In this document: piece by piece, positions 1 to 58,886 of the stretch | Numbering within the stretch: the first letter of the stretch is position 1 | How the letters are laid out: each line of letters starts with the position of its first letter | Assembly (NCBI GenBank): GCA_964635125.1 | Contig: CAZWMQ010000001.1 | Coordinates: 150,386-209,271 of the forward strand | Source: an uncultured Candidatus Saccharibacteria bacterium | Lineage (GTDB): Bacteria > Patescibacteriota > Minisyncoccia > Phycocordibacterales > UBA5272 | Direction: 5' to 3' | Length of the DNA: 58,886 bases | Made by a program: the position numbers and the translations under genes | Notes under the pieces: model-generated | The model's input: the letters and a program-made list of their open reading frames with translations, nothing else | Told to the model about the DNA's origin: nothing | Database searches by the model: none

Positions 1-604
1 GAATTATATTGATATACAGAATAATTCTAATTATGATTTATATTTATCTAATTTCTATTTAAGAATTGACGGTAAAGATTATAAATTACCAGAAGATTTA
101 TTATTAGCTAAAGATAAAATGACTCATTTATCAGGAGAGGCGATTGGGTTTAAATTGCCAGCGAAAAGTGTTAGTCTACTTTATCCAGATAAAACTATAT
201 TAAGAAATTTTGATTTCAACCAAGAATTTAATATTAATAATAGTAGCTCAACTCAAGGAATAAGCACGAATACAGTAAGTTTAATTAACTCTAGCAGATC
301 AGAAAATATATCTAATGTTAGTAAAAGTTTAAATAATTTAGAGAATTCTAAAGACGTCAAGATAATAGTTAGAGGAGAGAGAGGTCTGAAAAAAGATATT
401 TCTAAGGATAATTTAACAAAATCAATTAATTTAATTATTAAAAGACTTATTTTAGATAAAGATAATATAAAATTTTCTAAAATCAATGATCTAGATAAAA
501 TTAGCCAACAAAATTCAAAAGTTAAAGAAATAGACGAAAGGGGTGAAAATTATGGAAAAGTGGATACTGGAATCATAAAATGGTTTAAAAATCTGTTATA
601 CTAA
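1..604 (+). CDS. 5'-truncated hypothetical protein, possibly with a lamin-tail-like domain
   Basis: Frame of ORF 119..604 stays open back to position 2 (NYIDIQNNSNYDLYLSNFYL...), resembling LTD motifs; TAA stop at 602-604. Confidence 0.55.
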   Translation, partial: NYIDIQNNSNYDLYLSNFYLRIDGKDYKLPEDLLLAKDKMTHLSGEAIGFKLPAKSVSLLYPDKTILRNFDFNQEFNINNSSSTQGISTNTVSLINSSRSENISNVSKSLNNLENSKDVKIIVRGERGLKKDISKDNLTKSINLIIKRLILDKDNIKFSKINDLDKISQQNSKVKEIDERGENYGKVDTGIIKWFKNLLY

Positions 605-621
605 TAGGATAAAAGATTTAT

Positions 622-2145
622 ATGCTTATTAAGAAAATATTTTTAAATCTTTTCATTTTTTCGATATTGATCGGTGGTTTTGTTTATGTATATTTTAGAT
701 TTGACAATACAGCATCAGCGACTACTTTAATATTTTGTATTAAAAATGATTATACTACTTATATAACTTTAGACTCAGATCAAACTTGCCCAGATGGATA
801 TTTTTTAGCCCCGGCTGATTTTAATCTAAATTTATTGACTCAAGCCACATCTTCTTTAACTTTAGATGACATTTATAATTCTGCTTCTTCAACTAATTCT
901 ACCTCAACCAATCAAAACAATTCCTATAATAATGCCACTGGTACAAACGGCAATACTAATAATAGTGGAGGATTTTATGATCAAGATGGGGTATTTCATC
1001 CGAACCCAGATGTAACTTATCCAGATTTGAATCTCGACGGCTCTGATTCTAATAGTAATCAAGATTATAATAGTTCAGGAACTTATTATCAAAATGGAGT
1101 AGCCGGCTATTATGATCAATATGGGAATTTTCATCCATATGGAGATAATACAAATGATAGCAGTGGTAATTATAATAGTCCTGATTATAATAATGGAAAT
1201 TATAATTCTAATAATATTTATAATCAAATTCTTCCTCAAAGTAGTGATATTTTTGCGGTTAATCCCAATCCTATAATTCAGCCAGATCCAACTTTAGAGC
1301 ATGGTCCATTTGAGATGTTAGATCCTAGAGATTATAAATATTGTGTTCTTTTAAAAAATAATATGACAGTCGGTATGAATGATAGCAATACCGGTAGAGA
1401 AGTATCAGCTTTACAAAGTTATTTATATGATAGAGGATTTTTAAATATCCCACCGACTGGAACTTATGATCAATATACGACTTTAGCTGTTAAGAGATTC
1501 CAGTATTTAAATCAGATTGAAGTATCTGGAATTGTTAAAGCTGATACGAGAGAGATTTTAAAAGAATTAACTTGTACTCAGTATCCAGTTATTACATATA
1601 AAACTAAACCAATCTCCCCAGCTCCAATCGTAAATAAAGTAATTACTACGAATAAGACTACTACAGTTACAACTATTACCCCTAAACCCAAACCTAAACC
1701 AACACCAAAACCGATTTCAACATCAGATGTAGAAACTGAGGATAATAATCAAGACAACACTACTGTGATTATTCCAGATACAAATTCAAATATAAACAAT
1801 ATTAGTACAAACACAGAGGCAGACAATACGATTTCCCCAATAGAAGGTAATATGTATTTATCAAAAGGTAATAATTTATATTTTACTTATACTACTAAAT
1901 CCAATAACCCGTATATTTGTTTAGCTTTGAATAATACAGATTGTACTGATTCTAATAATTATAATCCTTTGGTTGAAGGGATAAGTAATGGTTTCTACGA
2001 AGCTATTGATTTTGGTAATCTTTGGAGTTTTAATTTGTATAATAGTTTGTCTTGGGGTTCGGTTGGAGACAAAGTTAGAGTTTATTTAAAAGATACTCAG
2101 AGTACAGATCAAGCTTCTATATATATTATTAATATTTTAAATTAA
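622..2145 (+). CDS. Secreted/membrane protein with peptidoglycan-binding domain and N/D/Y-rich linker
   Basis: N-terminal TM; PG_binding_1-like segment MTVGMND...EVSALQSYLYDRGFL...GTYDQYTTLAVKRFQ...SGIV. Confidence 0.75.
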   Translation: MLIKKIFLNLFIFSILIGGFVYVYFRFDNTASATTLIFCIKNDYTTYITLDSDQTCPDGYFLAPADFNLNLLTQATSSLTLDDIYNSASSTNSTSTNQNNSYNNATGTNGNTNNSGGFYDQDGVFHPNPDVTYPDLNLDGSDSNSNQDYNSSGTYYQNGVAGYYDQYGNFHPYGDNTNDSSGNYNSPDYNNGNYNSNNIYNQILPQSSDIFAVNPNPIIQPDPTLEHGPFEMLDPRDYKYCVLLKNNMTVGMNDSNTGREVSALQSYLYDRGFLNIPPTGTYDQYTTLAVKRFQYLNQIEVSGIVKADTREILKELTCTQYPVITYKTKPISPAPIVNKVITTNKTTTVTTITPKPKPKPTPKPISTSDVETEDNNQDNTTVIIPDTNSNINNISTNTEADNTISPIEGNMYLSKGNNLYFTYTTKSNNPYICLALNNTDCTDSNNYNPLVEGISNGFYEAIDFGNLWSFNLYNSLSWGSVGDKVRVYLKDTQSTDQASIYIINILN

Positions 2146-2244
2146 AAAATAACATCTTTTTAAAATATGTGAAGTGTAATCACTTATTTAATTATGTTAT
2201 AATCTATCTCATTAGTAAGTTAATATTAAAAAATAAAATTAAAT

Positions 2245-4680
2245 ATGCAGATGAATAAAAATAAGATTCTTAGATTAGTATTGTATGTCTGTTTAGCTGT
2301 AATACCATTTTTAGCTTTTTATGTTTCTGGATTTGGTATCGGAGCTAATTGGAATGCTATGTTTTTTCCATATATTACAGGTAAGAATTTTGCTTTTAGG
2401 ATTTTTGTAGAGATTGCTTTGGCTTGCTGGTTAATGTTAATGGTAGTTGATAAAAGTTTTCGGCCAAAGAAAAGTTTATTATTAACATTATATTCAATTT
2501 TTGTTTTTGTTTTATTGTTAGCTGATATTTTCTCTGTAAATCCAGTCAGATCTTTCTTTTCTAATTTTGAAAGAATGGAAGGGTTTATCGCCCATATTCA
2601 CCTGTATGCTTATTTTTTAATTCTAATAACCTTGTTCAAGGATAAAGCTTCTTGGGTTAAGTATAAGACTATACTTTTTATTTCTAATATTCCCGTAATT
2701 CTTTTAGCTTTATTACAATTATTAGGATTATCTGTTTTTTGGCCAATGAAATTTTTACCAGCACTTCGCGATGCTATTCATAAGTATTTTGCTCCAACTC
2801 AAGGGGGGAATCAATTGGATTCTAGTCTAGGAAATTCAACTTATTTAGCAATTTATACTATATTTTTCATTTTCTTATTATTAATTACTTATTTAGAAAA
2901 TCGCAAGAAAGAAAATGTTAAAAATTGACCTTATATTGTAATGTTAATTCTCAACTTAATTGTATTATTTTATACACAAACTAGAGGAGCTCAAGTTGGT
3001 TTTGCAATCGGAATATTTGCTACTTCAATTATAATTTATTTTGGAGGCAGAAAATTTAAAGAACTTAAAAATAAAAGGAAAATTTCTTTAGCTATTATCG
3101 TATTTGTTCTAATTAGCTATTTTAGTCTGATTATTTTCTCACATACTAATGTGGTTGCAAAATCTTCTACTTTGAACAGATTATCAAAAGTGGCTAGTTT
3201 TGCTGATCCAATATCTTTGCCTAAAAAAATATCTAAACTAACTTCTGAATTATATAATCCAAATTCTACTTATCAAGACCTTTTAGCTGTATCCGGAGAT
3301 GGAACTTTTACTTCTCGTATATTGAATATAAAAATGTCTTTAGATGGGTTTAAAGCTAGGCCAATTTTAGGGTGGGGTCAAGACAATTATTTTTATGTAT
3401 TTTCTAAATATAATGACCCAAGAATGTATGCTCAAGAGCCGTGATTCGATAGATCTCATAATGTGTTTATGGATTGGTTAATTGCGGCTGGAATTGTAGG
3501 GTTATTAGCCTATTTATCTTTATATGTAGGATCATTTTATATTATGTGGCATAAGAGATTTAAAAAAGATAATTACGACAATAGAGAATTTACGGAAAAG
3601 GCCTTACTTTCTGGATTATTAATTGCTTATTTTGTTCATAATATATTTGTCTTTGATAATATTATTTCTTATATATTGTTCTTTATAGTTTTAGCTTATA
3701 TTAGTGTTAGATTCAGTAAAGAAAAAACTCCAAAAGATCTTAAAGATTTAACTAATGAGCAAATAAAAAATAGGAAAATATTATACGGGCCAGTTATTTT
3801 GGTAGGATTAGTTTTATCTTTGTATTTCTTCAATGTTAAATATATGAAAGCAAATAAAGACATTATTAAAGGGTTGGTCCCAAATATGCAAAATCCGAGC
3901 GGACCATTAGCGGCTTTGAATGATAGTTTGGATGCTTTTAAGAGAGCAATTGCTATTGGGGGTATTGCTAAGATGGAAAGTAAAGAACAATTAGCCCAGA
4001 GTACTTTAAATTTAATTAATCAAGTTAAATCGGCTAATATATCCCTAACTGAAGAAAATAAGCCTGTGTATGATTTAATAAATAATTATATTAATACCAC
4101 TGAACAAGCTTATTCAGATGTGTTAAGTCAAAGAGTAATCCCAAGAAGTGTGGCAATTTATGCTTCCTTCTTACTAGGGATAGGGGATAGCAAAGATGCT
4201 TTGGCTTATGGTCAATTAGCACACGACTCATCACCCCATAAGCAATCAATTACTTTGACTTATATTCAATCTTTATTGGCGAATAGTAACTATACTAAAG
4301 CTGAAGAGATAGCCCAACAAATGTATAATGATGATGAGAGCTATGATGAAGCTAAGTCTATTTTAGCTTTGACCGAAGTTTATAATAAAGAATTTGATAA
4401 AGCCGAAAATCTTTTGACTAATAAAGACGGATCAGTTTCAATTGATCAAGATATAATGCAGGTGTATTTAAATTATAGTGAAGCTAATAGATTAGCTAAT
4501 ATTTTGAAGAAAAACATATCTATAAATAATCAAGACTCTAATTCAACTTTATTATTAGCGAACGTTTATTTAGTTTTAGGACAAAAGGCTAAGTCCATTC
4601 AGACTTTAGAAGATCTTAAAAAATTATTACCAGAGAAAAGCTCATTAATTGATGATTATATTAAAAAGATTCAAGCTTAA
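2245..4680 (+). CDS. O-antigen ligase (Wzy_C) family polytopic membrane protein with C-terminal TPR-like region, 811 aa
   Basis: Three track ORFs in one frame, joined through TGA at 2926-28 and 3442-44; motifs LGNSTYLA, TQTRGA, PILGWGQDNY, QEP(W)FDRSHN. Confidence 0.85.
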
Positions 4681-4727
4681 ATTTTTTTAATAGTATCATT
4701 TTAAAAACTTTATTTTTAAATTTTATA

Positions 4728-5930
4728 TTATAAATCTTCTAGATTATAATTACTATTAGCTTTTATATTTTCAATTTCTACTGGTTTTTGTTTATTTAAT
4801 ATTTTAAGTATCCCAGCAACTCCAATCATAAAGGCATTATCACCAGTTAAGAATTTTTCAGGAATAAATAATTCTAAATTCTCTTGTTTAGCTAGAAATT
4901 GAAAACTTCTTCTTAAGAAAGTGTTAGCGATAACCCCCCCACCAATTAGAAGACTTCTGGAATTGGTTTCTTTAATTGCTTTTTTTATTTTTTTTATAAG
5001 TATTTCATCTACAGCACTTTCAAAATCTAAGGCAATAATTTTTTGGATTTCAGTTTCATTTATATTTTCTTCTTTTAACTTTTGTATTTTATGAATTACA
5101 GCTGTTTTTAAGCCAGAAAAAGAAAAATTAAGATTATCAGAATGGAGCATTGGCCGAGGAAGTTGATCAGATTTTTCGATAATTCTATCCACTTGTCTTT
5201 CCGCTTCAGCAATTTTAGAGATTTCTGGTCCACCTGGATAGGGGAGGTTAAGACTTCTAGCAACTTTATCAAAGGCTTCACCAACTGCATCATCTATAGT
5301 TTTCCCAATTTTTCTATATTTATTTAATTCTTGAAAGGATATTATTTCGGTATGTCCTCCAGAAATTAATAAAGCAAGTGCTGGGGAAGAGAAGATTTTT
5401 AATTTGTAATCATTATTTTCTAATGGCTCAACTAGACTACTAACAATATGACCTTCCATATGATTGATTGGGTAAATTGGTATATCTCAGAGAATGCTTA
5501 TTGCTTTAGCAAAATTAATTCCGACTCAAAGAGCTGGAGCAAGCCCTGGTCCCATGGTTACAGCAATAGCTTCTAAATCCGGTTTTTCAATTTTTTCAAG
5601 ATTATGAATTAATTCTTCAAACATTTCCAGTTCTCTTTCTAATAAAATTTTAACTTTATTAACTTTTTCTTTTTCAAAGTTATTTTCTGTTTCTTTATAC
5701 AAATTAGTTTCTTTTAAACATTCTATAAAGATTTTTACAATATTTTTAGCATGCTCTCGTTTAGCTAACATTGGAAATACTCCTCCAAACTCACGATGAA
5801 TATTAATCTGAGATAAGACATGATTTGTTAATACTTTAAACTTTATATTTTTAATATCTTGTTGAGATGAAAAATCAAAAATAGTTAAAGCAGTCTCATC
5901 ACAGCTAGTCTCAATAGATAGTAATTTCAT
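4728..5930 (-). CDS. tsaD: tRNA N6-threonylcarbamoyltransferase TsaD
   Basis: IETSCDET, GPGLAPAL(W)VG, NHMEGH, SGGHT, DDAVGEAFDK, GDNAFMI; TGA at 5526-28 and 5487-89 read as Trp. Confidence 0.95.
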
Positions 5931-5988
5931 ATTTTCTTGATTATACTCTTAATCAAAGGTTTTGAAAAGTTTTTGTTATAATTAAAAT

Positions 5989-6462
5989 ATGAGATTAGAA
6001 ATTATAAGTGTTGGTAAGAAACACGATAAAAATTTAGAAAATTACCTTTTAGAATTTGAGAAAAGGATTAAAATAGAATTTGATTTAATTTGGACAGTAA
6101 TTTCAAGTGTTGATGATAAAAGTAAAGAGGTTCAAATTAAAAAAGAATTTGAAAAGATAATTAATATTCTAGAGAAAGAGAAGGGGGATAATTTTATTAT
6201 TTTACTTGATGAAAACGGGAAGCAAAAAACCACGATAGAGTTAAGTGAATTATTTATGGAGAAAATGAATCAAGGAGTTGAGAATATTATTTTTATAATT
6301 GGTGGAGCTTATGGAGTTAGTGAGGAAGTAAAGAGCAGAGCTAATTTTATTTGATCACTTTCAAAATTAATTTTCCCTCATCAATTAGTTAGAGTTATTT
6401 TAGTAGAGCAGATTTATAGAGTAATTTCTATAATTAAAGGTGGCAAGTATCATCACGAGTAA
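5989..6462 (+). CDS. rlmH: 23S rRNA pseudouridine-1915 methyltransferase RlmH
   Basis: [15 protein letters not shown], then (W)[22 protein letters not shown]...KYHHE after TGA 6352-54; TAA at 6460-62. Confidence 0.95.
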
Positions 6463-6583
6463 TTAAGTCGTAAGTGTAGCAAGAAGTTATATATAATTTG
6501 ACTATTATATAATATTATGTTATTTTATAGTTGTTAAAATTATTGTTCATTTTAAAAATTTATAGAAATTGGAAAAGTTAAAT

Positions 6584-7138
6584 ATGATAGTTTATGCTTG
6601 TGATTTCCATTTAGGAAAAGCTGGTATTGAAACTAAAGTAAGAATTGGGACAGCATTAGATCTAATGTTAAAGAGAAGAATGTCTTATTATGATCTATTC
6701 TTAGGAGCTGGAAATTTTAAGGAAGATAGCCGATCCTGGTCAGCCAAGAAGATCATGTATTCTGCTTTTAAGAGTATGCTCTTAGAAACAGGAGCAATCT
6801 CAAAAAATAGAAGTGTAGATGTTAATACAAAAACTTTCATTTTAAGAAATAGAAGTGTATTACACATCCACTTAGCTAAAAGAAAAGCTTGGGGAAGCTT
6901 TGAGGAGACTAATGCTTGTATTGAGGAAATGAAGGATTTAAGTCTTTATAACAATAGTCTTTATGTTGTTTCCTCAGACTATCATATTAAAAGACTAAAA
7001 TTTATTTATAAGTTTATGCCTATAAAAAAGGTAGAGTTTATTCCAGTTAGGTTTAATCAATCTAATAAGGATAAATTTTTAGAACCTTTAAGATATGCTA
7101 AGGCTTTGAAGCAAGGTCTTACAAAGACTTTTTTTTAG
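6584..7138 (+). CDS. YdcF/DUF218-like hypothetical protein
   Basis: Weak family motif YVVSSDYHIKRLKFIY preceded by SFEETNA; ATG at 6584 (track uses TTG 6569). Confidence 0.45.
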   Translation: MIVYACDFHLGKAGIETKVRIGTALDLMLKRRMSYYDLFLGAGNFKEDSRSWSAKKIMYSAFKSMLLETGAISKNRSVDVNTKTFILRNRSVLHIHLAKRKAWGSFEETNACIEEMKDLSLYNNSLYVVSSDYHIKRLKFIYKFMPIKKVEFIPVRFNQSNKDKFLEPLRYAKALKQGLTKTFF

Positions 7139-7163
7139 TCTTAGTCTTTTAAAAAAAAAATTT

Positions 7164-7192
7164 AAAGCGGTTATGGTATAATCGCTTTTTTT
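7164..7192. terminator. Hairpin terminator between convergent units
   Basis: AAAGCG...CGCTTT stem followed by a T-run. Confidence 0.5.
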
Positions 7193-7276
7193 TTCTTAAG
7201 CTGTATTTTCCCGTGGCTTGCTACTCTTTACTTGCCACTTGTATGCCACTTTCACTAAGTTTCAGTGAACCGAAGG

Positions 7277-7349
7277 TGGACGATAGAGGATTCGAACCTC
7301 TGACATCTACAACGTCAATGTAGCGCTCTACCAACTGAGCTAATCGTCC
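7277..7349 (-). tRNA. tRNA-Val(GAC), CCA not fully encoded
   Basis: Cloverleaf: GGACGAT/ATCGTCC acceptor, CTACA-TTGACGT-TGTAG anticodon arm, GGTTCGAATCC T-arm. Confidence 0.95.
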
Positions 7350-7511
7350 AATTTAGAAAATTATAACACAAAGTACTTATTTTTTGAATTAGTTTTTTAA
7401 TAAAATTCTTTAAAATAAAGTTAATTTACATATATACTTTTGAATCATTTTGTGATAAAATATGTTTATTAATTAGCTATTATTACCAATTAATTAAAGA
7501 GGCTATTATTT

Positions 7512-10232
7512 TTGTCTCAAAATATAATTATAGAAAATATAGAAACGAAGATTATGACATTTTTTCAAAAAGTATTTCCATCTCAAGATCAGAAATTAAT
7601 TAAAAAGCTTAAACCAGTAGTGGATAAGGTTTTATCTTTAGAGAATGAATTGAAAACATTAGATGATTTAGAATTAAAAAAGAAAAGTTTAGAGTTGAAA
7701 AATAAGATTCAAGTAGAAATTAAGATCGAGACTGAACTTCTAATAGCAAAAAAACTTTCGGAAATTGATTATAGAAATGAAGATAAGAAAGTAGTTCAAG
7801 ATATTTTAGATAATAATTTAGTCTTAGCTTTCGCTTTAGTCAGAGAAGCTTCCCGCAGAAATCTTGGCATTATGCATTATCCGGTCCAAATTATTGGTGG
7901 AATAGTTATGCATCGCGGGGGAATTGCCGAGATGAGAACTGGAGAAGGTAAGACTTTAGTAGCAACCCTAGCTGCTTATTTAAATGCTCTATCAGGACGA
8001 GGAGTTCATATTGTGACCGTAAATGATTATCTTTCTAAGCGTGATGCAGTTTGGATGGGGCTAATTTATGATGCGCTCGGATTATCAGTTTCTGTTTTAA
8101 ACCATCAAGTTTCGTATGTTTTCGACAGGGAACAAGTTAAGAGATTGGGGGAATATGAAAATAAATTAGAGGAAGAAGAAGTTAAAGAAGAAGGAAGTTT
8201 CAAAGTGGAAAATGAATATCTGAGAAGTATAACTCGTAAAGATGCTTATCAAGCTGATATTACTTATGGGACTAATAATGAATTCGGATTTGATTATTTA
8301 AGAGATAATTTAGTTTATAATGCACAGGAATTAGTACAGAGAGAGCATTATTTTGCGATTGTGGACGAAGTAGATTCAATCTTAATTGATGAGTCACGAA
8401 CTCCGTTAATTATTTCTTCCGAAGCCAAAGAGAGTGATGAACTTTATAAAAGATTTGCTAGATTTGCTAATAAATTGATTGAAGATGAAGATTATACAAA
8501 AGATGAAAAGCAAAGAGCTATCTCTTTGAAAGAATCTGGGATTGAAAAAGCTGAGAAAGAATTTAATATGGGAAATTTTTATTCTGCTGAGAATGTTAAA
8601 TTAGTCCATCATCTAGAAACGGCAGTTAAGGCAAAAGCCTTATTTCTTAAAGAGAAACAATATGTTGTTAGAGATATGCCACAAGATACTGGTGGAGTTA
8701 GGAAAGAAGTAGTAATTGTAGATGAATTTACTGGAAGAATGCAACCAGGTCGAAGATGGAGCGATGGATTACATCAAGCCATTGAAGCTAAAGAAATTGT
8801 TCCAATTCAGAAAGAATCTAAGACCGTAGCTAGCATAACCTTTCAGAATTATTTTAGATTTTATGCTAAGTTAGCTGGGATGTCAGGAACTGCTAAGACT
8901 TCGGAGGAAGAATTTTTTAAAGTTTATAATTTACCAGTTACAGCAATTCCAACTAATGTTGAAGTAGAAAGAATTGATAAACAAGATCTAATTTATCAGA
9001 CTGAGAAAGGTAAATTACAAGCTTTAGCTAAACAGATCAAAGAATTGTATGAAAAGGGTCAGCCAGTATTAATCGGAACAATATCAATTGAGAAGAATGA
9101 ATTAGTTTCCAAATACTTAACTCGTGAAAATGTCCCACATTCAATCTTAAATGCTAAGAACCATGAAAGAGAAGGAGAAATTATTGCTAATGCCGGAAGA
9201 AAGGGAGCAGTAACAATTGCAACTAATATGGCAGGAAGAGGGGTGGATATTAAATTAGGTGGAATTGAGGCAACTACAGCTGAGCGAGAAGAGATTAACA
9301 ATCTTGGTGGTTTATATGTAATTGGTACAGAGAGACATGAGGCTCGTCGAATTGATAATCAGTTAAGAGGTCGATCTGGTCGACAAGGAGATAACGGCTC
9401 AACACAATTTTTGGTATCACTTGAAGATGATTTAATGAGAGTATTCGGTGGTTCTTCTGTGAAAAATATGATGAATAGATTTAAGATTCCAGAAGATATG
9501 CCGATTAAGTCAAAGATTGTTTCAAATGTTCTGGAAGGGGCTCAAGAGAAAATTGAAGGCTTTCATTTCGATTCCCGGAAGCATACTTTACAATATGATG
9601 ATGTTTTAAATCATCAAAGGCAACATATTTATGAGAGAAGAAGAAAAGTTTTAACTTTCAATCGTGAAGAGATTAATAAGATTTTATCTGAGATTTACGA
9701 AGTTAAACCAGAAGTAGAAGAGTTTATAAAAGAAAGAATTGCTAAATATAGCGAAAATGTAGTTTATGATTTATTAAGAACTATTTATTTACAGATTATT
9801 GATCAACATTTTATGGCTCACCTTGAGCATATGGATCATATTCGGCAATCTGTAAATTTAAGAGCTTATGGACAAAGAGATCCATTAGTAGAGTATAAGA
9901 AAGAAGCCTTATTAACTTATAGGGCGATGTTAGATAAGATGAAAGAAGAGTTTTATAATTTTATAACTCATCTTGATGATTTATTAGCTTCAATTGAGTC
10001 ACAAAGAATCTTGGCAGAATCTCAAAAAAAGAATCAAGTTTTTAATAATGTAAAAACTAACGAAGGTAAGGACGGGGATTTAGTTGAAATTTCTAGTATT
10101 TCTAATAATTCTAATAAAAACAATTTAAATAATGATAAAAAGAAGATCTCTAGAAACGATCTCTGCCCATGCGGTCGGGGCAAGAAAGTAAAGAAATGTG
10201 ATTGTAGCGAGTATGCATATTTGCGAAAGTAA
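7512..10232 (+). CDS. secA: Preprotein translocase SecA (start possibly ATG 7554)
   Basis: EMRTGEGKT, VDEVDSILIDE, ATNMAGRG, NQLRGRSGRQGD, C-terminal SEC-C motif CPCG..KKC. Confidence 0.98.
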   Translation: MSQNIIIENIETKIMTFFQKVFPSQDQKLIKKLKPVVDKVLSLENELKTLDDLELKKKSLELKNKIQVEIKIETELLIAKKLSEIDYRNEDKKVVQDILDNNLVLAFALVREASRRNLGIMHYPVQIIGGIVMHRGGIAEMRTGEGKTLVATLAAYLNALSGRGVHIVTVNDYLSKRDAVWMGLIYDALGLSVSVLNHQVSYVFDREQVKRLGEYENKLEEEEVKEEGSFKVENEYLRSITRKDAYQADITYGTNNEFGFDYLRDNLVYNAQELVQREHYFAIVDEVDSILIDESRTPLIISSEAKESDELYKRFARFANKLIEDEDYTKDEKQRAISLKESGIEKAEKEFNMGNFYSAENVKLVHHLETAVKAKALFLKEKQYVVRDMPQDTGGVRKEVVIVDEFTGRMQPGRRWSDGLHQAIEAKEIVPIQKESKTVASITFQNYFRFYAKLAGMSGTAKTSEEEFFKVYNLPVTAIPTNVEVERIDKQDLIYQTEKGKLQALAKQIKELYEKGQPVLIGTISIEKNELVSKYLTRENVPHSILNAKNHEREGEIIANAGRKGAVTIATNMAGRGVDIKLGGIEATTAEREEINNLGGLYVIGTERHEARRIDNQLRGRSGRQGDNGSTQFLVSLEDDLMRVFGGSSVKNMMNRFKIPEDMPIKSKIVSNVLEGAQEKIEGFHFDSRKHTLQYDDVLNHQRQHIYERRRKVLTFNREEINKILSEIYEVKPEVEEFIKERIAKYSENVVYDLLRTIYLQIIDQHFMAHLEHMDHIRQSVNLRAYGQRDPLVEYKKEALLTYRAMLDKMKEEFYNFITHLDDLLASIESQRILAESQKKNQVFNNVKTNEGKDGDLVEISSISNNSNKNNLNNDKKKISRNDLCPCGRGKKVKKCDCSEYAYLRK

Positions 10233-10285
10233 TTTTTAATTTTAAATTTGTTAGAATATATTTATAAAGTTTAAAAAATAAAAAA

Positions 10286-11671
10286 ATGAAAGAACTTTTT
10301 AAAAAAATAATACTTAAAATCTTAACTTGGGAAGCTAGAGTTATAATTAAAAGGTCTAAGCCGACTATTATTGCTGTAACTGGCAATTTAGGTAAGACTT
10401 CGACTAAGGATTTTATTTATGCAGCTTTAGCTAAGAATTTAAAAACTGAATTAGGAGAAGAATTAGTTTTAGCTTCGAAAAAAAGCATGAATAGTGAATT
10501 CGGGGTTCCGCTCACAATTCTCGAAATGCAAACTGCCTGGAATAATCCAATTGAGTGGTTAAAGATTATTTTCCGTGGATTTATTAAGGTTTTAGATAGA
10601 TATCATTATAAATATCTTGTTCTAGAAATTGGAGCCGATGCTCCAGATGATATTAAGAAGATTACGGAATATATTAAGCCAGATATTGCAGTTTTAACGG
10701 CTTTCGCGGAAGTCCCAGTACATATTGAATTTTTTAATAATGATAGGAATAGATTAATTAGAGAAAAGAAATATTTATTTGAAGCCTTGAAAGATGGTGG
10801 GACTTTTATTTATAACTATGATGATAAAGATTGTCAGAATATCGTAAATGATTTTAAAGATAAAAATATAATTTTGAAATCTTTCTCCCTTAAAAACCCT
10901 AAAGCCAATATTTATTTAAAAAATCATGAAGTAAATATTAAAGTTGAGAATAGATTTATTAATAAATTAATTGGAACAAAAGGTGAGGTAGCTATAGAAA
11001 ATGAAACTTATCCAATTATTTTGGATCAAGTCTTAGGTGAAGCGATATATTACAATCTAATGCCAGCACTATTAGTAGCCCAATCTTTAAAGGTTGATAT
11101 TAGTAAAGCTATTAGAGATATTGAAAGCTCTAAACGGACTAAAGGTCGTATGCATATTTTAGAAGGAATTTATAAAACTAATCTTATTGATGATACTTAT
11201 AATGCCTCACCAAAAGCACTTGAGAATGGTATTTCTTTAATTAAGAATTTAAAGATTAAAGGTAAGAAAATATTTATTTTAGGAGATATGTTAGAGTTGG
11301 GGGATTATACGAGATCTGAACATGAAAGGATTGGTGAATTAGTTGTTGGAGTGGCTGACATTTTAATTACTTCTGGAATAAGAGCTAAGATTATAGGGGA
11401 ATCAGCGATTAAAAATGGTATGAATGGAGAAAATGTTTATATAACTGATAACAGTATTGAAGCGGGCAAAGAAACTTTAAGAATAATCGAGCGAAAGATT
11501 GAAGAAGATTATAAAGAAGGTAAAAGTGAAAGTGAAGTCGGAGGAGATTTAATATTTGTGAAAGGTTCTCAAGGAGCTAGAATGGAGAAAGTGGTTAAAA
11601 TGATCTTAGCTAAGAATCATCAACCGGAAGATCACCTAGTTAGACAAGAGAAAGATTGAGAGAATAGGTAA
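10286..11671 (+). CDS. murF: UDP-MurNAc-tripeptide--D-Ala-D-Ala ligase MurF
   Basis: AVTGNLGKTSTK, DDTYNASP, LGDMLELG, VKGSQG; TGA 11657-59 read through (EKD(W)ENR) to TAA 11669-71. Confidence 0.9.
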
Positions 11672-11730
11672 AGGCTAATTTTAATTTAGGAGTATAATAT
11701 TAGCATTATTAATTATAATAATATAAAAAT

Positions 11731-12138
11731 ATGGAAGATAAAATATATAAAGTCAATAAAACTACAAAATTAGGTTTAATACTTTTAATGATACAATTTG
11801 TTTTAGGTTCAGTTGTTGGATTATGACATAAAGCTCCAAGCGAAGGTCCATCCCCAGCTTTGGCTAATTTAGCTTTTAATCTACATATAGCTGTAGCCAT
11901 CTTATTATTAATTGTAAGCATTATCTTAGTCGTTAGAGCTAGTAAGGTTAATAACCAGAAAGCCAAATCTTTTGCTTTAAGGGGATTGATTAGTGTAATT
12001 TTAGCAATAATAGGAGCAAGTTTTATATTCTGGTTTCAGCAAGGAGCGGTTTGAGGATTATTTATAATGGCAATTGGATTTCTTGGAGCAGTCGCGAATT
12101 ATGTAAAGGAATATATTGTAATTAATAGGATGAGATAG
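11731..12138 (+). CDS. Four-TM hypothetical membrane protein, 135 aa
   Basis: ATG 11731, TGA at 11824-26 and 12052-54 read through, TAG 12136-38; four hydrophobic helices. Confidence 0.7.
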
Positions 12139-12182
12139 TTATTAAACTATCAAAAAAGCTTGACCTCTTCTACATTATTTTA

Positions 12183-12350
12183 GTGATCTAATCATAACCT
12201 TTGCGCGAAATTATTTCGAGAGCCACTAATCATGCCGACCAGCGCCTCGGAGTACCTCGGCGCTCCGCCCTCGCCCCGTTTCCGCCTTTCCATGCTTTTT
12301 ATTTTTCGCGGGGGGATTCTTTTTGAAATTGTATGGGGCGGAAACGGGGC
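12183..12350 (+). repeat. Arm A: 168-bp perfect inverted repeat of 16387-16554 (attL arm)
   Basis: Base-by-base reverse complement match read from the sequence. Confidence 0.95.
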
Positions 12351-12876
12351 TCGGTCGGGCTTCTTCTAAGGAAGAAGCGATCGTCATGAAATGCAGTGGT
12401 GCTCGGGATTTCTTCGTTAGTGTTATCGTCCAGTGACCAAAGGGGATGCACCCTCGGCATCCGCCTCGGGCATTTCCGCTAGGGCTACTCGCGCCTAGAT
12501 GCCTAGGATTCCTGCTTATCCTCGCCAGTGCGCTCTGCGGAGCGCTGGCTCGGGCAGGAAACTTGTTGGGGGAAGGAAGGGTTCCTTCCCCCAGCTTCGC
12601 CTCGGTTCGTGCTCGCTACGCTCGCATTCCGCAGAGCGGAACAGGGCTCACCCCACCCGGCTCGCACAACCCCCATCCTCGTTTTCATATCCGCGTTTTG
12701 TGGTATCGCTTTCGCTGCTAGATTTCTGTATTGCAAGGTAACGGCGGCGCTCATCCTTTAGTCATGGACGCCCTAGCGGAAATGCCCGAGGCTCAAATTC
12801 TTATGTGCTTGCCCCGCGCCACCCATGCGCGCACATCCCGCCCGCAAAGGACAGGAGGGATCGCGGGCGGGGCTCC

Positions 12877-13749
12877 CTAGATAGAATCTAAAACAGTTTT
12901 CACTTCACCCATAAACTCAAATATCAAATCGTTTGAGATAATAATTCCCAAACTTTCATTCTCATCACCATTCACCATCGCAGGAATCCCAATCCTGCAT
13001 CCATACTGATCAACCGCTAACCCACCAGAGTTACCATGACTTATCTTTGCTGAAGTAAAAATTAAACCCTCATCCACAAGCAAACTACTCACAACCCCAT
13101 CTGTAATTGTTAGTGCGTATCCACCACTAATTGCAGGGTAGCCATAAATTTTCACAGGTTCTCCAAGTATTACATTTTCGTTTTTACAATACCGAGTGTC
13201 ATCATATGCAGGGAATACTTTAGGGTAATCGCCATGTGCCACACCCTCATCATCAATAAAGACATCGTGAATTTGAACAAACGCGAGATCATACTGATCG
13301 CTGATTTCAGGAATTACAATCGGATATGCTGAATAAATTTCACTTGGTGCGCCCGTGCTTGGATCAGGTAATATTACCAAGCAAACAGGGACTGCTTCCT
13401 TATCGGCAAGGACTGGAATTATGTGGGCATTTGTCAAAACAAGACCATCATCTGTCATTATTGTCCCAGAGCCGCCAGATGTATCTTCCTCTGTATTTCC
13501 CTCGCAATAAATATTCACAACAGATTTCGCAATTTCTTGATCTGTTGTAGTGGATGGTTCTATAGGAGTAAAAAGCCATACTCCAAAGATTAGAATTAAA
13601 ATTATCACACCCAAAATAACCAACTTCTTTTTTGTAAAAAAGTTTTTCTTTGGCGTCACAATATCTTTAGTCGTTGAATTATCCACTCCACAATTTGTGC
13701 AAAATTTTGTGCCCTCCTTATTTTCTTTACCGCAATGTTTGCAATACAT
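12877..13749 (-). CDS. Zinc-ribbon + TM + trypsin-like serine protease, 290 aa
   Basis: Start MYCKHCG...FCTNCG at 13749; TM; catalytic triad motifs TNAH, YDLA, GNSGG. Confidence 0.85.
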   Translation of the reverse strand: MYCKHCGKENKEGTKFCTNCGVDNSTTKDIVTPKKNFFTKKKLVILGVIILILIFGVWLFTPIEPSTTTDQEIAKSVVNIYCEGNTEEDTSGGSGTIMTDDGLVLTNAHIIPVLADKEAVPVCLVILPDPSTGAPSEIYSAYPIVIPEISDQYDLAFVQIHDVFIDDEGVAHGDYPKVFPAYDDTRYCKNENVILGEPVKIYGYPAISGGYALTITDGVVSSLLVDEGLIFTSAKISHGNSGGLAVDQYGCRIGIPAMVNGDENESLGIIISNDLIFEFMGEVKTVLDSI

Positions 13750-13751
13750 AA

Positions 13752-14216
13752 TTATTTTGGAGTGACCGCAGTGCCACAATTACCACAAAATTTGAGTTCC
13801 TTCGTAATTCCTGTTCCGCAACTGCCACAATAACTAAGATTTTCATCTGCACTTGCCAACTTTTTTGTCTCTATAACTTCAGCTTGAACAGTGTCCGGAG
13901 TACCGCCGTTTAGATGATTTAATTTTGCTTGATATTCCTCTTGTGTGATTTTTCCATCAAGTAATAACTGATTTGCTTCTGCAAGAGGTTTTATTTGTTC
14001 GGTTTGTTTGCTGTCCAAAGTTAAACCACGCTGGCATACTGGACAGCTAAGAAAATATTTTATTGAGTAGGGAAAAACTGGAATAAAAAAGAGTGTAAAC
14101 CATGTCATTATTCTAGTCAGCACCCAATAATCCTCATTGTGACAATTTGCACATAGATTTTTGAATGTAACCCCGATTTGTTTAATTGTTTGGTGCCCCC
14201 ATCCAAAAATAATCAT
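13752..14216 (-). CDS. Zinc-ribbon protein (N-terminal CxxC..FFIP..CxxC, SHOCT-like segment, C-terminal CxxC..CxxC ribbon)
   Basis: MIIFGWG..CANC..TWFTLFFIP..CPVC; LLDGKITQEEYQAKL; CGSC..FCGNCG. Confidence 0.8.
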   Translation of the reverse strand: MIIFGWGHQTIKQIGVTFKNLCANCHNEDYWVLTRIMTWFTLFFIPVFPYSIKYFLSCPVCQRGLTLDSKQTEQIKPLAEANQLLLDGKITQEEYQAKLNHLNGGTPDTVQAEVIETKKLASADENLSYCGSCGTGITKELKFCGNCGTAVTPK

Positions 14217-14221
14217 GTTAT

Positions 14222-14614
14222 TTAAAAGAGTTTTTTAAACTCATCTCGCCATATTGGTTTTTGGGCGAGTGCTATATATAAAACTGTTAATTTGATCAAG
14301 CGAAGTACAACTACAAAAATTACTATTGCAAGAACTGAATACCAGAATGCTGCGCCCGTAGTGTCTTCATATCCTCCATAATAACTCCAACTTGTGCTAT
14401 TTACTGACCAAACGACGGGTACAATCCAAAGAATCTGTATGTATAAAAATATGTATGCAACCTTTAGCAAACGATGCCACCATCGTTCATCAAGATTTTT
14501 TACAGGAGTTTTATTTATTCTTGATACAGTTGGAGAGGACACGATAGGATGACCGCATTTGGTGCAAAATTTATGAGTCCCATCATTTTTATTTCCACAG
14601 TTTTCGCAGTACAT
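14222..14614 (-). CDS. Zinc-ribbon + two-TM membrane protein
   Basis: MYCENCG...FCTKCG followed by two hydrophobic helices. Confidence 0.8.
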   Translation of the reverse strand: MYCENCGNKNDGTHKFCTKCGHPIVSSPTVSRINKTPVKNLDERWWHRLLKVAYIFLYIQILWIVPVVWSVNSTSWSYYGGYEDTTGAAFWYSVLAIVIFVVVLRLIKLTVLYIALAQKPIWRDEFKKLF

Positions 14615-14615
14615 A

Positions 14616-15521
14616 TTAATTATTGTTTATATAATCATAAACTTCCTGTGGCACTTCCATGCCTCCCGCTATAGCTTGTCTAAGATAAATTTTTGCATTA
14701 ACCGGATCTTCTTTTTGTGCGTACGAAAGTCCTAAGAAATACGCATAGACAGGTTCTCTACTAATATCTAAAGATTTCAGTAATGAAATCGTTTGGCTAT
14801 AGTTTTCATTAAAGTAATACGCAAGAGCAAGATTCTTTTTTGAGACATTGTCATTTTGGAGCTGATTTGCTTTTTGTGCGGAACTTAAAGCTTTAGTGTA
14901 GTCGGTGTATTGAGGATGAGCATCCTGCAAATCCATATAAAACAGCGCTAGTGAATTATTCACTTGAAAATCCTCAGAGTCTTTTGCATACGCCTTATTG
15001 TAGGAAATTAAAGCTGCATTATATTTACCTTCTAGCTCCGCAATCTCTCCAGAAATTAGGAAATAATCAACGGAATCTGTGGTTGTCAATGCAAGTGCCT
15101 CTTTAAAAGTATTTAGTGCTAAATCGTCTTTTCCCTCATGCGAATAAGCATAGGCTAGATTTTTTAAGCTGTTTATTTTGTTTGTGCTTGTTATTGCATC
15201 TTGTGAAGCCTGTTGAAATTGCGAGATTGCTTGATCACTATTTCCTGAATTGTAAGCATCCAAGGCCTTATTATTTGTTTCGACAGCAGTATTATCAACA
15301 GAGTTGATTGCCCCGAAGATAATTTTGACCAAAATCAACCCGCCAACAATTACAACAACAGCAACAGTTTTTATAATTCTACCTGTTGTCCAGGGTTCTT
15401 TAGGGATTGGAGGACGGACAGGCGGTGGAGGTGTTGTTTGGGTGACTGAAAATGCGGTTCCGCAATTAGTACAGAATTTTTTTGTGCCATCTGATTCAGT
15501 TCCGCAATTTTTACAAAACAT
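14616..15521 (-). CDS. Zinc-ribbon + Pro-rich linker + TM + TPR protein
   Basis: MFCKNCG...FCTNCG, TPPPPVRPP, TM, helical repeats (ALDAYNSGNSDQAISQFQQA, NLAYAY, ALISYNKA). Confidence 0.8.
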   Translation of the reverse strand: MFCKNCGTESDGTKKFCTNCGTAFSVTQTTPPPPVRPPIPKEPWTTGRIIKTVAVVVIVGGLILVKIIFGAINSVDNTAVETNNKALDAYNSGNSDQAISQFQQASQDAITSTNKINSLKNLAYAYSHEGKDDLALNTFKEALALTTTDSVDYFLISGEIAELEGKYNAALISYNKAYAKDSEDFQVNNSLALFYMDLQDAHPQYTDYTKALSSAQKANQLQNDNVSKKNLALAYYFNENYSQTISLLKSLDISREPVYAYFLGLSYAQKEDPVNAKIYLRQAIAGGMEVPQEVYDYINNN

Positions 15522-16080
15522 ATTTTTCTATTGATTGACGCAAACGATCGACCTCCTTTTGACTCTTTTGGAGGACTAATTTTTGCTCACCTTGAGTCAA
15601 GGTAAATTTGTTTTTTCCAAACTCAATTTTACCTTTTAATTCGTGTAGTGGTATTTTAAGAAAAACATCATTTACCCAGTGATTTGATGTGAGCTTGCCG
15701 TCAACCACCCACGCAGATCGATACCACTTACGCTTCTTTGTGTCGTTAGAACCACCAATTGCCACTCCAATCGCCATGCCAATAATATTTGCAATTACAA
15801 GACCGATGAAAAATCCCCACGCAGCACCACTGTATGAAGGTAATTTGATTGCATAAAGATTATCTTTATCAACCATAACATCCATGTATGGAAGAGAAAC
15901 AACAGCCCAAACTTTTTTACGACGCCAATCTTCACTATAAAAATCTGCTGTACCAAAAGACACAGAATCTTGTGTCTTAGGGGATGTTTTAATTTCTGAA
16001 GTGCCAGCTGTTTTACGACCGCAGTTTTGGCAAAATTGAGCATCCTTTTCTAGTTTTGTACCACAGTGTTCGCAAAACAT
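15511..16080 (-). CDS. Zinc-ribbon + glycine-rich TM protein
   Basis: MFCEHCG...FCQNCG; GAAWGFFIGLVIANIIGMAIGVAIGG. Confidence 0.8.
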   Translation of the reverse strand: MFCEHCGTKLEKDAQFCQNCGRKTAGTSEIKTSPKTQDSVSFGTADFYSEDWRRKKVWAVVSLPYMDVMVDKDNLYAIKLPSYSGAAWGFFIGLVIANIIGMAIGVAIGGSNDTKKRKWYRSAWVVDGKLTSNHWVNDVFLKIPLHELKGKIEFGKNKFTLTQGEQKLVLQKSQKEVDRLRQSIEKYVL

Positions 16081-16084
16081 AAAT

Positions 16085-16306
16085 TTATTTTATGAAATAG
16101 TCGATGCTTTTATTATAAATTTTAGCAAAGTTTTGAAGCTCGACTACATCTACTCTTTGCTGTCCCGATTCAACATTAGAAATATGCGATTGCGGACGCC
16201 TTAATTTCTTTGCCACTTCGGTTTGAGTCAATCCTGCCTCGAGTCGAGCTTTCCGTAATCGCTCGACAAAATAGGCATATTCCTTTGTTTGTCTTGACCT
16301 AGTCAT
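16085..16306 (-). CDS. XRE-family helix-turn-helix regulator
   Basis: LRKARLEAGLTQTEVAKKL..PQSHISNVESGQQR. Confidence 0.9.
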   Translation of the reverse strand: MTRSRQTKEYAYFVERLRKARLEAGLTQTEVAKKLRRPQSHISNVESGQQRVDVVELQNFAKIYNKSIDYFIK

Positions 16307-16386
16307 ATACTAACATTATCTATCCAAGAATTCAATATCCAAACTTTAGATATTGTGATAAACTAGATTTTGAAGACTTAGCCCTC

Positions 16387-16554
16387 GCCCCGTTTCCGCC
16401 CCATACAATTTCAAAAAGAATCCCCCCGCGAAAAATAAAAAGCATGGAAAGGCGGAAACGGGGCGAGGGCGGAGCGCCGAGGTACTCCGAGGCGCTGGTC
16501 GGCATGATTAGTGGCTCTCGAAATAATTTCGCGCAAAGGTTATGATTAGATCAC
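16387..16554 (-). repeat. Arm A' (inverted copy of 12183-12350)
   Basis: Perfect reverse complement; ends in TCAC 16551-54. Confidence 0.95.
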
Positions 16555-16665
16555 ATTCAGAAACTTCTCGGTCGGAAAGACCAAAATGGGCGCGCGCCGA
16601 AGGCGCGCTGTGTGGCGTGAATGCGAACTCTGCCTTGCGAATGCGGGCGAAATCGGAGGGCGGGC
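16551..16665 (+). repeat. Arm B: 115-bp perfect inverted repeat of 18135-18249
   Basis: Base-by-base reverse complement; shares TCAC core with arm A'. Confidence 0.95.
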
Positions 16666-16720
16666 TGAAAGCAAGAAATGAGATCTTAGTAGTTTCTCGT
16701 TTTGAATCCAAAATCTATTT

Positions 16721-18307
16721 ATGAACAAACCAAAATATTTTCTCTATGCTCGCAAGAGCACCGAAGATGATGATAAGCAAGTGATGTCGATTGAGGCACA
16801 GCTTTTTGAGCTTCGTGAATTTGCGAGCAGAGAAAATCTTGAAATTCTTGAGGAATTTCAAGAGTCGAAAAGCGCAAAGAGTCCGGGACGAGAAGTGTTC
16901 GGCGAAATGATGATGCGCATTGAAAAAATGAATGGAGTTGGTATTCTCGCGTGGCATCCTGACCGCTTGGCGAGAAATAGCATAGACGGAGGGCGCATCA
17001 TTTACGCCGTCGACACTTCAAAAATCGTCTCTTTGCGTTTTCCGACATTTTGGTTTGAACCGACACCGCAGGGGCTCTTTATGTTGCAAGTGGCGTTCGG
17101 CCAATCGAAATATTATTCCGACAATTTGAAACAAAATGTGGAGCGAGGTATGCGCCAAAAATTGCGCCGAGGAGAATGGCTTACAAAAGCTCCTTTCGGG
17201 TATGTGAATAATCCGCGAACGAGGAATATCGAACCTGATCCGGTGAAATCAAAGATTATCGTTCGCGCGTATGAACAATACGCAAAAGGAACACATACCC
17301 TCATTTCGCTGGCACAATTTTTGGCTGACCACGGTGTGACTACGAAGGCCGGAACGCCACTTGGCAAAGCTTCCGTGAAAAGAATGCTGACCAATCGTGC
17401 CTATTTGGGATTTACCAAGCATCGCGACGAGTATTTCACCGGAAGCTTTGCGCCAATTCTTTCTCCGACACTATTTGAAGCTGTGCAAAAGCAACTTTCT
17501 GAGCGAGCGCATCCAAGACATACGAAACAAGCACACGATTTTCCGTTTACCGGACTTTTTCGTTGTGGCGAGTGTGGGAGCATGATCACTGCACAATGGG
17601 CGACTGGCAAGTGCGGTGGGCGGTATCGGTATTATCGGTGCACGAAAAAGAACGGCGTGTGCTTGCAAAAGTATTTACAGGAAGATGCGCTCGCTCTCCA
17701 AGTAAAGGAACAGCTTCAATCAGTGTCGCTTCCCGAAGCGTGGGCGGAATATATGCTCAAAAAAGTAGAGGATTTTGAGCATGACGAAAAGAACGCTTCG
17801 GGAAGTCGTCTCGAACAGATGAAGAATGACCTCAAGAAGCTTGAAGCGAAGCTCGATGCGCTCGTTGATTTGTATCTAAATGGTGATATTGAGCGCGAGG
17901 CGTATCTCGCAAAGAAAGATGGTTTAATACGCCAAAAAATCTCGCTTCAAGCAAAATCTTCATCTGCCCGAGCCGAGAGAAAGAATTGGGTCGAACCCCT
18001 GCGGAAGTGGATTTTGGATTCAAAACACGCGGGGTTTCTGGCAAGCAGTACAAAGTACGCCGAAATGCGCGACTTTGTCCGTTCCTTCGGAACGAACCCC
18101 GCGCTTTTAAACAAAACTATTTCGATCTCATTTTGCCCGCCCTCCGATTTCGCCCGCATTCGCAAGGCAGAGTTCGCATTCACGCCACACAGCGCGCCTT
18201 CGGCGCGCGCCCATTTTGGTCTTTCCGACCGAGAAGTTTCTGAATGTGACCTTACCGGGAATCGAACCCGGATTACCGGCTTGAGAAGCCGATGTCCTAA
18301 CCGTTAG
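16721..18307 (+). CDS. Large serine recombinase (resolvase + recombinase + zinc ribbon + coiled coil)
   Basis: YARKSTE catalytic motif, AWHPDRLARN, KAPFGY, CGECG..RYRYYRC; last about 20 codons run antisense through tRNA-Glu. Confidence 0.95.
   Translation: MNKPKYFLYARKSTEDDDKQVMSIEAQLFELREFASRENLEILEEFQESKSAKSPGREVFGEMMMRIEKMNGVGILAWHPDRLARNSIDGGRIIYAVDTSKIVSLRFPTFWFEPTPQGLFMLQVAFGQSKYYSDNLKQNVERGMRQKLRRGEWLTKAPFGYVNNPRTRNIEPDPVKSKIIVRAYEQYAKGTHTLISLAQFLADHGVTTKAGTPLGKASVKRMLTNRAYLGFTKHRDEYFTGSFAPILSPTLFEAVQKQLSERAHPRHTKQAHDFPFTGLFRCGECGSMITAQWATGKCGGRYRYYRCTKKNGVCLQKYLQEDALALQVKEQLQSVSLPEAWAEYMLKKVEDFEHDEKNASGSRLEQMKNDLKKLEAKLDALVDLYLNGDIEREAYLAKKDGLIRQKISLQAKSSSARAERKNWVEPLRKWILDSKHAGFLASSTKYAEMRDFVRSFGTNPALLNKTISISFCPPSDFARIRKAEFAFTPHSAPSARAHFGLSDREVSECDLTGNRTRITGLRSRCPNR
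18135..18249 (-). repeat. Arm B' (attR arm, within recombinase 3' end)
   Basis: Reverse complement of 16551-16665, abutting the tRNA-Glu 3' end at GTGA. Confidence 0.95.
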
Positions 18308-18318
18308 ACGATAAGGCC
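18247..18318 (-). tRNA. tRNA-Glu(CTC), integration target
   Basis: GGCCTTA/TAAGGTC acceptor, TCGGC-TTCTCAA-GCCGG anticodon arm, GGTTCGATTCC. Confidence 0.95.
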
Positions 18319-18624
18319 GTTCAGGTTGCAAGTTTCAAGCTTCAAGTTATAAGAAATTAAAGCTATTTTGTATAAAACCCGAGCTAACAGCTCAATATCT
18401 TTAGATTTTGAGATTTTATAATTTTATCACATTTTTAGTCTTTTATCAAAAACCCTTATAAAATAAGCTTATTTTAATCATATTATATTGACAAAATTAA
18501 GATAAAGTTGTATAACTATTGACTTTTAGGATGAAATTTGCTAAGATATAAGAGTTGAGCAATAAGCTCATTTTTTGTTTGCCAATTTCTGTATTTGATA
18601 GTTCGCGGAGCTAAACCGCATATT

Positions 18625-19239
18625 ATGTTAAATAAATTCAAAAATACTCTATTAGTTATGGCTTTTATACCATTACTAGCCGTAACCTCAGTAGAGTTAC
18701 ATACAGCCCCTATTGAATTAGCAAGTAATAACCCTATTTCTAGTTCAAAGGAAATTAAGAAACAAGAAATATCTAACGATATTGATCAAGAAAGACTTGA
18801 AAAAGCTTTAAAAATAGAAACTTATTTCAAGAACAGATCTATGCCACTCGCTAAATACTCTATGCAATTTGTATTAGTAGCTGAGAAATATGGCTTACCT
18901 TATGATTTCTTACCTGCTATTGCTGTTCGTGAGTCGTCTGGTGGAAAGAGAGATATGAATAATAATCCTTTCGGTTGGGCCTCAGCTAAAGTAATATTTA
19001 GTGATTATAACGAAGCTATTGAAGTAGTAGGTAAAAACTTAGGCGGAGCTAATCCTAAAACTGCTAATTATTATGGTAATAAGTCAATCGAAAAGAAACT
19101 TTATTATTATAATGGAACAGTAATTGATGGATATGAAGATGAAGTTATGGCTATCATGGATAAAATCGATGATACCAAAGTAGATACTGGAATTAATAAG
19201 AAAAATCATAAAACTATTGAATTAGCTTTAAATCAATAA
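18625..19239 (+). CDS. Secreted lysozyme-superfamily cell-wall hydrolase (SLT/glucosaminidase-like)
   Basis: Signal/TM N-terminus; YGLPYDFLPAIAVRESSGGK..NNPFGW; ATG 18625 preferred over TTG 18595. Confidence 0.7.
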   Translation: MLNKFKNTLLVMAFIPLLAVTSVELHTAPIELASNNPISSSKEIKKQEISNDIDQERLEKALKIETYFKNRSMPLAKYSMQFVLVAEKYGLPYDFLPAIAVRESSGGKRDMNNNPFGWASAKVIFSDYNEAIEVVGKNLGGANPKTANYYGNKSIEKKLYYYNGTVIDGYEDEVMAIMDKIDDTKVDTGINKKNHKTIELALNQ

Positions 19240-19251
19240 AAAAGTCTAAAA

Positions 19252-19280
19252 ACAAACCCCACAATAAAAGTGGGGTTTGT
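19252..19280. terminator. Bidirectional intrinsic terminator
   Basis: ACAAACCCCAC/GTGGGGTTTGT stem between convergent genes. Confidence 0.75.
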
Positions 19281-19319
19281 GCTATTTAGTCTAAGGAGAT
19301 TAATATGTTTATAATTTTA

Positions 19320-19631
19320 TTATTCAGCTTTTTTATCTAATTTATTTAACGGAGATTTCACAAATAATAGATAGACAACTAAAAGTATTGAAAGGAAAGT
19401 AATCAATTCAGAAATTAGATCACCATAACCGAAAGTTACTTTAGTGTGTGGAATGGTGAAAGCATAGCTTTCTAATCCTTTTCCACCACCAACAATAGTT
19501 CCTAAGATTGGATTAATTAAATCTTGGATGATAGCATTGACCATTTTAGTAACTGCGCCACCTAAAATTATACCAACCGCCATACCAATTACAGAATGTT
19601 TTCTAACAAAATCTATAAAATCTTTTACCAT
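19320..19631 (-). CDS. mscL: Large-conductance mechanosensitive channel MscL
   Basis: FIDFVRKHSVIGMAVGIILGGA..DLINP..YGDLISELITF. Confidence 0.85.
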   Translation of the reverse strand: MVKDFIDFVRKHSVIGMAVGIILGGAVTKMVNAIIQDLINPILGTIVGGGKGLESYAFTIPHTKVTFGYGDLISELITFLSILLVVYLLFVKSPLNKLDKKAE

Positions 19632-19757
19632 ATTTTTATTTTTTTTATTTATATTTATAACTTTCATAGGATAACAAAAATAGTCTTTTACATCAAGAAA
19701 AGTGATTTTTTAAAAGATAGGTTTTATGTTAAAATAGTTGAATAATTAAATATTATT

Positions 19758-19845
19758 GGAGACGTGGCTGAGCTGGCCGAAGGCACCTCACTGCTAACGA
19801 GGCAGGGAAGAAATTCTCTCATGGGTTCGAATCCCATCGTCTCCG
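19758..19845 (+). tRNA. tRNA-Ser(GCT)
   Basis: GGAGACG acceptor, CCTCA-CTGCTAA-CGAGG, long variable arm, GGTTCGAATCC. Confidence 0.95.
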
Positions 19846-19894
19846 CTATAAAATAATGAACCCAAAATAAAATTCTGGGTGATTTATTTTATAG

Positions 19895-20119
19895 GTGAAG
19901 CCAAAATTTGAAATTTCAAAAAAACAAGGCTTATTTTTTGCAAACTCATTACATTTTTTAAATAAAAAGTTTGGGTATGAAAACATGTGTTCCTGGGAAA
20001 AAATTAAAAATGAGAAAATTCAGTTGCCAATTAAAAATGGTAAAATAGATTTTGATTTCATGGAGTCATTTATAGCGGAGCTAGAGGCATATTTATTGGC
20101 TACTGGATTAAAAAAATAA
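19895..20119 (+). pseudogene. 3' remnant of a restriction-modification specificity (S) subunit
   Basis: Only 74 aa; IQLPIKNGKIDFDFMESFIAELEAYLLATGL resembles S-subunit C-terminal helices; no partner genes nearby. Confidence 0.55.
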
Positions 20120-20246
20120 TTTTATTTTGTTAACAAATTTTAAACCTATACTAAATTCGTAAGTAAAAAAAGTTTAAATTCCCACCATAAAATAATAATT
20201 TCAAAGCAAAATTTTGAAATATTTTCTTCTGCTATAATATTAAAAT

Positions 20247-21227
20247 ATGAACTTTAATGTTGTGGAGAGTGTGGTACATATCCCATTAATCTGGTGGTTC
20301 GGGACATTAGTCTGATTTATAATTTTACTTTCTGTAGATTTATTTTTCCATCAAAAAGAAAAAGATGTGAGTATTAAAAGTTCAATTATTAATACTTTAA
20401 TCTGGCTTGGGCTGGCTTCATTATTAGGATTAGTGATCTGACTGAGATTTGGCTCTGGAGCTGGGGTGAAATTCTTCTCAGGGTATTTGATTGAACAAAC
20501 TCTAAGTATTGATAATATATTTGTTTGAGGATTAATACTTTCTTACTTTGCTATACCAAGGAAATTACATTATAAGGCCTTGTTCTATGGAATATTTGGA
20601 GCGATAATTTTTAGAACTATCTTTGTCTTTGTCGGTTTAGAGTTAATTGATAATTTTCAAATTACTTTATTAGTATTAGGATTATTAGTAATAGTTAGCG
20701 GGATAAGATTATTAATAAACAATAAAAAAAGAAAGTTCAACCCAGGTCAATCTAAATTAATAAGATTTATTGATTGAGTTTTACCGGTTAGTAAAAGATT
20801 GGAAGGAGATAAATTAATTATTAAAGAAAGAGGAAAATACTATATGAGTCTTTTATTTTTTGTAATAGTTGTGATTGAGATTATTGACATATTATTTGCT
20901 ATGGATAGTGTCCCAGCGGTAATTGCTATAGTTCGTGATCCATATATAGTTTTAGCTTCAAATATTTCAGCCATCTTGGGGCTAAGAAGTTTATATTTTA
21001 TCTTTGAAGCTTTGAAAAATAAATTCTGACTATTACATAAAGGAGTATCTATTATATTACTAGGAATAGGAATAAAGCTATTAATTGAACCAAGCCATAT
21101 TTTTAATTTAAATTGACTTAATATTAATATTTCAACTAATATTACTTTAATCTTTATTTTAATAATTATTTCAGCCTCGGTTATCGGTTCATTGTATTTT
21201 AAGAAGGGAACTAGTATAAAAGTATAA
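20247..21227 (+). CDS. TerC/Alx family membrane protein, 326 aa
   Basis: GYLIEQTLSIDNIFV, DILFAMDSVPAV, LGLRSLYF; six in-frame TGA; TAA 21225-27. Confidence 0.9.
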
Positions 21228-21251
21228 GGGTGATATACTTTTATATAATTT

Positions 21252-21740
21252 ATGATTAAAAGTATTTATTTAGCTGGGGGATGTTTTTGAGGAGTGGAAG
21301 AATTATTTAAGAAGTTAAACGGAGTTATAAATACTGAAGTTGGTTATACCGGCGGAGAAATTGATAATCCAACTTATGATAATCACGAGGGGCATGCGGA
21401 AGCTATTAAAATAGATTATGACGAAGAAGTTATTAGTTATATACAGATATTGGATTATTTTTTTAGAATTCATGATCCGAGCACTTTAGATAGGCAAGGG
21501 AACGATATTGGTGATAGCTATCGTTCAGCTATATTTTATCAAGATGAGAAGGAGAAGGATGAGGCTTTAAAAGTCATTGATAAAGTAAATCAATCCGGAC
21601 TTTATGAAAATAAAGTTGTAACTAAACTTGAAAAATTTAAAAGATTTTGAAGAGCCGAAGAATATCATCAAGATTATTTAAAGAAGAATCCTAATGGCTA
21701 TACTTGTCACTATTTAAGATCTGATGAGTCTATATTATAA
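21252..21740 (+). CDS. msrA: Peptide methionine-S-sulfoxide reductase MsrA
   Basis: AGGCF(W)GVE with TGA 21288-90; GHAEA; RQGND; F(W)RAEEYHQDY with TGA 21648-50. Confidence 0.97.
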
Positions 21741-21747
21741 TCATTAT

Positions 21748-22113
21748 ATGAAAAAGTTAAATAAATTAAATAAAGAAGAAGAGAGAATTATTATTCATAA
21801 AGGGACAGAATTACCTTTTACTGGCGAATACTTAAGTAATGCTGAGAAGGGTGTTTATATATGTAAGCAATGTGAAGCCCCACTTTATAACTCTCATGAT
21901 AAATTTCCTTCCACTTGTGGTTGGCCGAGTTTTGATGATGAGATAGAAGGAGCTGTTAAAAGAGTTCCTGATATCGATGGATTAAGAATGGAGATAGTTT
22001 GTAAAAATTGTGGAGGGCATCTTGGGCATATTTTTGAAGGCGAATATGAGACTCCTAAAAATATTCGGCATTGTGTAAATTCACTTTCTTTAAAATTTAT
22101 TCCTATAAAGTAA
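21748..22113 (+). CDS. msrB: Methionine-R-sulfoxide reductase MsrB
   Basis: GTELPF, CKQC, CGWPSF, CKNCGGHLGHIF, RHCVNS. Confidence 0.95.
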   Translation: MKKLNKLNKEEERIIIHKGTELPFTGEYLSNAEKGVYICKQCEAPLYNSHDKFPSTCGWPSFDDEIEGAVKRVPDIDGLRMEIVCKNCGGHLGHIFEGEYETPKNIRHCVNSLSLKFIPIK

Positions 22114-22135
22114 GTGATTAAATCAAAAGTATATA

Positions 22136-22207
22136 TTAGCAATAAAGAGTTTTCTGATTTTCAGTAACTATTTTTACTAACTCATCTATTTTTTGTTCTG
22201 GATTCAT
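22136..22207 (-). pseudogene. Truncated 5' copy (23 aa) of the gene at 35493-35807
   Basis: MNPEQKIDELVKIVTENQKTLYC* versus MDPEQKIDELVKIVTENQKTLKKM; 22145-22224 matches 35745-35824 at 75/80 nt. Confidence 0.8.
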
Positions 22208-22255
22208 AATTTATATATTTTAACGCAACCGGAGTGTGTTATTATCATTTAGATT

Positions 22256-25200
22256 TTAAGGATAACTAATATATCCCTCCATACCATTCTCTGCTCTTAT
22301 CTTCAACCAGCCAGCTAATATTTGAAGTATAGATACTTTCTCACCTTGATGGACTTGAGTTAAGACTATAGAACTAAGATTAGGATTGTTTCTAACATTT
22401 AAGGTGTCATTTTTAATGATTAAAGTAGCTAGGGTTTTTTCTGTAGAAGTAAGCGGAGTATTACTATTTGTAATAGGTAGAACATTATTATTAGGATTTG
22501 AAACTTGATTATTGTTAGTAGTGGGGTTGTTAGTGCTGGTATTAGGTATAGAACTTTGACTATTAGTAGTTTGAGTAGAAGTATTACCATTTGTATTATC
22601 TTGATTAGTATTTACTGGGGTAGTGTAATCACTACTAATATAAGCTATAGCTCCATTACTTCCTCGAATTCCTAATCAACCATTTAAGACTTGCACTACC
22701 TCTACTCTATTTCCAAGGTTTATTTTAGCCAAGACCTTAGAATTAGTAGAAGGATTACTTCTCACATTTAGAATAGGGGTGGTGATAGTTACATAGTTAG
22801 GACTAGCTCCTGTATTATTAGATTGAGTATTAGTATTAGGGGAGGTATTATCTGTAGTTGAAGTATTTTGACTATTAGTAGTTTGAGTAGAAGTATTACC
22901 ATTTGTATTATCTTGATTAGTATTTACTGGAGTAGTGTAATCACTACTAATGTAAGCTACAGCTCCATTACTTCCTAGAATTCCTAATCAACCATCTAGT
23001 ACTTGCGCAACCTCCACTTTGCTTCCCATTCTAATTTTAGTTAAGATGTTAGAATTAGTGGAAGGACTACTTCTCACATTTAAGATAGAGGTGTTAATAA
23101 ATACATAATTATGTTTAGGGTTATTATTGTTACCATAACTATTACCATTATTGTTAGATGTAGTAGTTGAACCAGTACCATTATTATGGTTATTATTATT
23201 TGAATTAGAATTATTTGGGTTAGTAGTAGTTGGGGTTGTATTGTTAGTGCTGGTGGAGCTATTATCAATTATTATTGGATTCACCACTACACTTACCTGA
23301 TCACTAGCTGTAGCTCCTTTATTATCTGTTACAGTTAATTGATAAACCGAAGTTCCTTGAGTAAGCCCTGTAATATTAGTAGTAGCTGAAGACGGAGAAG
23401 AGATACTACCACTACCGCTTACTTTACTCCAAGCATAACTAGTGATTGTCCCATCACTATCAGAACCTAAACCATTTAAGGTAACACTATTAGTAGGTAG
23501 GGTGATAGTTTTATCTACTCCAGCGTTAGCGGTTGGGGAGAGATTTAAAGCATTATTCACCACTACACTTACCTGATCACTAGCTGTAGCTCCTTTATTA
23601 TCTGTTACAGTTAATTGATAAACCGAAGTTCCTTGAGTAAGCCCTGTAATATTAGTAGTAGCTGAAGACGGAGAAGAGATACTACCACTACCGCTTACTT
23701 TACTCCAAGCATAACTAGTGATTGTCCCATCACTATCAGAACCTAAACCATTTAAGGTAACACTATTAGTAGGTAGGGTGATAGTTTTATCTACTCCAGC
23801 GTTAGCAGAGGGGGAGAGATTGGAGCTAGAATTCACGACTACTGTAACGGTGTCATATCCAGTAGTACCATTGCTATCAGTAACAACTAATTTGAAATTA
23901 TAAGTGCCAGGGGTTAGCCCTGTAATAGTAGTATTGATTGAATTTGGTGAAGTAATAATACAGCTTGGGCCAGAGTTTTGCGTTCAGGTATATTTAGTGA
24001 TAGTGGCAGGTGCGGTAGCTGCACCATAACCTATTAGTGTATACATTGTTGTTCCAGCTGGAAGAGTAACATTACTACCTGCACCAGCACTGACTGGTCC
24101 AAAAATGGTATTATTCACCACCACACTTACCTGATCACTAGCTGTAGCTCCTTTATTATCTGTTACAGTTAATTGATAAACCGAAGTTCCTTGAGTAAGC
24201 CCTGTAATATTAGTAGTAGCTGAAGACGGAGAAGAGATACTACCACTACCGCTTACTTTACTCCAAGCATAACTAGTGATTGTCCCATCACTATCAGAAC
24301 CTAAACCATTTAAGGTAACACTATTAGTAGGTAGGGTGATAGTTTTATCTACTCCAGCGTTAGAGACAGGAGGAATATTTGAAGTGATAGGGCTTATTAC
24401 TATTGAACTCACCTTATCATTAAAATTATTATTGATTAAACAAGAATTAGCACTTGTAATATTAAATGAGGAACCAGAATAATTATCTCCATCATATAAT
24501 GTTACTTGATAACCAGGAGACACGTATAAAGAAGATATATCATTATCAATCATACCCAATGATAATAAAGTGTTTGTATTATAATTTCCTACTGGTAAAG
24601 GTATGGAATATCCCCCATAATCACAATCCTTATATACAGTAGCTACTGAGTTAGAAACTGGAGGTATATTAGTTCCTGAAGATTGAAGTAGAATTACTGA
24701 GCTCCAGGCCGGGATATTAATTGGACTAGTAACAGCTTGACCGTTTATATCTATGTAATTTCCAGAAAGATAAACTGTCTTTACATTATATGATGGGTTA
24801 TAATCAAAAAAAATCTGATTGGTATTTGATATTGCTATTGGTGATGTTTTAGAATTTGCTTCTTTGCCGGTGTACGTTTTCCAAGTGTCTAAGTTATATA
24901 TACCATAATTTGGATAGGATATTCTTATATAGTTCTCGTTGTTGATTGGTCTTAGAAAATAATTATTGTCCGATGCTGAGAAAAAATTAGAAGCAGGAAC
25001 TGTTCCGCCACCAGAATTAAATGTATATTGTGAAGCAGTTCTGGCAAAGAAAATGTTGTTTGACTGAATTATATTGGTAGTGGTATTCGGCCCATTATAA
25101 TAGGACGAATTACCAGGGGCATCGTAGAAGGTATTATCATGGATATTCAAGTTGTAAGCTCCATGGTTGTACAGGTTGGCATAGCTAGAGTGAGCTACCG

Positions 25201-26656
25201 TGTTTCCTCCAATCTCAACACCAAAAGCAGAATCATCTGCATAAATTCCTTCCCCAGTGCCTTCTGTCTCATCAGTACCGTAAGGAGCGCCGGGACTATT
25301 GAGGATTATATTATTTAAAATTTTAGAACCTGTATAATCTCCGCGTCCAAAATAAACTTCTCCGCAATCATCTTTAACCATACAAGCATAATTTATAAAA
25401 TTATTTTTTACTAAAACATTTTTATCATTGAATTGTATAGCAATATAGCCAGTGTTGGTTATGGTGTTATTGGACACATTGGAGTTTAATCCGGGACCTA
25501 TGATGGCATTATAATTTCCATCTCCAGATTTCCCCATCCCAGCCACCATTCCTGTATCGGATATATTATTATTGGTAATTATTGAAGATTCTGCTCCATC
25601 GAAACCCAGATTGATGGCATCATTGTTAGTATAATTTATATTATTATTAGATATGGTGAAATATTTTTCTCCTCCACGGTCAAGTTTAAGAGCATCTTTC
25701 CCGGAGTAAGATATATCTGAATTGTTTAATTGAATATTGGTATGATTGTATCCATTAGAATAGATGGCATTACTATTTGCTCCGCTTATAGTTAATCCAT
25801 TTATATTTATATAAGAAGTATTATCTTGATTTATAGAGATTAGATTATCCACCGTCGAAGCTTGGACTTGATATGAACTTGGATTGTTGGAACCAAAATA
25901 CACAGAGAGCTTTTTAGAGTTAGTATCATATGCCCAATCTCCCAAGGTAGAAAGAGCATTTATGCTGTTTTGGAAGAAGAATCCAAAACCAGGATTAGGA
26001 GGGTAAGCGCTATTCCAATAAGGGTCTTCCCCGGGTAAGGATGTAAAAGATATAGTTGAAGAATTTTGTGATGTTACAATTCCTCGATTTAATATCCAGT
26101 GAGCACCTCTATATACAACTTGTCCTCCAATAAAGTTAGGAGCACTTGATAAACCGGAAGAAGTAATACTAGTGCCACCTTGTGAATCAACAGTTAAATA
26201 CCCTCCATTACCAGCGGTCACCTTTGGCCATCTACCAATTGCTTGAAAGTTTCCATTTAAGGTAATCATATTCACCATATTGGAAGTAAAAGAAGGGTCG
26301 GTAGCTTGATATATTCCATTACCTATACTAGCCCAACCAGTAATAGTTTTGAACCCAGTGATTAGCGGCTTAGCCCCACTACCATAAGAAGAATAAGTAA
26401 TTGGGTTACCACTTGAGCCAGATCTGCTAATGTTTAAAGTTCCATACCAAGTATCTCCAGATTTAAACAAGATATTATCTCCCGGTTGAAAACTAAAGTT
26501 ACTAACTTTACTTAAAGTTTGCCAAGGAGTGGATTGAGAAGTTCCATTATTGCTATCATTACCGGAAGAAGAAACATAGTAAGTGGCTGCTTTTACTGAA
26601 GAGATTGATAAAATTAAAGAAATTATCAGTAAAGGTATTATATTTTTGATTTTCAT
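22256..26656 (-). CDS. 1466-aa secreted surface protein: parallel beta-helix, beta/gamma-crystallin-like domain, four PKD-like repeats, three SH3b domains
   Basis: Signal peptide; TYYVSSSGNDSNNG..PWQTL; VYKDCDYGG..DNDISSL; NAGVDKTITLP..YAWSKVSG repeats; LNVRS..GW..YISSDY; TGA at 23984-86, 22988-90, 22676-78 read through; TAA 22256-58. Confidence 0.85.
23280..24363 (-). repeat. Three near-identical about 250-bp PKD-coding direct repeats (23280-23530, 23556-23806, 24114-24363)
   Basis: Direct reading; I found only one substitution (copy 3) within the aligned blocks. Confidence 0.9.
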
Positions 26657-26710
26657 ATTTTTATTTATAATACTATTATACTATAAAAATTATTCAAGTT
26701 TGATCTTGTC

Positions 26711-27229
26711 TTATTTTTTGTAGAATCTGATTTTTAATAATTCGTCTTTCAATCTATATGCTCTAAATATTTTGAGATGAATTAAAATATAGAAAATAAT
26801 TATAGCTACAATTATTCCACCCATTACATCGTAAATATCATGAACTTTTAAATATAATCTATCTATAATAATTAATATAAACCAGACTGTTGAAATAATT
26901 TTGAAAATATTGGTGAGTATTTTATTTTTTAAGAAATTAGCTAAATAAAATATTAGCAAGAATGTAGTCATAGCTATAGCCACATGTCCAGAGGGGAAAG
27001 CATAACTAGTTTCATGAATAAGAGCCAAAGGGTTTCTAGGTCTCTCAATTAAATATTTTAAGAGGACAACTATAAATATAGTAAATATGTAATTACTTAA
27101 GATTAAGCCAATTAATAATTTATCTTTTTTAATAAAGAAAAGTATTAAAGAAACCATAGTAATAAAAATGAGGATTACTTTCTCTCCACCAATAATAGAT
27201 ATTAAGTTGAAAAAAGAAAATCAATTCAT
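26711..27229 (-). CDS. PAP2-family membrane phosphatase
   Basis: KYLIERPR, AFPSGH, DRLYLKVHDIYDVMGG; start extended to ATG 27229 through TGA at codon 3. Confidence 0.85.
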
Positions 27230-27288
27230 AAAAGTTAATTTAAGGAAAATGTATTTTATGTTAAGATTATAACATTATATATAATAGT

Positions 27289-29322
27289 ATGAAAAATAAT
27301 AAAATAATTTTACCAGATTGAGATAAAATTGCTGAGATTTTAAAATATAAAGAAAAGGATTTTCAGGAATTGTTAAAGAATTATATAAAAGATAAAGAAA
27401 TAATTTATAAAGAGATTAAGAGCATTAAAAAATCTGCCCGGACTTTTAAAAATACTATTTTGAGATTAGAAAGTTCGGATCAAGAATATGGCAATATTTT
27501 TAATCAAATTGCTAATTATGGTATGACGGCTAAAGATAAAACTTGAAGAGATCTGGCGAATAAGTTTAGAAAAAATTTATCTGAGAAAGTTATAGAGTTA
27601 GAATATGATAAAGAGATTTATAAAGCTGTAATGGATTATAAAGATGGTAATTATAAAAAAGAGAAAAGTTATTTAGATAAAGTTTATGGTACTGGAAGTC
27701 AAAAGTTATTTATAGATTTATTAAAAGTTTATAAGAGAATGGGATTTAATTTACCAGCCAATAAGCAGAAAAAATTAAAAGAAATAATTAAGAAATTATC
27801 AAAATCATCTCTTGATTTCTCTAAGAATATTTCTGAATATAAAGATTACATATTATGTAGTGAGAGTGAGATTGAAGGATTACCAGAGAATTTTGTTAAA
27901 ACCTTAGAGAAAGTTGATGGTAAATATAAGATTACTTTAGATTATCCGATTCTTCATCCATTTTTAACTTATGCTAAAAGTAGACCTAAAAGAAAAGAGA
28001 TTATTGATAAGAATTATAAAAAAGGTGGTAAAGAAAATTTAAAAATCTTAACTCAAATAATTAAATTAAGAAATGAGTTAGCAAAACTTTTAGGATTCAA
28101 GAATTTTGTTGATTATAATTTAGAGAATAGAATGGCAAAGAATGAAGTTAAAGTTAGAGGATTTGTTGAAGGACTTATTAAGAAATTAATTCCCGTAGCT
28201 AAAAAAGATTTAAAAGAGTTAAATGAATTTGCTAAGAATAATCTTGATAATTATAAAGATATTAAGGAGATTGATTATTATGATATTTCATATGTAGCGA
28301 ACAAATTAAAAGAAAATAAATATAGTTATGATAGTAGTAAGATTAAAGAATATTTCGAATTAGAGAGAACTTTGAAAGTAATGTTTGAGATATTTGGAGA
28401 ATTGTTTGATTTCGTAGCAACCGAAGTTAAAGACAAAAATATTTTAAAGATTAAAGTTTATAAAGAGGTAAAGATATATGAGTTTAAAGATAAGACTTCT
28501 TCAGAAATAATTTCTTATTTAATTTTAGATCTTTTCCCAAGGGATGGTAAATATGGACATGCATGCAGCTCAGAATTTATTTTCCCAGAAATGAGAAATG
28601 ATAAAAGAGTTATTCCAATTAATCAACTAATTTGTAATTTTAGTAAAGGAAATAAAAAGATACCAAGCTTATTAACACTTGGAGAAGTAGAGACTTTATT
28701 TCATGAATTAGGGCATGGGCTGCATTTTATGTTTGGGAAGAATAAATATATTTCCCAATCTGGATTTGGAGTGGTGTTTGATTTTGTGGAGACACCTAGC
28801 CAAATGTTAGAGAACTTTTTATTTGAAGAAAATAATTTAAAAAAATTATCTAAACATTATCAGTCTGGCAAAAGTCTAGATAGAGCAATAATTCAGAAAA
28901 TAATTAAAGGGAAAAACTTCTTAAACGGCTATAGTTATCTAAGACAAAATCTTCAAGCCTTATATGACCTGGATATACACTCTAATAAAGTGAAGAGTCA
29001 GGATTTAGCCAAATACTTTATTGATTTAATTAAAAAATATAATGGATTTATTTTACCTAAAAATAATATTTTTCCAGCTGGCTTCGGACATCTGACTGAT
29101 TATGCTGCCGGATATTATTCATATATGTGAGCTTTAGTATATGCAGATGATTTCTATTCTGTATTTAAAAATGCAAAAAATAAAAAAGAATTAAAAGAAA
29201 TAGGAAAGAGATATAGGGAAGAAATCTTAGAAGTTGGTGGATCTCGGGACGAGATGATTTCGGTCAAGAAATTCCTAAAGAGGAATCCTAATAATAAAGC
29301 TTTTCTTGAAAATTTAAGATAG
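27289..29322 (+). CDS. M3-family oligopeptidase, 677 aa
   Basis: LDLFPRDGKYGHA, FHELGHGLH, DFVETPSQ, GYYSYM(W)A; TGA 27319-21, 27544-46, 29128-30. Confidence 0.92.
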
Positions 29323-29454
29323 CCAAAGAAAATATTTTATGTGAGGGCTAAAATAATAACAAAACTTGCTCAGAATTAGTTTTTGTGATATTATTTAGAT
29401 TAATTTTAGGCCTCTCGCGCTTATTTTTTATACTTAAAAATTATTAATAAATAT

Positions 29455-31272
29455 ATGAATCAAGAATATACTGAGATTAGAAATATAGCTATTATTGCCC
29501 ATGTGGATCATGGTAAGACTACTCTAACTGATGCTTTAATGAAAGAATGTGGAGTATTAGAAGAAGGGTTTTCAATGGATACGGATCAATTAGAAAAAGA
29601 AAGAGGAATTACTATTTATGCTAAAAACACTTCAATTATATATAAAGGAGTAAAGATAAATATTTTAGATACTCCAGGGCATGCTGACTTTGGTAGTGAA
29701 GTTGAGCGAGTGCTTCGTTCGATTGATTCAGTTTTGTTATTGGTAGATGCCCAAGAAGGCCCAATGCCACAGACTAGATTCGTTTTAAAAAAGTCGCTTG
29801 AGTTAGGACTTAAGCCAATTGTGGTGATTAATAAGATTGATAAACCAGCTTCAGATATTGAGCGAGTTCATGATGAAGTATTTGAATTATTTTTAGAATT
29901 AGGGGCAAGCGATGAGCAGTTAGATTTCAAAACTATCTATGCAATTGGAAGACAAGGAGTCGCTATGAGCAACCCTCTTGATGAAAAGAAAAATTTAGAA
30001 CCATTATTAAATATGATTATAGAAAATGTTCCTAAAGCTAGTGGTGAAATTAGCAACTCTTTGGTGGCTCAAGTATTTAATTTAGCTTATGATAATTTCT
30101 TAGGAAGAATGGCTATCTGTAGAATGTATGATGGAGAAATGAAAGTCAATGAGAGTATTTTGGTGAAAGATCCATTTACTAATAAGATAAGCTCTGGCAA
30201 GATTACTAAGATTTATACTTTTATTGGAGTTAAGAAAGTTGAAGTTGAAATTGCTAAGGCCGGAGATATTGTGATGGTGGCCGGATTTCCGGATATCTTT
30301 ATTGGAGAGACTTTTATTAAGAATGAGTCTCAAGAGGCGAAGCCAGCTATACATATTGATGAGCCAACTATCTCACTAAATTTCTTAGTAAATGATTCTC
30401 CATTTGCCGGGCGAGAGGGTAAATATGTAACTTCAAGACAGATTCGAGAGAGATTAGAGAAAGAACTCGAAGTGAATGTTGGACTTAAAGTAGATTTTGA
30501 TAGTAACGATAAATATTTAGTTTATGGTCGAGGAGAAATGCATATTGCGGTCTTATTAGAAAATATGCGACGAGAAGGATATGAATTACAAGTTTCTCAG
30601 CCTCAAGTTATTATCCATGAAATTAAAAATGAGAAAGGTGAAGTTGTTAGTAAAGAAGAGCCATTTGAAGAATTAGTAATTGATACTCCAACTGAATTCT
30701 CTGGAGTAATTATGGAAAAGATTGGGAGAAGAAAAGGCTTAGTTACTGATATGAGTGAGCGAGAAGGTATTACTAGGATTAAAGCCGAGATACCAACTCG
30801 AGGGTTACTTGGTTATCGAGGAGAGTTTATTATTGATACAAAAGGACTTGGAATATTATCGTCCAGATTTATAAAGTTTGCCGAGTATGCCGGTAGTATT
30901 CAGAAAAGATTAGTTGGCTCAATGACTAGTATGGAAAATGGGAAAGCTTTAGGATTTTCTCTTTGGAATTTGCAAGATAGAGGAACTTTATATATCGGTC
31001 CAGGAGTAGAAGTATATGCTGGAGAAATAATTGGTAATACTAGTAAAGGTGAAGAAATGGTGGTTAATCCAACTAAAGGTAAGCAATTAACTAATATGCG
31101 AGCTAGCGGTGCGGATGAAGCAATTAACTTAGTGCCAGCTTGAGAATTATCTATTGAGCGAGGACTAAGCATTATTAATGATGATGAATATTTAGAAATA
31201 ACTCCAAAGAGTGTCAGATTAAGAAAGCAGATCTTAGATGAAGGGATGAGGAGTAAAGCTAACAGGAAATAA
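29455..31272 (+). CDS. typA: Ribosome-associated GTPase TypA/BipA
   Basis: AHVDHGKTTL, DTPGHADF, GRGEMHI; TGA 31141-43 read through into ELSIERGLSIINDDEYLEITPKSVRLRK. Confidence 0.97.
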
Positions 31273-31325
31273 TAGCCACAAGAGTATTTTTATTTATATA
31301 GATTTTCTTTGGTATAATATTTTAT

Positions 31326-31898
31326 ATGAATAAAAATATAAATAACTCTATACAAAGAATATTACAGGATAATGAAAAAATTATTTGATATGGTAAGCCA
31401 GATTTATTTTCTATGTTTTTTTCGAGTATATTACTCTTTATACTATTTTTTGTTTCACTATTAATATCAATTTCTCTTTTTAAATATATCTCATTTCTAT
31501 CAATATTAATATATATACCTTTTATTCGCCCTTTTATTAATTTTTTAAATGGTTGTCTATCAAGGTATTGTATAACTAGTATGAGGATTATAATGAAAAC
31601 AGGAATTATTGGAGATGACATATCTTCGGTTTATTTTGATAATATTATAAATATATTTGTAAAGGTAGGCTTGGTAGGAAAATTATTTAATTCTGGGATA
31701 TTAATTGTAAGTTCTAGAGCAGTTGTAGATACTACTTTTATTTATATAAAAAAACCATATGATATTTCTAAGACTCTACAAGAGATATTAAATGATAGGA
31801 AAAATGCACAGTATTCTGGTAGAAAAGATTTAGAAGATAATCATGAAGATTATTCTAATTTTATAAAAGAAGTGGAAAGAATAAAAAAAGATATGTAA
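31326..31898 (+). CDS. Membrane protein with bacterial PH-like domain
   Basis: LQDNEKII(W)YGKP, two TMs, YCITSMRIIMKTG; ATG 31326, TGA 31386-88. Confidence 0.65.
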
Positions 31899-31923
31899 TT
31901 TTTCATGATATAATAATTTTATT

Positions 31924-32577
31924 ATGAAGCATGTAAGGACAAAAAGAAAACCAAATAAAAAAAATATTGGGAATATTGTTTTTGCAATTATTTTTGTGTT
32001 TGTATGCATGTCATTATTGATAACGGTTAGTAATTTTACTAAGAAAAATAGAGAGGATATAAGTTATGCTAAAAATAACACTAATTTAAAAAAAGACTCA
32101 GAGGTTGTGAAGTTAGTTAAAGACGATGTTGATAACAATCAAAATAGCTCTTGAGTATTAGATAATGATGGTCTATTAATGACTAATAGTGGAGATGAGA
32201 TATTTACTCAATTAGCTAAGACTGAATTAGAGAAAGAGATTGGTTTATCTGGACGAGATCAATTAAAGGTTTATAAAGATAAGAATAATAAAATTATTAC
32301 CGAAGGAATGTTATTTGATTTCGGGAAAGACACCACGATGAATTTCTGAATGAAAGATATGAATTTCAACTTAGACATGATCTGGCTTGATAGTAATTAT
32401 AAGATTGTACATATTGAAAATAATGCTAAAGCAAGTTCCTATAATCCAAGTAATCCCGACTCATCAAAAACTTTTACTAATAGTTCAGACTTAGCTAGAT
32501 ATGTCTTAGAAATTAACTCTGGCTTAGCTAAAGAAATGAATTTAAAAGTTGGAGACAGATTAATTAAGAAATATTAA
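31924..32577 (+). CDS. Membrane-anchored DUF192 protein
   Basis: GLSGR, GMLF, F(W)MKDMNFNLDMIW, YVLEINSG; TGA 32152-54 and 32347-49. Confidence 0.9.
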
Positions 32578-32636
32578 TAAAATTTATCTTTAAGTTATCT
32601 TTTTAACTTAAAATATGATATATTTTAAGAAATTAT

Positions 32637-34415
32637 ATGGAAAATATAAGGAATTTTTCAATTATTGCTCATATTGATCATGGGAAATCTACTTTGGCAG
32701 ATCGGTTGTTAGAATTTACTCATACCGTTGAAAATAGAAAGATGAAGAATCAGGTTCTAGACTCAATGGAGCTGGAAAGAGAGCGAGGAATAACCATTAA
32801 GATGACTCCAGTCCGAATGGAATATAAGAATTATATTTTAAATTTAATTGATACTCCTGGGCATATTGATTTCTCTTATGAAGTATCCCGTAGTTTGCGA
32901 GCTGTAGAGGGTGCGATATTATTAGTGGATGGGACTCAAGGAGTGCAAGCTCAGACTTTAACTACATTAGAAATGGCGAAGTTAGCCAATCTTAAAATAA
33001 TTCCAGTAATTAATAAAATTGATTCACCACTTGCTAATATTCTGGAAGTAAAGAAACAGATTCTAAATCTTTTACCGATAGAGGAAGAAGAAATTATACA
33101 AGTATCTGGAAAAACTGGAGTTGGAGTTGAGAATTTATTAGATGAAATAATTTCTAAAGTTCCAGCTCCAGTCGCTAAAGATTTTAATAATAATAAAAGT
33201 TTCCGAGCTTTAATTTTTGATTTTGAATATTCTAATCACGAAGGAGTAATACTTTATGTTCGAGTATTAAATGGTAAAGTCAAGAGAAATGATGAATTGT
33301 TATTTATAAAATCTAAATACAGATTCTTAGTTCGAAATGTTGGGATATTTAGACCAGAAAAATCAGAAAAATCTGAATTAGTCGAAGGTGAGATTGGTTA
33401 TATTGTAACTGGGATAAAAGAGCCAGGGGTAGCTCGAGTTGGAGATACAGTCACTACTTTTTCTCAACCATTAGAAGCTTTCGCTGGGTATGAAGAACCA
33501 ACCCCATTAGTTTTTGCTTCAATTTATCCAGAATCTCAAGATGAATGGGATGATTTAAGAAGCGCACTTTCTAAGTTAAGGTTATCAGACTCATCTTTAA
33601 CTTATGAAGAAGAAGCTAGCGGTGCATTAGGGCGAGGATTTCGTTGTGGGTTTTTAGGAATGCTACATTTAGAAATAATTGCTGAGAGATTAAAAAGAGA
33701 ATTTGATCAAGAATTAATAATTACTCAACCTTCAATTACTTATGAAGTAGAATTAAAAGATAAAACTATTGAGAAAGTATATACTCCAATTCATTTTCCA
33801 GATCATGGTTCATATCTTAAGGTTATGGAGCCGTGGATTAATTTAACGATTATTGTTCCCAATGAATATTTATCTAATTTAATGCAATTATTTCAGAAAC
33901 ACGAAGCTGAAATAATAGATATGTTGGATTGGGGAGATGGTAGAGTCAATATAACTTTGGATATGCCTCTTCGGGAACTTATGAGAAACTTTTTTGATGA
34001 ATTAAAATCAGCTTCTAGCGGTTATGCTTCTATTTCCTATAAATTGGGGGAGATGAGAGAGGCCAATGTAACTCGTCTAGATGTTTTAGTTGCCGAGGAG
34101 AGAATTCCAGCATTTTCAAGAGTGGTTGCAGAATATAGAGCTAATGAAGAAGCCGAAGAGATAGTTGAGAAATTATATAAGATCTTACCAAGAGAATTGT
34201 TCCGAGTGAAGATTCAAGCAGTAGTCAAAGGTAAGATAATTGCTTCCAGAAGCATAACTGCTATGAAGAAAGATGTTACTGGGTATCTTTATGGTGGAGA
34301 TATTACTCGGAAGATGAAATTAAGAGAAAAACAAAAGAAAGGAAAGAAAAGAATGCAAAAAGAAGGTAAAGTTCATATCGAGCACGACACTTTTTTAGAA
34401 TTAATGAAAAAATAG
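32637..34415 (+). CDS. lepA: Elongation factor 4 (LepA)
   Basis: AHIDHGKSTLADR, CGFLGMLH, YGGDITRKMKL. Confidence 0.98.
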   Translation: MENIRNFSIIAHIDHGKSTLADRLLEFTHTVENRKMKNQVLDSMELERERGITIKMTPVRMEYKNYILNLIDTPGHIDFSYEVSRSLRAVEGAILLVDGTQGVQAQTLTTLEMAKLANLKIIPVINKIDSPLANILEVKKQILNLLPIEEEEIIQVSGKTGVGVENLLDEIISKVPAPVAKDFNNNKSFRALIFDFEYSNHEGVILYVRVLNGKVKRNDELLFIKSKYRFLVRNVGIFRPEKSEKSELVEGEIGYIVTGIKEPGVARVGDTVTTFSQPLEAFAGYEEPTPLVFASIYPESQDEWDDLRSALSKLRLSDSSLTYEEEASGALGRGFRCGFLGMLHLEIIAERLKREFDQELIITQPSITYEVELKDKTIEKVYTPIHFPDHGSYLKVMEPWINLTIIVPNEYLSNLMQLFQKHEAEIIDMLDWGDGRVNITLDMPLRELMRNFFDELKSASSGYASISYKLGEMREANVTRLDVLVAEERIPAFSRVVAEYRANEEAEEIVEKLYKILPRELFRVKIQAVVKGKIIASRSITAMKKDVTGYLYGGDITRKMKLREKQKKGKKRMQKEGKVHIEHDTFLELMKK

Positions 34416-34417
34416 TT

Positions 34418-34528
34418 TTAGGATCTAAGTAAAGGAATTAATAAAAAAGCAATCATTCCTAAAGCCATAATAACAGCAAGAATACTATAGATTTTTTTTA
34501 TTCTTTTTTGGTGTTTACTATTAAACAT
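34418..34528 (-). CDS. 36-aa single-pass membrane miniprotein (not in track)
   Basis: MFNSKHQKRIKKIYSILAVIMALGMIAFLLIPLLRS*: basic N-terminus plus TM. Confidence 0.55.
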   Translation of the reverse strand: MFNSKHQKRIKKIYSILAVIMALGMIAFLLIPLLRS

Positions 34529-34602
34529 ATATTTATTATTAAATTATAGCATTTTATAGAAATAATTAAAAGATTTATCAGGATATGATATTATTATAAT
34601 TA

Positions 34603-34992
34603 ATGAGAAAATATCATAGAAAGTTTATTTGGAGAAGTTTTTTTCGATCCACTTTTTTAGTGGTTATTCTAATGTTGTTGGTGGTATTTATATTATATAA
34701 GTTTATAATTGAATTTCAAAAGTATCTATTTATTAGAAAACAATATCAATTTTCTACAATTCAAACATTAGAATCTTCAAAAAAATTATCAGCTAATCAA
34801 GATAAATTAGATAACATTAATACAGAAGCAGGAGAAGAAGAATATATCAGGGAGACTTATTCAGTAAAAAAAGACGGAGAGGGTATAATCGTATTATATA
34901 ATAACCCTAATTCAACCTATGAAATTCCTAAATCAGAATCAAAATGGCAAAGTTTTAAGGATTATTTGAAAAGATTGATTAATATAAATTAA
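34603..34992 (+). CDS. Septum-formation initiator-like (FtsB/DivIC) protein
   Basis: TM, coiled coil, EEYIRETYSVKKDGEGIIV. Confidence 0.6.
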   Translation: MRKYHRKFIWRSFFRSTFLVVILMLLVVFILYKFIIEFQKYLFIRKQYQFSTIQTLESSKKLSANQDKLDNINTEAGEEEYIRETYSVKKDGEGIIVLYNNPNSTYEIPKSESKWQSFKDYLKRLININ

Positions 34993-35040
34993 TATATGAT
35001 ATAATATTAAAGTACATTCCTGTACCAATTAATTAAAATT

Positions 35041-35292
35041 ATGAGTAACATAAATAAAAAAATTGAAATTTATTCAACAGATACTTGTCATTTTTGTAAA
35101 TTAGCCAAAGAATGGTTTAAAGAAAAAGGCTTAGATTATACTAATTATAATGTTGGAACAGATTTAGATAAAAGAAAAGAAATGGTAGAGATGACCGGAC
35201 AATTAGGGGTTCCAGTTATTAGAATACAAGATGATGTGATTATAGGATTTAATCCAAATAAATTATCTGAAATATTAAATTTATCAGTATAA
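35041..35292 (+). CDS. Glutaredoxin/NrdH-like redoxin
   Basis: IYSTDTCHFC, GQLGVPVI, IIGFN. Confidence 0.9.
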   Translation: MSNINKKIEIYSTDTCHFCKLAKEWFKEKGLDYTNYNVGTDLDKRKEMVEMTGQLGVPVIRIQDDVIIGFNPNKLSEILNLSV

Positions 35293-35394
35293 AAAATAAA
35301 AATTACAATTTAAAATAATTAGATTTTAAATAATCTATACTGATTTTTTATTTGTTTGATAAGGTTTTTTATGTTAAAATAATTTAACCTATAA

Positions 35395-35467
35395 GCCGAG
35401 ATAGCTCAGTTGGTAGAGCGCTTCCCTGAAGAGGAATAGGTCGCCAGTTCAATCCTGGCTCTCGGCA
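35395..35467 (+). tRNA. tRNA-Phe(GAA)
   Basis: GCCGAGA acceptor, TTCC-CTGAAGA-GGAA, AGTTCAATCCT. Confidence 0.92.
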
Positions 35468-35492
35468 CAGAGAAAGTTAATCTAAGATTATT

Positions 35493-35807
35493 CTAATTTA
35501 AGTTTAAAAAGTTTTTAATAGCTTTAAGAAAGGTTCCGTTTGGGGTAAGTAAAGGTTTGAAATTATTATAATCTTCAATAGCAGTTTCAGATTCAGTCGG
35601 GACTTTAATTTCATTTAAATTAGATCTTATGACTTGATAGGTTGGTCGAAGAAAGAAATAAGCTCCAATTAATCCTAAAATAACTACTATCCAATAAGTT
35701 GTTTTAATTATAGTTTGAAATCTTAAATGTTTATGCATCTTTTTAAGAGTTTTTTGATTTTCAGTAACTATTTTTACTAACTCGTCTATTTTTTGTTCTG
35801 GATCCAT
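35493..35807 (-). CDS. Single-TM hypothetical protein
   Basis: Coiled N-terminus, TM YWIVVILGLIGAYFFL. Confidence 0.75.
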   Translation of the reverse strand: MDPEQKIDELVKIVTENQKTLKKMHKHLRFQTIIKTTYWIVVILGLIGAYFFLRPTYQVIRSNLNEIKVPTESETAIEDYNNFKPLLTPNGTFLKAIKNFLNLN

Positions 35808-35883
35808 AATTTACCTATTTTAACATAGAATTAGAGTATATTTTCTTCTTTTATCTTATTTCTTAAGCCTTCGGTCTTTTTAG

Positions 35884-35955
35884 TGCTCTCGGCAGGAATC
35901 GAACCTACAATTCCTCCTTAGGACGGAGGAGTTATATCCATTTAACTACGAGAGC
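35884..35955 (-). tRNA. tRNA-Arg(CCT)
   Basis: GCTCTCG acceptor, CCTCC-GTCCTAA-GGAGG, GGTTCGATTCC. Confidence 0.9.
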
Positions 35956-36058
35956 AATTAAACTTACTTAAATATATCACAACCTTGTCTTTTTTAAAAT
36001 TTATGTTAAACTAGTATTCTTGTCTGCTCTTTTATTTTTTAGATTTTAAATTATTTTT

Positions 36059-36256
36059 ATGCAAAACAAAAGAACTTTCGAAGAATTTCTGATGAGCCTA
36101 AATCTTTTAAATAGGGCCCAAAGTTATTTCAATAGAGATTCTTTTTTTAGAATTCTTTTTATTGATACTATTAATCTCAAAATTTGCCTAGACATTAATG
36201 GTACTCCGAAGTGGTTTGAAGAAAAAGATTTTCTAGAAGAGAAGCTTTGCCGGTAA
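36059..36256 (+). CDS. Small hypothetical protein
   Basis: Open frame followed by a strong hairpin; no motif recognised. Confidence 0.35.
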   Translation: MQNKRTFEEFLMSLNLLNRAQSYFNRDSFFRILFIDTINLKICLDINGTPKWFEEKDFLEEKLCR

Positions 36257-36262
36257 GAAAGT

Positions 36263-36292
36263 AAAACTCCTGCTAATTTTCGCAGGAGTTTT
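36263..36292. terminator. Bidirectional intrinsic terminator
   Basis: AAAACTCCTGC/GCAGGAGTTTT. Confidence 0.75.
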
Positions 36293-36296
36293 TAAT

Positions 36297-36818
36297 TTAA
36301 ATAGATTTAACTTTTACTTTAGAAGTTTTAGCTTTATCAACTTTAGGTAATCTTATGATTAATAAGCCATGTTTCTCAACTGCTTCAACTCCTTCAATCT
36401 CAATCTCATGTGGTAGAAGAATACTTCTAGAGAAAGATCCCCAATAAAGTTCTTTATAAAAATAATCATCGTCAGTAATTTGAGTATTACCATCTCTACG
36501 GCCTTTAATAGTGACCATATCTCGGGTTATAGAGATTTGTAGATCTTCTGGCTTAACCCCAGCTAGCATTGATTCAATTATAATCTCATTAGGAGTTTGA
36601 TAAACATCAACTGAAAGTTCACCATCTTCTTCATACTCTTCTTCTGGCTCCAAGTTAGCTATTTTTTTTTCAGTTTGAATTAATTTTTTACTAGGAGTTT
36701 TTTCTAAGGGAACTTCATATTCTTCTTCATCTCCATATTCTTCCTCATCTCTATCATTATCATCAACCATGACAGAGCCAGCTAATCTCTCAAAGAATGA
36801 TCTTTTATCTTTTGACAT
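36297..36818 (-). CDS. Hsp20/alpha-crystallin small heat-shock protein with acidic N-terminus
   Basis: VDVYQTPNEIII..LAGVKPEDL..ELYWGSFSRSILLP..HGLLIIRLPK. Confidence 0.9.
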   Translation of the reverse strand: MSKDKRSFFERLAGSVMVDDNDRDEEEYGDEEEYEVPLEKTPSKKLIQTEKKIANLEPEEEYEEDGELSVDVYQTPNEIIIESMLAGVKPEDLQISITRDMVTIKGRRDGNTQITDDDYFYKELYWGSFSRSILLPHEIEIEGVEAVEKHGLLIIRLPKVDKAKTSKVKVKSI

Positions 36819-36943
36819 ATAATTTAATTATTTTTTAAAGTTAAACCTTAATAAGTATATTATTATTATACCTATTATTTTTATTTTCTACAATAAAAAT
36901 TTATAGAGTTATCCACATTTTTAAATTTTACTATAAAATAGTC

Positions 36944-39121
36944 TTAATTTTTTACCCAATTTGTAACTAATAGTAAATCTTCGCTAACATTTTTAATATC
37001 TTTTCAGATCTCTTCAGTAAGAAAAGGCATAAATGGATGTAAAGTTATAATTAGATTTTTCAAAGTTATATATAAAGTAGCTTGAGCGGAAACTTTATCT
37101 TTATTATCATTAATTCTTACTTTTAAAGTTTCTAAATATTTATCACAGAATTCATGTCAGAAAAAAGCATAGATTCTCTCGCTAGCTAAATGTAGGCGAT
37201 AATTCTCAATATCTTCGGTTATTTCTTTAATTGTATTTAGAGTTTGATTATAGATATTTTTATCCTCTCCATTAATAATATTCTTAATATGATCTTGTTT
37301 TTTATCATAGTTTTCAGTTTTTTCTAAAACTAATCTGGTGGCATTTCAAACTTTATTAGCGAAATTTTTATAAGCTTTAACTTTATCTTCTGACAATCTT
37401 AGATCATTTCCTGGACCATTGCCAACTATTAAAGACATTCTTAAAGCATCAGTTCCATATTTGATAATTAATTCTCTAGGATCTAGAGCATTACCTAAAG
37501 ATTTACTCATTTTTCTGCCTTGATTATCACGAACCAGTCCATGTAAATAAGTTGCTTTGAAAGGAATTTGATTTAAGGCATATTTACTCATCATAATCAT
37601 TCGAGCTACTCAGAAAAATAAAATGTCATGTCCAGTTTCTAATAAATTAGTTGGATGATATTTTTTGAGATCAGGAGTTTTCTCAGGCCAACCCAAGGTG
37701 GAGAAAGTCCACATACCGCTTGAGAATCAAGTATCAAGTGTATCTTCGTCTTGAATTAAACTATCATCATCATTAAAGCCAACTGCTTTAATTTTTTTAT
37801 TTTGATCATATCAAACCGGAATACGATGACCATATCAGATCTGTCTTGAGATACATCAATCTTTTAAATTATTTACCCAATGGAAATATATTTTAGAAAA
37901 TCTCTCTGGAATAATTTCTAAATTATCTTTCTCAACGGCTTCTAGCATTAACTTTTTTAATGTGGTTCTATTTCCAAAGTGATTAAATTCTTTATTCACA
38001 GCGACAAATCATTGTAATTTCGGAAGTGGTTCAATAATTCCACCGGTTCGCTCAGCGGTGGAAACATTTTGAGTAATTTCTTTTTCCTCAATTAAGAGAT
38101 TATTTTCTTTTAACTTTTCAATGATAATCTCTCTGGCTTCTAGGACTTTTTTACCATCGAGCTCAGTATTAGTATTAATTATTTTGGCAAATTCATTAAT
38201 CACTTGTTTAGATTCTAAATTATGTCTCTCACCAATCTCCTCATCAATCTTAGAGTGAGCAGGAGTAACTCCGAGAGCTCCAGTTCCAAATTCCATATCT
38301 ACTTCTTTATCAGCGATAATTTTAATCTCTAAATTAACTCCACAGAAATTCACTTGAAAAGTTTTTCCGATATATTCTTGATATCGAGTATCATCTCCAT
38401 TAACTGCAACTGCAGTATCACCAAGCTTAGTCTCTGGTCTAGTCGTTGAGATAGCAATCGGAAAGTCTTTATCATATTTAAAAGTATAAAGCATAGCTTT
38501 CCTTTCCTCATAAACAACTTCATCATCAGAAATAACCGTCTGTCCTTTAGGATCTCAATTAATTACTCGATAACCTTGATAGATTAATCCATCTTCATAC
38601 ATTTTCTTAAACATAATATTCACCGCCTCATTTCTTTTTGAGTCTAAAGTGAAAGAAAGGCGAGATCAATCAAGTGTAGCTCCCATCGATTCAAATTGGG
38701 AGAGAATTGTCTCTTGCGAATTTAAAGCAAAATCATTAACTCTTTTTAAAAATTCTTCTCGACCCAGGTCATGTCTTTTAAGATTTTCTTTTTTAAATAA
38801 TTCTTTCTCTACTACCAATTGAGTAGCAATAGCCGCATGGTCAGTTCCGGGAAGTCAGAGAGTGCGATAATGATTCATACGATAATATCTAATAATAGTA
38901 TCTTGGATAGCAAGCATTAAGGCATGTCCAGTGTGAAGTGTCCCAGTAACATTTGGTGGCGGTAAGATCATTGAGAAAATTTTCTCATTATCATCCTTAT
39001 CAAGAGTAACATTTTTTAAATTATCTGGATTGAAATAACCTGAGTCTCGTCAAGCTTTATAATTAGGATTCTCAAACTCTTCTGGATTATAGGCTTTTAA
39101 ATATTTTTCAGGTAACGACAT
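36944..39121 (-). CDS. valS: Valyl-tRNA synthetase (short form lacking C-terminal coiled coil), 725 aa
   Basis: [14 protein letters not shown](W)LPGTDHA, D(W)CISRQI(W)YGHRIPV(W)Y, DT(W)FSS, KMSKS; about 13 in-frame TGA; TAA 36944-46. Confidence 0.95.
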
Positions 39122-39195
39122 ATTTATATATAATGTATGTTAATCTTATCATATTTTCATATTTTTGTTATAATCTTAAACTATCAAAATAATTT

Positions 39196-39720
39196 ATGAA
39201 AAAAATGAAAAAGCAAGATAAAGTTTTAAAAAAAGTTTCCCCATTAGCTAAAGAATTATCAAGAAAAGTTTCTAAAGATAAAAATAAAAAGAAAACTGCC
39301 ACTGATAAGTATTTCTTGCCAGACCATCATTTTAAAAAAGTAAAAGTCAAAAGAGGATTAAACGGACTTGGCTTATTTGCTGGTGAAGATATTAAGAAAG
39401 GTGAATTAATTATTGAATATATTGGAAATATTCTTACGGATAAAGAAACGGATAAAATTCCAGACAGTAGATATATTTTTTCAGTATCAAAAAATCATAA
39501 TATAGACGGAACTCCAAGATGGAATTTAGCCCGTTATTGTAATCACTCATGTGATGGTAATGCCGAGAGTGATGTTAAAAAGAAAAGAGTTTTTGTTCGA
39601 GCCATTAAGAATATTAATAGCGGTGAAGAAATAACTTATGATTATGGAGAAGAATATTTTAAAGAATTTTTATTAGGGCATTGTATGTGCGGAGCAGAGA
39701 AACATTTGTATAGCGATTAA
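39196..39720 (+). CDS. SET-domain protein lysine methyltransferase
   Basis: GLGLFAGEDIKKGELIIEYIG, RYCNHSCDGN, EEITYDYG, post-SET CMCG. Confidence 0.92.
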   Translation: MKKMKKQDKVLKKVSPLAKELSRKVSKDKNKKKTATDKYFLPDHHFKKVKVKRGLNGLGLFAGEDIKKGELIIEYIGNILTDKETDKIPDSRYIFSVSKNHNIDGTPRWNLARYCNHSCDGNAESDVKKKRVFVRAIKNINSGEEITYDYGEEYFKEFLLGHCMCGAEKHLYSD

Positions 39721-39926
39721 AAATTTTCTAAAAATAATTTTAGAAAAATAAAAAAATCTGAAAAATATTTTTTATAAAAATAAAAAAGTTATCCACAAAA
39801 ATTTTTAAGAAAAGTATTGTGAAATTATTTTTTAATGAGATAATATTATTAGAGAGGCATGATCAAAGGTCCAAGATCAAAATTATAAGCGCACTCTCAA
39901 GTATTTAATACTTTAAAATAAATAAT

Positions 39927-40001
39927 ATGGCAGCAAAGAAAAAAGCAGCAAAGAAAAAAGTTGCTCACAAGAAAAAAGCAGCTAAGAAAAGAAGAAAATA
40001 G
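39927..40001 (+). CDS. 24-aa Lys/Ala-rich histone-H1-like peptide (not in track)
   Basis: MAAKKKAAKKKVAHKKKAAKKRRK*; own promoter-like region upstream and terminator immediately downstream. Confidence 0.75.
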   Translation: MAAKKKAAKKKVAHKKKAAKKRRK

Positions 40002-40021
40002 TTTTTCTTAAAGCTTAAATT

Positions 40022-40055
40022 AAAATCCTCTGCGTCTCCCACGACAGAGGATTTT
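40022..40055 (+). terminator. Intrinsic terminator after the Lys-rich peptide gene
   Basis: AAAATCCTCTG/CAGAGGATTTT stem then T-rich tract. Confidence 0.75.
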
Positions 40056-40157
40056 AGTTTTCATCTATCTTTTATTTATTTAAAATTTTATTTTTTTAAG
40101 GTATAATTGTAATTAGTTAATATTATTAGAATTATTAAATTATAAGTATCATTATAT

Positions 40158-40529
40158 ATGAATATTGAAATTAGAAGTAATGAAGTATTAATTACTGAAG
40201 CTATTAAAAGTTATTTAGAAAAAAGAGTAATTGAGTCTCTAGAAAAATTTTATAAAGGAGATAAGATTAAAGATGTTTTTGTAAGTATAGAAGTGGTTAA
40301 ATTAAGTAATAGCCACAATAAAGGCGATCAATATAAAGTCTCAGCAAATATTATAAGTAGAGGGGAGAAAGTTTTCTTTGTTGAATCTACCGGCCTAGAT
40401 CTTTATGCAATTATTGATAATTTAAAAAATAAGATAATTAATATAATAGTTAGTACTCATGGTAAGAAAGAAAGCCTATCAAGAAGAATGGCAAGTCAAT
40501 TTAAAAAAATGTTCAAGAGAAGTAATTAA
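40158..40529 (+). CDS. Ribosome hibernation promoting factor (HPF/RaiA family)
   Basis: [28 protein letters not shown]. Confidence 0.8.
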
Positions 40530-40531
40530 GT

Positions 40532-41200
40532 ATGAAATCAACTATAAAAATAAGTATAATCGTTGTTGTAATTATAATAATCTTGTCTTTTTTCTTTGAT
40601 AGGAGTCCAAATCTAGGTGGAATGGATAATTCTTTTTCTTATACAAATAATAATTCTAATAAAGATAAGGGGGAAATTAATAATAAAAATAATCAATCTA
40701 AAAATATGTTAAATGATAAACAAAATTATTCTTTAGTAACTTTACACACTAATCTTGGAGATATTACTTTTGAATTAGCTAAAGACAAGCCTAAAACTAC
40801 AGAAAATTTTATTAAATTAGCAGGCGAGGGATTTTATAGCGGGATTAAATTTCATCGGGTGATTAAAGGATTTATGATACAAACGGGTGACCCACTTTCT
40901 AAAGATGATAGTTTGAAACCTCGCTGAGGAACAGGAGGACCAGGTTATCAATTTGAAGATGAATTAACCGGTAGTGAAAAATATACAATCGGAACTGTAG
41001 CTATGGCAAATGCTGGACCAAATACCAATGGCTCTCAATTCTTCATTATGACTAGTAATACTCCATTACCACCATCTTATACAGTTTTTGGTAAAGTAAT
41101 CACTGGGCAAGACATAGCTAATCAGATCTCAGAAGTTGAAACCGATTCTTTGGATCGCCCAGTAAAAGATATAGTTATAAATTCAGTTGATTTAAAGTAA
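40532..41200 (+). CDS. Membrane-anchored cyclophilin-type peptidyl-prolyl isomerase
   Basis: [21 protein letters not shown], (W)[26 protein letters not shown]; TGA 40925-27. Confidence 0.93.
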
Positions 41201-41219
41201 TTTGTAGATATATTTGGTA

Positions 41220-42113
41220 TTATTTTAAATAACCCTTTTTAAAATCTGTAAAACTCATTTCTTTTTTGCCTTCTGGAATAACTTTTAAAATAATTTCATC
41301 AGCCAATTTATTTTTAGCCCAGTCTTTATTTAAGTTAACTTGGCTAACTTTTACTCTGATCAATTTCTGATTATTTTTATTATGAATAAAGAAAAAGATT
41401 GGAATATGAGGCGGTAAAGCTTTAAATTTATTTTGGATTTCTTGCGACGGGTCATTTAAAGAGATTTCCCCGTCGTCTTTTTGAAATTTATAAGTAAAGG
41501 TTGCTTTACTATGATCTTGTTCAATTGGAATTAATTTATGGTTAAGGTAATTATTAATATTATCAATTATTAATTTTGCTCCTCGCTCTCCAGCCAAGCT
41601 TTCTAAGTCTAAATTAGTTTCCATTTCTTGAATTGAAAATATTTTCTGAATTAAGATTGGGCCATGATCCATTTCTTTATCTATTTTCATTATACTGATT
41701 CCTAGTTTGTCATCTCCATTAATTAAAGCAGTTTGAATCGGAGAAGGTCCTCGATAAAGTGGTAATAATGAAGGGTGAATATTAATAACTCCATCTCTAA
41801 ATAAATTTAAAAACCCTTCTTTTAAAATTTTTGGATAAGAAGCAACAATTGCTAAGTCAAATTTTTCTTTTAACGGAGTATCTTGAAAGTTAATATCTTT
41901 TAATGTTTCTGGTTGTCAATAAGAAATATTATTATCTTTAGCAATTTTAACTATCTGATTTTCGATTTCTTTTAAGCCTCGTCCAGAAGATTTGTTCGAA
42001 GTAGTAATAATTAAGCTCGGCTTTCAATTGTTATTTAAGAAGGTTTGTAAGGAAGATATAGCTAATGGTCCAGACCCTAAAAACACCCATTTAATATCTT
42101 TATAGTTTTTCAT
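41220..42113 (-). CDS. fmt: Methionyl-tRNA formyltransferase
   Basis: INIHPSLLPLYRGPSPIQ, MDHGPI; TGA 42024-26 and 41916-18. Confidence 0.93.
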
Positions 42114-42117
42114 AATT

Positions 42118-42708
42118 TTAAGGATTAGTATTTTGCTTATTTCTCTTTTCGATTTCCATTGCCTTTTTAATTTCTTCTAAATCTACCGCTTGAATATTTT
42201 CAGCATGATCAATAAATAATATTCCTTTCAAATGATCGTATTCATGTTGGATAATATGAGCAATAAGTCCACTTGCTCCATAGTTAAATTTATTTCCATT
42301 TTCATCATAAGCTTCGACTGTAATATTAGTATGTCGCATAGTAGTTCCATAAAGAGGTCGAACTGAGAGGCAACCCTCCTCCGATGGTATAAGTTTTTTG
42401 CTGACTTTTAAGATCTTAGGATTAATAAATACTAATGGTCGGAACTTAGGATTTTTATTTCCATAATTATAGGCTTCATCTTTAATTACAAAGATTTGTT
42501 TTAGTATTCCAATCTGCGGAGCAGCAATCGCCACTCCATCAATTTCTTTAGCCATAGCTGTATTTAATTCAGTAATTGTCTTTTTTAATTCCTTACTACT
42601 AAATTCTTTTTTAAGAATCGGTTTAGCTATTTGTCTTAAAATACTTTTCTCATCTAATTTAGCAGTTTTTTCTTCTTTTTTATAATCAATTTGGAGAATT
42701 TTAGGCAT
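42118..42708 (-). CDS. def: Peptide deformylase
   Basis: GVAIAAPQIG, EGCLS, QHEYDHLKG. Confidence 0.96.
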   Translation of the reverse strand: MPKILQIDYKKEEKTAKLDEKSILRQIAKPILKKEFSSKELKKTITELNTAMAKEIDGVAIAAPQIGILKQIFVIKDEAYNYGNKNPKFRPLVFINPKILKVSKKLIPSEEGCLSVRPLYGTTMRHTNITVEAYDENGNKFNYGASGLIAHIIQHEYDHLKGILFIDHAENIQAVDLEEIKKAMEIEKRNKQNTNP

Positions 42709-42748
42709 ACTTTTATTATATCATTTTAACAAATATGTAATTATTAGT

Positions 42749-44710
42749 CTATTTTATATTTAGACTTAATGATAATGAATATAATTTTCTAGTAAGTGAT
42801 GTTGGAGTTATTTTTTTATCTTTTTTATTTTGATAGAGATTTTTAGGAATAGTTAAAGAGATTTCATATAAATTATTTTTCTTGTCGATTTTCCAGATCG
42901 GTTCAGTATTTAATTTTTCTTCAGATACGATTCTTTTTAGTATCTTTTCAAAATTATTTTTAAGTTTTTCGTTTTTAGCTTCAATTTTTCAATTTAAAGT
43001 AATCGTAAATGGAGGAAGGTTTAATTGTTTTCTTAATTTTAATTCATCTTCTAGAAATTTAACTTTTTGATTATTTAAAATATATTTTCATATCGACTGC
43101 TTCATTAATCTAGTTTGAATAATTATTTCATTCTTAGACCTAGTCTTTTCGTTTAATTCTAAAATTAAATTAAAGATTTTACTATCTATATCTATTTCGG
43201 GAATAGCAAACAATGAATCAAGTGAAATTATAGAAACTAAGTCAGTTCTATAATCAGTATTTAAGAAATTTAAAGCTAGCTCTGTACCAATTAAGATGCT
43301 TGCCTCTTTCTCATTTTGTCAATCCTGAATTGTTTTTAAGATCTCCTTCTTGGTTTTCTCTTGATCGCTATCTAAAATAAAAGTCTTAAAACCAATCTCT
43401 TTTAAATTCTTAGCCACGGCTTCACTCCCAATACCGAGAGTTTTCATTCTCCAACTATTACAATTTTGGCAAATTAGATTTTTATTTTTGTCTAAATTTA
43501 GAATTTCTTTACAATTTTGACATTGATAAATTTTATCTCCAGCTTTATTCTTCACTAGAAGATAGGGTTTATCACATTTTGGACAAGTAAATATATTCTG
43601 ACAATCTTCACAAATAGTTACTGGATAAAGTCCTTTTCTTTTTACAAATAGAAACCCTTTACCACTATTCTTTTTAAGATTTTCTAATTTATCAATTAAT
43701 TCTTCACTAAAATATACTTTATTATATGAATTAGTTTTTTGATTATTTTTTAAAATTTTAAGATTATTTTTAATTTCTTTTTCCTCAATATCATCTTTAT
43801 TTTGACTGATTAATTTAAGATTTAATTTCTGATTATTATTTCTAACTTCCACTTTATTTTCTTTAGCTTCTAGATAAGTATTCATAGTTAAAAGTCGACC
43901 ACTAATCAATAAATTAAGATTTAAGTCTAACGAGACTTTTTTAATAACCTCTCGAAAATCAATCGGTTTAGAAATTAAATTATTTAAGTAATGTGGAGAG
44001 ATCTCATTATCTAAGACTATAGTTTCTAAGTTAATTTTGTCTTTAATTAGAATTGGAAAAAGAGAGGGAGTTGAGATAATTAAGAATAGGTTTTTAGAAT
44101 TAAGTTTTTTCAAGTTTTCTTTTAAATTTTTATTGCTTAATTTAGAGTGAAAGCTGAGTATATTTTTATTAGATATATTTCTCTTAAAATAATTTTCCAA
44201 AGTCTCAACCTCTAAGATAGTTGGAGTAAATATAACTATTGAATTATTTTTTTTAAACTCTTTTTGAGTTAATTTTAGATATTCATTTTGTCGATTAGTT
44301 AGATCTTCTAAGAGATAATTGGTTGTATTTCTATTTCTTTTCGACTTCAAAGTATCTTTATTGTTTAAGATTTTTGAATTATCATAAATAAAGTTTGGAA
44401 AATAATTACTTAAAATATCATTAATTTTGACAGATTGAAGTATGGCGATATCTTTTAGACTTTGAAAGAAGATTTCATCAATAAAATTCTCTTGAATAAC
44501 TTTTTCTATTTTTTTTAGAGTGAATTTTTTAGTCTTAATGTTTAGTTTTTGAGATTTAGCCAGAGATATATTATTAACTAGGCCAAGAATTTTACGATTT
44601 TTAATCTTTATTTCTACCAAACTACCGAGATTTAATAGTTGATTATGAAAATAAGTATAAGATTCATCTGGAAAACCTTTAGCGATTGGAATAATATCTA
44701 AAATATACAT
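42749..44710 (-). CDS. priA: Primosomal protein N' (PriA)-like, degenerate helicase motifs, 653 aa
   Basis: GSLVEIKIKNR 3'-binding domain, four CxxC motifs, LGIGSE, LIGTE, SLDSLF.IP; TGA 43319-21, 43088-90, 42989-91; TAG 42749-51. Confidence 0.8.
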
Positions 44711-44796
44711 TTTTAAATTATATATTATTTTTTAAATTTTCAATCTATTTTCTAATAATGGATTTTATGTTAAAGTATAGTAAAATTAAGAAAATT

Positions 44797-45810
44797 ATGG
44801 CATTTTGGATTAAGAAATTAGGAATAGATCTAGGTACAACTAATACTTTGATATATGTTCCTGGTAAAGGTATTGTTTTAAATGAACCCTCAGTAGTGGC
44901 AGTATCTAAAGAAGATGGACGAATTTTAGCTATAGGCAATAAGGCAAAAGAAATGATAGGCAAGACTCCGGGGACAATTATTGCTTATAGTCCAGTTAAA
45001 GACGGAGTAATTGCTAATTATAAAGTGACCGAAGCAATGCTGCGATATTATATTAATAAAGCTTTACCAAAATTTAATATTTTTAAACCAGAGATTATGT
45101 TATCAGTTCCAAGTGGGATTACTGGAACAGAAAGAAGAGCGGTGATCGAGGTAGCTCTAAAAGCTGGCGCTAAAAATGCTTATATTGTAAAGGAGCCAAT
45201 TTTAGCTGCGATTGGGGCTGGAATTCCAATTCATGAAGCTAGCGGAAGAATTATTGTTGATATTGGTGGAGGGATGACAGATGTGGCGGTAATATCTCTT
45301 GGAGGTATAGTTTGTTCTAAATCTATTAGATGTGCCGGAGAGAAAATGAATAAAGCTATTATTGATTATATGAAGAAAGCTCATAATTTGATTATCGGAG
45401 AACAAAGTGCTGAAGAATTAAAAATTGAAATTGGCTCAGCCTTACCATTAGAAGAAGAATTAAATTTAGAAGTAAAGGGTAGAGATGTTAATTCTGGATT
45501 ACCGAAAATAATTAAAGCTAAGACTAATGAAATAGTTAAAGCGATGGATAAAGAATTAAAACAAATAATTACTACCATCAAAAATGTTCTTCAAGAAACT
45601 CCACCAGAGCTATCCAAAGATATCATAGATAATGGAATTATTATGAGTGGAGGGTCTTCACTTTTAAGATATTTCCCTTTATTATTAGAAAGAAGGACTG
45701 GAGTAAAAGCTTCCTTAGCTACTGATCCAAGTTTCTGTGTTTCTAAAGGAACAGGACTGGCTTTAACACACTTAGATGTTTATAAAAAATCAATCTTAGC
45801 TAAAAGATAA
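44797..45810 (+). CDS. mreB: Rod-shape actin homologue MreB (paralog 1)
   Basis: GIDLGTTNT, VLNEPSVVA, VDIGGG, MSGGSSLL. Confidence 0.93.
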   Translation: MAFWIKKLGIDLGTTNTLIYVPGKGIVLNEPSVVAVSKEDGRILAIGNKAKEMIGKTPGTIIAYSPVKDGVIANYKVTEAMLRYYINKALPKFNIFKPEIMLSVPSGITGTERRAVIEVALKAGAKNAYIVKEPILAAIGAGIPIHEASGRIIVDIGGGMTDVAVISLGGIVCSKSIRCAGEKMNKAIIDYMKKAHNLIIGEQSAEELKIEIGSALPLEEELNLEVKGRDVNSGLPKIIKAKTNEIVKAMDKELKQIITTIKNVLQETPPELSKDIIDNGIIMSGGSSLLRYFPLLLERRTGVKASLATDPSFCVSKGTGLALTHLDVYKKSILAKR

Positions 45811-45824
45811 GTTAAAATTAAGAT

Positions 45825-46616
45825 ATGTCTAATCTTAACTTAGAAAATAATCAACAATTAGGAAAAGCATTCCAAGATTTTATAAATACCAAACAACAGG
45901 CTTACCTTTTAAGAAGTGATGATAGAGATATTATCTATAATTATTTTATGGGTAATTTAAAAAATAATCCTAATTTAGAAAGTGAAGAAAACTTCACTTT
46001 AAATTTACAAGTTTTTGATATTGGGAAAGCTAGATTATTAATTGAGTATTTAAAAAATAATTTTTCCAATTTACATTTGGTTATAATTTCTTTCTATTCA
46101 ATTAATGAAGCTAGTCAAAATGCACTTTTAAAAGCTCTAGAAGATATACCGGAGAATATTAAAATTATTTTAATTGTAAATATTCAGACTAAACTTTTAA
46201 ATACAGTCTTATCTCGGCTATATTTTTTAGATAATTTATATTTATTAGGGGAAGATTATCAAGATATTAATTTAAAAGATTTAACTAAAGAATTTTTAAA
46301 AACTAAACAGATTGAGAGGATGAATTTAAAAGGTATTAAAGAAATTTTAGAAAAAAAAGATGAATATGCCGAGGAAAATGGAAATAAAGAGAGAGCTGAT
46401 CGAGAAATTTTAGAAAATTTTTTAAAAGAATTACAGACTTTAATATTTCAAGATTTAGAAAATAATATTAAGAGAGATAGTTTAGATGGGATTAAAAAAC
46501 AAAGTGAATACTTAGAAGATATCAATCAGTCTTTAAGATATATAAAGTTAAATTCTAGTAGTGGTAAGACGATTTTTGAATTCTTATCCTTAAAATTACC
46601 AATAATTAAAATCTAA
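45825..46616 (+). CDS. Degenerate DNA polymerase III delta-prime-like protein
   Basis: EASQNALLKALED..LLNTVLSR clamp-loader motif. Confidence 0.6.
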   Translation: MSNLNLENNQQLGKAFQDFINTKQQAYLLRSDDRDIIYNYFMGNLKNNPNLESEENFTLNLQVFDIGKARLLIEYLKNNFSNLHLVIISFYSINEASQNALLKALEDIPENIKIILIVNIQTKLLNTVLSRLYFLDNLYLLGEDYQDINLKDLTKEFLKTKQIERMNLKGIKEILEKKDEYAEENGNKERADREILENFLKELQTLIFQDLENNIKRDSLDGIKKQSEYLEDINQSLRYIKLNSSSGKTIFEFLSLKLPIIKI

Positions 46617-46664
46617 TTGTATTTTTTTGAAAATCAAGCATTATGTTATAATGTTTAAAAATAT

Positions 46665-47219
46665 ATGATATACGATTTTAAAAATTTTAAATTAGAGACT
46701 GAAAAGATTATTAATTATTTAATCGGAGAATATAAAACTATTCAGACTGGCTCAGCAACTCCACAAGTCTTAGATAAAATTTTAGTCGAAGCCTACGGCT
46801 CTAAACTAAATATTTCTCATATAGCTTCAATTAATATTGAATCTTCTGAAAATTTAATAATCAGCCCATATGATAAAAGTTTATTAAAGGATATAGAGAA
46901 GGCAATCAATGAAGCTAATCTTGGAGTTTCAACTTCTCCAGACGGATCTAATTTAAGAGTTTATTTTCCTAGACCAACTACAGAGTCCCGTGAGAGAATG
47001 GTGAAAGTATTAAAAGAGAAATTAGAAGAATCGAGAGTCAAGGTTAGAAGTATTCGAGAAGAAGTTAAAAAAGAAATTGAAAAAGGGACGAAAGATTCTG
47101 AATATGGTAAAGATGATGAAAAAAGATATTTAGAAGAATTACAAAATAAAGTTGATACGACAAATGAAGAATTAGAAAATCTTTTTAAGAAAAAAGAAAG
47201 TGAAGTCTTAGGGAATTAA
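46665..47219 (+). CDS. frr: Ribosome recycling factor
   Basis: IQTGSATP.LD..VEAYG, SPYDKS, PTTESRE. Confidence 0.93.
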   Translation: MIYDFKNFKLETEKIINYLIGEYKTIQTGSATPQVLDKILVEAYGSKLNISHIASINIESSENLIISPYDKSLLKDIEKAINEANLGVSTSPDGSNLRVYFPRPTTESRERMVKVLKEKLEESRVKVRSIREEVKKEIEKGTKDSEYGKDDEKRYLEELQNKVDTTNEELENLFKKKESEVLGN

Positions 47220-47233
47220 TTATAAATTAAATT

Positions 47234-48397
47234 ATGACGATTATTATTTTTATTATTATACTTTTACTCTTAGTGATTATTCATGAAGGAGGGCATTTTT
47301 TTGCGGCGAAAGCCTCTAAGGTTCGGGTGGATGAATTTGCTTTTGGATTTCCCCCAAGAATCTGGTCTAAGAAAAAGGGCGAAACTATTTATGCGATTAA
47401 TGCTTTACCATTAGGTGGTTATGTAAAAATTTACGGTGAGAATGGAGAAAGTGTCGAAGGAGATAAGAGAAGTTTTGTAAACAAACATCCTTTAAAGCAA
47501 ATTTTTATTTTAATTGCCGGAGTTTTGATGAATTTAATTTTAGCTTATTTTTTGATTACACTTTCTACTTATTTGAATACTAATATTCCAGTAAATCGTG
47601 ACGATCCAGAATATCAGAAGTTAATGAATGAAGGTAGAATTAAATCTGAACAAGCGATGATTATTGAGATTGTAAAAGGTTCCCCAGCTTCTCTTTCTCC
47701 ATTAAAAGTCGGTGATAAGCTTATTAAGATCACAGCCAATCAAGAGAGTTTGGCTGGTAAGATTATAAATTCTAAAGAGATCGATTTATCTGAAACCGAT
47801 GAAGAAATTGTCAAAGACATTTCAAACTATATTAATGGTAATTCGGTTTATAGTGATTCGATAACTTTTACTTTCAAAGACAATCATAATAATATTTCTT
47901 CAACGACAATCGCTGGAGTTTATAATTTAGAAGGATTAGAGGAGAAGAAAATGATAGGAGTAGCTTTAACTAAAGTGGCTCAAGCCAAATTAAGTTTAAT
48001 TGATACCATTAAGTATGGATTTGAAAAAACCACTGAATATATAAAATTAACCATACTTGGTTTTCGGGATTTAATTATCAACTTAATTAAGACGGGGAAA
48101 ATCAATCAAGAGATTGCTGGTCCAGTTGGTATTGTTTCGGCAGTCGGGCAAGCTAGAGGATTAGGGTTTGATTATTTATTAACTTTTACAGCTATTTTAT
48201 CAATTTCATTAGCTATATTTAATATTTTACCAATACCAGCTCTTGACGGAGGAAGAATATTATTTGTTTTGATAGAGTGAATTACTCGAAAGAAAATTTC
48301 TCAGAAATGGCAAAATATACTAAATGCCGCAGGGTTTATATTATTAATCTTATTAATGATTTTAGTGACAATTAAAGATGTAATTAAATTGTTTTAA
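47234..48397 (+). CDS. RseP-like site-2 protease (M50)
   Basis: IHEGGHF, FGFPP, LPLGGYV, GPVGI, NILPIPALDGG; TGA 48278-80 read through to TAA 48395-97. Confidence 0.92.
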
Positions 48398-48426
48398 AAA
48401 ATAGTGTAAAATAATAATATAAAAAT

Positions 48427-49680
48427 ATGCAACAATCTAAACTTTTCACTAAAACTCAAAAAGAAATCCCAGCTGACGAAACAGCAAAAAATGCCAAACT
48501 TTTAATTCAGGCCGGATTTGCCTATAAAGAAATGGCTGGAGTTTATACTTTATTACCACTAGGCTTAAGAGTTCTTAAAAAGATTGAAAATATTATTCGT
48601 GATGAAATGAATCAAGTTGGTGGAATCGAAATGCAAACTTCAGTATTACAAAGTAAAGAAGTTTGGGAAAAAACTAATCGTTGGAGTGATGAAGTGGTTG
48701 ATAATTGATTTAAAACTAAACTTAAAAATGATACTGAGCTTGGTTTATCATTTACTAATGAAGAAGCTTATACTAGTCTATTGAAACAATATATTTCTTC
48801 TTATAAAGATTTACCAATTTATACGTATGATTTTAAGAGTATATTTAGAAATGAAGTCAGAAGTAAATCTGGACTTATGCGAGGACGAGAGTTTTATTGG
48901 AAAGCACTTTATTCTTTTTCTAAAAACAAAGTTGAGCATGATGAATTCTATGAGAAAATAAAAAATGTTTATCAGAGAATATTTAATAGAGTTGGAATTG
49001 GAGAGAATACATATTTAACTTTTGCTTCTGGTGGAACATTTTCAAAATACTCTCATGAATTTCAAACCATATCGGAAGCTGGTGAGGATATTATTTACTT
49101 AGATAAAAGGAAAAATTTAGCAATTAATCAAGAAGTTTATAATGATGAAGTTTTAAAAGAGCTAGGAATTAATAAGAGTGATGTAACAGAAGAGAAAGCC
49201 ATTGAAGTCGGTAATATATTTTCACTCGGAGAAAAGTTTTCAAAACCATTAAACTTAAATTATAAAACCGAAACTGGAGAAACTGAGCTTGTATATATGG
49301 GGAGTTATGGGATTGGTTTAACTCGATTGATGGGGACGGCGGTTGAAGTGTTATCCGATGAGAAAGGGATAGTTTGGCCAGAAAGTATTTCTCCATTTCA
49401 AATTCACTTACTAACTTTATTTAATAATCAAGACGATGAAAGTTATAAATTATCAAGTGAGATTTATAATAAGTTATTAGTCAAGGGAGTAGAAGTTTTA
49501 TGGGATGATAGAGAAGGAAAAAGTGCTGGGGAAAAGTTTAACGATGCTGATTTAATAGGTATAACAATTAGAGTAATTATTTCGGCTAAATCTTTAGAAA
49601 ATGGCGGAGTGGAAATTAAAAATAGAAATGAAAAAGAATCTAAAGTTATATCAATAGGAGAATTTTTAGAGAAATTTTAG
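48427..49680 (+). CDS. proS: Prolyl-tRNA synthetase (short form)
   Basis: LPLGLRV, FRNE.R..SGLMRGREF, GSYGIG; TGA 48706-08. Confidence 0.93.
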
Positions 49681-49750
49681 AGTATTTTTAGAAGTTTTAT
49701 TTTTGGCGAAATAGCTTTCTTTATGATAAGATATAAAGACTTTAAAAGCT

Positions 49751-50809
49751 ATGTTTAAGAAATATTTAACTAGATTTTCAAATGATATAGGGATTGATCT
49801 TGGGACAACTAATACTTTAGTTTCTTTAAGAGGTTTAGGTGTTGTGATTAATGAGCCGTCAGTTGTAGCGGTCAATAATAAAACTAATAAAATTATCGCT
49901 ATTGGAAGCGAGGCTAAGAAAATGATGGGTCGAACCCCAGAACACATCTCTATAGTTAGACCAATTATTGATGGAGTTATATCTGACTATGAAGTCACAG
50001 AAGAATTTTTATCATATTTAATTAATAAAGCTAATAATTTAAGTAAAAAACTTTTAAGACCAAGAGTAGTTATCGGTATTCCAATTGGAGTAACTGATGT
50101 TGAAATTCGAGCGGTGGAAGATGCAGCTACCACCGCTGGGGCTAGCCAGGTTCATATTATTGAAGAACCAGCTGCAGCTGCAATTGGTATGGGTTTACCA
50201 GTAGAATCCCCAAAGGGTTCTATGATTGTAGATATTGGTGGAGGGACTACTGATATAGCTATATTATCTTTGTCTGGAATAGTTGGTCGTAAAAGTTTAA
50301 AAATTGCTGGGGATAAAATGAATCAAGATATAGTTACTTATATTAAGAATAATTATAAAGTATTAATCGGAGAGAAAACATCTGAAGAAATTAAAATAGA
50401 TATCGCTAGAGCTTTACCTGGCGATTTTAATGATAATATGACAGTATCAGTAAAAGGTAGAGATTTAGTTACAGGATTACCGAAAGAAATTATTGTTGAA
50501 TCCGAGGATGTTAGAGAGGCTATTTATCCAAGTCTAAATATGATTGGAGAAGCTATTAAAGAAACTTTAGAATTAGCTCCACCTGAAGTTTTAGGTGATA
50601 TTTTGAGAGACGGTATAATCTTGACCGGAGGAGGAGCTTTGATAAAAGATATTGATAAGTTGTTTCAATCTCAATTAAATGTGAACATTTTAAGATCAGC
50701 TAATCCATTAGTAGATGTAGCTCAAGGCGCAGAATTTGTCTTAGTAAATTTAGATAAATATAAAGATTTTTTAATTTCGAACCTTAAGAAAGATATACTA
50801 ACTATTTAA
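49751..50809 (+). CDS. mreB: Rod-shape actin homologue MreB (paralog 2)
   Basis: GIDLGTTNT, IVDIGGGTTD, LTGGGALI; upstream of mreC. Confidence 0.95.
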   Translation: MFKKYLTRFSNDIGIDLGTTNTLVSLRGLGVVINEPSVVAVNNKTNKIIAIGSEAKKMMGRTPEHISIVRPIIDGVISDYEVTEEFLSYLINKANNLSKKLLRPRVVIGIPIGVTDVEIRAVEDAATTAGASQVHIIEEPAAAAIGMGLPVESPKGSMIVDIGGGTTDIAILSLSGIVGRKSLKIAGDKMNQDIVTYIKNNYKVLIGEKTSEEIKIDIARALPGDFNDNMTVSVKGRDLVTGLPKEIIVESEDVREAIYPSLNMIGEAIKETLELAPPEVLGDILRDGIILTGGGALIKDIDKLFQSQLNVNILRSANPLVDVAQGAEFVLVNLDKYKDFLISNLKKDILTI

Positions 50810-50834
50810 TCTTAATTTGTTATAATCTATTGTA

Positions 50835-51743
50835 ATGATGAAAATTCATAAATTCAAATCTTTTAAATTAAATATTTTATTTATTCTTTTGTTTTTAAGC
50901 TTACTTATTTTTTTCCCAAAATTAAAAAAGTATATTGGTAATCAAAGCTTAAATAATAATCAGGCAAGTAAATTTTTGGTCATTGTGAATAAGGTTAATG
51001 AATCAATAATTTTTACTTTTGATAATTTTCTAAATTATTTTAAGACTAAAAAAGCATTAATTTCTGAAATTGATAACCTTAAAATAGAATTAAATCAATA
51101 TACCATGGATAAAGTTATTAATTCAAATACCGTTGAAACTAATTTATATTCAGATAAAAATAAAGACCAATTTATACCTGCCTCAATGATTTTCAGAGAT
51201 TTTACAAGCATCTATGATACTATTCTTTTGGATAAAGGTAGTACAGATGGGGTCAAGATAGGAGATTTTGTTTTTATTGATCAAGATAAAGTCATTGGTG
51301 AAATTAGTCAATTAAGTTTAAATAACTCAGTTGCGACTTTGTTTTCTAAGAATCAAGAAAAAGTTGAAGGAATTATAAATGCAATCAGAGGTAAAGATAC
51401 TTTAGTAGCTGATAATTTAAAGATACTTAATAATCCCACTACTTCCAATTCTGATTTAAATAATATTTCTTCTTCTACAGTTTCTATTTATAAAAATAGC
51501 TCTAATTCAGAAAATATTTTGATTGATTTGTATGGATATGGTGGTGGGGATTTTTTCGCAGAAATACCAGCTAATATTCAAGTCGAATTAGGTTCTAAGA
51601 TTAATTTTGCTTCAGATGAGCATAAATTAATTGGTGAAGTTGTTAATATTGAAAAAAAGGATGCCTCTTATTATCAAAGATTATTAATTAAAGGATATTA
51701 TAATCCAAGGGTGAGTAATAATTATTTCATTTTAAAAAATTAA
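50835..51743 (+). CDS. mreC: Rod-shape protein MreC
   Basis: TM, coiled coil, ILLDKGSTDGVKIGD; synteny. Confidence 0.8.
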   Translation: MMKIHKFKSFKLNILFILLFLSLLIFFPKLKKYIGNQSLNNNQASKFLVIVNKVNESIIFTFDNFLNYFKTKKALISEIDNLKIELNQYTMDKVINSNTVETNLYSDKNKDQFIPASMIFRDFTSIYDTILLDKGSTDGVKIGDFVFIDQDKVIGEISQLSLNNSVATLFSKNQEKVEGIINAIRGKDTLVADNLKILNNPTTSNSDLNNISSSTVSIYKNSSNSENILIDLYGYGGGDFFAEIPANIQVELGSKINFASDEHKLIGEVVNIEKKDASYYQRLLIKGYYNPRVSNNYFILKN

Positions 51744-51746
51744 TTT

Positions 51747-51926
51747 ATGTTATCAAGAAGTAGAACAATCTTAAAGTTAATATCTTATTTATTACTTATA
51801 ATTTTATTTTGTTTTTGTTTTTTTTATGATTTAGCAATGTCTAATAATAATTTTCCAGTTATGACTACAGTTTATTTTATATTTTATTTATTGTATAAAT
51901 TTCTAAAAAGGTTTATAAGATTTTAA
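51747..51926 (+). CDS. 59-aa two-TM miniprotein at the mreD position (not in track)
   Basis: Fills the mreC-pbp2 gap (3-nt and 6-nt spacers); two hydrophobic helices. Confidence 0.55.
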   Translation: MLSRSRTILKLISYLLLIILFCFCFFYDLAMSNNNFPVMTTVYFIFYLLYKFLKRFIRF

Positions 51927-51932
51927 TAAAAT

Positions 51933-53681
51933 ATGATAATAAAAAATATTCTTAAAAAGATTTTTAAAAAAAGAAAAAGAAGCGGAGAAATAAATCCAGA
52001 AGATATCTTTTTAGACTCGACTAATTTAATTGGTTTAGATAATGATAGAGAAGAAGCTTTTTTCAACAGACCAATTTCAATTTTTATGGGATATTTACCA
52101 GCGAGTTTTTTATTAATAGTTTTATTTGTTTTTAGTTATAGATTATATATCTTAAGTATTAAGAATTTCGATTTTTATAAAGATAAAGCTAACAATAATC
52201 GTTATAATGCTAATATAATTTTGGCTAATCGAGGTGAAATTTTTGATCGTAATGGACAAATTTTAGCTGAGAATATAGTATCTTCTACTACTAATATTTT
52301 AAAAAGAGAATATATTAAAGACGGGGGGTTTTCTAATATTTTAGGGTATATTAATTATCCTAAAAAAGATGATTCAGGAAATTATTGGCAAAATAATTAT
52401 ATTGGTAAGGATGGAGTAGAACTTATTTATAATGACCTATTATCAGGTATTAATGGGCAACAAATTATTGAAAAAGATGTTAAATCTGCAGTAGAGTCAG
52501 AAAATCTTTTAGTTAAACCAATTCCCGGAGCTAATTTAAATTTAACTATAGATGCTGAATTACAAAAAAGATTATTTAACTCTACTAAAGCCGTAGTTAA
52601 TAATAGGAATTTTATATCTGGAACAGGAATTATTATGAATATTAAAAACGGAGAGATTCTAGCCATGGTTAATTATCCAGAATATGATAATAATTTGATG
52701 ACCAATAGTAATAGTCAAGAAGATAATCAAAAAATTAAAAACCTTCTACAAGACAAAAGGAATCCTTTTCTAAATAGAGCCGTATCAGGATTATTTACTC
52801 CTGGATCAGTAGTTAAACCATTTATGGCTTATGCTGCTTTAAATGAGAAAGTAATTACTCCAGAGAAACAAATTTATTCATCAGGTCAATTAGTTATAAA
52901 AAATATATATGGAGGTCCAGACACTGTATTTCGTGATTGGAAAGCTCATGGTTATATTAATGTAGTTAGAGCTTTAGCGGAGTCGTCGGATGAATATTTT
53001 TATCAAGTAGGAGGTGGCTATAAAGATCAACCCGGTTTAGGGATTGATAGGATTGATAAATATGCTAAACTTTTTGGTTTGACAGACGAGACAAAGATTG
53101 ACTTACCGAATGAAGAAACAGGAATAATACCAACTCCAGAATGAAAAAGAATTAATTTTTTAGATGGAGATTGATTATTAGGAGATACTTATCACACTTC
53201 AATTGGACAATATGGTTTCCAGGTTACTCCAATTGAATTGATACGATATATTGCTGCCATTGGTAATGGTGGATATTTAGTAACTCCACATATTTTTCTT
53301 TCAGCTACTTCAACCGAGGATTCTTCTTTGATAGACCAGTTAAATTCTAAGACTTGGCCTATAATTGATTTAGGTTTAGATAAATCACTTTTACAATATG
53401 TCGAAGAGGGTATGAAAGAAGTAGTTTTACCTAATGGGACTGTGCCACAATTAAATATTAAAGGATTAAATATGGCAGTTAAGTCTGGAACAGCTGAACT
53501 AGGTATAGTTAAGGGTAAAGTCAATTCTTTAATTACAGGTTATTTTCCTTTTGATAATCCAAAATATGTCTTTACGGTTATAGTTGAAAATGGTCCAGTT
53601 GGAGCACCTTCTCCAGCGGCACAGGTAATTCAGCCAGTTTTAGAATATATAGCTTCTCATAAAGATGATTATTTACCATAG
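51933..53681 (+). CDS. mrdA: Penicillin-binding protein 2
   Basis: PGSVVKP (SxxK), ESSDEYFY, KSGTAE; TGA 53142-44 and 53172-74; synteny with mreBC. Confidence 0.9.
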
Positions 53682-53752
53682 AATAAATATTATATTTTCA
53701 AATCAGTATAAATATGTTATATTAAATAAATAATTTAAATTAAAATAAATCT

Positions 53753-54229
53753 ATGATAAAAGAAGTTAAAGGATACATAACTAAGGAAAAAAAACAGGAA
53801 CTAGAAACAGAATTAAAATATTTAGAGTCAGTTCGTAGAAAGGAAATCGCTGATGCCATTGAATGAGCAAAGTCACTTGGAGACTTATCTGAAAATGCTG
53901 AATATGCTCAAGCTCGTGAAGATCAAGGACATGTTGAAGCTCGTATTAGTGAGATTGAGAATATTATACAAAATGCTATAATTTCTGGAGAAAATTTAAA
54001 ATCTGACGATCATGTTCGAGTTGGTTCAGTGGTGACAGTTAAAAATACTGAGGAGAATTTCGAACAGACTTATACTATTGTTGGCTCAGAAGAGATTAAT
54101 ATTGAAGAAGGAAAGATCTCTAACGAATCTCCGCTTGGTAATGCTTTATTAGGTCATGTTGAAGGTGATAAAATAACTTTCCGTAGCCCAAAAGGTGAAA
54201 ATACTTATAAAATCTTAAAAGTGAATTAA
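53753..54229 (+). CDS. greA: Transcription elongation factor GreA
   Basis: AIE(W)AKSLGDLSENAEY, ISNESPLGNALLG; ATG 53753, TGA 53864-66. Confidence 0.96.
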
Positions 54230-54250
54230 GACTTATAAGATTTTTAATTT

Positions 54251-55711
54251 ATGTCATCTTTAGCTGAAATTAAAGAAGAAAGATTAAAGAAATTACAAAG
54301 ATTAATTTCTGATGGAATTGATCCATATCCAGCCCATTCGGAGAGGTCCTCTAATATTAAAGATTATCTTAATGATTTTGAAAATATTAATGAAGCTATT
54401 TTAACTGGAAGAATTATTTCCTCACGAGGTCAGGGGAATTTAATTTTCTTTGATATTTTTGATGGTTCGGGAATCTCAAAAGATGAAAGCAAAGTTCAAG
54501 CCATAATTAAGAATCCCGAGTCAGATCAGAAAGTTTTTGATTATTATAATAATTATTTAGATATTGGTGATATTGTCGAGGTGAAAGGTGAGAAATTATT
54601 ATCTAAAACTGGACAGAAAAGCATATTAGTCAAAGAAATTAAAATATTGTCTAAAGCCTTACTACCATTGCCGGACAAATATCATGGCTTACAAGATGAA
54701 GAATTGAAGATACGATATAGATATTTAGATATTTTAACTAATGAAGAGCTTAGAGAATTATTTTTTAAGAAAGCTAAGTTCTGGAAAGTAGTTAGGGAAT
54801 ATTTAAATGATAAAGGAATGTTAGAAGTTGAAACTCCAACTTTAGAAGTGACGACTGGTGGAGCCGAAGCTAGACCTTTCAAGACTCATCATAATGATTT
54901 TGATATGGAAATGTATTTACGAATCTCAGTTGGAGAATTGTGACAGAAGAGATTAATGGCGGCAGGGTACAACGGCACTTATGAGATTGGGCGAGCTTAT
55001 CGTAATGAAGGGTCATCTCCTGAGCATCTTCAAGAATTTACGAATTGTGAATTTTATATGCCATATAAGGATTATAAAGATGGGATGAAAGTAGTCAAAG
55101 ATTTATATATTAAATTAGCCAGAGATGTCTTTGGGAAAACTGAGTTCACTAATAAAGGATTTACTTTTGATTTAGATGGTGATTGAGTTGAGATTGATTA
55201 TGCAAGCGAGATTAAGAAACAAACTGGGATTGATATTTGAGAATCTAATAATGATGATATTAAAAATAAATTAACTGAGTTAAAGGTAAAATACGATGGT
55301 AATAATCGCGAGAGATTGCTTGATACACTTTGGAAATATTGTAGGAAAAGTATTGCTGGACCAGCTTTTCTAATTAATCCACCCTTAATTGTGGCACCAC
55401 TGGCTAAACCCAATCCAGATGGTAAAACGGCTCAGATGTTTCAACCGATCTTAGCTGGATCTGAAATTGGGCGAGGATATAGTGAATTAAATAATCCGAT
55501 CATCCAGAAAGACAACTTTACCAAGCAACAAGAGTTATTAGCCGGAGGGGACGAAGAAGCCATGATGAGCGATGATGACTTTATTGAGATGCTTGAGCAT
55601 GCTATGCCACCAACTTGTGGATTCGGATTTGGGGATAGATTATTTGCCTTTTTAGCTGGATTACCACTAAGAGAAACTATAATGTTCCCGCTAATTAAAG
55701 AGAAAAAATAA
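54251..55711 (+). CDS. lysS: Lysyl-tRNA synthetase (class II)
   Basis: GGAEARPFKTHHN, LRISVGEL(W)QKRL, YRNEG, PPTCGFGFGDR; TGA 54941-43, 55184-86, 55238-40. Confidence 0.96.
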
Positions 55712-55736
55712 AACCACTTTATTGTTAAAGTGGTTT
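55711..55736. terminator. Bidirectional intrinsic terminator
   Basis: AAACCACTTTA/TAAAGTGGTTT. Confidence 0.7.
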
Positions 55737-55754
55737 TCCTAAAGGAGAGTTTTT

Positions 55755-56060
55755 TTATTTATTTTTTTTAGCAAATGATTTTTTCAAATCCAGCGTGTTC
55801 TTGATCAGAGCTATTATTCTTTCAAAGAAAAAGCTATCATCTTCTGAAAGAATAGCATTATTAAGAGCTATTTTGAGATCAAATAATTTTTCAAGATCAT
55901 TTTCTTCATAAATTTTTACTCGGATCTTTCGTACAATTTGTTCTCTACCATTTAGATAGGAGACAAACAAAGCCTCTACTGCTTTTTTAGTTGGATCAGA
56001 AGAATTTTTCTTTTCATTTTTTTTAGCTTCGTTTTCGAAGTCTTTTACACTTAATGACAT
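55755..56060 (-). CDS. Hypothetical protein
   Basis: 101-aa open frame converging on lysS terminator; no motif recognised. Confidence 0.5.
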   Translation of the reverse strand: MSLSVKDFENEAKKNEKKNSSDPTKKAVEALFVSYLNGREQIVRKIRVKIYEENDLEKLFDLKIALNNAILSEDDSFFFERIIALIKNTLDLKKSFAKKNK

Positions 56061-56230
56061 TTTTAAAATTTTTAAAGGTTCACCTAAACAAAGTTGTTTA
56101 GGTTTATAATATATAATAATTATTATAATTTGTCAATTTTATTTAAAAAAGCACTATTTTATAAACATATATTAAAGATTATACTTTTTCCACAGCCTTT
56201 GAGCTGTTTTTTATTGTCATATTTTTCTTA

Positions 56231-56265
56231 GTGGTATATAATGGGAATAGGTGGGATATTGTGGG
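56231..56265 (+). promoter_or_regulatory. Putative MraZ operator: four (G/A)TGG boxes at 10-bp period
   Basis: GTGG 56231, ATGG 56241, GTGG 56251, GTGG 56261 directly upstream of mraZ. Confidence 0.75.
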
Positions 56266-56287
56266 AGATATCTGACCGGTATTATTT

Positions 56288-56722
56288 ATGCTTATTGGAC
56301 ACTATCAACATAATTTAGATGATAAAAAAAGAATTTCTATACCAAGTAAATGGAGAAGAGATCTTGGGAAGAAAGTCATTGTGACTAGTGGTCTTGATAA
56401 GTCGCTCTTTGTATTTTCATTAAAAGAATGGATTAAGATTAGTGATAGATTATCAGAATTATCAATTACTAATCCGGATTCTCGAAGCTTTGCTAGATTT
56501 ATGTTGGCGAATGCTTTTGAAGTTGATTTAGATTCCGTGGGAAGAATCTTAATTACAGATACATTGAAAACTTTCGCTAATATCAGTAAGAAAGTTATAT
56601 CAGTTGGTATGCATTCAAGAGTTGAGCTTTGGGCGGAGGAAGAATGGGAGAAATATTCTAAAAATAATAATCAACAAGCTGATCAAATAGCCAGTCGATT
56701 ATCCGAGCTTGGAATATTTTAA
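56288..56722 (+). CDS. mraZ: Division/cell-wall cluster repressor MraZ
   Basis: MLIGHYQHNLDDKKRISIP, DSVGRILI, GMHSRVELW. Confidence 0.96.
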   Translation: MLIGHYQHNLDDKKRISIPSKWRRDLGKKVIVTSGLDKSLFVFSLKEWIKISDRLSELSITNPDSRSFARFMLANAFEVDLDSVGRILITDTLKTFANISKKVISVGMHSRVELWAEEEWEKYSKNNNQQADQIASRLSELGIF

Positions 56723-56726
56723 AAAT

Positions 56727-57650
56727 ATGTCTAAACATATTCCAATCTTGCTCGCTGAAACTATTGCTAATTTAAATTTAGAATCTAACGATATAGTCGT
56801 CGATTGTACTACCAATCGTGGAGGACATGCTTTAGAAATAGCTAAAATAATTGGTCCGAGCGGGATTTTAATCTGTCTTGATCTTGATAATCAAGCTCTT
56901 AATGAAGCTAAGATTAATCTAGAAAAAAATATTTCTAAAGATAAATTGCCAAAGATTTATTTTATAAATGATAATTTTCGAAATATTATTAAGATATTAG
57001 AAAATTTAAAAATAAAAGAAATCGATGGACTATTAGCTGATCTTGGAGTATCGTCTCAAGAAATTGATATTTCGGGGCGAGGATTTACTTTTCGAAAAGA
57101 TGAGCCATTATTAATGACTTTAAAAGATAAGTTAAACAATGATGATTTAACTGCTGAGAAGATTCTTAATAATTGAGAAGAAGATAACATAGCCGATATA
57201 ATTTATTATTATGGAGATGAGAGATATGCTAAGCGAATTGCTAAGCATATAATTGACGCTCGTAAAGTTAAACCAATCAAGACAACATCTCAATTAGTAG
57301 AAATTATTAAAAGCTCTGTCCCAGTAAATTATCAAAAAGGGAAAATCCATTTCGCAACTCGTACTTTCCAAGCTTTAAGAATTGCGGTGAATGACGAATT
57401 AAGAAGCGAGGAAGAGCTGATTAGATCTTTACTAGATATATTAAAAAGTGAAAGTAGGGCCAGCTTTCTAACTTTCCACTCGGGTGAAGATAGAGTTTTA
57501 AAAAGAGTAGTTAAAGAATATAAAGATAAATTAAAGTTAGTAAAATTTTCAAATAAGAAGGATTTTCTCGAGCCAAGTAGAGAAGAAATTAAAAATAATC
57601 CAAGATCACGAAGTAGCAAACTTCGCCTCATCCAAAAATATAGTTCTTAA
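56727..57650 (+). CDS. rsmH: 16S rRNA m4C1402 methyltransferase RsmH
   Basis: HIPILL, DLGVSS, RGFTF, HFATRTFQALRIAVNDE, FHSGEDR, NPRSRSSKLR; TGA 57174-76. Confidence 0.96.
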
Positions 57651-57657
57651 CATCAAT

Positions 57658-58056
57658 ATGAATAATTTATTAGAAAAAACAAATAAAAAAAATGATCAAA
57701 GTCGAAGTATTTTTTTACATACTTTTAAAAATTTCTCTACCACTTCTTCAAGGACTTCTTTTAAAATTCAGATCAATATAGCTTTATTTATAATTTTAAT
57801 GTTCTTAATCGTTGGATATATTGTTGTAGAATTTTTAATTGTTTTTAATATTATACAAAATAAGAGTGAAATTTCTTTAAGAAATGATCTAGATATAAAA
57901 TCCGCTAAGATCGAGAAATCTTATAATCAGAAAATAGCATCTTTGACACTAGATTATGCTTTGGCTAATGGTTTTGTAAAGGTTGGTATAGATCATTTTG
58001 CTAATCGTTTAGATGATGCTTCTAGCTTATCTTTATTATATGATGGAGAACGATAA
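57658..58056 (+). CDS. FtsL-like single-TM protein
   Basis: Position between rsmH and PBP gene; TM plus short coiled coil. Confidence 0.5.
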   Translation: MNNLLEKTNKKNDQSRSIFLHTFKNFSTTSSRTSFKIQINIALFIILMFLIVGYIVVEFLIVFNIIQNKSEISLRNDLDIKSAKIEKSYNQKIASLTLDYALANGFVKVGIDHFANRLDDASSLSLLYDGER

Positions 58057-58886
58057 AACTTCTAATCCACAATATAAGGAGGGCCTAAATAAGAGAATTA
58101 ATATCTTTATAGCAGTGAGTGTCTTTATCTCATTAATAATTATTGGAAGACTTTTTTATTTACAAATAATACAAGGAACTAATTGGAGGCAAGTTGGAGA
58201 GGATCAGTATTTTAAAGAATTAGGTGATAATTTTGATAGAGGGGGAATTTATTTTGATAATAAAAATAATACGATTTCACCGGCAGTTGAGATGTTTAAT
58301 AAATATGATTTAGCAATCGACCCTGAAACTTTGAAGTCGAATTTTAACAATAAACTTGAGAAAGATAATTCTAAGACTTTGACGGAATTACAGGATGATT
58401 TATATAATGGATTGCAAAATGCTTTTATTAAGTATTCTAAGAAGAATAATGAAGTGGATGGAAATGTAAGTTCCAGTAGTCTTAATTTTATAGATAAGGA
58501 TACTTTTCAAAATAAATTAAATAAAGAAGATTCAGCTTATGAAGTATTAATGGTTGATATACCAGAAGAAATAGCCGAGCAAATTGAATCTTTAAATTAT
58601 CGAGGGGTTATTGTTCAAACTAAAAAAAGCCGTGTTTATTATGAGAAAAGTATCGGAGCTAAGGTGTTAGGATTCGTCGGGTCTTTAGGTAATATTAAGA
58701 CTGGATTATATGGTCTAGAAAAATTTTACAATGATGTTTTAGAAAAAAGTGGAGTTAGTAATTCAAATTTTTTTGCTGAAGTTTTTTCTGATTTAAATCT
58801 AAGCTTGGATCAATTAAAAGAAAAAAGTTATTTAAATAATACGAAGAAAGAAGGTGATTTAAATCTAACTATAGATACTAATGTTG
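58043..58886 (+). CDS. Penicillin-binding protein (FtsI-like), 3'-truncated by window
   Basis: TM, GRLFYLQII, RGGIYFD, RVY, KVLGFVG, YGLEKFYNDVL; dcw synteny. Confidence 0.8.
   Translation, partial: MENDKTSNPQYKEGLNKRINIFIAVSVFISLIIIGRLFYLQIIQGTNWRQVGEDQYFKELGDNFDRGGIYFDNKNNTISPAVEMFNKYDLAIDPETLKSNFNNKLEKDNSKTLTELQDDLYNGLQNAFIKYSKKNNEVDGNVSSSSLNFIDKDTFQNKLNKEDSAYEVLMVDIPEEIAEQIESLNYRGVIVQTKKSRVYYEKSIGAKVLGFVGSLGNIKTGLYGLEKFYNDVLEKSGVSNSNFFAEVFSDLNLSLDQLKEKSYLNNTKKEGDLNLTIDTNV

Follow-up and report, generated by a model that had tools for sequence, protein, structure and literature searches.

UGA codons read as tryptophan in a small, low-GC genome of probable Paceibacteria affiliation

The stretch of DNA analysed in this work (58,886 nt, the window) very probably belongs to a small, AT-rich genome of the Paceibacteria that follows translation table 4 throughout, UGA having changed its meaning from stop to tryptophan. 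When TGA was treated as a sense codon the window resolved into 54 closely packed ORFs with 64 in-frame TGA codons. After curation, in which the starts of four genes (g16, g17, g38, and g51) were shifted to a probable ATG and a GC-rich ORF (12201-12482) was removed as a non-gene, 55 in-frame TGA codons remained. They are distributed over 23 of the 53 genes (plus strand, 17; minus strand, 6), which span from 2245 (start of the first) to 57650 (end of the last). A preliminary description of the sequence had estimated about 55 such codons in about 23 genes on both strands, which is what we found, and its claim that intact genes end in TAA or TAG holds for all 52 complete genes of the window (42 TAA, 10 TAG, and no TGA). 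It had also called for a comparison of coding density; counting ORFs of 100 aa or more, coverage of the window is 79.8% with table 11 and 91.2% with TGA as sense. TGA represents 55 of the 130 Trp codons of the native genes (∼42%), and Trp content is 0.89% when TGA is counted and 0.58% when it is not. The window has a GC content of 30.6%; a GC-rich island carrying a serine recombinase contains zero TGA codons.

The alignments indicate that TGA in the window is tryptophan and not glycine, as the preliminary description had proposed. Close relatives cover 32 of the TGA sites, and 28 of these are invariant Trp, encoded by TGG or, in one relative, by TGA; two are Leu, one is Phe, one varies between W, F, Y, and V, and none is Gly. 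At the two Leu sites relatives have TTA, which is one base away from TGA. The richest case is the valyl-tRNA synthetase (36944..39121, minus strand), where TGA accounts for 13 of 17 Trp codons (codon starts at 39052, 38857, 38668, 38557, 38011, 37858, 37837, 37813, 37729, 37612, 37348, 37159, and 37006). All 13 are TGG-Trp in the three relatives with an intact ValRS, and against the Thermus thermophilus enzyme (PDB 1gax) 12 of them could be aligned, facing 10 W and 2 Y; the Trp predicted earlier within the motif D(W)CISRQ is indeed W in 1gax. MsrA (21252..21740, plus strand; Pfam PMSR) has TGA at 21288, in its GCF-W-G motif, and at 21648, and both correspond to W in the structures 4gwb and 1nwa, again in accordance with the initial assignment of the first site. 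In the lysyl-tRNA synthetase (54251..55711, plus strand; TGA at 54941, 55184, and 55238) a full-length alignment with PDB LysRS sequences runs across all three sites, which face H/Y, W/F, and Y/A, that is, mostly aromatic residues. No Gly was found at TGA sites in the PDB alignments of ValRS, MsrA, and LysRS.

Two further positions singled out in the preliminary description, at 29128 in an M3 oligopeptidase and at 32347 in a DUF192 protein, turned out to be TGG-Trp in every close relative. The oligopeptidase (27289..29322, plus strand) has TGA at 27319, 27544, and 29128; four relatives have TGG-Trp at its sites 11 and 614, and site 86 is the variable W/F/Y/V position. Both sites of the DUF192 protein (31924..32577, plus strand; TGA at 32152 and 32347) are Trp in five relatives, and the relative L093 itself has TGA at the first. 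A 1,466-aa surface protein with Ig-like and SH3-like repeats (22256..26656, minus strand; TGA codons from 23986, 22990, and 22678) provides an internal comparison, with TGA standing opposite the TGG-Trp of sister repeats; the PKD Trp placed earlier at 23984 is the minus-strand codon 23986-23984, and three sister repeats have TGG-Trp there.

Trp also occupies most of the other sites for which relatives were available. This is the case of a Wzy_C/O-antigen-ligase-like membrane protein with a TPR tail (2245..4680, plus strand; Pfam Wzy_C; TGA at 2926 and 3442), with Trp at both sites in four relatives and TGA at the first site in the nearest relative (L087); of TsaD (4728..5930, minus strand; TGA codons from 5528 and 5489; homologues with Pfam TsaD), with TGG-Trp at both sites in four relatives; of the TypA/BipA GTPase (29455..31272, plus strand; TGA at 31141; homologues with Pfam BipA_C), TGG-Trp in five; of a cyclophilin-type peptidyl-prolyl isomerase (40532..41200, plus strand; TGA at 40925; homologues with Pfam Pro_isomerase), TGG-Trp in three; and of a PriA-like helicase (42749..44710, minus strand; TGA codons from 43321, 43090, and 42991), TGG-Trp at all sites in two. 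A MurF-like Mur ligase (10286..11671, plus strand) has TGA at 11657, four codons ahead of its TAA, and because six relatives have TGG-Trp at this position the codon is sense and does not terminate the gene. The exceptions are the RlmH-type SPOUT methyltransferase (5989..6462, plus strand; TGA at 6352; homologues with Pfam SPOUT_MTase), where relatives have Leu (TTA or CTC), the methionyl-tRNA formyltransferase (41220..42113, minus strand; TGA codons from 42026 and 41918), whose first site is Leu (TTA) in relatives and whose second is TGG-Trp, and a PAP2 phosphatase (26711..27229, minus strand; Pfam PAP2), whose TGA codon from 27223 is codon 3 of a gene with an uncertain start codon and is Phe in one relative.

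In other genes the reading frame or the domain match continues through TGA. The Pfam TerC match of a TerC-family membrane protein (20247..21227, plus strand; TGA at 20313, 20439, 20526, 20775, 21027, and 21114) covers residues 77-281 and spans three of the six TGA codons. Pfam tRNA-synt_2b and HGTP_anticodon extend past the TGA of the prolyl-tRNA synthetase (48427..49680, plus strand; TGA at 48706) in the same frame, the N- and C-terminal GreA domains lie in a single frame across that of GreA (53753..54229, plus strand; TGA at 53864), and Methyltransf_5 positions 143-308 follow that of RsmH (MraW; 56709..57650, plus strand; TGA at 57174), also in frame. A bPH_2-domain membrane protein (31326..31898, plus strand; TGA at 31386) has its Pfam domain downstream of TGA. 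Pfam Peptidase_M50 reaches up to the TGA of an RseP/M50 site-2 protease (47234..48397, plus strand; TGA at 48278), whose frame is open to TAA, and a PBP2-type transpeptidase (51933..53681, plus strand; TGA at 53142 and 53172) is open to TAG; when the latter is translated only to TGA its Pfam Transpeptidase match is cut there. A small membrane protein (11731..12138, plus strand; TGA at 11824 and 12052) is defined by its ORF alone, with no match in Pfam, and contains the least certain sites; these two, together with codon 3 of the PAP2 protein and codon 21 of the bPH_2 protein, are the sites without homologue support.

According to their best LepA and SecA matches, the relatives of this organism are all Paceibacteria/Parcubacteria MAGs, a placement by best hit that agrees with the Parcubacteria-type genome proposed initially. 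They share gene order with the window, have GC contents of 26-35%, and are represented by single contigs of 0.61-0.63 Mb. Neither LepA nor SecA had a mollicute among its top relatives, and LepA identity outside Patescibacteria is 45-50% (Bacteroidota and others). Judged from these sequence comparisons, the organism is not a mollicute and is probably a low-GC member of Paceibacteria (class Minisyncoccia). The nearest NCBI assemblies that were resolved are GCA_964538815.1, GCA_964648875.1, GCA_046350775.1, GCA_018061825.1, GCA_039798205.1, and GCA_039809325.1, and the submitter labels of the relatives (Nomurabacteria, Kaiserbacteria, Zambryskibacteria) presumably correspond to order UBA9983 in GTDB, not to UBA6257.

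In-frame TGA is absent from most relatives (LepA 80-89% identical), in which 5 of 97 called genes end in TGA (∼5%), although for some of them the standard-code status is based on 1-4 kb of aligned protein and a few TGA-terminated gene calls, not on whole genomes. In the nearest relative (run SRR27197500), two of the sites that are TGA in the window are also TGA, and the overall tally is 2 TGA vs 38 TGG, so that ∼5% of its Trp codons are TGA. As close relatives keep the standard code, and the nearest one shares two UGA sites and has few others, the code change appears to be young and restricted to a subclade. We propose that UGA would first have been a rare stop (∼5%), as in the relatives without in-frame UGA, that release factor 2 would have been lost, leaving termination to RF1 at UAA and UAG, and that, once UGA was readable as Trp, A/T-biased drift would have shifted Trp codons from UGG to UGA. 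The direction of this shift follows from the UGG present at nearly all sites in the relatives without in-frame TGA. The five tRNAs of the window are Val, Glu, Ser, Phe, and Arg, with no tRNA-Trp gene in these 59 kb, which are part of the genome, nor at any locus obtained from relatives. Release-factor Pfam matches were likewise absent from the 36 window proteins scanned, a result from 59 kb that is uninformative for the whole genome; homologues of most other window proteins carry other Pfam families, and a few small ORFs were outside the scan. We infer that tRNA-Trp(UCA) is present and RF2 lost by analogy with known table-4 bacteria and with the Minisyncoccia described in 2026.

Other readings of these TGA codons have to be considered. 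Table 11 does break the genes into pieces, as would be expected from true stops, either in pseudogenes of a decaying genome or by sequencing or assembly errors. However, all 55 interruptions are TGA, with no TAA, TAG, or frameshift among them, they fall on Trp positions, and ValRS, LysRS, ProRS, TsaD, and PriA, which are essential, would all be dead. Furthermore, an independent assembly reproduces part of the sequence: a Logan contig (run SRR11845634) matches 7,652 bp of the window with 100% identity, including the 13 TGA codons, which are therefore not an artefact of a single assembler. The pattern of TGA sites thus refutes this explanation, and we give it almost no credence. A glycine code (table 25) such as that of Gracilibacteria/Absconditabacteria would be just as compatible with coding density, which cannot separate table 4 from table 25, and it is the classical recoding of this same phylum. 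The alignments refute it nonetheless and leave it a negligible probability, with Gly at 0 of 32 sites and Trp at 28 in relatives, and with TGA at conserved W positions of MsrA and ValRS; moreover, the nearest relatives are Paceibacteria and not members of class JAEDAM01.

A partial reassignment deserves more attention, in which UGA would be read as Trp through suppressor or near-cognate decoding while RF2 is kept and some UGA codons still terminate, that is, a transitional or context-dependent code. The young look of the change is in its favor, as TGA makes up only 42% of the Trp codons in native genes, the nearest relative has only ∼5%, and other close relatives apparently keep TGA as a rare stop. 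We nevertheless consider it improbable: none of the 52 complete genes ends in TGA, the sole TGA near a gene end, that of the Mur ligase, is Trp in relatives, competing termination would carry a very high cost at the 13 TGA codons of ValRS, which is essential and single-copy, and the recoded Minisyncoccia in the literature lack prfB. Complete reassignment of UGA to Trp therefore remains our preferred explanation.

This change is independent of those in Mollicutes and insect endosymbionts, as the preliminary description had anticipated, and it is rare, yet it is no longer a first because UGA-to-Trp reassignment in Minisyncoccia was reported in April and May 2026. Mycoplasmatales and the reduced symbionts of insects or protists (Hodgkinia, Zinderia, Nasuia, Stammera, and Fastidiosibacteraceae XS4) likewise read UGA as Trp in small, AT-rich genomes of host-dependent bacteria, and the same route is presumed for classical table-4 bacteria, from rare UGA stops to RF2 loss and a UGA-reading tRNA-Trp, but these groups are unrelated to the phylum of the window. 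The transition described here would also be much younger than that of Mollicutes, because standard-code relatives are very close (LepA 85-89% identical). Gracilibacteria/Absconditabacteria (class JAEDAM01) belong to the same phylum and captured the same stop codon, as Gly there and as Trp here.

Within the class, the family JAKLIH01 (order UBA6257) was published in April 2026 in NAR as having UGA-to-Trp reassignment, with the RF2 gene absent and a tRNA(UCA) found in two of the four genomes analysed (PMC13092985), and a preprint of May 2026 described the change in JAKLIH01 and in the genus GCA-2747955 (bioRxiv 10.64898/2026.05.24.727570). In these recoded Minisyncoccia tRNA-Trp(UCA) is present and prfB absent (PMC13092985; bioRxiv 10.64898/2026.05.24.727570). 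JAKLIH01 and the window share the class, the reassignment, and 0% of UGA stops; UAA represents 82-88% of stops in JAKLIH01 and 81% in the window, and UGA-stop usage is 4-10% in the sister groups of JAKLIH01 and ∼5% in the relatives of the window. None of the eight resolved nearest NCBI assemblies is among the four JAKLIH01 genomes and their 27 closest relatives (PMC13092985 Table S2), and on the basis of these sequences the window is probably outside JAKLIH01 and represents a separate event. In the genus GCA-2747955 (family GCA-2747955, order UBA9983) 10 genomes are recoded and 3 use code 11 (bioRxiv 10.64898/2026.05.24.727570). It shares with the window the class (Paceibacteria/Minisyncoccia), the codon change, and a close mixture of recoded and standard-code genomes, and members of its family have small, low-GC genomes (567 kb at 28.4% GC; 624 kb; PMC7426153 Table S2; PMC8042907), comparable to the 30.6% GC of the window and the 0.61-0.63 Mb of its relatives. 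These agreements, together with the absence of recoded members from INSDC assemblies, are circumstantial. The resolved relatives of the window include no listed member of that genus. The window may belong to GCA-2747955, or it may represent another lineage of the class.

UGA-to-Trp reassignment in Minisyncoccia is thus a rare code change of a kind already known since the 2026 reports. It is conceivable, although we lean against it, that the window records a further independent event in this class, distinct from JAKLIH01 and GCA-2747955 and caught early; the early stage is suggested by the sister species, which has UGA for only ∼5% of its Trp codons, all at positions where the window has it too, and by standard-code relatives (LepA 85-89% identical) in which UGA makes up only ∼5% of stops. 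If this is the case, the clade would provide a natural series to order the steps of stop-codon capture: UGA depletion, RF2 loss, tRNA gain, and UGA spread.

When TGA is read as a sense codon, the window (58,886 bp, 30.6% GC) resolves into 54 tightly spaced ORFs with 64 in-frame TGA codons on both strands. Part of these codons lay upstream of the likely starts of four genes (the recombinase, a 204-aa protein, Def, and MraZ) and were removed by start-codon correction, and two others were in an ORF at 12201-12482 that was left out, being GC-rich and probably no gene. The remaining 55 TGA codons are distributed on both strands over 23 of 53 genes, between positions 2245 and 57650, an exact match to the approximate tally (about 55 in about 23) of the preliminary description. 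That description had also stated that the intact genes checked end in TAA or TAG, and in fact none of the 52 complete genes ends in TGA (42 TAA and 10 TAG). In the coding-density comparison that it had proposed, table 11 gives ORFs of 100 aa or longer on 79.8% of the window, a share that increases to 91.2% once TGA is taken as sense, and the Trp content of the window proteins is 0.89% when TGA is counted and 0.58% without it. Furthermore, positions 30415-38066 of the window match a Logan contig, assembled from run SRR11845634 alone, at 100% identity and with the same 13 TGA codons in both, so that these are not an artefact of one assembler.

On the amino acid inserted at TGA, sequences from close relatives are stronger evidence than distant homologues. 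Twelve contigs of the SecA/LepA family described below, which have their gene order in common with the window, were fetched, and they covered 32 of its TGA sites. Trp was invariant at 28 of them, always encoded by TGG except for two TGA codons in the nearest relative; two other sites had Leu (codon TTA, one base away from TGA), one had Phe, and one varied among Trp, Phe, Tyr, and Val. In the three relatives with an intact ValRS, all 13 TGA sites of this gene are TGG. Twelve of these 13 lie inside the alignment to the Thermus thermophilus ValRS (1gax), where they correspond to Trp (10) or Tyr (2), the Trp of the D-W-CISRQ motif being one of the former, and both TGA sites of MsrA, including that of GCF-W-G, are Trp in the two solved MsrA structures compared, as had been claimed for these two motifs. 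The three sites in LysRS are at less conserved positions, aromatic for the most part. Moreover, an internal alignment of a 1,466-aa repeat protein places three TGA codons opposite TGG Trp codons of sister repeats. TGA thus encodes Trp in this organism, in line with the preliminary description.

The same pattern of sites bears on the other possible explanations. Reading under table 25, as in Gracilibacteria and Absconditabacteria, would place Gly at TGA, and this is excluded because Gly occurs at none of the 32 covered sites; none of the 12 aligned ValRS positions has it either. Decay of the interrupted genes into pseudogenes is likewise excluded by the pattern of TGA sites, from which insertion of selenocysteine was also rejected, and sequencing or assembly error is excluded by this pattern together with the identical independent assembly from SRR11845634. 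Regarding the decoding machinery, the window has tRNAs for Val, Glu, Ser, Phe, and Arg only; a tRNA-Trp was not found in a scan of the window and 14 family loci, and no release factor was seen among the window's genes, nor was prfB found in the family loci examined, although 59 kb cannot show genome-wide absence.

Protein searches with SecA and LepA revealed about 25 sequence clusters that form a compact family, with identities of 67-80% for SecA (61% for the next relatives) and 80-89% for LepA (75% for the next relatives). Its members have 26-35% GC, and some consist of one contig of 0.61-0.63 Mb. Without exception, the best LepA and SecA relatives are Paceibacteria/Parcubacteria MAGs, so that best hits and synteny bear out the term Parcubacteria-type CPR genome; a mollicute origin was discarded as no mollicute was near among these relatives. 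The closer family was detected solely via the protein database and was missed by a LepA scan of GTDB species representatives with exact-peptide patterns, in which the matches listed had identities of at most 66% and none of their loci had in-frame TGA. An ORF-coverage comparison over 80 loci was too blunt to tell the codes apart, a ValRS scan of JGI metagenomes gave a top match of 59% identity and no close relatives, and a census of ValRS fragments intended for recoded relatives returned short proteins, those from long contigs having frameshifted tails instead of ends at Trp sites.

Most family members contain no in-frame TGA in the 1-4.5 kb of aligned protein available for each. In five of these relatives TGA terminates only 5 of the 97 genes called, and it does so in 2 of 78 direct homologues of window genes, so UGA was an uncommon stop codon already in this AT-rich family. 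The nearest relative, two contigs of run SRR27197500 (LepA 89%, SecA 80%), has two in-frame TGA codons in about 6,100 aligned codons (contig L087, 3248-5692, and contig L093, 6329-6973). Each of them stands at a Trp site where the window likewise has TGA, namely residue 228 of Wzy_C and residue 77 of DUF192, and the public gene calls of these contigs split the two genes there. Over the same stretches TGA and TGG number 2 and 38 in this relative and 12 and 27 in the window. The relative seems to be at an early step of the recoding seen in the window. The data would fit one recent reassignment in the ancestor that the two organisms share, with a subsequent drift from UGG to UGA that would be much further along in the window's lineage.

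Reassignment of UGA to Trp in Minisyncoccia is already known, having been first described in 2026, and the case in the window is not a first. A Codetta screen of 2021 found no such case in the phylum, and in a review of the phylum from May 2026 no UGA reassignment other than that to Gly is mentioned. An April 2026 article in NAR described it in the family JAKLIH01 (order UBA6257), where RF2 and UGA stops are absent and two of four genomes have a tRNA(UCA) (PMC13092985), and the gTranslate preprint of May 2026 reported it in 12 JAKLIH01 genomes, 10 of GCA-2747955, and one further Minisyncoccia genome, with three GCA-2747955 genomes remaining on code 11 (bioRxiv 10.64898/2026.05.24.727570). None of the window's nearest resolved NCBI assemblies is among the JAKLIH01 genomes and their 27 closest relatives. 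The relatives carry the submitter labels Nomurabacteria, Kaiserbacteria, and Zambryskibacteria; the first and the last we take to be order UBA9983 in GTDB, and the Vazella paper places Kaiserbacteraceae in this order. The labels thus point to UBA9983 and not to UBA6257 and, together with the position of the nearest assemblies outside the JAKLIH01 set, they make membership in JAKLIH01 very unlikely.

The genus GCA-2747955 (family GCA-2747955, order UBA9983), with a type genome from a dolphin mouth and other members in a glass sponge and on vent shrimp, has a genome size of about 0.57-0.62 Mb and a GC content of about 28-32%. It agrees with the window in genome size and GC content, both mix recoded and standard-code close relatives, and recoded members are known only outside INSDC assemblies. 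An origin of run SRR11845634 in the study of the glass sponge Vazella, a source of GCA-2747955 MAGs, was considered and rejected, since the metagenome runs of that study are SRR114556xx, and searching the literature for accessions, WGS prefixes, or run numbers of the relatives yielded no match. On balance, the window probably belongs to GCA-2747955 or to the extra genome of the gTranslate preprint, with a further lineage as the less probable, still quite conceivable, assignment.

We have also found an island of about 6 kb (12,183-18,318) with 35-58% GC against a background of 27-31%. On its two sides are a small membrane-protein gene and tRNA-Glu(CTC), which adjoin in the island-free relative GCA_018061825.1. 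The island encodes five zinc-ribbon/TPR/trypsin-like membrane proteins together with a large serine recombinase, for which no relative was found in IMG/VR viral contigs. Its genes use TAA or TAG stops throughout and contain 26 TGG and no TGA; elsewhere in the window the counts are 75 TGG and 55 TGA (Fisher p = 6e-6). The island has the appearance of a recent acquisition from a donor with the standard code and a higher GC. A perfect inverted repeat of 168 nt (12183-12350 / 16387-16554) flanks the 4-kb zinc-ribbon gene block, and another of 118 nt and 99% identity (16548-16665 / 18135-18252) flanks the recombinase gene and ends 7 nt within tRNA-Glu; these could bound an invertible (phase-variable) segment or be nested att sites, and they may also be an assembly artefact. 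About 700 bp at 12200-12880 (53-58% GC) have no convincing ORF and several internal hairpins (e.g., 12463-12485 / 12770-12792), and Rfam gave only sub-threshold, chance-level matches there (Hovlinc, 26.9 bits; gathering score 42.3).

Other loci deserve mention. The 1,466-aa repeat protein (22256-26656, minus strand) is predicted to be at the cell surface and contains an Ig-like repeat in three near-identical copies of 93 aa and one diverged copy, as well as three SH3-like repeats and long Asn/Thr-rich linkers; its identical repeats could have been collapsed or expanded in assembly. Two MreB paralogues, MreC, and a PBP2-type transpeptidase (44758-45810 and 49751-53681) are followed, up to the window end, by genes for MraZ, RsmH, and an FtsI-like protein, together a complete gene set for rod shape and division within a genome of about 0.6 Mb. 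In GCA_018061825.1, ARAGORN predicts a tRNA-Ser with the unusual anticodon ACT directly after tRNA-Ser(GCT) (16454-16650); the window has the GCT copy only (19758-19846). A standard-code relative, a contig of run DRR379934, has an Avd-like gene beside a reverse transcriptase (18176-19608; Pfam bAvd and RVT_1), likely a diversity-generating retroelement, between the SET-domain and ribosome hibernation factor genes; the equivalent place in the window (39720-40158) lacks the insert.

Stop-to-sense reassignments are few in free-standing bacterial lineages and, to our knowledge, Patescibacteria is the sole phylum with tables 4, 11, and 25. Under table 11, 23 of 53 genes of the window are fragmented, among them three aminoacyl-tRNA synthetases, and the publicly available annotation of the identical Logan contig has DUF192 in pieces and ValRS as an 84-aa fragment. 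Completeness, metabolism, and phylogeny will therefore be wrongly estimated for such MAGs unless table 4 is used. The island, with its 26 TGG and no TGA, would be an example of horizontally acquired DNA in a recoded host, relevant to the proposal that a changed code is a barrier against mobile elements. Besides the annotation warning, the value of the present case is in how very close recoded and apparently non-recoded genomes stand to each other and in the apparent early-stage sister, which make this clade material for testing codon capture against an ambiguous intermediate.

Follow-up and report, generated by a model that had tools for sequence, protein, structure and literature searches.

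Phage lambda cI-rexAB, lactococcal Sie2009 and S. thermophilus Ltp are prophage-encoded superinfection-exclusion or accessory (moron) modules. The ydjFGHL and other PSP-associated systems of B. subtilis share zinc ribbons and SHOCT-like helices, which have been proposed to assemble sub-membrane complexes (PMC11237479). For NTP-dependent conflict systems, an adaptor logic based on effector-associated domains has been described (PMC7159879). In Patescibacteria genomes few defence systems have been identified, and a single Patescibacteria phage has been described before (PMC12366544).

The locus described here occupies positions 12877-16306 on the minus strand of the window, i.e. the whole 58,886-nt stretch of DNA that was analysed, and comprises six co-oriented genes encoding an XRE regulator and five zinc-ribbon proteins, g1 to g5. 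Successive gaps in the order XRE-g1-g2-g3-g4-g5 are 4, -11, 1, 5 and 2 nt, and the ORF coordinates bear out the initial annotation, which had described a six-gene operon with this spacing. All six genes lie on the minus strand. XRE (16085-16306) is a 73 aa HTH regulator (Pfam HTH_3, 48 bits) with weak NCBIfam matches to HipB and Y4mF. An N-terminal zinc ribbon is joined in g1 (15511-16080) to a PH/PTB-like domain with an inserted Gly-zipper helix, in g2 (14616-15521) to a Pro-rich linker, one TM helix and TPR, in g3 (14222-14614) to two TM helices with a short outside loop, and in g5 (12877-13749) to one TM helix and a trypsin-like serine protease without PDZ. In g4 (13752-14216), a Zn_ribbon_15 domain that contains a hydrophobic beta-hairpin is followed by two SHOCT-like helices, then a linker and finally a second zinc ribbon at the C-terminus. 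The 11-nt overlap between g1 and g2 is kept in orthologous loci. The start of g5 is the ATG of MYCKHCG, matching orthologues, and an upstream TTG at 13779 is not the true start. Promoter and terminator scans within the operon gave nothing beyond shuffle background, and none of the RNA runs searched contained this region. Alignment of 10 loci together with blastn revealed a conserved palindrome 5' of XRE, AATATC[C/T]AAA-N-TTTGGATATT (16334-16354, minus strand), which is a candidate operator overlapping a TTATCA-16-GATATT promoter.

The cassette resembles each of the described systems in part. As in the prophage moron modules, membrane proteins come after a small HTH regulator within an autonomous cargo, and the position in phages is between lysis genes and integrase, beside variable defence genes. 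However, there is no sequence or fold relationship between them, and the cassette has five ribbon-tagged components with a protease and TPR outside, and is also found on mini-islands and chromosomes. With the ydjFGHL/PSP systems it shares the organization as an operon of membrane-associated proteins with zinc ribbons and SHOCT-like helices, whereas its ectodomains are a TPR and an S1 protease and it is mobile and restricted to Patescibacteria; Pfam searches detected no PspA/Snf7, Band-7, TPM, PspC or Toastrack domain in the six proteins. Like the effector-associated-domain systems, it repeats one small domain on operon partners as a presumed recruitment tag and makes use of TPR and trypsin-like modules. 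It lacks, in contrast, a STAND or other NTPase core, its tags are membrane-proximal ribbons and its partners are all membrane proteins.

A CxxC-x(n)-CxxC zinc ribbon is common to g1, g2, g3, g4 and g5. The strict motif M[FY]CxxCG-x(6-10)-[FY]CxxCG starts g1, g2, g3 and g5 and is confined to these four ORFs within the window, as expected from the earlier claim that the same ribbon opens four genes and that the fifth carries one at its C-terminus. Any CxxC-x(6-20)-CxxC is found in only 6 of the 146 six-frame ORFs (at least 60 aa) of the window, five being cassette genes and the sixth an internal PriA finger. Against the gathering cut-off of Pfam Zn_Ribbon_1 (PF13240), which is 25 bits, g1 (31.2 bits), g3 (28.5 bits) and g5 (26.9 bits) score above and g2 (20.8 bits) and the C-terminus of g4 (19.5 bits) below; in the latter two ribbons all four Cys are invariant or nearly so among orthologues. 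The non-Cys residues of each ribbon are gene-specific and kept across orthologues. Proteins that replace g4 in variant loci also end in a C-terminal ribbon, and variants without TPR or without protease retain ribbon-tagged partners. With a ribbon in every component of every variant, and with gene-specific residues, this pattern of conservation would fit specific docking better than a generic role. Concerted evolution of the ribbons was ruled out, because they cluster by gene and not by locus.

Structure prediction modified the picture of two components. g1 had been labelled a Gly-rich TM protein, which is too simple: in the AF2 model (pLDDT 72.5, moderate confidence) the ribbon is followed by a PH/PTB-like fold, assigned by a weak structural match (E about 1e-2), and the Gly-zipper hydrophobic helix is inserted in this fold with basic clusters on both sides. 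The hydrophobic stretch of g4 is modelled as a beta-hairpin and not as TM helices (AF2, pLDDT 67, moderate confidence). g4 matches Zn_ribbon_15 (PF17032) with 51.4 bits over residues 21-148 (cut-off 28.9), and C22, C25, C58 and C61 are invariant in 36 sequences. Its match to SHOCT (PF09851) is weak (19.3 bits, E 9e-4, cut-off 27); the motif LLxDGKITxEEY is conserved among orthologues, and the AF2 model places helices 69-86 and 92-103 in the SHOCT-like part. A structure search found no structural neighbours of g4, which is a candidate cytoplasmic scaffold.

The TPR of g2 is recognized by Pfam TPR_2 (41 bits) and the protease of g5 by Trypsin_2 (57.8 bits, above cut-off). Among 16 distinct orthologues of g5, H109, D154, S241 and four ectodomain Cys are each unchanged in at least 95%, so the trypsin-like protease with intact H/D/S motifs, as first annotated, is upheld by both score and conserved triad. 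Pfam detected no PDZ domain that would make g5 an HtrA/DegP/DegS protein, and the protein stops ~35 residues past the catalytic Ser. Both the TPR and the protease domain are predicted to be extracytoplasmic by the positive-inside rule and conserved Cys pairs, in agreement with their earlier placement outside, and such a location is likewise indicated by g5 being a disulfide-type protease with an intact active site. ImmR/ImmA-type control, in which a protease cuts the XRE repressor, was ruled out because g5 is an anchored protein whose catalytic domain faces outward.

Relatives of the cassette retain its architecture. At least 13 independent loci share the g1-g2-g3-(g4)-g5 order, with amino-acid identities of 40-78%, gaps of 1-5 nt between genes and the g1/g2 overlap kept. 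Homologues are therefore not scattered singly, and the cassette is a real conserved unit in Patescibacteria and their phages and islands. Relatives are found in accessory-gene regions of phages, on other recombinase islands and on Patescibacteria chromosomes, where they are fixed and without XRE. Among the flanking families, recombinases and integrases recur most often (11 of 200 flank clusters). About 8 lineages carry XRE upstream of the cassette; most lineages lack it, among them all of the chromosomal copies (L014, L016, L018 and L105). The initial annotation had placed the operon "under an XRE regulator"; since XRE is absent from chromosomal copies, it is an optional addition and does not define the system, and these copies show that the membrane proteins would work without a regulator. 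The family is rare, 1.84 billion representatives yielding about 57 clusters at E<=1e-30, and is confined to Patescibacteria; matches to the ribbon are found in membrane proteins of Firmicutes.

Within the cassette, one part evolves differently. Nucleotide identity to locus L100 is 88-98% and drops to 59-69% only across the TPR part of g2; the TPR ectodomain is an allele swapped by recombination and the sole part replaced. Metagenome assemblies break at the g1/g2 border, and the TPR swap together with assembly breaks at its border would be an arms-race signature.

The initial annotation had overlooked the genomic context: a mobile island carries the operon as its cargo, beside a serine recombinase and a tRNA. 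The operon is the sole cargo of this 6063-bp island (12183-18245), whose GC content is foreign to its surroundings and layered, with 28% in the host, 35-40% in the operon and 45-50% in the recombinase. The recombinase or integrase gene (16721-18307, plus strand) continues through attR into the tRNA gene. It encodes a large serine recombinase with Resolvase, Recombinase and Zn_ribbon_recom domains (Pfam) and matches PHROG 95 integrase at 2.4e-82; its exact 528-aa sequence was not found on record. The integration target is tRNA-Glu(CUC) (18246-18318, minus strand), with the core lying within the 3' acceptor end. The left island end (12183-12350) consists of the attL core GTGATCT (12183-12189) and a 168-nt P' arm, and the right end (18135-18252) of a P arm and the attR core GTGACCT (18246-18252). 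An empty site, with the joint 12182->18246, is present in soil run X6, another metagenome, and the same island is located at other tRNA-Glu genes. Recombinase domains, shared att core and empty target site together identify an integrative element of this type, and the large serine recombinase inserted the island into the 3' end of tRNA-Glu.

Like other tRNA-targeting large-serine-recombinase islands, this one combines Resolvase/Recombinase/zinc-ribbon domains, a short core in the tRNA 3' end and an empty site. It differs from them in carrying, in its interior, the whole attP region as an inverted copy (279 nt; 16387-16665), which read on the minus strand consists of P arm, core GTGATCT and P' arm. 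The core GTGA[T/C]CT is thus found at 12183, 16548 (inverted) and 18246, the stretch 12183-12350 has an identical inverted copy at 16387-16554, and the internal copy gives rise to two nested pairs of perfect inverted repeats. Contigs of X8 and X10 span the internal copy, which is conserved and co-varies in L108-L112. An assembly artefact was ruled out as the source of the repeats, because unitig depth over the arms is 2x in three runs, independent contigs from soil cross the inner junction, and the same nested arrangement persists in diverged relatives, where the arms of any one element vary together. An invertible promoter switch is unlikely, since the conserved promoter-operator sits inside the flanked segment. 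Downstream of g5, a non-coding, hairpin-rich stretch of 55-60% GC (12351-12876, minus strand) has folding z-scores of -4.65 on the minus strand and -3.2 on the plus strand and is about 84% conserved in L099/L101; no structured-RNA family in Rfam matched 12183-12880 even at E<=1. As a side observation, the host reads TGA as Trp, and TGA is avoided in the cassette cargo, as a sense codon as well as for termination. Adaptation of the island's stop codons to the host code is unsupported, because TAA dominates in the whole family (TAA 113 of 125 stop codons, TGA 5 of 125).

In phage genomes the cassette is situated between lysin and integrase, and the slot directly upstream of it holds three different R-M systems. 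Two further neighbours are PD-Lambda-2 A/B/C, at a distance of 1.3 kb to the cassette in L123, and AbiP2, which in L122 is separated by 2.2 kb from a solo g1. Known defence genes adjoin the cassette in only about 5 of 25 non-redundant loci, taken as a raw count. A search of PADLOC-DB v2 identified no known defence system in the cassette; its sole matches were generic HTH models (XRE) and the protease part of RT-Protease_XI (g5, E 2.5e-10), and g1-g4 had none. PADLOC, PHROGs and NCBIfam returned only generic domain matches for the cassette proteins, tblastn of g1 and g5 against GenBank phages gave no match, an IMG/VR search gave ribbon-level matches only, and literature searches found no description of the cassette.

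The likeliest role of the cassette, though we put it at less than an even chance, is element-borne envelope conflict, i.e. superinfection exclusion or anti-phage defence. The five proteins would assemble at the cytoplasmic membrane, where four type-II membrane proteins would keep distinct N-terminal zinc ribbons in the cytoplasm. g4, probably wholly cytoplasmic or membrane-peripheral with its two ribbons and SHOCT-like helices, may form a sub-membrane hub together with the PH-like g1. Outside the membrane, the g2 TPR would serve as an exchangeable recognition module and the g5 serine protease as the effector; targets for binding and cleavage could be, for example, phage proteins on their way in or a receptor at the cell surface. 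The benefit would go to whichever phage, island or chromosome carries the cassette. In favour of this role speak the conservation as a unit, the modular use of the ribbon, the mobility, the defence genes beside the cassette, the exchanged TPR ectodomain, the intact protease and the chromosomal copies that do without XRE. Against it count the purely generic database matches, the small share of loci with known defence neighbours, the copies among housekeeping genes and the moderate confidence of the g1 and g4 models. Taken together, the cassette could be a mobile, self-regulated envelope conflict module with the TPR as variable recogniser, the protease as effector and the ribbons and g4 as hub, a description to which we give the same tentative credence.

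Several other explanations of the same features can be weighed against envelope conflict. The outside g5 might instead cut the TPR sensor g2 (or g3) upon a signal, with the freed ribbon fragment controlling XRE and thereby the life cycle of the island or prophage. Such regulated proteolysis recalls DegS/RseA-type logic, in which an S1 protease outside the membrane, held by a TM anchor at its N-terminus, meets single-pass proteins whose zinc domain is cytoplasmic and whose sensor domain lies outside; the adjacent HTH gene, the conserved operator upstream of XRE and weak NCBIfam DegS/HtrA matches for g5 (30-40 bits vs cut-offs above 400) point the same way. The cassette, however, has no PDZ domain, a CxxC ribbon instead of the HxxxCxxC anti-sigma motif and a dispensable regulator, and no ECF sigma factor, anti-sigma domain or site-2 protease was found by Pfam in cassette or island. 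The five membrane genes stay together where XRE is missing, in most lineages and all chromosomal copies, and the island has no further genes to regulate, so that this explanation is unlikely. An addiction or abortive-infection role, with the g1 Gly-zipper segment permeabilising the membrane and the other proteins or XRE restraining g1 so that the island is stabilised, is more improbable still. It would suit a minimal element with this cargo only, the hydrophobic helix of g1 between basic clusters and the XRE protein as a common antitoxin-type partner with HipB and Y4mF matches, but stable chromosomal cassettes that lack XRE also contain g1 homologues, none of the proteins matched a toxin family and five-gene conservation is left unexplained.

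Lysogenic conversion is another candidate, in which the complex processes pili, S-layer or adhesins for epibiotic life and so changes how the cell attaches to its host bacterium, not how phages infect it. The confinement of the family to Patescibacteria, a TPR and protease facing outward with a variable TPR allele, and a phage position that is the classic conversion-gene slot all agree with it; the absence of linked pilus or adhesin genes and the adjacency of several loci to known defence systems make it improbable. Several copies of the cassette are situated among housekeeping genes, and these suit a housekeeping envelope role equally well: a quality-control or membrane-stress module of PSP- or HtrA-like type, merely hitch-hiked by mobile elements, would also be in keeping with the proposal (PMC11237479) that ribbon and SHOCT-like domains are sub-membrane assembly modules of PSP-type systems, ydjFGHL among them. 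Yet the family is rare, patchy and mostly on mobile elements, with a recombining ectodomain and no PspA, Band-7 or Toastrack partner, and we regard this role as quite unlikely. Finally, the N-terminal ribbons might be mere topogenic cytoplasmic anchors, which counts against the hub reading, and the proteins tandem paralogues with independent functions and not a complex. The ribbon-linker-TM N-terminal modules of g1, g2, g3 and g5 are indeed detectably homologous, with cross-matches in searches, and such ribbons are common on monoderm membrane proteins, as the Firmicutes matches illustrate. Against this, gene order is fixed, the overlap is conserved, the genes are co-inherited across 40-78% divergence and transferred as one block, and within-gene ribbon conservation extends past the Cys ligands; we therefore consider independent functions just as doubtful as the housekeeping role.

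If envelope conflict is the role, the cassette might represent an unrecognised class of envelope-spanning immunity or exclusion system, so far only in Patescibacteria, in which a ribbon hub couples an interchangeable TPR receptor to a serine protease, packaged with its own regulator as TGA-avoiding plug-in cargo; this broader claim is possible, and we hold it less firmly than the role itself. As a natural vehicle the island is compact, with a single recombinase, a single tRNA target and a single cargo operon, and its nested inverted att copies are unusual and deserve study. The host code with TGA as Trp, if confirmed genome-wide, would extend the reassignment to a further phylum. N-terminal ribbons are widespread yet unexplained on monoderm and archaeal membrane proteins, and the cassette offers a clean test of whether they act as assembly tags. 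For the Patescibacteria themselves, it provides a concrete candidate for the means by which tiny epibionts and their prophages engage in conflict at the surface of the cell.

Six closely packed genes occupy 12877-16306 on the minus strand of the window. The first encodes an XRE regulator of 73 aa (16306-16085; HTH_3 in Pfam) and is followed on the same strand by the five genes of the cassette, g1 (16080-15511, 189 aa), g2 (15521-14616, 301 aa), g3 (14614-14222, 130 aa), g4 (14216-13752, 154 aa) and g5 (13749-12877, 290 aa). These coordinates reproduce the intergenic gaps of 4, -11, 1, 5 and 2 nt reported in the initial annotation. Its claim of a shared zinc ribbon is borne out by Pfam at the N-termini of g1, g3 and g5, where Zn_Ribbon_1 exceeds the cut-off; g2 and the C-terminus of g4 match the same family below it. 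Among the proposed partner modules, the TPR region of g2 and the trypsin-like domain of g5 (Trypsin_2) are recovered, and g4 carries Zn_ribbon_15 with SHOCT as a sub-threshold match only. Any CxxC-x(6-20)-CxxC pattern is found in 6 of the 146 six-frame ORFs of at least 60 aa in the whole window, five of them cassette genes, and the strict N-terminal motif is confined to g1, g2, g3 and g5 among the window's six-frame ORFs. Because the motif-bearing ORFs are almost all cassette genes, the clustering of ribbons is not due to chance. In g5, each residue of the triad (H109, D154 and S241) and each of four ectodomain cysteines is shared by at least 95% of 16 distinct orthologues.

The description of g1 as a Gly-rich transmembrane protein does not suffice by itself, as the AF2 model (pLDDT 72.5) shows a PH/PTB-like fold after the ribbon. 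The best PDB neighbours of this model are all PH or PTB domains, with E-values of only ~1e-2, and within the fold, between basic clusters, residues 85-121 are predicted to form an inserted hydrophobic Gly-zipper helix. Versions of the PH-like/Gly-zipper domain that have no N-terminal ribbon also exist (matches P0250-P0290 of the g1 profile search; 135-180 aa, profile positions ~40-190), so that the g1 ribbon seems to be an added tag. For g4, the model gives the hydrophobic WFTLFFIPxxPY stretch a beta-hairpin conformation; two helices come next, then a disordered linker and, last, the C-terminal ribbon. A structural-neighbour search with this model returned no hits.

Relatives of g1 number 46 among 5.8 billion clusters, and approximately 57 clusters reached E<=1e-30 in a profile search of 1.84 billion representatives, which makes this a rare family. 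Full-length matches in species-representative genomes come from Saccharibacteria, Paceibacterota, Nomurabacteria and other Patescibacteria, and two more lie on short contigs binned as Gammaproteobacteria. Rather than being scattered singly, the homologues occur on a single strand in the order g1, g2, g3, slot-4 protein and g5 at all loci of sufficient length, with 40-78% identity, and related loci share the g1/g2 overlap. Slot 4, the position of g4, is filled by g4 itself or by a multi-TM protein of 172-224 aa that is unrelated to it (L009 8126-8644; L014 2236-2823; L121 1765-2370; L126 5218-5892; L124 923-1477, each in the numbering of its own locus). These substitutes also end in a C-terminal ribbon, which suggests that slot 4 may be a functionally equivalent “C-terminal ribbon” position. 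Rare variants that lack the TPR or the protease still have ribbon-tagged partners.

Diversification of the cassette is seen in g2. Compared at the nucleotide level with L100, the closest related locus, identity is 88-98% over the XRE gene and g1, falls to 59-69% over the TPR-coding part of g2 and returns to 78-95% in g3-g5. The TPR allele of the window is nearer to the alleles of phage copies than to that of L100. Several metagenome assemblies stop just past g1 or start at g2, which fits co-existing g2 alleles. The drop in identity together with these breaks thus marks the extracellular TPR domain as the exchangeable part. Over 15336-15617 in metagenome runs X2 and X3, contigs that match the body of g2 diverge at 15485 into unrelated AT-rich sequence, so that a second genomic context seems to exist for the same TPR allele in these wastewater samples.

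In the window, the cassette is carried by an integrated element. A soil-metagenome contig links 12182 straight to 18246 with 6063 nt missing, and since this empty site lacks exactly that segment, the island is defined as 12183-18245. The GC content is ~28% in the host, 35-40% in the operon, 45-50% in the recombinase gene and 55-60% in the flanking non-coding DNA. ORFs outside the island are broken at TGA and joined once TGA is read as sense (e.g. 36944-39121, 51933-53681 and 27289-29322). In-frame TGAs lie opposite Trp at 13 of 15 positions alignable to PDB homologues (ValRS 10/12, PBP2 2/2, M3 peptidase 1/1), and host genes contain 73 TGG and 60 TGA codons; in the host, TGA appears to encode tryptophan. 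Host SecA is 73-74% identical to proteins of Paceibacterota/Parcubacteria MAGs and places the host among Paceibacterota-like Patescibacteria. A 2026 paper reports UGA-to-Trp reassignment in four other phyla only, and the phylum of the host is not listed there (PMC13462651). The seven island genes (12877-18307) have 25 TGG and zero TGA codons and end in TAA or TAG only. This choice of Trp codons does not match that of the host (0.55^25, or ~3e-7, under host usage), and because TGA is absent the cargo would be read alike under the standard and the TGA=Trp code.

The large serine recombinase (16721-18307, 528 aa) abuts tRNA-Glu(CUC) (18246-18318). Read as junctions, site A is host + GTGATCT + P' (attL) and site C is P + GTGACCT + tRNA (attR); a third, internal site, with the minus-strand order P + GTGATCT + P', is a complete attP-like copy that lies inverted. 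Two inverted repeat pairs (12183-12350 with 16387-16554, 168 nt, 100% identical; 16548-16665 with 18135-18252, 118 nt, 99% identical) are nested, so that the island holds an inverted internal copy of its own whole attP region. An assembly artefact as the origin of the repeats was ruled out by unitig depth, spanning contigs and diverged relatives: the repeat unitigs are at 2x flanking depth in three wastewater runs, independent soil contigs span the inner junction, and islands at other tRNA-Glu genes, with recombinases 93-95% identical in nucleotides, keep the nested repeats. The repeat arms of related islands differ by ~14% from those of the window, and arms co-vary in diverged relatives; copies of the P arm are near-identical within L109 (115-nt exact run) and match at 117/139 positions in L108 and L110. 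The arrangement predicts flip isomers and a circle that would carry two inverted attP sites, and the C-terminus of the recombinase would vary with the configuration. Ahead of attR the recombinase ORF lacks a stop codon, and it runs across the core into the tRNA-Glu gene with the tail TGNRTRITGLRSRCPNR; a circular or flipped island would give it the ending IITFARNYFESH instead. The 528-aa product has no exact counterpart on record. Downstream of g5, a non-coding stretch of 526 nt (12351-12876; 55-60% GC) forms several long perfect hairpins (23-bp and 12-14-bp stems; folding z-score -4.65). It has zero matches in Rfam, is ~84% conserved in related islands and occurs as deletion variants in two metagenomes.

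Other copies are also found on mobile DNA. Three related phage genomes carry tail genes, a lysin, a variable R-M slot, the XRE-cassette (L003 11243-15140; L005 11267-15447; L007 11249-14768) and then four fixed genes, encoding an S49/NfeD-like peptidase, a TrpR-like repressor, a phosphoribosyltransferase-like protein and a tyrosine integrase. The slot immediately upstream of the phage cassette holds three different R-M systems. Further loci have large serine recombinases close by, and the commonest families among 200 flanking protein clusters (25 loci) are serine recombinases (7 clusters), tyrosine integrases (4) and DNA methylases. In L123, PD-Lambda-2 A/B/C is found 1.3 kb away from the cassette, and L122 has an AbiP2 reverse transcriptase at a distance of 2.2 kb from a solo g1.

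Several functions can be considered. Signalling from the cassette to XRE would agree with the conserved palindrome AATATCCAAA-N-TTTGGATATT (16334-16354 in the window), which together with XRE precedes the cassette in approximately eight lineages. However, other lineages lack both or have DUF6804 instead, and chromosomal copies are without both; signalling is disfavoured because the regulator is dispensable. Some copies have housekeeping genes as neighbours; a housekeeping envelope role is one reading, of low probability. The ribbons group by gene rather than by locus, and the ribbon of each gene retains non-Cys residues of its own (e.g. FCQNCG in g1, GTKSDGTKKF in g2, HKFCTKCGH in g3); that the genes are merely independent paralogues is given the same low probability. 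Surface remodelling serving an epibiotic lifestyle is unlikely, though rated somewhat above these two, and an addiction module is the least probable reading. No system-level match was returned by PADLOC, PHROG, NCBIfam or GenBank phages (tblastn with g1 and g5), and the literature searched does not describe the cassette, which therefore appears to be undescribed. ZnR/SHOCT-bearing PSP-type operons (PMC11237479), adaptor-domain conflict systems (PMC7159879) and DegS/RseA-type proteolysis are conceptually similar, but the cassette lacks the defining features of each; prophage exclusion modules may be counted, by analogy, among its nearest conceptual relatives.

The observations of the initial annotation are thus confirmed and its interpretation is supported in part. 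The cassette forms a unit that is conserved, moves horizontally and regulates itself; its products are membrane proteins with cytoplasmic ribbons, and its TPR domain and protease are predicted to face outward. The ribbons, g4 and g1 may form a sub-membrane hub, with g2 recognising a variable external ligand and g5 acting as the effector. Since the cassette is the sole cargo of a minimal island, occupies accessory-gene slots beside defence systems in phages and swaps ectodomain alleles, the favoured, though tentative, reading is that it serves in envelope conflict, e.g. superinfection exclusion or anti-phage defence.

Follow-up and report, generated by a model that had tools for sequence, protein, structure and literature searches.

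What does it mean for a recombinase gene to take its last codons from the DNA into which its element is inserted? We asked this of a 58,886-nt window (the whole stretch of DNA analyzed; positions count from its first letter), in which the preliminary description had seen a recombinase with two alternative C-termini and had proposed that the state of the DNA sets the tail. Positions 12183-18245 are a 6,063-bp integrative element inserted by a large serine recombinase (LSR) at the 3' end of tRNA-Glu(CUC). The element and its site comprise the following features.

12183..12350, plus strand: attL-side arm X, the left end of the element, containing the core GTGA (12183-12186), a P' half-site with a T-arm-like CGAA motif, and hairpins
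12351..16386, all genes on the minus strand: cargo segment N (open reading frames, Pfam), with a GC-rich non-coding block at 12351-12876 and genes for a trypsin-like protease with a zinc ribbon, four zinc-ribbon membrane or TPR proteins, and a 73-aa HTH_3 protein
16387..16665, minus strand: intact inverted attP junction (Y-core-X) just upstream of the LSR gene, where two inverted-repeat pairs abut; its parts are X' (16387-16554), core TCAC (16551-16554), and Y' (16548-16665)
16508..16711, minus strand: 67-codon open frame ending ...SECDLIITFARNYFESH and a stop; alternative P-type C-terminus ...SECDL-IITFARNYFESH and a stop
16590..16608, minus strand: terminator-like hairpin in Y', pointing leftward, out of the recombinase cassette; stem GCGCGCC, loop TTCG, then CCATTTTGG
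16721..18307, plus strand: LSR coding sequence, 528 aa, ending ...SECDLTGNRTRITGLRSRCPNR and a stop
18135..18252, plus strand: arm Y, the last 37 element-encoded LSR codons doubling as the P half-site, plus the core
18192..18210, plus strand: terminator-like hairpin inside the LSR reading frame, ≈40 nt before the core, encoding APSAR
18246-18249, plus strand: core GTGA, common to all three sites and the empty attB, with the crossover dinucleotide inside it
18246..18318, minus strand: tRNA-Glu(CUC) (ARAGORN; Rfam, 63.8 bits)
within 18246..18318, minus strand: acceptor 3' strand and T-arm of tRNA-Glu, forming the B' half-site

Among contigs of four sequencing runs, the empty-site joint from 12182 to 18246, with four letters fitting either side, occurs in the independent soil run X6, in a single contig at depth 2 with a 26-nt side. 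Seven genomes of the same genus carry a tRNA-Glu whose end, GTGACC, comes directly after AT-rich host DNA, and two further genomes show the same empty site, called two bases longer (TGGTGACC). In six of these nine genomes, murF lies 0.4-1.2 kb from the empty tRNA-Glu site within the fetched stretch, the order being murF and then tRNA-Glu with no element between them. The GC content of cargo segment N is 0.36-0.50, compared with 0.28 in the flanks. A search of both strands of the 10-21 kb region against Rfam, at E values up to 1, matched only two tRNAs and returned nothing for the att arms or the GC-rich block. No replication genes were seen in the element. IMG/VR, queried with the LSR protein and a 45-sequence alignment, yielded a single 40%-identical match on a 4.6-kb contig, and thus no sign of a viral family; no circular form was recovered.

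The LSR carries an N-terminal catalytic Resolvase domain (PF00239, E = 7.5e-22, residues 7-153), followed by Recombinase (PF07508, residues 174-262) and Zn_ribbon_recom (PF13408, residues 275-332) domains. Residues R11, S13, R82, and R85 are invariant across 45 homologues, and the predicted structure has long helices at residues 339-386 and 392-422 that would fit a coiled coil. By its domains, this predicted coiled coil, and the att half-sites, read from the sequence at all three kinds of junction, the protein appears to be an integrase-type large serine recombinase. Residues 458-528 are modeled with pLDDT values of 39-45 (below 50) from the 45-sequence alignment, which makes them weak evidence for disorder.

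The reading frame of this gene passes through the P arm and then across the core, which forms codons 509-510 of 528. The element encodes residues 1-511, and the antisense strand of tRNA-Glu supplies residues 512-528, with an overlap of 62 nt between the coding sequence and the tRNA gene; the use of tRNA antisense sequence noted in the preliminary description is thus confirmed at 17 codons. Inside the element the frame has no stop codon, and the stop is supplied by DNA past the crossover.

Upstream of the gene lies a second copy of its own end. An inverted pair of 118 nt (16548-16665 and 18135-18252, 99% complementary) abuts a second inverted pair of 168 nt (12183-12350 and 16387-16554, 100% complementary). 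Within the resulting junction, the 67-codon minus-strand frame contains 39 residues identical to LSR residues 473-511 (tblastn, 93% over residues 469-511), so that the same lead-in with a different tail, as first noticed, is indeed present. With no Pfam match and no recombinase body upstream, this frame is a virtual gene end rather than a gene in use, and it constitutes one side of the full attP. A folded single-strand (dumbbell) attP intermediate was ruled out on paper, as double-strand exchange would leave two hairpin chromosome ends.

At the present attR junction, tRNA antisense sequence provides 17 residues and a 528-aa protein, while at the attP junction, the P' arm provides 12 residues and a 523-aa protein. 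It follows from this geometry that the gene would gain the P-type tail after excision, after integration via the other attP of the excised circle, or after inversion of the recombinase cassette between the 118-bp arms. The alternative tail matches the one expected at the attP junction, in line with its proposed origin by excision or inversion, and the central proposal that the DNA state sets the tail holds: the crossover GTGA lies inside the reading frame, the stop lies outside the element, and relatives carry either tail type. The contigs of the four runs are informative for the empty attB joint alone; cassette inversion and the circle are invisible in them because neither makes a new junction, the attP junction being always present internally. 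The stretch was found in no RNA run.

The same organization extends across a family. Of 401 genomes sampled from the phylum, 68 (about one in six) carry a relative, and the layout attL, cargo, inverted attP, LSR, attR recurs in ≈40 related loci. The survey of recombinases with tRNA-antisense C-termini that had been suggested produced 37 loci in which a tRNA or tmRNA lies antisense at the LSR 3' end, and the targets span at least 11 tRNA species (Glu, Ala, Ser, Val, Thr, Gln, Arg, Pro, Phe, Lys, and Ile) plus tmRNA. Among ≈50 related loci, drawn from independent assemblies, 44 have the LSR gene bounded by the same kind of inverted repeat, with an upstream inverted arm of 45-160 nt that is mostly 95-100% identical. 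Of 41 loci, 40 have the stop codon past the repeat boundary; of 45 loci, 43 have the arm open in the LSR frame, compared with 14 and 9 for the two remaining frames. At 2.8 kb, L031 is the smallest relative; it has a single cargo gene of 260 aa and no obvious directionality-factor gene, consistent with the earlier remark that no such separate gene is evident.

Both tail types are found among natural relatives: for the 120 closest homologues, taken as cluster representatives, 90 are tRNA-type and 9, all of them full-length proteins, are P-type. In locus L039, a tRNA-Ile in sense orientation is followed by a diverged arm and then an LSR gene with a P-type tail; because the arms have diverged, there is no assembly ambiguity and the orientation is reliable. 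L069, at tRNA-Ala, shows the same flipped orientation with an arm as long as typical k-mers and is ambiguous. The predicted arrangement in which inversion places the gene downstream of and codirectional with the tRNA is seen in L039 and, less certainly, in L069. L036, a Taylorbacteria contig with a P-type tail, has an NN join exactly at the core beside tRNA-Glu and so is not usable for telling the state. The contigs of L040 and L041, also with P-type tails, start inside the upstream arm. A second P'-type arm, different from the first, directly adjoins the 3' end of the recombinase gene in L037 and L044, for which tandem or nested elements, or a free circle, were considered. Across the family, tRNA-type tails can be as short as 1 aa or as long as ≈60 aa, and they differ completely between tRNA targets; in L057, the stop is at the boundary itself, so that both states yield the same protein. 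The two tails at our locus end ...CPNR and ...FESH, and neither resembles, by eye, an ssrA-like ...AA tag.

In contrast to the tRNA-type tails, P-type tails share the motif FAR(T/N)(Y/F)F, and here the DNA offers an explanation. In the P' arm, which precedes the LSR gene in ≈40 related loci, a GCNCGAAC-T-rich box (CGAAC) lies 18-20 nt from the core, while on the B' side the tRNA sequence TCGAACC lies 13-15 nt from the core; the offset between the two motifs is 4-6 nt in 21 of 22 loci. In every P' arm that was read, CGA is the Arg codon of the tail motif. The conserved peptide would thus be explained by a CGAAC motif in P' that mimics the tRNA T-arm. For the Listeria integrase, the figure for attP/attB half-site spacing is 5 bp. 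The offset observed here matches the spacing rule for serine integrase attP and attB half-sites (phiC31 structure, 10.1101/2025.05.02.651858).

In relatives, the hairpin within the gene end is kept while the encoded peptide varies (APAAR, APQAR, LARKRA, AAASRPR), which indicates that the constraint acts on the nucleic acid.

We interpret the locus as an element with the geometry described above, in which the tail is set by whatever lies beyond the crossover and the tail swap is a passenger effect, and we give this explanation as a whole a probability of roughly 60%. The last ≈40 codons would be overprinted on nucleic acid signals, namely the outward-facing hairpin and the P half-site, and the P-type tail motif would be the translated CGAAC box of P' imitating the T-arm that is recognized in B'. 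What matters is probably that translation reaches the core, not which residues follow it. The swap is then most likely a side effect of gene packing rather than a switch, a reading suggested by tail lengths from 1 to ≈60 aa, a tail motif that belongs to the DNA, low pLDDT values, and preservation of the hairpin over the peptide. A frame that stays open through ≈40 variable codons in every lineage points to selection either on translation up to the core or on the C-terminal peptide; some selection keeps the frame open, and a pure passenger model does not explain it. Two further considerations run against the passenger interpretation. A tail swap of the same kind in phage Mx8 alters integrase behavior (PMC6070905), and relatives such as L031 have no room for a directionality factor, so that directionality is left unexplained.

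The principal alternative is that the swap is a working switch: tRNA-type and P'-type tails would differ in directionality or stability and stand in for a directionality factor, the tRNA tail marking the integrated, convergent state and the P' tail the excised or flipped state. The reading frame that crosses the core and is kept open in nearly every locus, the existence of both tail forms in nature, and the minimal elements without an obvious factor gene would all fit such a switch, as would the Mx8 precedent of IntP and IntX (PMC6070905) and the acidic residues at the extreme C-terminus of the phiC31 integrase that contact its directionality factor (10.1101/2025.05.02.651858). However, a shared regulatory function is difficult to reconcile with tRNA-type tails that are wholly different between targets and as short as one residue, with L057, where one protein serves both states, with a P-type conservation that the CGAAC box accounts for, and with a tail region predicted at low confidence. 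From these sequence comparisons, control of directionality or stability by the tail seems doubtful, and we regard the switch as possible though distinctly less likely than the passenger explanation.

A related and somewhat more speculative idea, which we consider unlikely, is that the recombinase cassette as a whole is a self-contained orientation switch that, together with the internal attP, replaces a directionality factor. Each of its two 118-bp arms would finish in a P half-site and bear a terminator that faces outward. In the present state, the gene would be convergent with tRNA-Glu, under read-through antisense RNA, and would have the tRNA-encoded tail; after a flip, or after integration via the second attP, the tRNA promoter would transcribe the gene and the tail would come from P'. 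A permanently available internal attP might also let elements swap cargo and recombinase cassettes at their cores.

The hairpins raise the further question of whether the tails are made at all. If the hairpin and T-run at 18192-18220 ended most transcripts ≈30 nt before the core, the tails would be made rarely or never, and stop-less messages would keep the protein scarce (for example, through trans-translation), whatever follows the core. Such terminator-like sites do lie in the reading frame and face outward at both ends of the cassette, and the hairpin is conserved at the nucleic acid level in the close subfamily. Yet the T-runs are weak, a translating ribosome is expected to suppress an intragenic terminator, and the frame is still open past the hairpin. 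In a crude scan, terminator-like sites occurred on the sense strand in 19 of 44 loci and on the antisense strand in 15 of 44. On balance, we find this scenario quite improbable.

The preliminary description had also read the upstream copy as a relic of a sibling recombinase, that is, the eroded 3' end of a second gene from an older insertion, and this part of it fails. The observation that prompted the proposal is real: past the indel, the match resumes for 10 nt, with AAATGAGATC at 16676-16685 pairing with its complement at 18124-18133. Nonetheless, the copy is 99-100% identical to the end of the element's own gene over 115-118 nt, it ends at the same place in ≈40 independent elements, and it is always joined to the P' arm as a complete attP. 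The adjoining 10-nt insertion is itself conserved, recurring beside the upstream copy in the window's element and in L036, L039, L040, and L041. A separate ancestral gene is therefore a very remote prospect.

Still less credible is that the inverted repeats are an assembly artifact of mixed integrated and excised forms, an idea to which the NN join at the core of the public relative L036 lends some color, because the Y-arm unitig has a depth of 35.9 in the source run, double the 16-18 of its flanks, and the same architecture recurs in dozens of independent assemblies produced by a variety of assemblers, some of them closed or near-closed genomes, with arms that differ by a few percent in some loci, all of which indicates that the repeat arose neither by chance nor in assembly.

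In the literature searched, we found no description of serine recombinases at tRNA genes in these bacteria, nor of a serine integrase flanked by its own gene end or having an end rewritten by integration. An Islander paper from 2014 stated that no serine integrase was known to have a tRNA gene as its target, whereas the present LSR family targets at least 11 tRNA species and tmRNA at their 3' ends, with a P' arm that would imitate the T-arm. For the mining of recombination tools, this means that database proteins of the LSR family bear host-derived C-termini and that the inverted copy preceding the LSR gene shows the native attP directly. If tail or cassette orientation does control directionality, the family would offer a factor-free route to a reversible serine integrase.

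The element shares Resolvase, Recombinase, zinc ribbon, and coiled coil with the canonical serine integrases of Listeria A118/LI, phiC31, and Bxb1, as well as short sites that are asymmetric around a central dinucleotide, with the distal motif ≈5 bp further out in attP; in those systems, unlike here, the stop codon precedes attP and there is a single attP. The TnpX and TndX proteins of Tn4451 and Tn5397 belong to the large serine recombinases, need no separate directionality factor for excising and inserting their elements, and use a GA dinucleotide. That dinucleotide can be set beside the GTGA core found here, but the TnpX/TndX elements lack tRNA specificity, an internal second site, and a reading frame crossing the joint. 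Like hin, another serine recombinase gene, the LSR gene sits between inverted repeats, and an outside promoter would drive it in one of the two orientations. The Hin and Gin systems, though, consist of small invertases with 26-bp sites and an enhancer, whereas our element has an integrase-type LSR and repeats of 110-160 bp that end in att half-sites; inversion of its cassette is a prediction, and the flipped orientation is seen among relatives (reliably in L039, ambiguously in L069). The predicted excised circle, with two inverted recombination sites and two invertible segments, recalls the yeast 2-micron plasmid, which differs in using the tyrosine recombinase Flp and two inverted FRT repeats for copy-number amplification. 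In the integration-dependent immunity of mycobacteriophages, where integration adds or takes away a C-terminal degradation tag, attP lies in the repressor gene and not in the integrase gene.

The closest parallels to the rewritten gene end come from tyrosine recombinases. The archaeal "suicidal" integrases of the SSV type likewise have attP within the reading frame, so that the DNA state alters the gene product (PMC7253208), but there the integrase gene is split and inactivated, whereas here the change is confined to the last 12-17 residues and leaves the catalytic body intact. Mx8 also has a crossover inside the recombinase reading frame, a C-terminus swapped on integration between IntP and IntX, and a tRNA-gene 3' end as the target (PMC6070905, PMC4383910). 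Mx8 Int is a tyrosine recombinase, whereas the LSR has serine recombinase domains; Mx8 lacks both the internal inverted attP and the repeat-flanked recombinase cassette, and its changed protein behaves differently by experiment (PMC6070905), whereas the present element is known from its sequence. An integrase gene end rewritten by integration, familiar from Mx8 and SSV, is thus the rule in an LSR family that occurs in about one in six sampled genomes of a bacterial phylum with ultra-small genomes.

The open reading frame at 16721..18307 encodes a large serine recombinase (LSR), and because tRNA-Glu(CUC) occupies the minus strand at 18246..18318, the final 62 nt of its coding sequence are tRNA antisense. 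Two inverted-repeat pairs, X/X' and Y'/Y, meet at a short core, GTGA, where element half-sites (P, P') and host half-sites (B, B') adjoin:

12183-12350 versus 16387-16554, inverted: repeat pair X/X', 168 nt, 100% complementary
16548-16665 versus 18135-18252, inverted: repeat pair Y'/Y, 118 nt, 99% complementary
12183: junction host-GTGA-X, attL (B-P')
16551, inverted: junction Y-GTGA-X, complete attP (P-P')
18246: junction Y-GTGA-tRNA, attR (P-B')
12877-16306, minus: cargo set, comprising a trypsin-like protease with an N-terminal zinc ribbon; four further proteins with a zinc ribbon at the start, then membrane or TPR segments; and a 73-aa HTH_3 protein adjoining the internal attP
16508..16711, minus: alternative-end frame, the attP junction in the recombinase frame
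16721..18307, plus: LSR, 528 aa, with Resolvase, Recombinase, and zinc-ribbon domains
18192-18210: GC hairpin formed by the codons of "APSAR", with a T-rich run after it; it scores as a terminator-like site on the strand facing outward, at each end of the cassette
18246..18318, minus: tRNA-Glu(CUC)

The minus-strand frame has 39 residues in common with LSR residues 473-511 and then ends in IITFARNYFESH in place of TGNRTRITGLRSRCPNR. The preliminary description gave both C-termini correctly in every detail, as well as a 10-nt match past an indel (16676-16685 versus 18124-18133), and its claim that the DNA state sets the tail holds for the last 12-17 LSR residues, the alternative end being the attP end.

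To place this arrangement among relatives, we scored about 50 loci oriented on the LSR gene. The Y arm is stop-free in the LSR frame in 43 of 45 loci and in the other two frames in 14 and 9 of 45, and the stop codon lies past the repeat boundary in 40 of 41 loci and at it in one (L057). Because the LSR frame stays open in 43 of 45 Y arms that are themselves highly variable in sequence, translation as far as the core appears to be selected; with the frame open and the stop beyond the boundary, the tail necessarily comes from neighboring DNA. The wider occurrence of tails read from antisense tRNA had been raised as a question for a survey. Of the 120 cluster representatives nearest to the LSR (66-95% identity), 90 have such tails, nine have P-type tails (for example, LIVSFARTYFQQNSD and LILTFARTFFEGQ), and 21 are truncated or other. 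The predicted inverted-cassette layout, with the LSR gene following the tRNA and pointing the same way, also occurs as a minority arrangement. In locus L039, the order is tRNA-Ile in sense, a diverged arm, and an LSR with a P-type tail, and since its arms have only 20 nt in common, this is not an assembly choice. Locus L069 has the same orientation at tRNA-Ala, with arms 99% identical and mis-threading by the assembler possible.

We favor, at a probability of roughly 0.6, the reading that the tail swap is a by-product of a gene end overprinted on the P arm and hairpin and is no directionality device: the LSR gene end would double as P arm and hairpin, and the tail would be swapped as a consequence. 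P' carries a GCNCGAAC-T-rich motif 18-20 nt from the core and B' the tRNA T-arm TCGAACC at 13-15 nt, giving an offset of 4-6 nt (mode 5) in 21 of 22 loci. This offset is the known attP/attB half-site spacing difference of serine integrases; for a Listeria integrase the difference is reportedly 5 bp. Footprints of the phiC31 integrase domains on its sites have been described (10.1101/2025.05.02.651858). What is conserved in the P-type tail is the translation of a DNA box, and the Arg codon of the motif is always CGA. That the swap is instead a working switch seems unlikely, even though the LSR frame is maintained through the Y arm, the Mx8 integrase is altered by a like swap, and L031, a 2.8-kb relative with one 260-aa gene as its only cargo, has no evident directionality factor; all three points count against overprinting. 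Besides the translated box, a switch is opposed by tRNA-type tails that vary with the tRNA, from 1-2 residues (L049, L051, L066) to about 60 (L067), by relatives that retain the hairpin while its peptide becomes LARKRA or AAASRPR, and by pLDDT values of 39-45 over LSR residues 458-528 (AlphaFold2, 45 homologues). Less probable still, LSR transcripts would end at this in-frame hairpin, and the tails would seldom be made.

The design extends well beyond this genome. Of 401 genomes sampled from the phylum, 68 carry LSR relatives (E <= 1e-90), and many metagenome contigs do as well; the source names are Taylor-, Magasanik-, and Yonathbacteria, Paceibacterota, and Minisyncoccia. In 44 of the roughly 50 loci, the start codon is preceded at a distance of 0-175 nt by an inverted copy of the LSR 3' end, 45-160 nt long and in most cases 95-100% identical, and a tRNA or tmRNA is antisense at the LSR 3' end in 37; targets are tRNA Glu, Ala, Ser, Val, Thr, Gln, Arg, Pro, Phe, Lys, and Ile and tmRNA. 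The last is exemplified by L034 (G070:C4, 1790-2190), where a family member sits at the tmRNA 3' end and takes its tail from the antisense of that gene. The second repeat pair, around 1-9 kb of cargo, is present in all five loci whose flank is long enough, and many contigs break exactly at the expected start of X. The inverted attP and repeat-flanked recombinase cassette are conserved. The same inverted copy in 44 related loci also makes 16548-16665 a conserved part of the element, its adjoining 10-nt insertion recurring in other elements, so the earlier suggestion that the copy at 16508-16711 is a sibling recombinase relic is now very improbable. In a minimal relative, L024 (G078:C10, 12800-12987), the cargo is only about 14 nt, leaving a 56-nt palindrome of two P' arms beside the cassette; its 3' junction adjoins degenerate T-arm-like sequence in which ARAGORN called no tRNA. 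In L037 (8376-8625) and L044 (3022-3068), the LSR 3' end meets a second P'-type arm unlike that of its own upstream attP, possibly through tandem or nested elements or between-lineage cassette exchange at the core. In the public contig of L036 (GCA_003455555.1, DMQX01000045.1), an NN join at 3004-3005 coincides with the att core next to tRNA-Glu and splits a cargo ORF, probably as a scaffolding join across the repeat. The window's own genome also holds a shorter serine recombinase (G000:C2:28664-29734; 34% identical over residues 3-347) of a subfamily (about 440-470 aa) common among relatives.

Several observations indicate a physical insertion. Between 12.2 and 18.25 kb, GC content rises to 0.36-0.50 from about 0.28 in the flanks, forming an island, and the element is present once in its 0.55-Mb genome. 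An independent soil metagenome contig joins 12182 straight to 18246, its four letters fitting both sides, which is an empty site with a GTGA core, weak on its own because of a depth of 2 and a short side. The same right-hand gene follows tRNA-Glu in nine same-genus genomes; at the tRNA 3' end, AT-rich DNA abuts GTGACC in seven of these and TGGTGACC, at the called end, in two, and in the six where the fetched stretch reaches murF, no element separates that gene from the tRNA, the distance being 0.4-1.2 kb. Depth over the 115-nt Y unitig is double that of its flanks in the source run, so the Y repeat is physical, leaving an assembly artefact as the least credible account of the inverted repeats. 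The wastewater source is not the only sample with this element: public wetland and soil runs from other studies contain near-identical copies of it and its flanks (12000-18500; 57-80% of sampled words).

The cargo combination is an unusual set. At the element's cargo end lies a GC-rich (about 0.5-0.6) non-coding block (12351-12876) with a perfect 23-bp inverted repeat (12463-12485/12770-12792) and nested hairpins, and Rfam returned no match within it. The flanking host genes (10286-12138) need TGA as sense, murF once and a 135-aa membrane protein (11731-12138) twice; the LSR and the six listed cargo ORFs need no such recoding and stay open with the standard bacterial code. Judged from the geometry, a reaction between the internal attP and either attL or attR would only invert the cargo or the recombinase cassette, with junction types unchanged. 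An excised circle would carry attP twice, in inverted orientation, and its integration could take either of two orientations. A weak match to a promoter (TCGAAA-17-TATGAT, 16518-16546) is directed from P' over the core toward the LSR, so the internal attP might also serve as promoter and operator.

The known systems that come nearest in having the recombination site within the recombinase gene are Mx8, in which the swap yields a changed integrase (PMC6070905), and the SSV type (PMC7253208); both involve tyrosine recombinases, whereas the LSR is a serine enzyme. According to the Islander paper, tRNA genes were not among the known targets of serine integrases (PMC4383910). The design of this family unites an integrase-type LSR with insertion at tRNA 3' ends, a crossover-spanning ORF, and an internal inverted attP, and we came across no account of it in the literature searched.

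Follow-up and report, generated by a model that had tools for sequence, protein, structure and literature searches.

A conserved lysine-rich micro-gene next to a SET-domain methyltransferase gene in Paceibacteria

The SET gene, the micro-gene and their neighbors

The window studied here, i.e., the whole 58.9-kb stretch of DNA that was analyzed, contains a gene for a SET-domain lysine methyltransferase that is followed on the same strand by a very small open reading frame (hereafter sORF) with a terminator of its own, and then by a gene for a ribosome hibernation factor (HPF). This order had been described in a first-pass annotation and was borne out, all three genes lying on the plus strand (Table 1). 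Translation of the sORF gives exactly the peptide that had been proposed, which contains 12 Lys (50% of its residues) and 2 Arg and neither Asp nor Glu, and an upstream extension of the frame is impossible in the window. The sORF is indeed unannotated, as the interval between SET and HPF is empty in the public gene calls of the contig. The public calls and the proteins of relatives show that gene callers omit the sORF or extend it wrongly; a protein search with a 40-aa orthologue returned five proteins, all of the same family and all mis-called with N-terminal extensions, the low number being due to the poor scores of low-complexity sequence. A filter for K/A-rich ORFs gave exactly one match in the window and, when applied to ~740 kb of related loci, gave matches solely at the orthologous position and strand, which places the sORF above chance. 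Genetic code 25 (TGA = Gly) was ruled out, as TGA aligns to Trp.

Table 1. Positions of the genes and regulatory features discussed in the text.
Feature	Position	Strand	Basis or remark
Hsp20/alpha-crystallin gene, part of the hsp20-ValRS-SET-sORF block	36297..36818	-	Pfam HSP20 E=6.7e-17; synteny
Second AGTTATCCACA box	36907..36917	+	Orientation opposite to that of the hsp20 promoter, which is on the minus strand
SET-domain lysine methyltransferase, 174 aa	39196..39720	+	Pfam SET E=3.2e-25
AGTTATCCACA with perfect DnaA-box 9-mer TTATCCACA	39787..39797	+	11-mer identical in sequence and placement in all loci that have the sORF
Distal sORF promoter: -35 TTGTGA, 16-nt spacer, extended -10 TG-n-GATAAT	39817..39844	+	Promoter scan
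Conserved 5' leader element, P1 and P2	39851..39899	+	Covariance model R1
Proximal -10-like box TAAAAT, 7 nt 5' of ATG (TGTATAAT in main clade)	39914..39919	+	Sequence
sORF, K/A-repeat polycationic peptide, 24 aa, MAAKKKAAKKKVAHKKKAAKKRRK	39927..40001	+	Orthologues, codon-position entropy, AAG use
Intrinsic terminator hairpin, CUCCCA loop 40036-40041	40017..40060	+	MFE -21.9 kcal/mol, covariation
Short-form HPF/YfiA-family ribosome hibernation factor, 123 aa	40158..40529	+	Pfam Ribosomal_S30AE E=2.7e-9

The SET protein scores 89 bits against Pfam PF00856 (cut-off 22.4), with residues 57-151 aligned to profile positions 1-105 of 105. Its first 40 residues form a basic tail with a net charge of +12 (the charge of the basic tail is also given as +7 to +15), which is followed by a near-neutral SET core and a post-SET C-x-C-x4-H motif. 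In a profile search against the PDB its best match was the SET domain of KMT2C/MLL3 (E=5.9e-23), with KMT2A at ~2e-21, and its segments GLGLFA, ARYCNHSC and EEITYDYG align to KMT2C at the SAM-binding GxG, NHSC and catalytic Tyr motifs. Residues N116, H117, C119, D149, Y150, C163, C165 and H170 are invariant in 28 SET homologues, and G57 and G59 are invariant or nearly so; among them, C119, C163, C165 and H170 would form a putative post-SET zinc cluster. Judged by its catalytic motifs, the protein is an intact MLL-like methyltransferase. The SET domains of the MLL/KMT2 enzymes, which are the closest solved structures by sequence, have the GxG, NHSC, catalytic Tyr and post-SET C-x-C elements in common with it, but the protein described here comes without WRAD-complex partners or other domains, has His instead of Cys as the fourth putative Zn ligand, and has an N-terminal polybasic tail. 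SET proteins of Bdellovibrionales that end in short K/A/P tails were considered as a fusion clue and were not counted toward a substrate relationship, because these tails look like DNA tethers, as does the N-terminal tail here.

The HPF protein scores 38.1 bits against PF02482 (cut-off 23.7) and 36.7 bits against the equivalog model TIGR00741, just under its cut-off of 40.9. It is of the short form, the C-terminal domain of long HPF being absent, and the promoter scan indicated a promoter-like site of its own at 40079-40107. The first-pass annotation had joined SET, the peptide and HPF into a candidate dormancy module, and this part found no support: HPF follows the sORF in just 10 of the 61 sORF-bearing genome loci, all belonging to the low-GC subclade, in addition to the window and three metagenome loci. 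An iterated HMM search for HPF as a conserved partner returned only the 10 loci and the window. Elsewhere, the sORF is followed by SecA-like, PilM-like, GlmS-like, kinase-like or other ORFs, as judged from N-terminal sequence alone. HPF is thus a lineage-specific neighbor outside the conserved unit.

Conservation of the micro-gene and its linkage to SET

The expectation that K/A-rich sORFs recur next to SET genes was confirmed by the pattern search that had been asked for: orthologues of 21-70 aa are located downstream of SET on the same strand in 61 of 64 evaluable Paceibacteria loci. They consist of [AVT][AV]KK repeats with a K+R content of at least 38% and lack acidic residues. Their termini are kept (N-terminal MAAKKKAAKK, C-terminal [ST]AKRA), and their length changes threefold with the number of repeats. 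All 62 copies, which span 66-213 nt, keep the frame open, and of the 58 distinct sORF sequences, 41 and 44 have stops in the alternative frames. Entropy by codon position is 5.3/7.8/10.6 in the sORF versus a flat 14.9/15.6/14.5 upstream. In addition, AAG makes up 63% of the Lys codons of the sORF versus 33% in flanking genes, the share being higher in 58 of 60 loci, and the longest A-run in the sORF does not exceed 8. The sORF is a genuine gene that is conserved across Paceibacteria.

Similarity of the peptide to histone H1 and chlamydial Hc2, as had been proposed, stands with respect to composition and falls with respect to family membership. The 24-aa peptide gave no match to the Hc1 and HC2 (PF07382) models; the longest orthologue reached E=1.9 (9 bits, cut-off 40) for HC2 and gave none for Hc1. 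Searches of Pfam and NCBIfam with the peptide produced sub-threshold compositional matches only, namely to HC2, Burkholderia H1-like proteins (histone H1-like NF038053, 12.4 bits versus a cut-off of 80), the Rv3852 family, and the K/A tail of a ValRS model. Five family members were also compared with the ribosomal-protein models of NCBIfam and Pfam, and no match appeared at E up to 10.

The linkage also holds when the search does not start from SET. A SET-blind DNA-pattern scan of metagenomes gave 120 matches, 107 of them due to chance and 13 representing true cassettes, and SET is directly upstream in all nine evaluable cassettes. In locus L068 the upstream neighbor differs and the SET-sORF pair is retained; likewise, the downstream neighbors vary between lineages and the pair persists. 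About 13 loci contain insertions of 0.5-3.5 kb between SET and the sORF, one of which is a DGR, and three in-clade SET loci (L056, L063 and L066) are without the cassette. The distant SET homologues sampled in other lineages have no such sORF. It should be noted that SET is embedded in a housekeeping block (hsp20, ValRS, PPIase, Fmt and Def), in which the order hsp20-ValRS-SET is about as well conserved as SET-sORF. Since hsp20 and ValRS are syntenic with SET and functionally unrelated to it, the linkage by itself is no proof that the peptide is a substrate of SET, and the SET-sORF adjacency may reflect inherited synteny within one clade.

Regulatory signals of the micro-gene

The sORF is a self-contained transcription unit consisting of a conserved box, a promoter, a structured leader and a terminator, which weakens the evidence that can be drawn from its linkage to SET. 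About 20 nt separate the end of the box, AGTTATCCACA, from the -35 element of the downstream sORF promoter. DnaA boxes were defined by the 9-mer TTATNCACA with TTATCCACA as strict consensus, and exact TTATCCACA copies occur in the window only at 39789-39797 and 36909-36917. The second AGTTATCCACA box is located ~13 nt upstream of the hsp20 -35 element TTGTAG (~11 nt from the -35 element TTGACA in main-clade loci), and all of the 56 loci have, at the same place before hsp20, a TTATNCACA-like 9-mer with at most one mismatch. Thus, hsp20 may be co-regulated with the sORF via the common box. Based on the sequence of the AGTTATCCACA box, we infer that it is bound by DnaA. No dnaA gene was found in the window, nor was the RDH[ST]T[VI] signature. 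A replication origin as the reason for the boxes was rejected: the GC skew runs monotonically through the window without turning, and the boxes stand alone.

Both hexamers of the distal sORF promoter fall in conserved alignment columns of 62 loci, with TTGT...TGnCATACT for main-clade loci and TGAGATAAT for those of the low-GC clade. The proximal box, judged by its sequence, may be a second promoter giving a leaderless mRNA; TATAAT precedes the ATG by 7-15 nt in many of the window's genes, and a Shine-Dalgarno-like motif is seen in just 3 of 47. On metatranscriptome contigs, the sORF cassettes of relatives have a depth of 38-127 versus 0-6 over the SET region, which suggests that the sORF transcript is among the more abundant ones.

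The leader contains two paired regions: in P1, GAGAG(GC) is paired with (GC)aCUCUC, and P2 is a hairpin that displays a conserved GGUC. The leader structure was obtained from per-sequence folds, a hand-specified structure and a covariance model (R1), which gives a single strong match per locus and the sole match in the window (E=0.006). In the alignment fitted to this model, compensatory changes are found at 7 of 7 P2 pairs, with 96.5% of positions paired versus 30-47% in slid controls; P1 is uninformative for covariation because it is invariant. RNAalifold predicted no structure from the raw MAFFT alignment of the leader, because the two clades are out of register in it, and an ungapped alignment centered on the P2 loop was left out, as not all sequences are in register.

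That the sORF has a terminator of its own was likewise upheld: the hairpin has a z-score of -8.3 versus shuffles and is followed by UUUUAGUUUUC. It has a U-rich tail, z is below -2 in all 62 loci (mean -5.7), and the 13-bp stem shows compensatory changes at 13 of 13 pairs among 48 distinct sequences, with 91% paired versus 42-56% in slid controls. The loop stays fixed while the stem drifts, the TCCCA motif being present in 58 of 62 loci. Only one hairpin of this type is found in the window; a consensus terminator scan missed it because of the 3-8 nt loop limit of that scan. At gathering scores, Rfam 15 identified nothing but tRNAs in the window and assigned no family to the leader or the terminator, and an E-value search of 39700-40170 gave a best sub-threshold match of 24.6 bits versus a cut-off of 50. 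Inspection of the leader by eye gave no UGGGAG partner for the CUCCCA loop.

Possible roles of the peptide and the SET enzyme

The explanation that we favor, tentatively, is that the unit encodes a strongly expressed and regulated [A/V/T][A/V]KK peptide that coats nucleic acid and is plausibly methylated by the adjoining SET enzyme. The peptide would be of the histone-H1 C-terminal-tail type, resembling Hc2 or the tail of HupB, and would coat and neutralize nucleic acid, most likely the nucleoid. A factor acting on the DnaA box, presumably DnaA, would tune its synthesis at transcription, the two conserved RNA hairpins would adjust it after transcription, and the sORF would be translated without a Shine-Dalgarno sequence. 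The basic SET tail should bring the enzyme to the same nucleic acid, which would make the peptide its most plausible endogenous substrate. Among the points that count against this reading, the metatranscriptome contigs start ~96 nt upstream of the predicted transcription start, and the structured leader and extreme basicity would fit a ribosome- or RNA-binding peptide equally well.

Analogy with two prokaryotic systems suggests that the peptide may be methylated by SET. For chlamydial cpnSET, binding to both Hc1 and Hc2 and methylation of Hc1 have been reported, and NUE is a secreted effector that did not methylate Hc1 (PMC3980110). As here, a bacterial SET enzyme occurs together with Lys/Ala-rich H1-like nucleoid proteins, and according to PMC2848022, the length of Hc2 is set by the number of lysine-rich repeats, which resembles the length variation of the sORF peptide. 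However, Hc1 and Hc2 are 125-237 aa long and have Pfam families of their own, whereas the peptides described here are shorter and fail those models; furthermore, the genes are adjacent here, and their hosts are free-living or episymbiotic Paceibacteria. In Methanosarcina mazei, Go1-SET methylates MC1-alpha, an endogenous DNA-associated chromatin protein (PMC3980110). It is also a small prokaryotic SET enzyme whose target is an endogenous DNA-associated protein and not a eukaryotic histone. In contrast to the system described here, it is archaeal, MC1 is folded and methylated at one lysine, and there is no low-complexity peptide, DnaA box or RNA elements.

It is quite possible that the peptide is real but unmodified, and that its linkage to SET is inherited gene order, with SET acting on ribosomal or translation proteins, on other nucleoid proteins or on itself. 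Consistent with this are the comparable synteny of the unrelated hsp20 and ValRS genes, the separate promoter of the sORF and a contig depth very unlike that over SET, the tolerated insertions, and the SET genes without the cassette in three in-clade loci and all distant lineages sampled. Yet the association is reciprocal (61/64 and 9/9) and the pair outlasts both the upstream change in L068 and the downstream changes in many lineages, and a lysine methyltransferase with a nucleic-acid-type tail has an obvious target in a peptide half of which is lysine. Other phyla have ribosomal micro-proteins of 24-33 aa that are specific to their lineages, and the peptide might be a ribosome- or rRNA-associated micro-protein like bTHX, bS22 or bL37, in which case the leader and the 3' loop could serve autogenous control, as in ribosomal-protein operons. 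Such a role, which we consider rather unlikely, would suit a tiny, extremely basic and strongly expressed product with a conserved structured 5' leader, and the HPF gene directly downstream in the low-GC subclade would fit the theme; that adjacency, however, is not conserved, the ribosomal-protein models gave no match, and a length that depends on repeat number is characteristic of H1/Hc2-type tails and unusual in a protein that occupies a fixed rRNA pocket.

Three further explanations can be given much less weight. If SET were a secreted effector directed at a host, the peptide would be unrelated or a co-delivered polycation acting on the host cell. Patescibacteria are episymbionts, which fits. 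So does the fact that the characterized bacterial SET proteins are mostly host-chromatin effectors (PMC3980110), and the top NCBIfam match of the SET protein is Legionella AnkI/LegAS4 SET (43.9 bits versus a cut-off of 550). Nevertheless, inspection by eye revealed no signal peptide or secretion-associated neighbors, and the gene lies in the housekeeping block, encodes the basic nucleic-acid-type tail, and belongs to a family that is 55-85% identical across the clade. The known hosts of Paceibacteria are, to our knowledge, prokaryotes, which have no H3-type tails, and we regard the effector explanation as improbable. A slightly lower probability is given to the sORF being the Lys/Ala-rich leader peptide of an attenuator, with the progress of the ribosome setting the terminator and read-through into the next gene (HPF here). 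The run of Lys codons, the strong terminator 15-45 nt later and the co-directional next gene are what such a device would show, and the A-rich coding RNA could conceivably base-pair with the 3' half of the terminator, which is rich in U. Against it, the downstream genes are functionally unrelated across lineages and form no shared operon tied to an amino acid, the peptide termini are kept at the amino-acid level while the length varies, HPF has its own promoter-like site, and the invariant terminator loop is left unexplained. Finally, we find it hardly credible that the region is a non-coding RNA whose frame is incidental to its A/G-rich sequence. Conserved hairpins are present at both ends of the transcript, but the frame is open in every copy with stops in the other frames, variation tracks codon position, and the synonymous AAG/AAA shift breaks A-runs, which argues against a non-coding RNA.

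A more specific form of the favored reading would be a minimal chromatin-like writer-substrate system, in which a DNA-tethered MLL-type SET enzyme methylates an H1-tail peptide of 21-70 aa that is replication-coupled via its DnaA-box promoter and controlled by hairpins. We regard this as doubtful; if true, it would be a bacterial parallel to the control of replication-dependent histone genes, and hsp20 may share the regulator. The likeness to eukaryotic replication-dependent histone mRNA is a functional analogy that we infer from a basic chromatin-type protein, a replication-linked promoter signal and a 3' stem-loop with a conserved loop. Unlike in histone mRNA, the hairpin doubles as an intrinsic terminator, and there is no homology; a weak Rfam Histone3 match (11.5 bits versus a cut-off of 34) lies at 39783-39820, away from the terminator hairpin.

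Patescibacteria, whose cells are tiny, account for a large part of bacterial diversity. The literature that we searched does not treat SET domains and Patescibacteria together, SET and the candidate phyla radiation being mentioned jointly only on an unrelated topic. The locus adds a micro-gene that RNA contig depth suggests to be abundant in transcripts and that gene callers have missed. If SET methylates the peptide, no simpler pair for lysine methylation of a chromatin-type protein would be known, and the pair would be the first in a bacterium that is neither pathogenic nor chlamydial. The locus also has two new conserved RNA motifs and a conserved DnaA-box-type site that it shares with hsp20, and these offer an entry into gene regulation in uncultivated bacteria.

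AKKA/PAKK-type repeats similar to those of the peptide are also found in the C-terminus of mycobacterial HupB, in Pseudomonas AlgP and in Burkholderia H1-like proteins. There they are tails on larger folded proteins, whereas here the repeat is the whole protein. In the case of AlgP, it has been described that H1-like tails can also organize polyphosphate (PMC9239181).

A small conserved gene between the SET and HPF genes

The gene-level description in the first-pass annotation holds. The SET-domain gene, the 24-aa sORF and the HPF gene lie on the plus strand in the order noted (see the table), the SET domain is complete, the translation of the sORF is identical to the one reported, and between SET and HPF the published gene calls of this contig contain no gene, so that the sORF was indeed unannotated. 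The HPF protein scores just under the cut-off of the NCBIfam equivalog TIGR00741.

Features of the window discussed in this section
Feature	Position	Strand	Description
hsp20-promoter 11-mer	36907-36917		box opposite in orientation to the sORF-promoter box
ValRS	36944-39121		13 in-frame TGA
SET-domain gene	39196-39720	+	174 aa; full-length SET domain, Pfam E=3.2e-25
Predicted DnaA-box 11-mer	39787-39797		AGTTATCCACA
Leader element	39851-39899	+	45-55 nt; AGAGAG at start, CUCUC at end, inner hairpin presenting GGUC
sORF	39927-40001	+	24 aa; 12 Lys, 2 Arg, zero acidic residues
Terminator hairpin	40017-40060	+	16 pairs, MFE -21.9 kcal/mol, z = -8.3, then U-rich tail
HPF/YfiA-family gene	40158-40529	+	123 aa; PF02482 at 38.1 bits
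PPIase	40532-41200		1 in-frame TGA
Fmt	41220-42113		2 in-frame TGA
PriA	42749-44710		3 in-frame TGA
Large serine recombinase	16721-18304		abuts tRNA-Glu (18246-18318); inside the 0.40-GC block

The sORF is a genuine gene, and it is conserved. Among 80 genome loci retrieved with the SET alignment, a K/A-rich ORF follows SET on the same strand in 61 of the 64 Paceibacteria loci having enough 3' flank, and the start of the cassette (DnaA-box 11-mer, promoter, leader, sORF and terminator) is visible in two further, truncated loci. The filter for K/A-rich ORFs returned nothing else in the ~740 kb of loci, and only the sORF in the window. The orthologues are 21-70 aa long and consist of [AVT][AV]KK repeats, with a conserved N-terminus (MAAKKKAAKK, variants MVAKKK and MAVKK) and the C-terminus [ST]AKRA, or KKK/KRK in the low-GC clade that includes the window. 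Entropy at codon positions 1, 2 and 3 is 5.3, 7.8 and 10.6 (codons 2-12, sequences not pre-selected), whereas it is flat in the 33 nt upstream (14.9, 15.6 and 14.5), and stop codons interrupt one alternative frame in 41 and the other in 44 of 58 distinct sequences. AAG accounts for 63% of the Lys codons of the sORFs versus 33% in flanking genes, being higher in the sORF in 58 of 60 loci, and the longest A-run is at most 8, a pattern that would be expected if poly(A) slippage in translation is counter-selected. These coding signatures argue against the view that the sORF is a non-coding RNA, which is disfavoured.

Metatranscriptome contigs from three wastewater sets with a close relative of the cassette of L018, one of the SET loci, have a depth of 38-127 over the cassette and 0-6 over the SET region, although contig depth is only approximate as a measure and carried-over DNA may contribute. 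The contigs of these three independent runs (X13-X15) share one first base, L018 5684. It precedes the DnaA box by 31 nt and the predicted transcription start by ~96 nt, which could reflect a further start site, an effect of assembly or read-through. Gene callers that did call relatives of the sORF (P0121-P0124 in the protein collection) began the frame 20-35 codons too early, running it through the RNA leader and producing spurious 'hypothetical proteins' of 60-70 aa.

Promoter and RNA elements of the sORF unit

Alignment of the 160 nt upstream of every sORF copy revealed AGTTATCCACA as the 5'-most element. It is invariant, being exact in every sORF-bearing locus, and its final nine bases correspond to the strict DnaA-box consensus (predicted box). 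A -35 sequence, TTGT(A/G), lies ~20 nt past it, and an extended -10, TGnCATACT (TGAGATAAT in the low-GC clade), another 16-17 nt on; a promoter scan of the window also reports this site. An A/U-rich spacer containing a second -10-like box separates the leader element from the sORF. The covariance model of the leader gives one strong match per locus, and in the window matches this site only. In the alignment, with the caveat that it was fitted to the model, the inner hairpin has compensatory changes in 7/7 pairs and a pairing of 96.5% versus 30-47% for slid controls, and its G.U wobbles are compatible only with RNA of the plus strand. The outer GAGAG/CUCUC pairing is uninformative because it is invariant.

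The sORF also has the terminator of its own that had been claimed, which a consensus terminator scan missed only on account of its loop limit of 3-8 nt. A stable hairpin is present downstream of the sORF in every locus (mean z = -5.7), with TCCCA in the loop in 58 of 62 loci, mostly as CUCCCA. In an ungapped alignment of 48 distinct sequences the stem shows double changes at 13/13 pairs, a pairing of 91% versus 42-56% when slid, and a covariation score of 0.79 versus 0.18 for shuffles. Such a fixed loop on a drifting stem implies a trans-acting partner; a look through the leader by eye for a matching UGGGAG found none. No Rfam family is matched by the leader or the terminator hairpin.

The nine-base box TTATCCACA occurs in exact form at only one other place in the window: 36909-36917, where it is upstream of the promoter that serves hsp20 on the minus strand. 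In the hsp20-ValRS intergenic regions of loci L001-L067, a box-like 9-mer with at most one mismatch occupies the same place in 56/56 loci, the chance expectation being ~0.04 per intergenic region. It lies ~11 nt upstream of the -35 TTGACA, and most copies fit TTATNCACA. Since the box is conserved at both promoters, hsp20 and the micro-peptide probably share one regulator, for which DnaA would be the parsimonious candidate. There is no sign of a replication origin in the window, where GC skew is monotonic and the DnaA signature was not found.

Linkage to SET and nature of the peptide

The SET-sORF linkage is real: besides the search that started from SET, a SET-blind DNA pattern scan of metagenomes found the two adjacent in 9/9 evaluable cassettes, and at L068 the pair is retained despite a different upstream neighbour. 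The conserved linkage, whose absence was to refute the proposed module, is thus present, but it does not by itself separate functional pairing from within-clade inherited synteny. Against the functional reading count the hsp20-ValRS-SET order, which is about as conserved, and the inserts of 0.5-3.5 kb that lie between SET and sORF in ~13 loci. Three in-clade SET loci (L056, L063 and L066) lack the cassette. No such sORF lies by the distant SET homologues of Moranbacteria, Lloydbacteria, Bdellovibrionales and Caulobacteraceae. The insert of L002 carries a DGR-like pair at 5977-7375, consisting of a bAvd-like accessory protein and a reverse transcriptase (PF00078), and L001 has a similar ORF pair in the same place (6816-8228; sequence only); hence, SET and sORF are separable by 3-4 kb with neither being lost. 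The inclusion of HPF in the module is unsupported. The gene downstream of the sORF varies by lineage, HPF-PPIase occurring only in the window, 10 low-GC genome loci and 3 metagenome loci; the other neighbours are SecA-like, PilM-like, GlmS-like, kinase-like or a copper-ATPase-like cluster (N-terminal sequence only).

A profile built from 28 SET homologues matches the SET domains of KMT2C/MLL3, KMT2D and KMT2A (E=1e-21 to 1e-23), and the SAM-pocket GxG, NHSC, the catalytic Y150 and C163-x-C165-x4-H170 are invariant. The SET core is near neutral and the N-terminal 24-63 residues, with the conserved motif KKQ(S/D)K(I/V)LKK, have a net charge of +6 to +15, which would suit an enzyme that stays on nucleic acid. 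The SET proteins of MAGs labelled Bdellovibrionales (L076 4929-5414 and L077 4995-5456) have short K/A/P-rich C-terminal tails, AKPKTEKSKVAAKKSK and AAPKKAKPKSASKKAK, a counterpart of the N-terminal basic tail of the Paceibacteria enzymes, and no separate K/A sORF lies close to SET in either locus.

The peptide matches no curated family (Pfam, NCBIfam) above threshold. The only matches are compositional and under threshold: HC2, Rv3852, a family of H1-like proteins from Burkholderia and, by its K/A tail, one ValRS model. The latter, NF011492 (PRK14900 valine-tRNA ligase; K/A-rich C-terminal tail, profile positions ~980-1042), is the weak top match of the longest peptides, and the sORF is one gene away from ValRS; the similarity is most likely a low-complexity coincidence. 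In composition and repeat-number variability the peptide resembles H1 C-terminal tails, PAKKA-type tails and chlamydial Hc2 (PMC2848022). The label 'histone-H1-like' is apt in these two respects, but not as membership of a family. We read the peptide as a putative polycationic coat of nucleic acid, most likely on the nucleoid. Its C-terminal A-K-K-S-A-K-R-A and N-terminal A-A-K-K-K are reminiscent of the ARKS-type contexts around H3K9, H3K27 and H1.4K26, which we take to be a low-complexity likeness and a lead only. By analogy, SET may plausibly modify the peptide, the precedents being cpnSET-Hc1/Hc2 and Go1-SET-MC1alpha (PMC3980110).

Besides the non-coding RNA treated above, four main rivals compete with the reading of a nucleoid coat modified by SET. 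The peptide may be as described and have no relation to SET; it may be a micro-protein bound to ribosome or rRNA, under autogenous control via the leader; or SET may be a host-directed effector, as the first-pass annotation also considered. Among NCBIfam models, SET scores best with the SET domain from Legionella AnkI/LegAS4, though far under cut-off. That the sORF serves as a Lys-codon attenuator is disfavoured, given that the downstream genes vary and the termini of the peptide are conserved.

Bacterial H1-like proteins and prokaryotic pairs of SET and nucleoid proteins are already known kinds. New are the occurrence of an H1-like tail as a free-standing micro-peptide, the tight pairing of its gene with SET in the genomes of a non-pathogen phylum, the promoter with a predicted DnaA box, and two RNA motifs absent from Rfam. 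In the literature search, SET domains and Patescibacteria were not treated together, and SET domains and the candidate phyla radiation were co-mentioned on an unrelated topic only. The boldest reading, that these parts form a replication-coupled, methylation-marked minimal chromatin system, seems to us unlikely, if conceivable.

Genetic code, translation starts and a probable mobile element

The window has a GC content of 30.6%, and an intact frame for ValRS, PPIase, Fmt and PriA requires read-through of TGA. The 19 in-frame TGA codons align to Trp in 809 of ~850 aligned cells of orthologues, and hence TGA is read as Trp (code-4-like); Gly, as in Gracilibacteria or Absconditabacteria, is ruled out by the same alignment. 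Several close relatives (L002-L005, L008) have no TGA-interrupted genes. The source MAGs of the SET homologues and syntenic loci are labelled Paceibacteria, Parcubacteria, Nomurabacteria or Patescibacteria. Only 3 of the 47 long genes of the window have a Shine-Dalgarno-like motif, so the lack of one before the sORF is normal for this organism, and TATAAT lies 7-15 nt 5' of the ATG in many of them, which suggests that leaderless or very-short-leader mRNAs are widespread.

A block at ~12000-20000 has a GC content of 0.40 versus a background of 0.28. It contains, together with the recombinase, five Zn-ribbon proteins, one also having TPR repeats and one a trypsin-like peptidase domain, and is probably an integrated mobile element.
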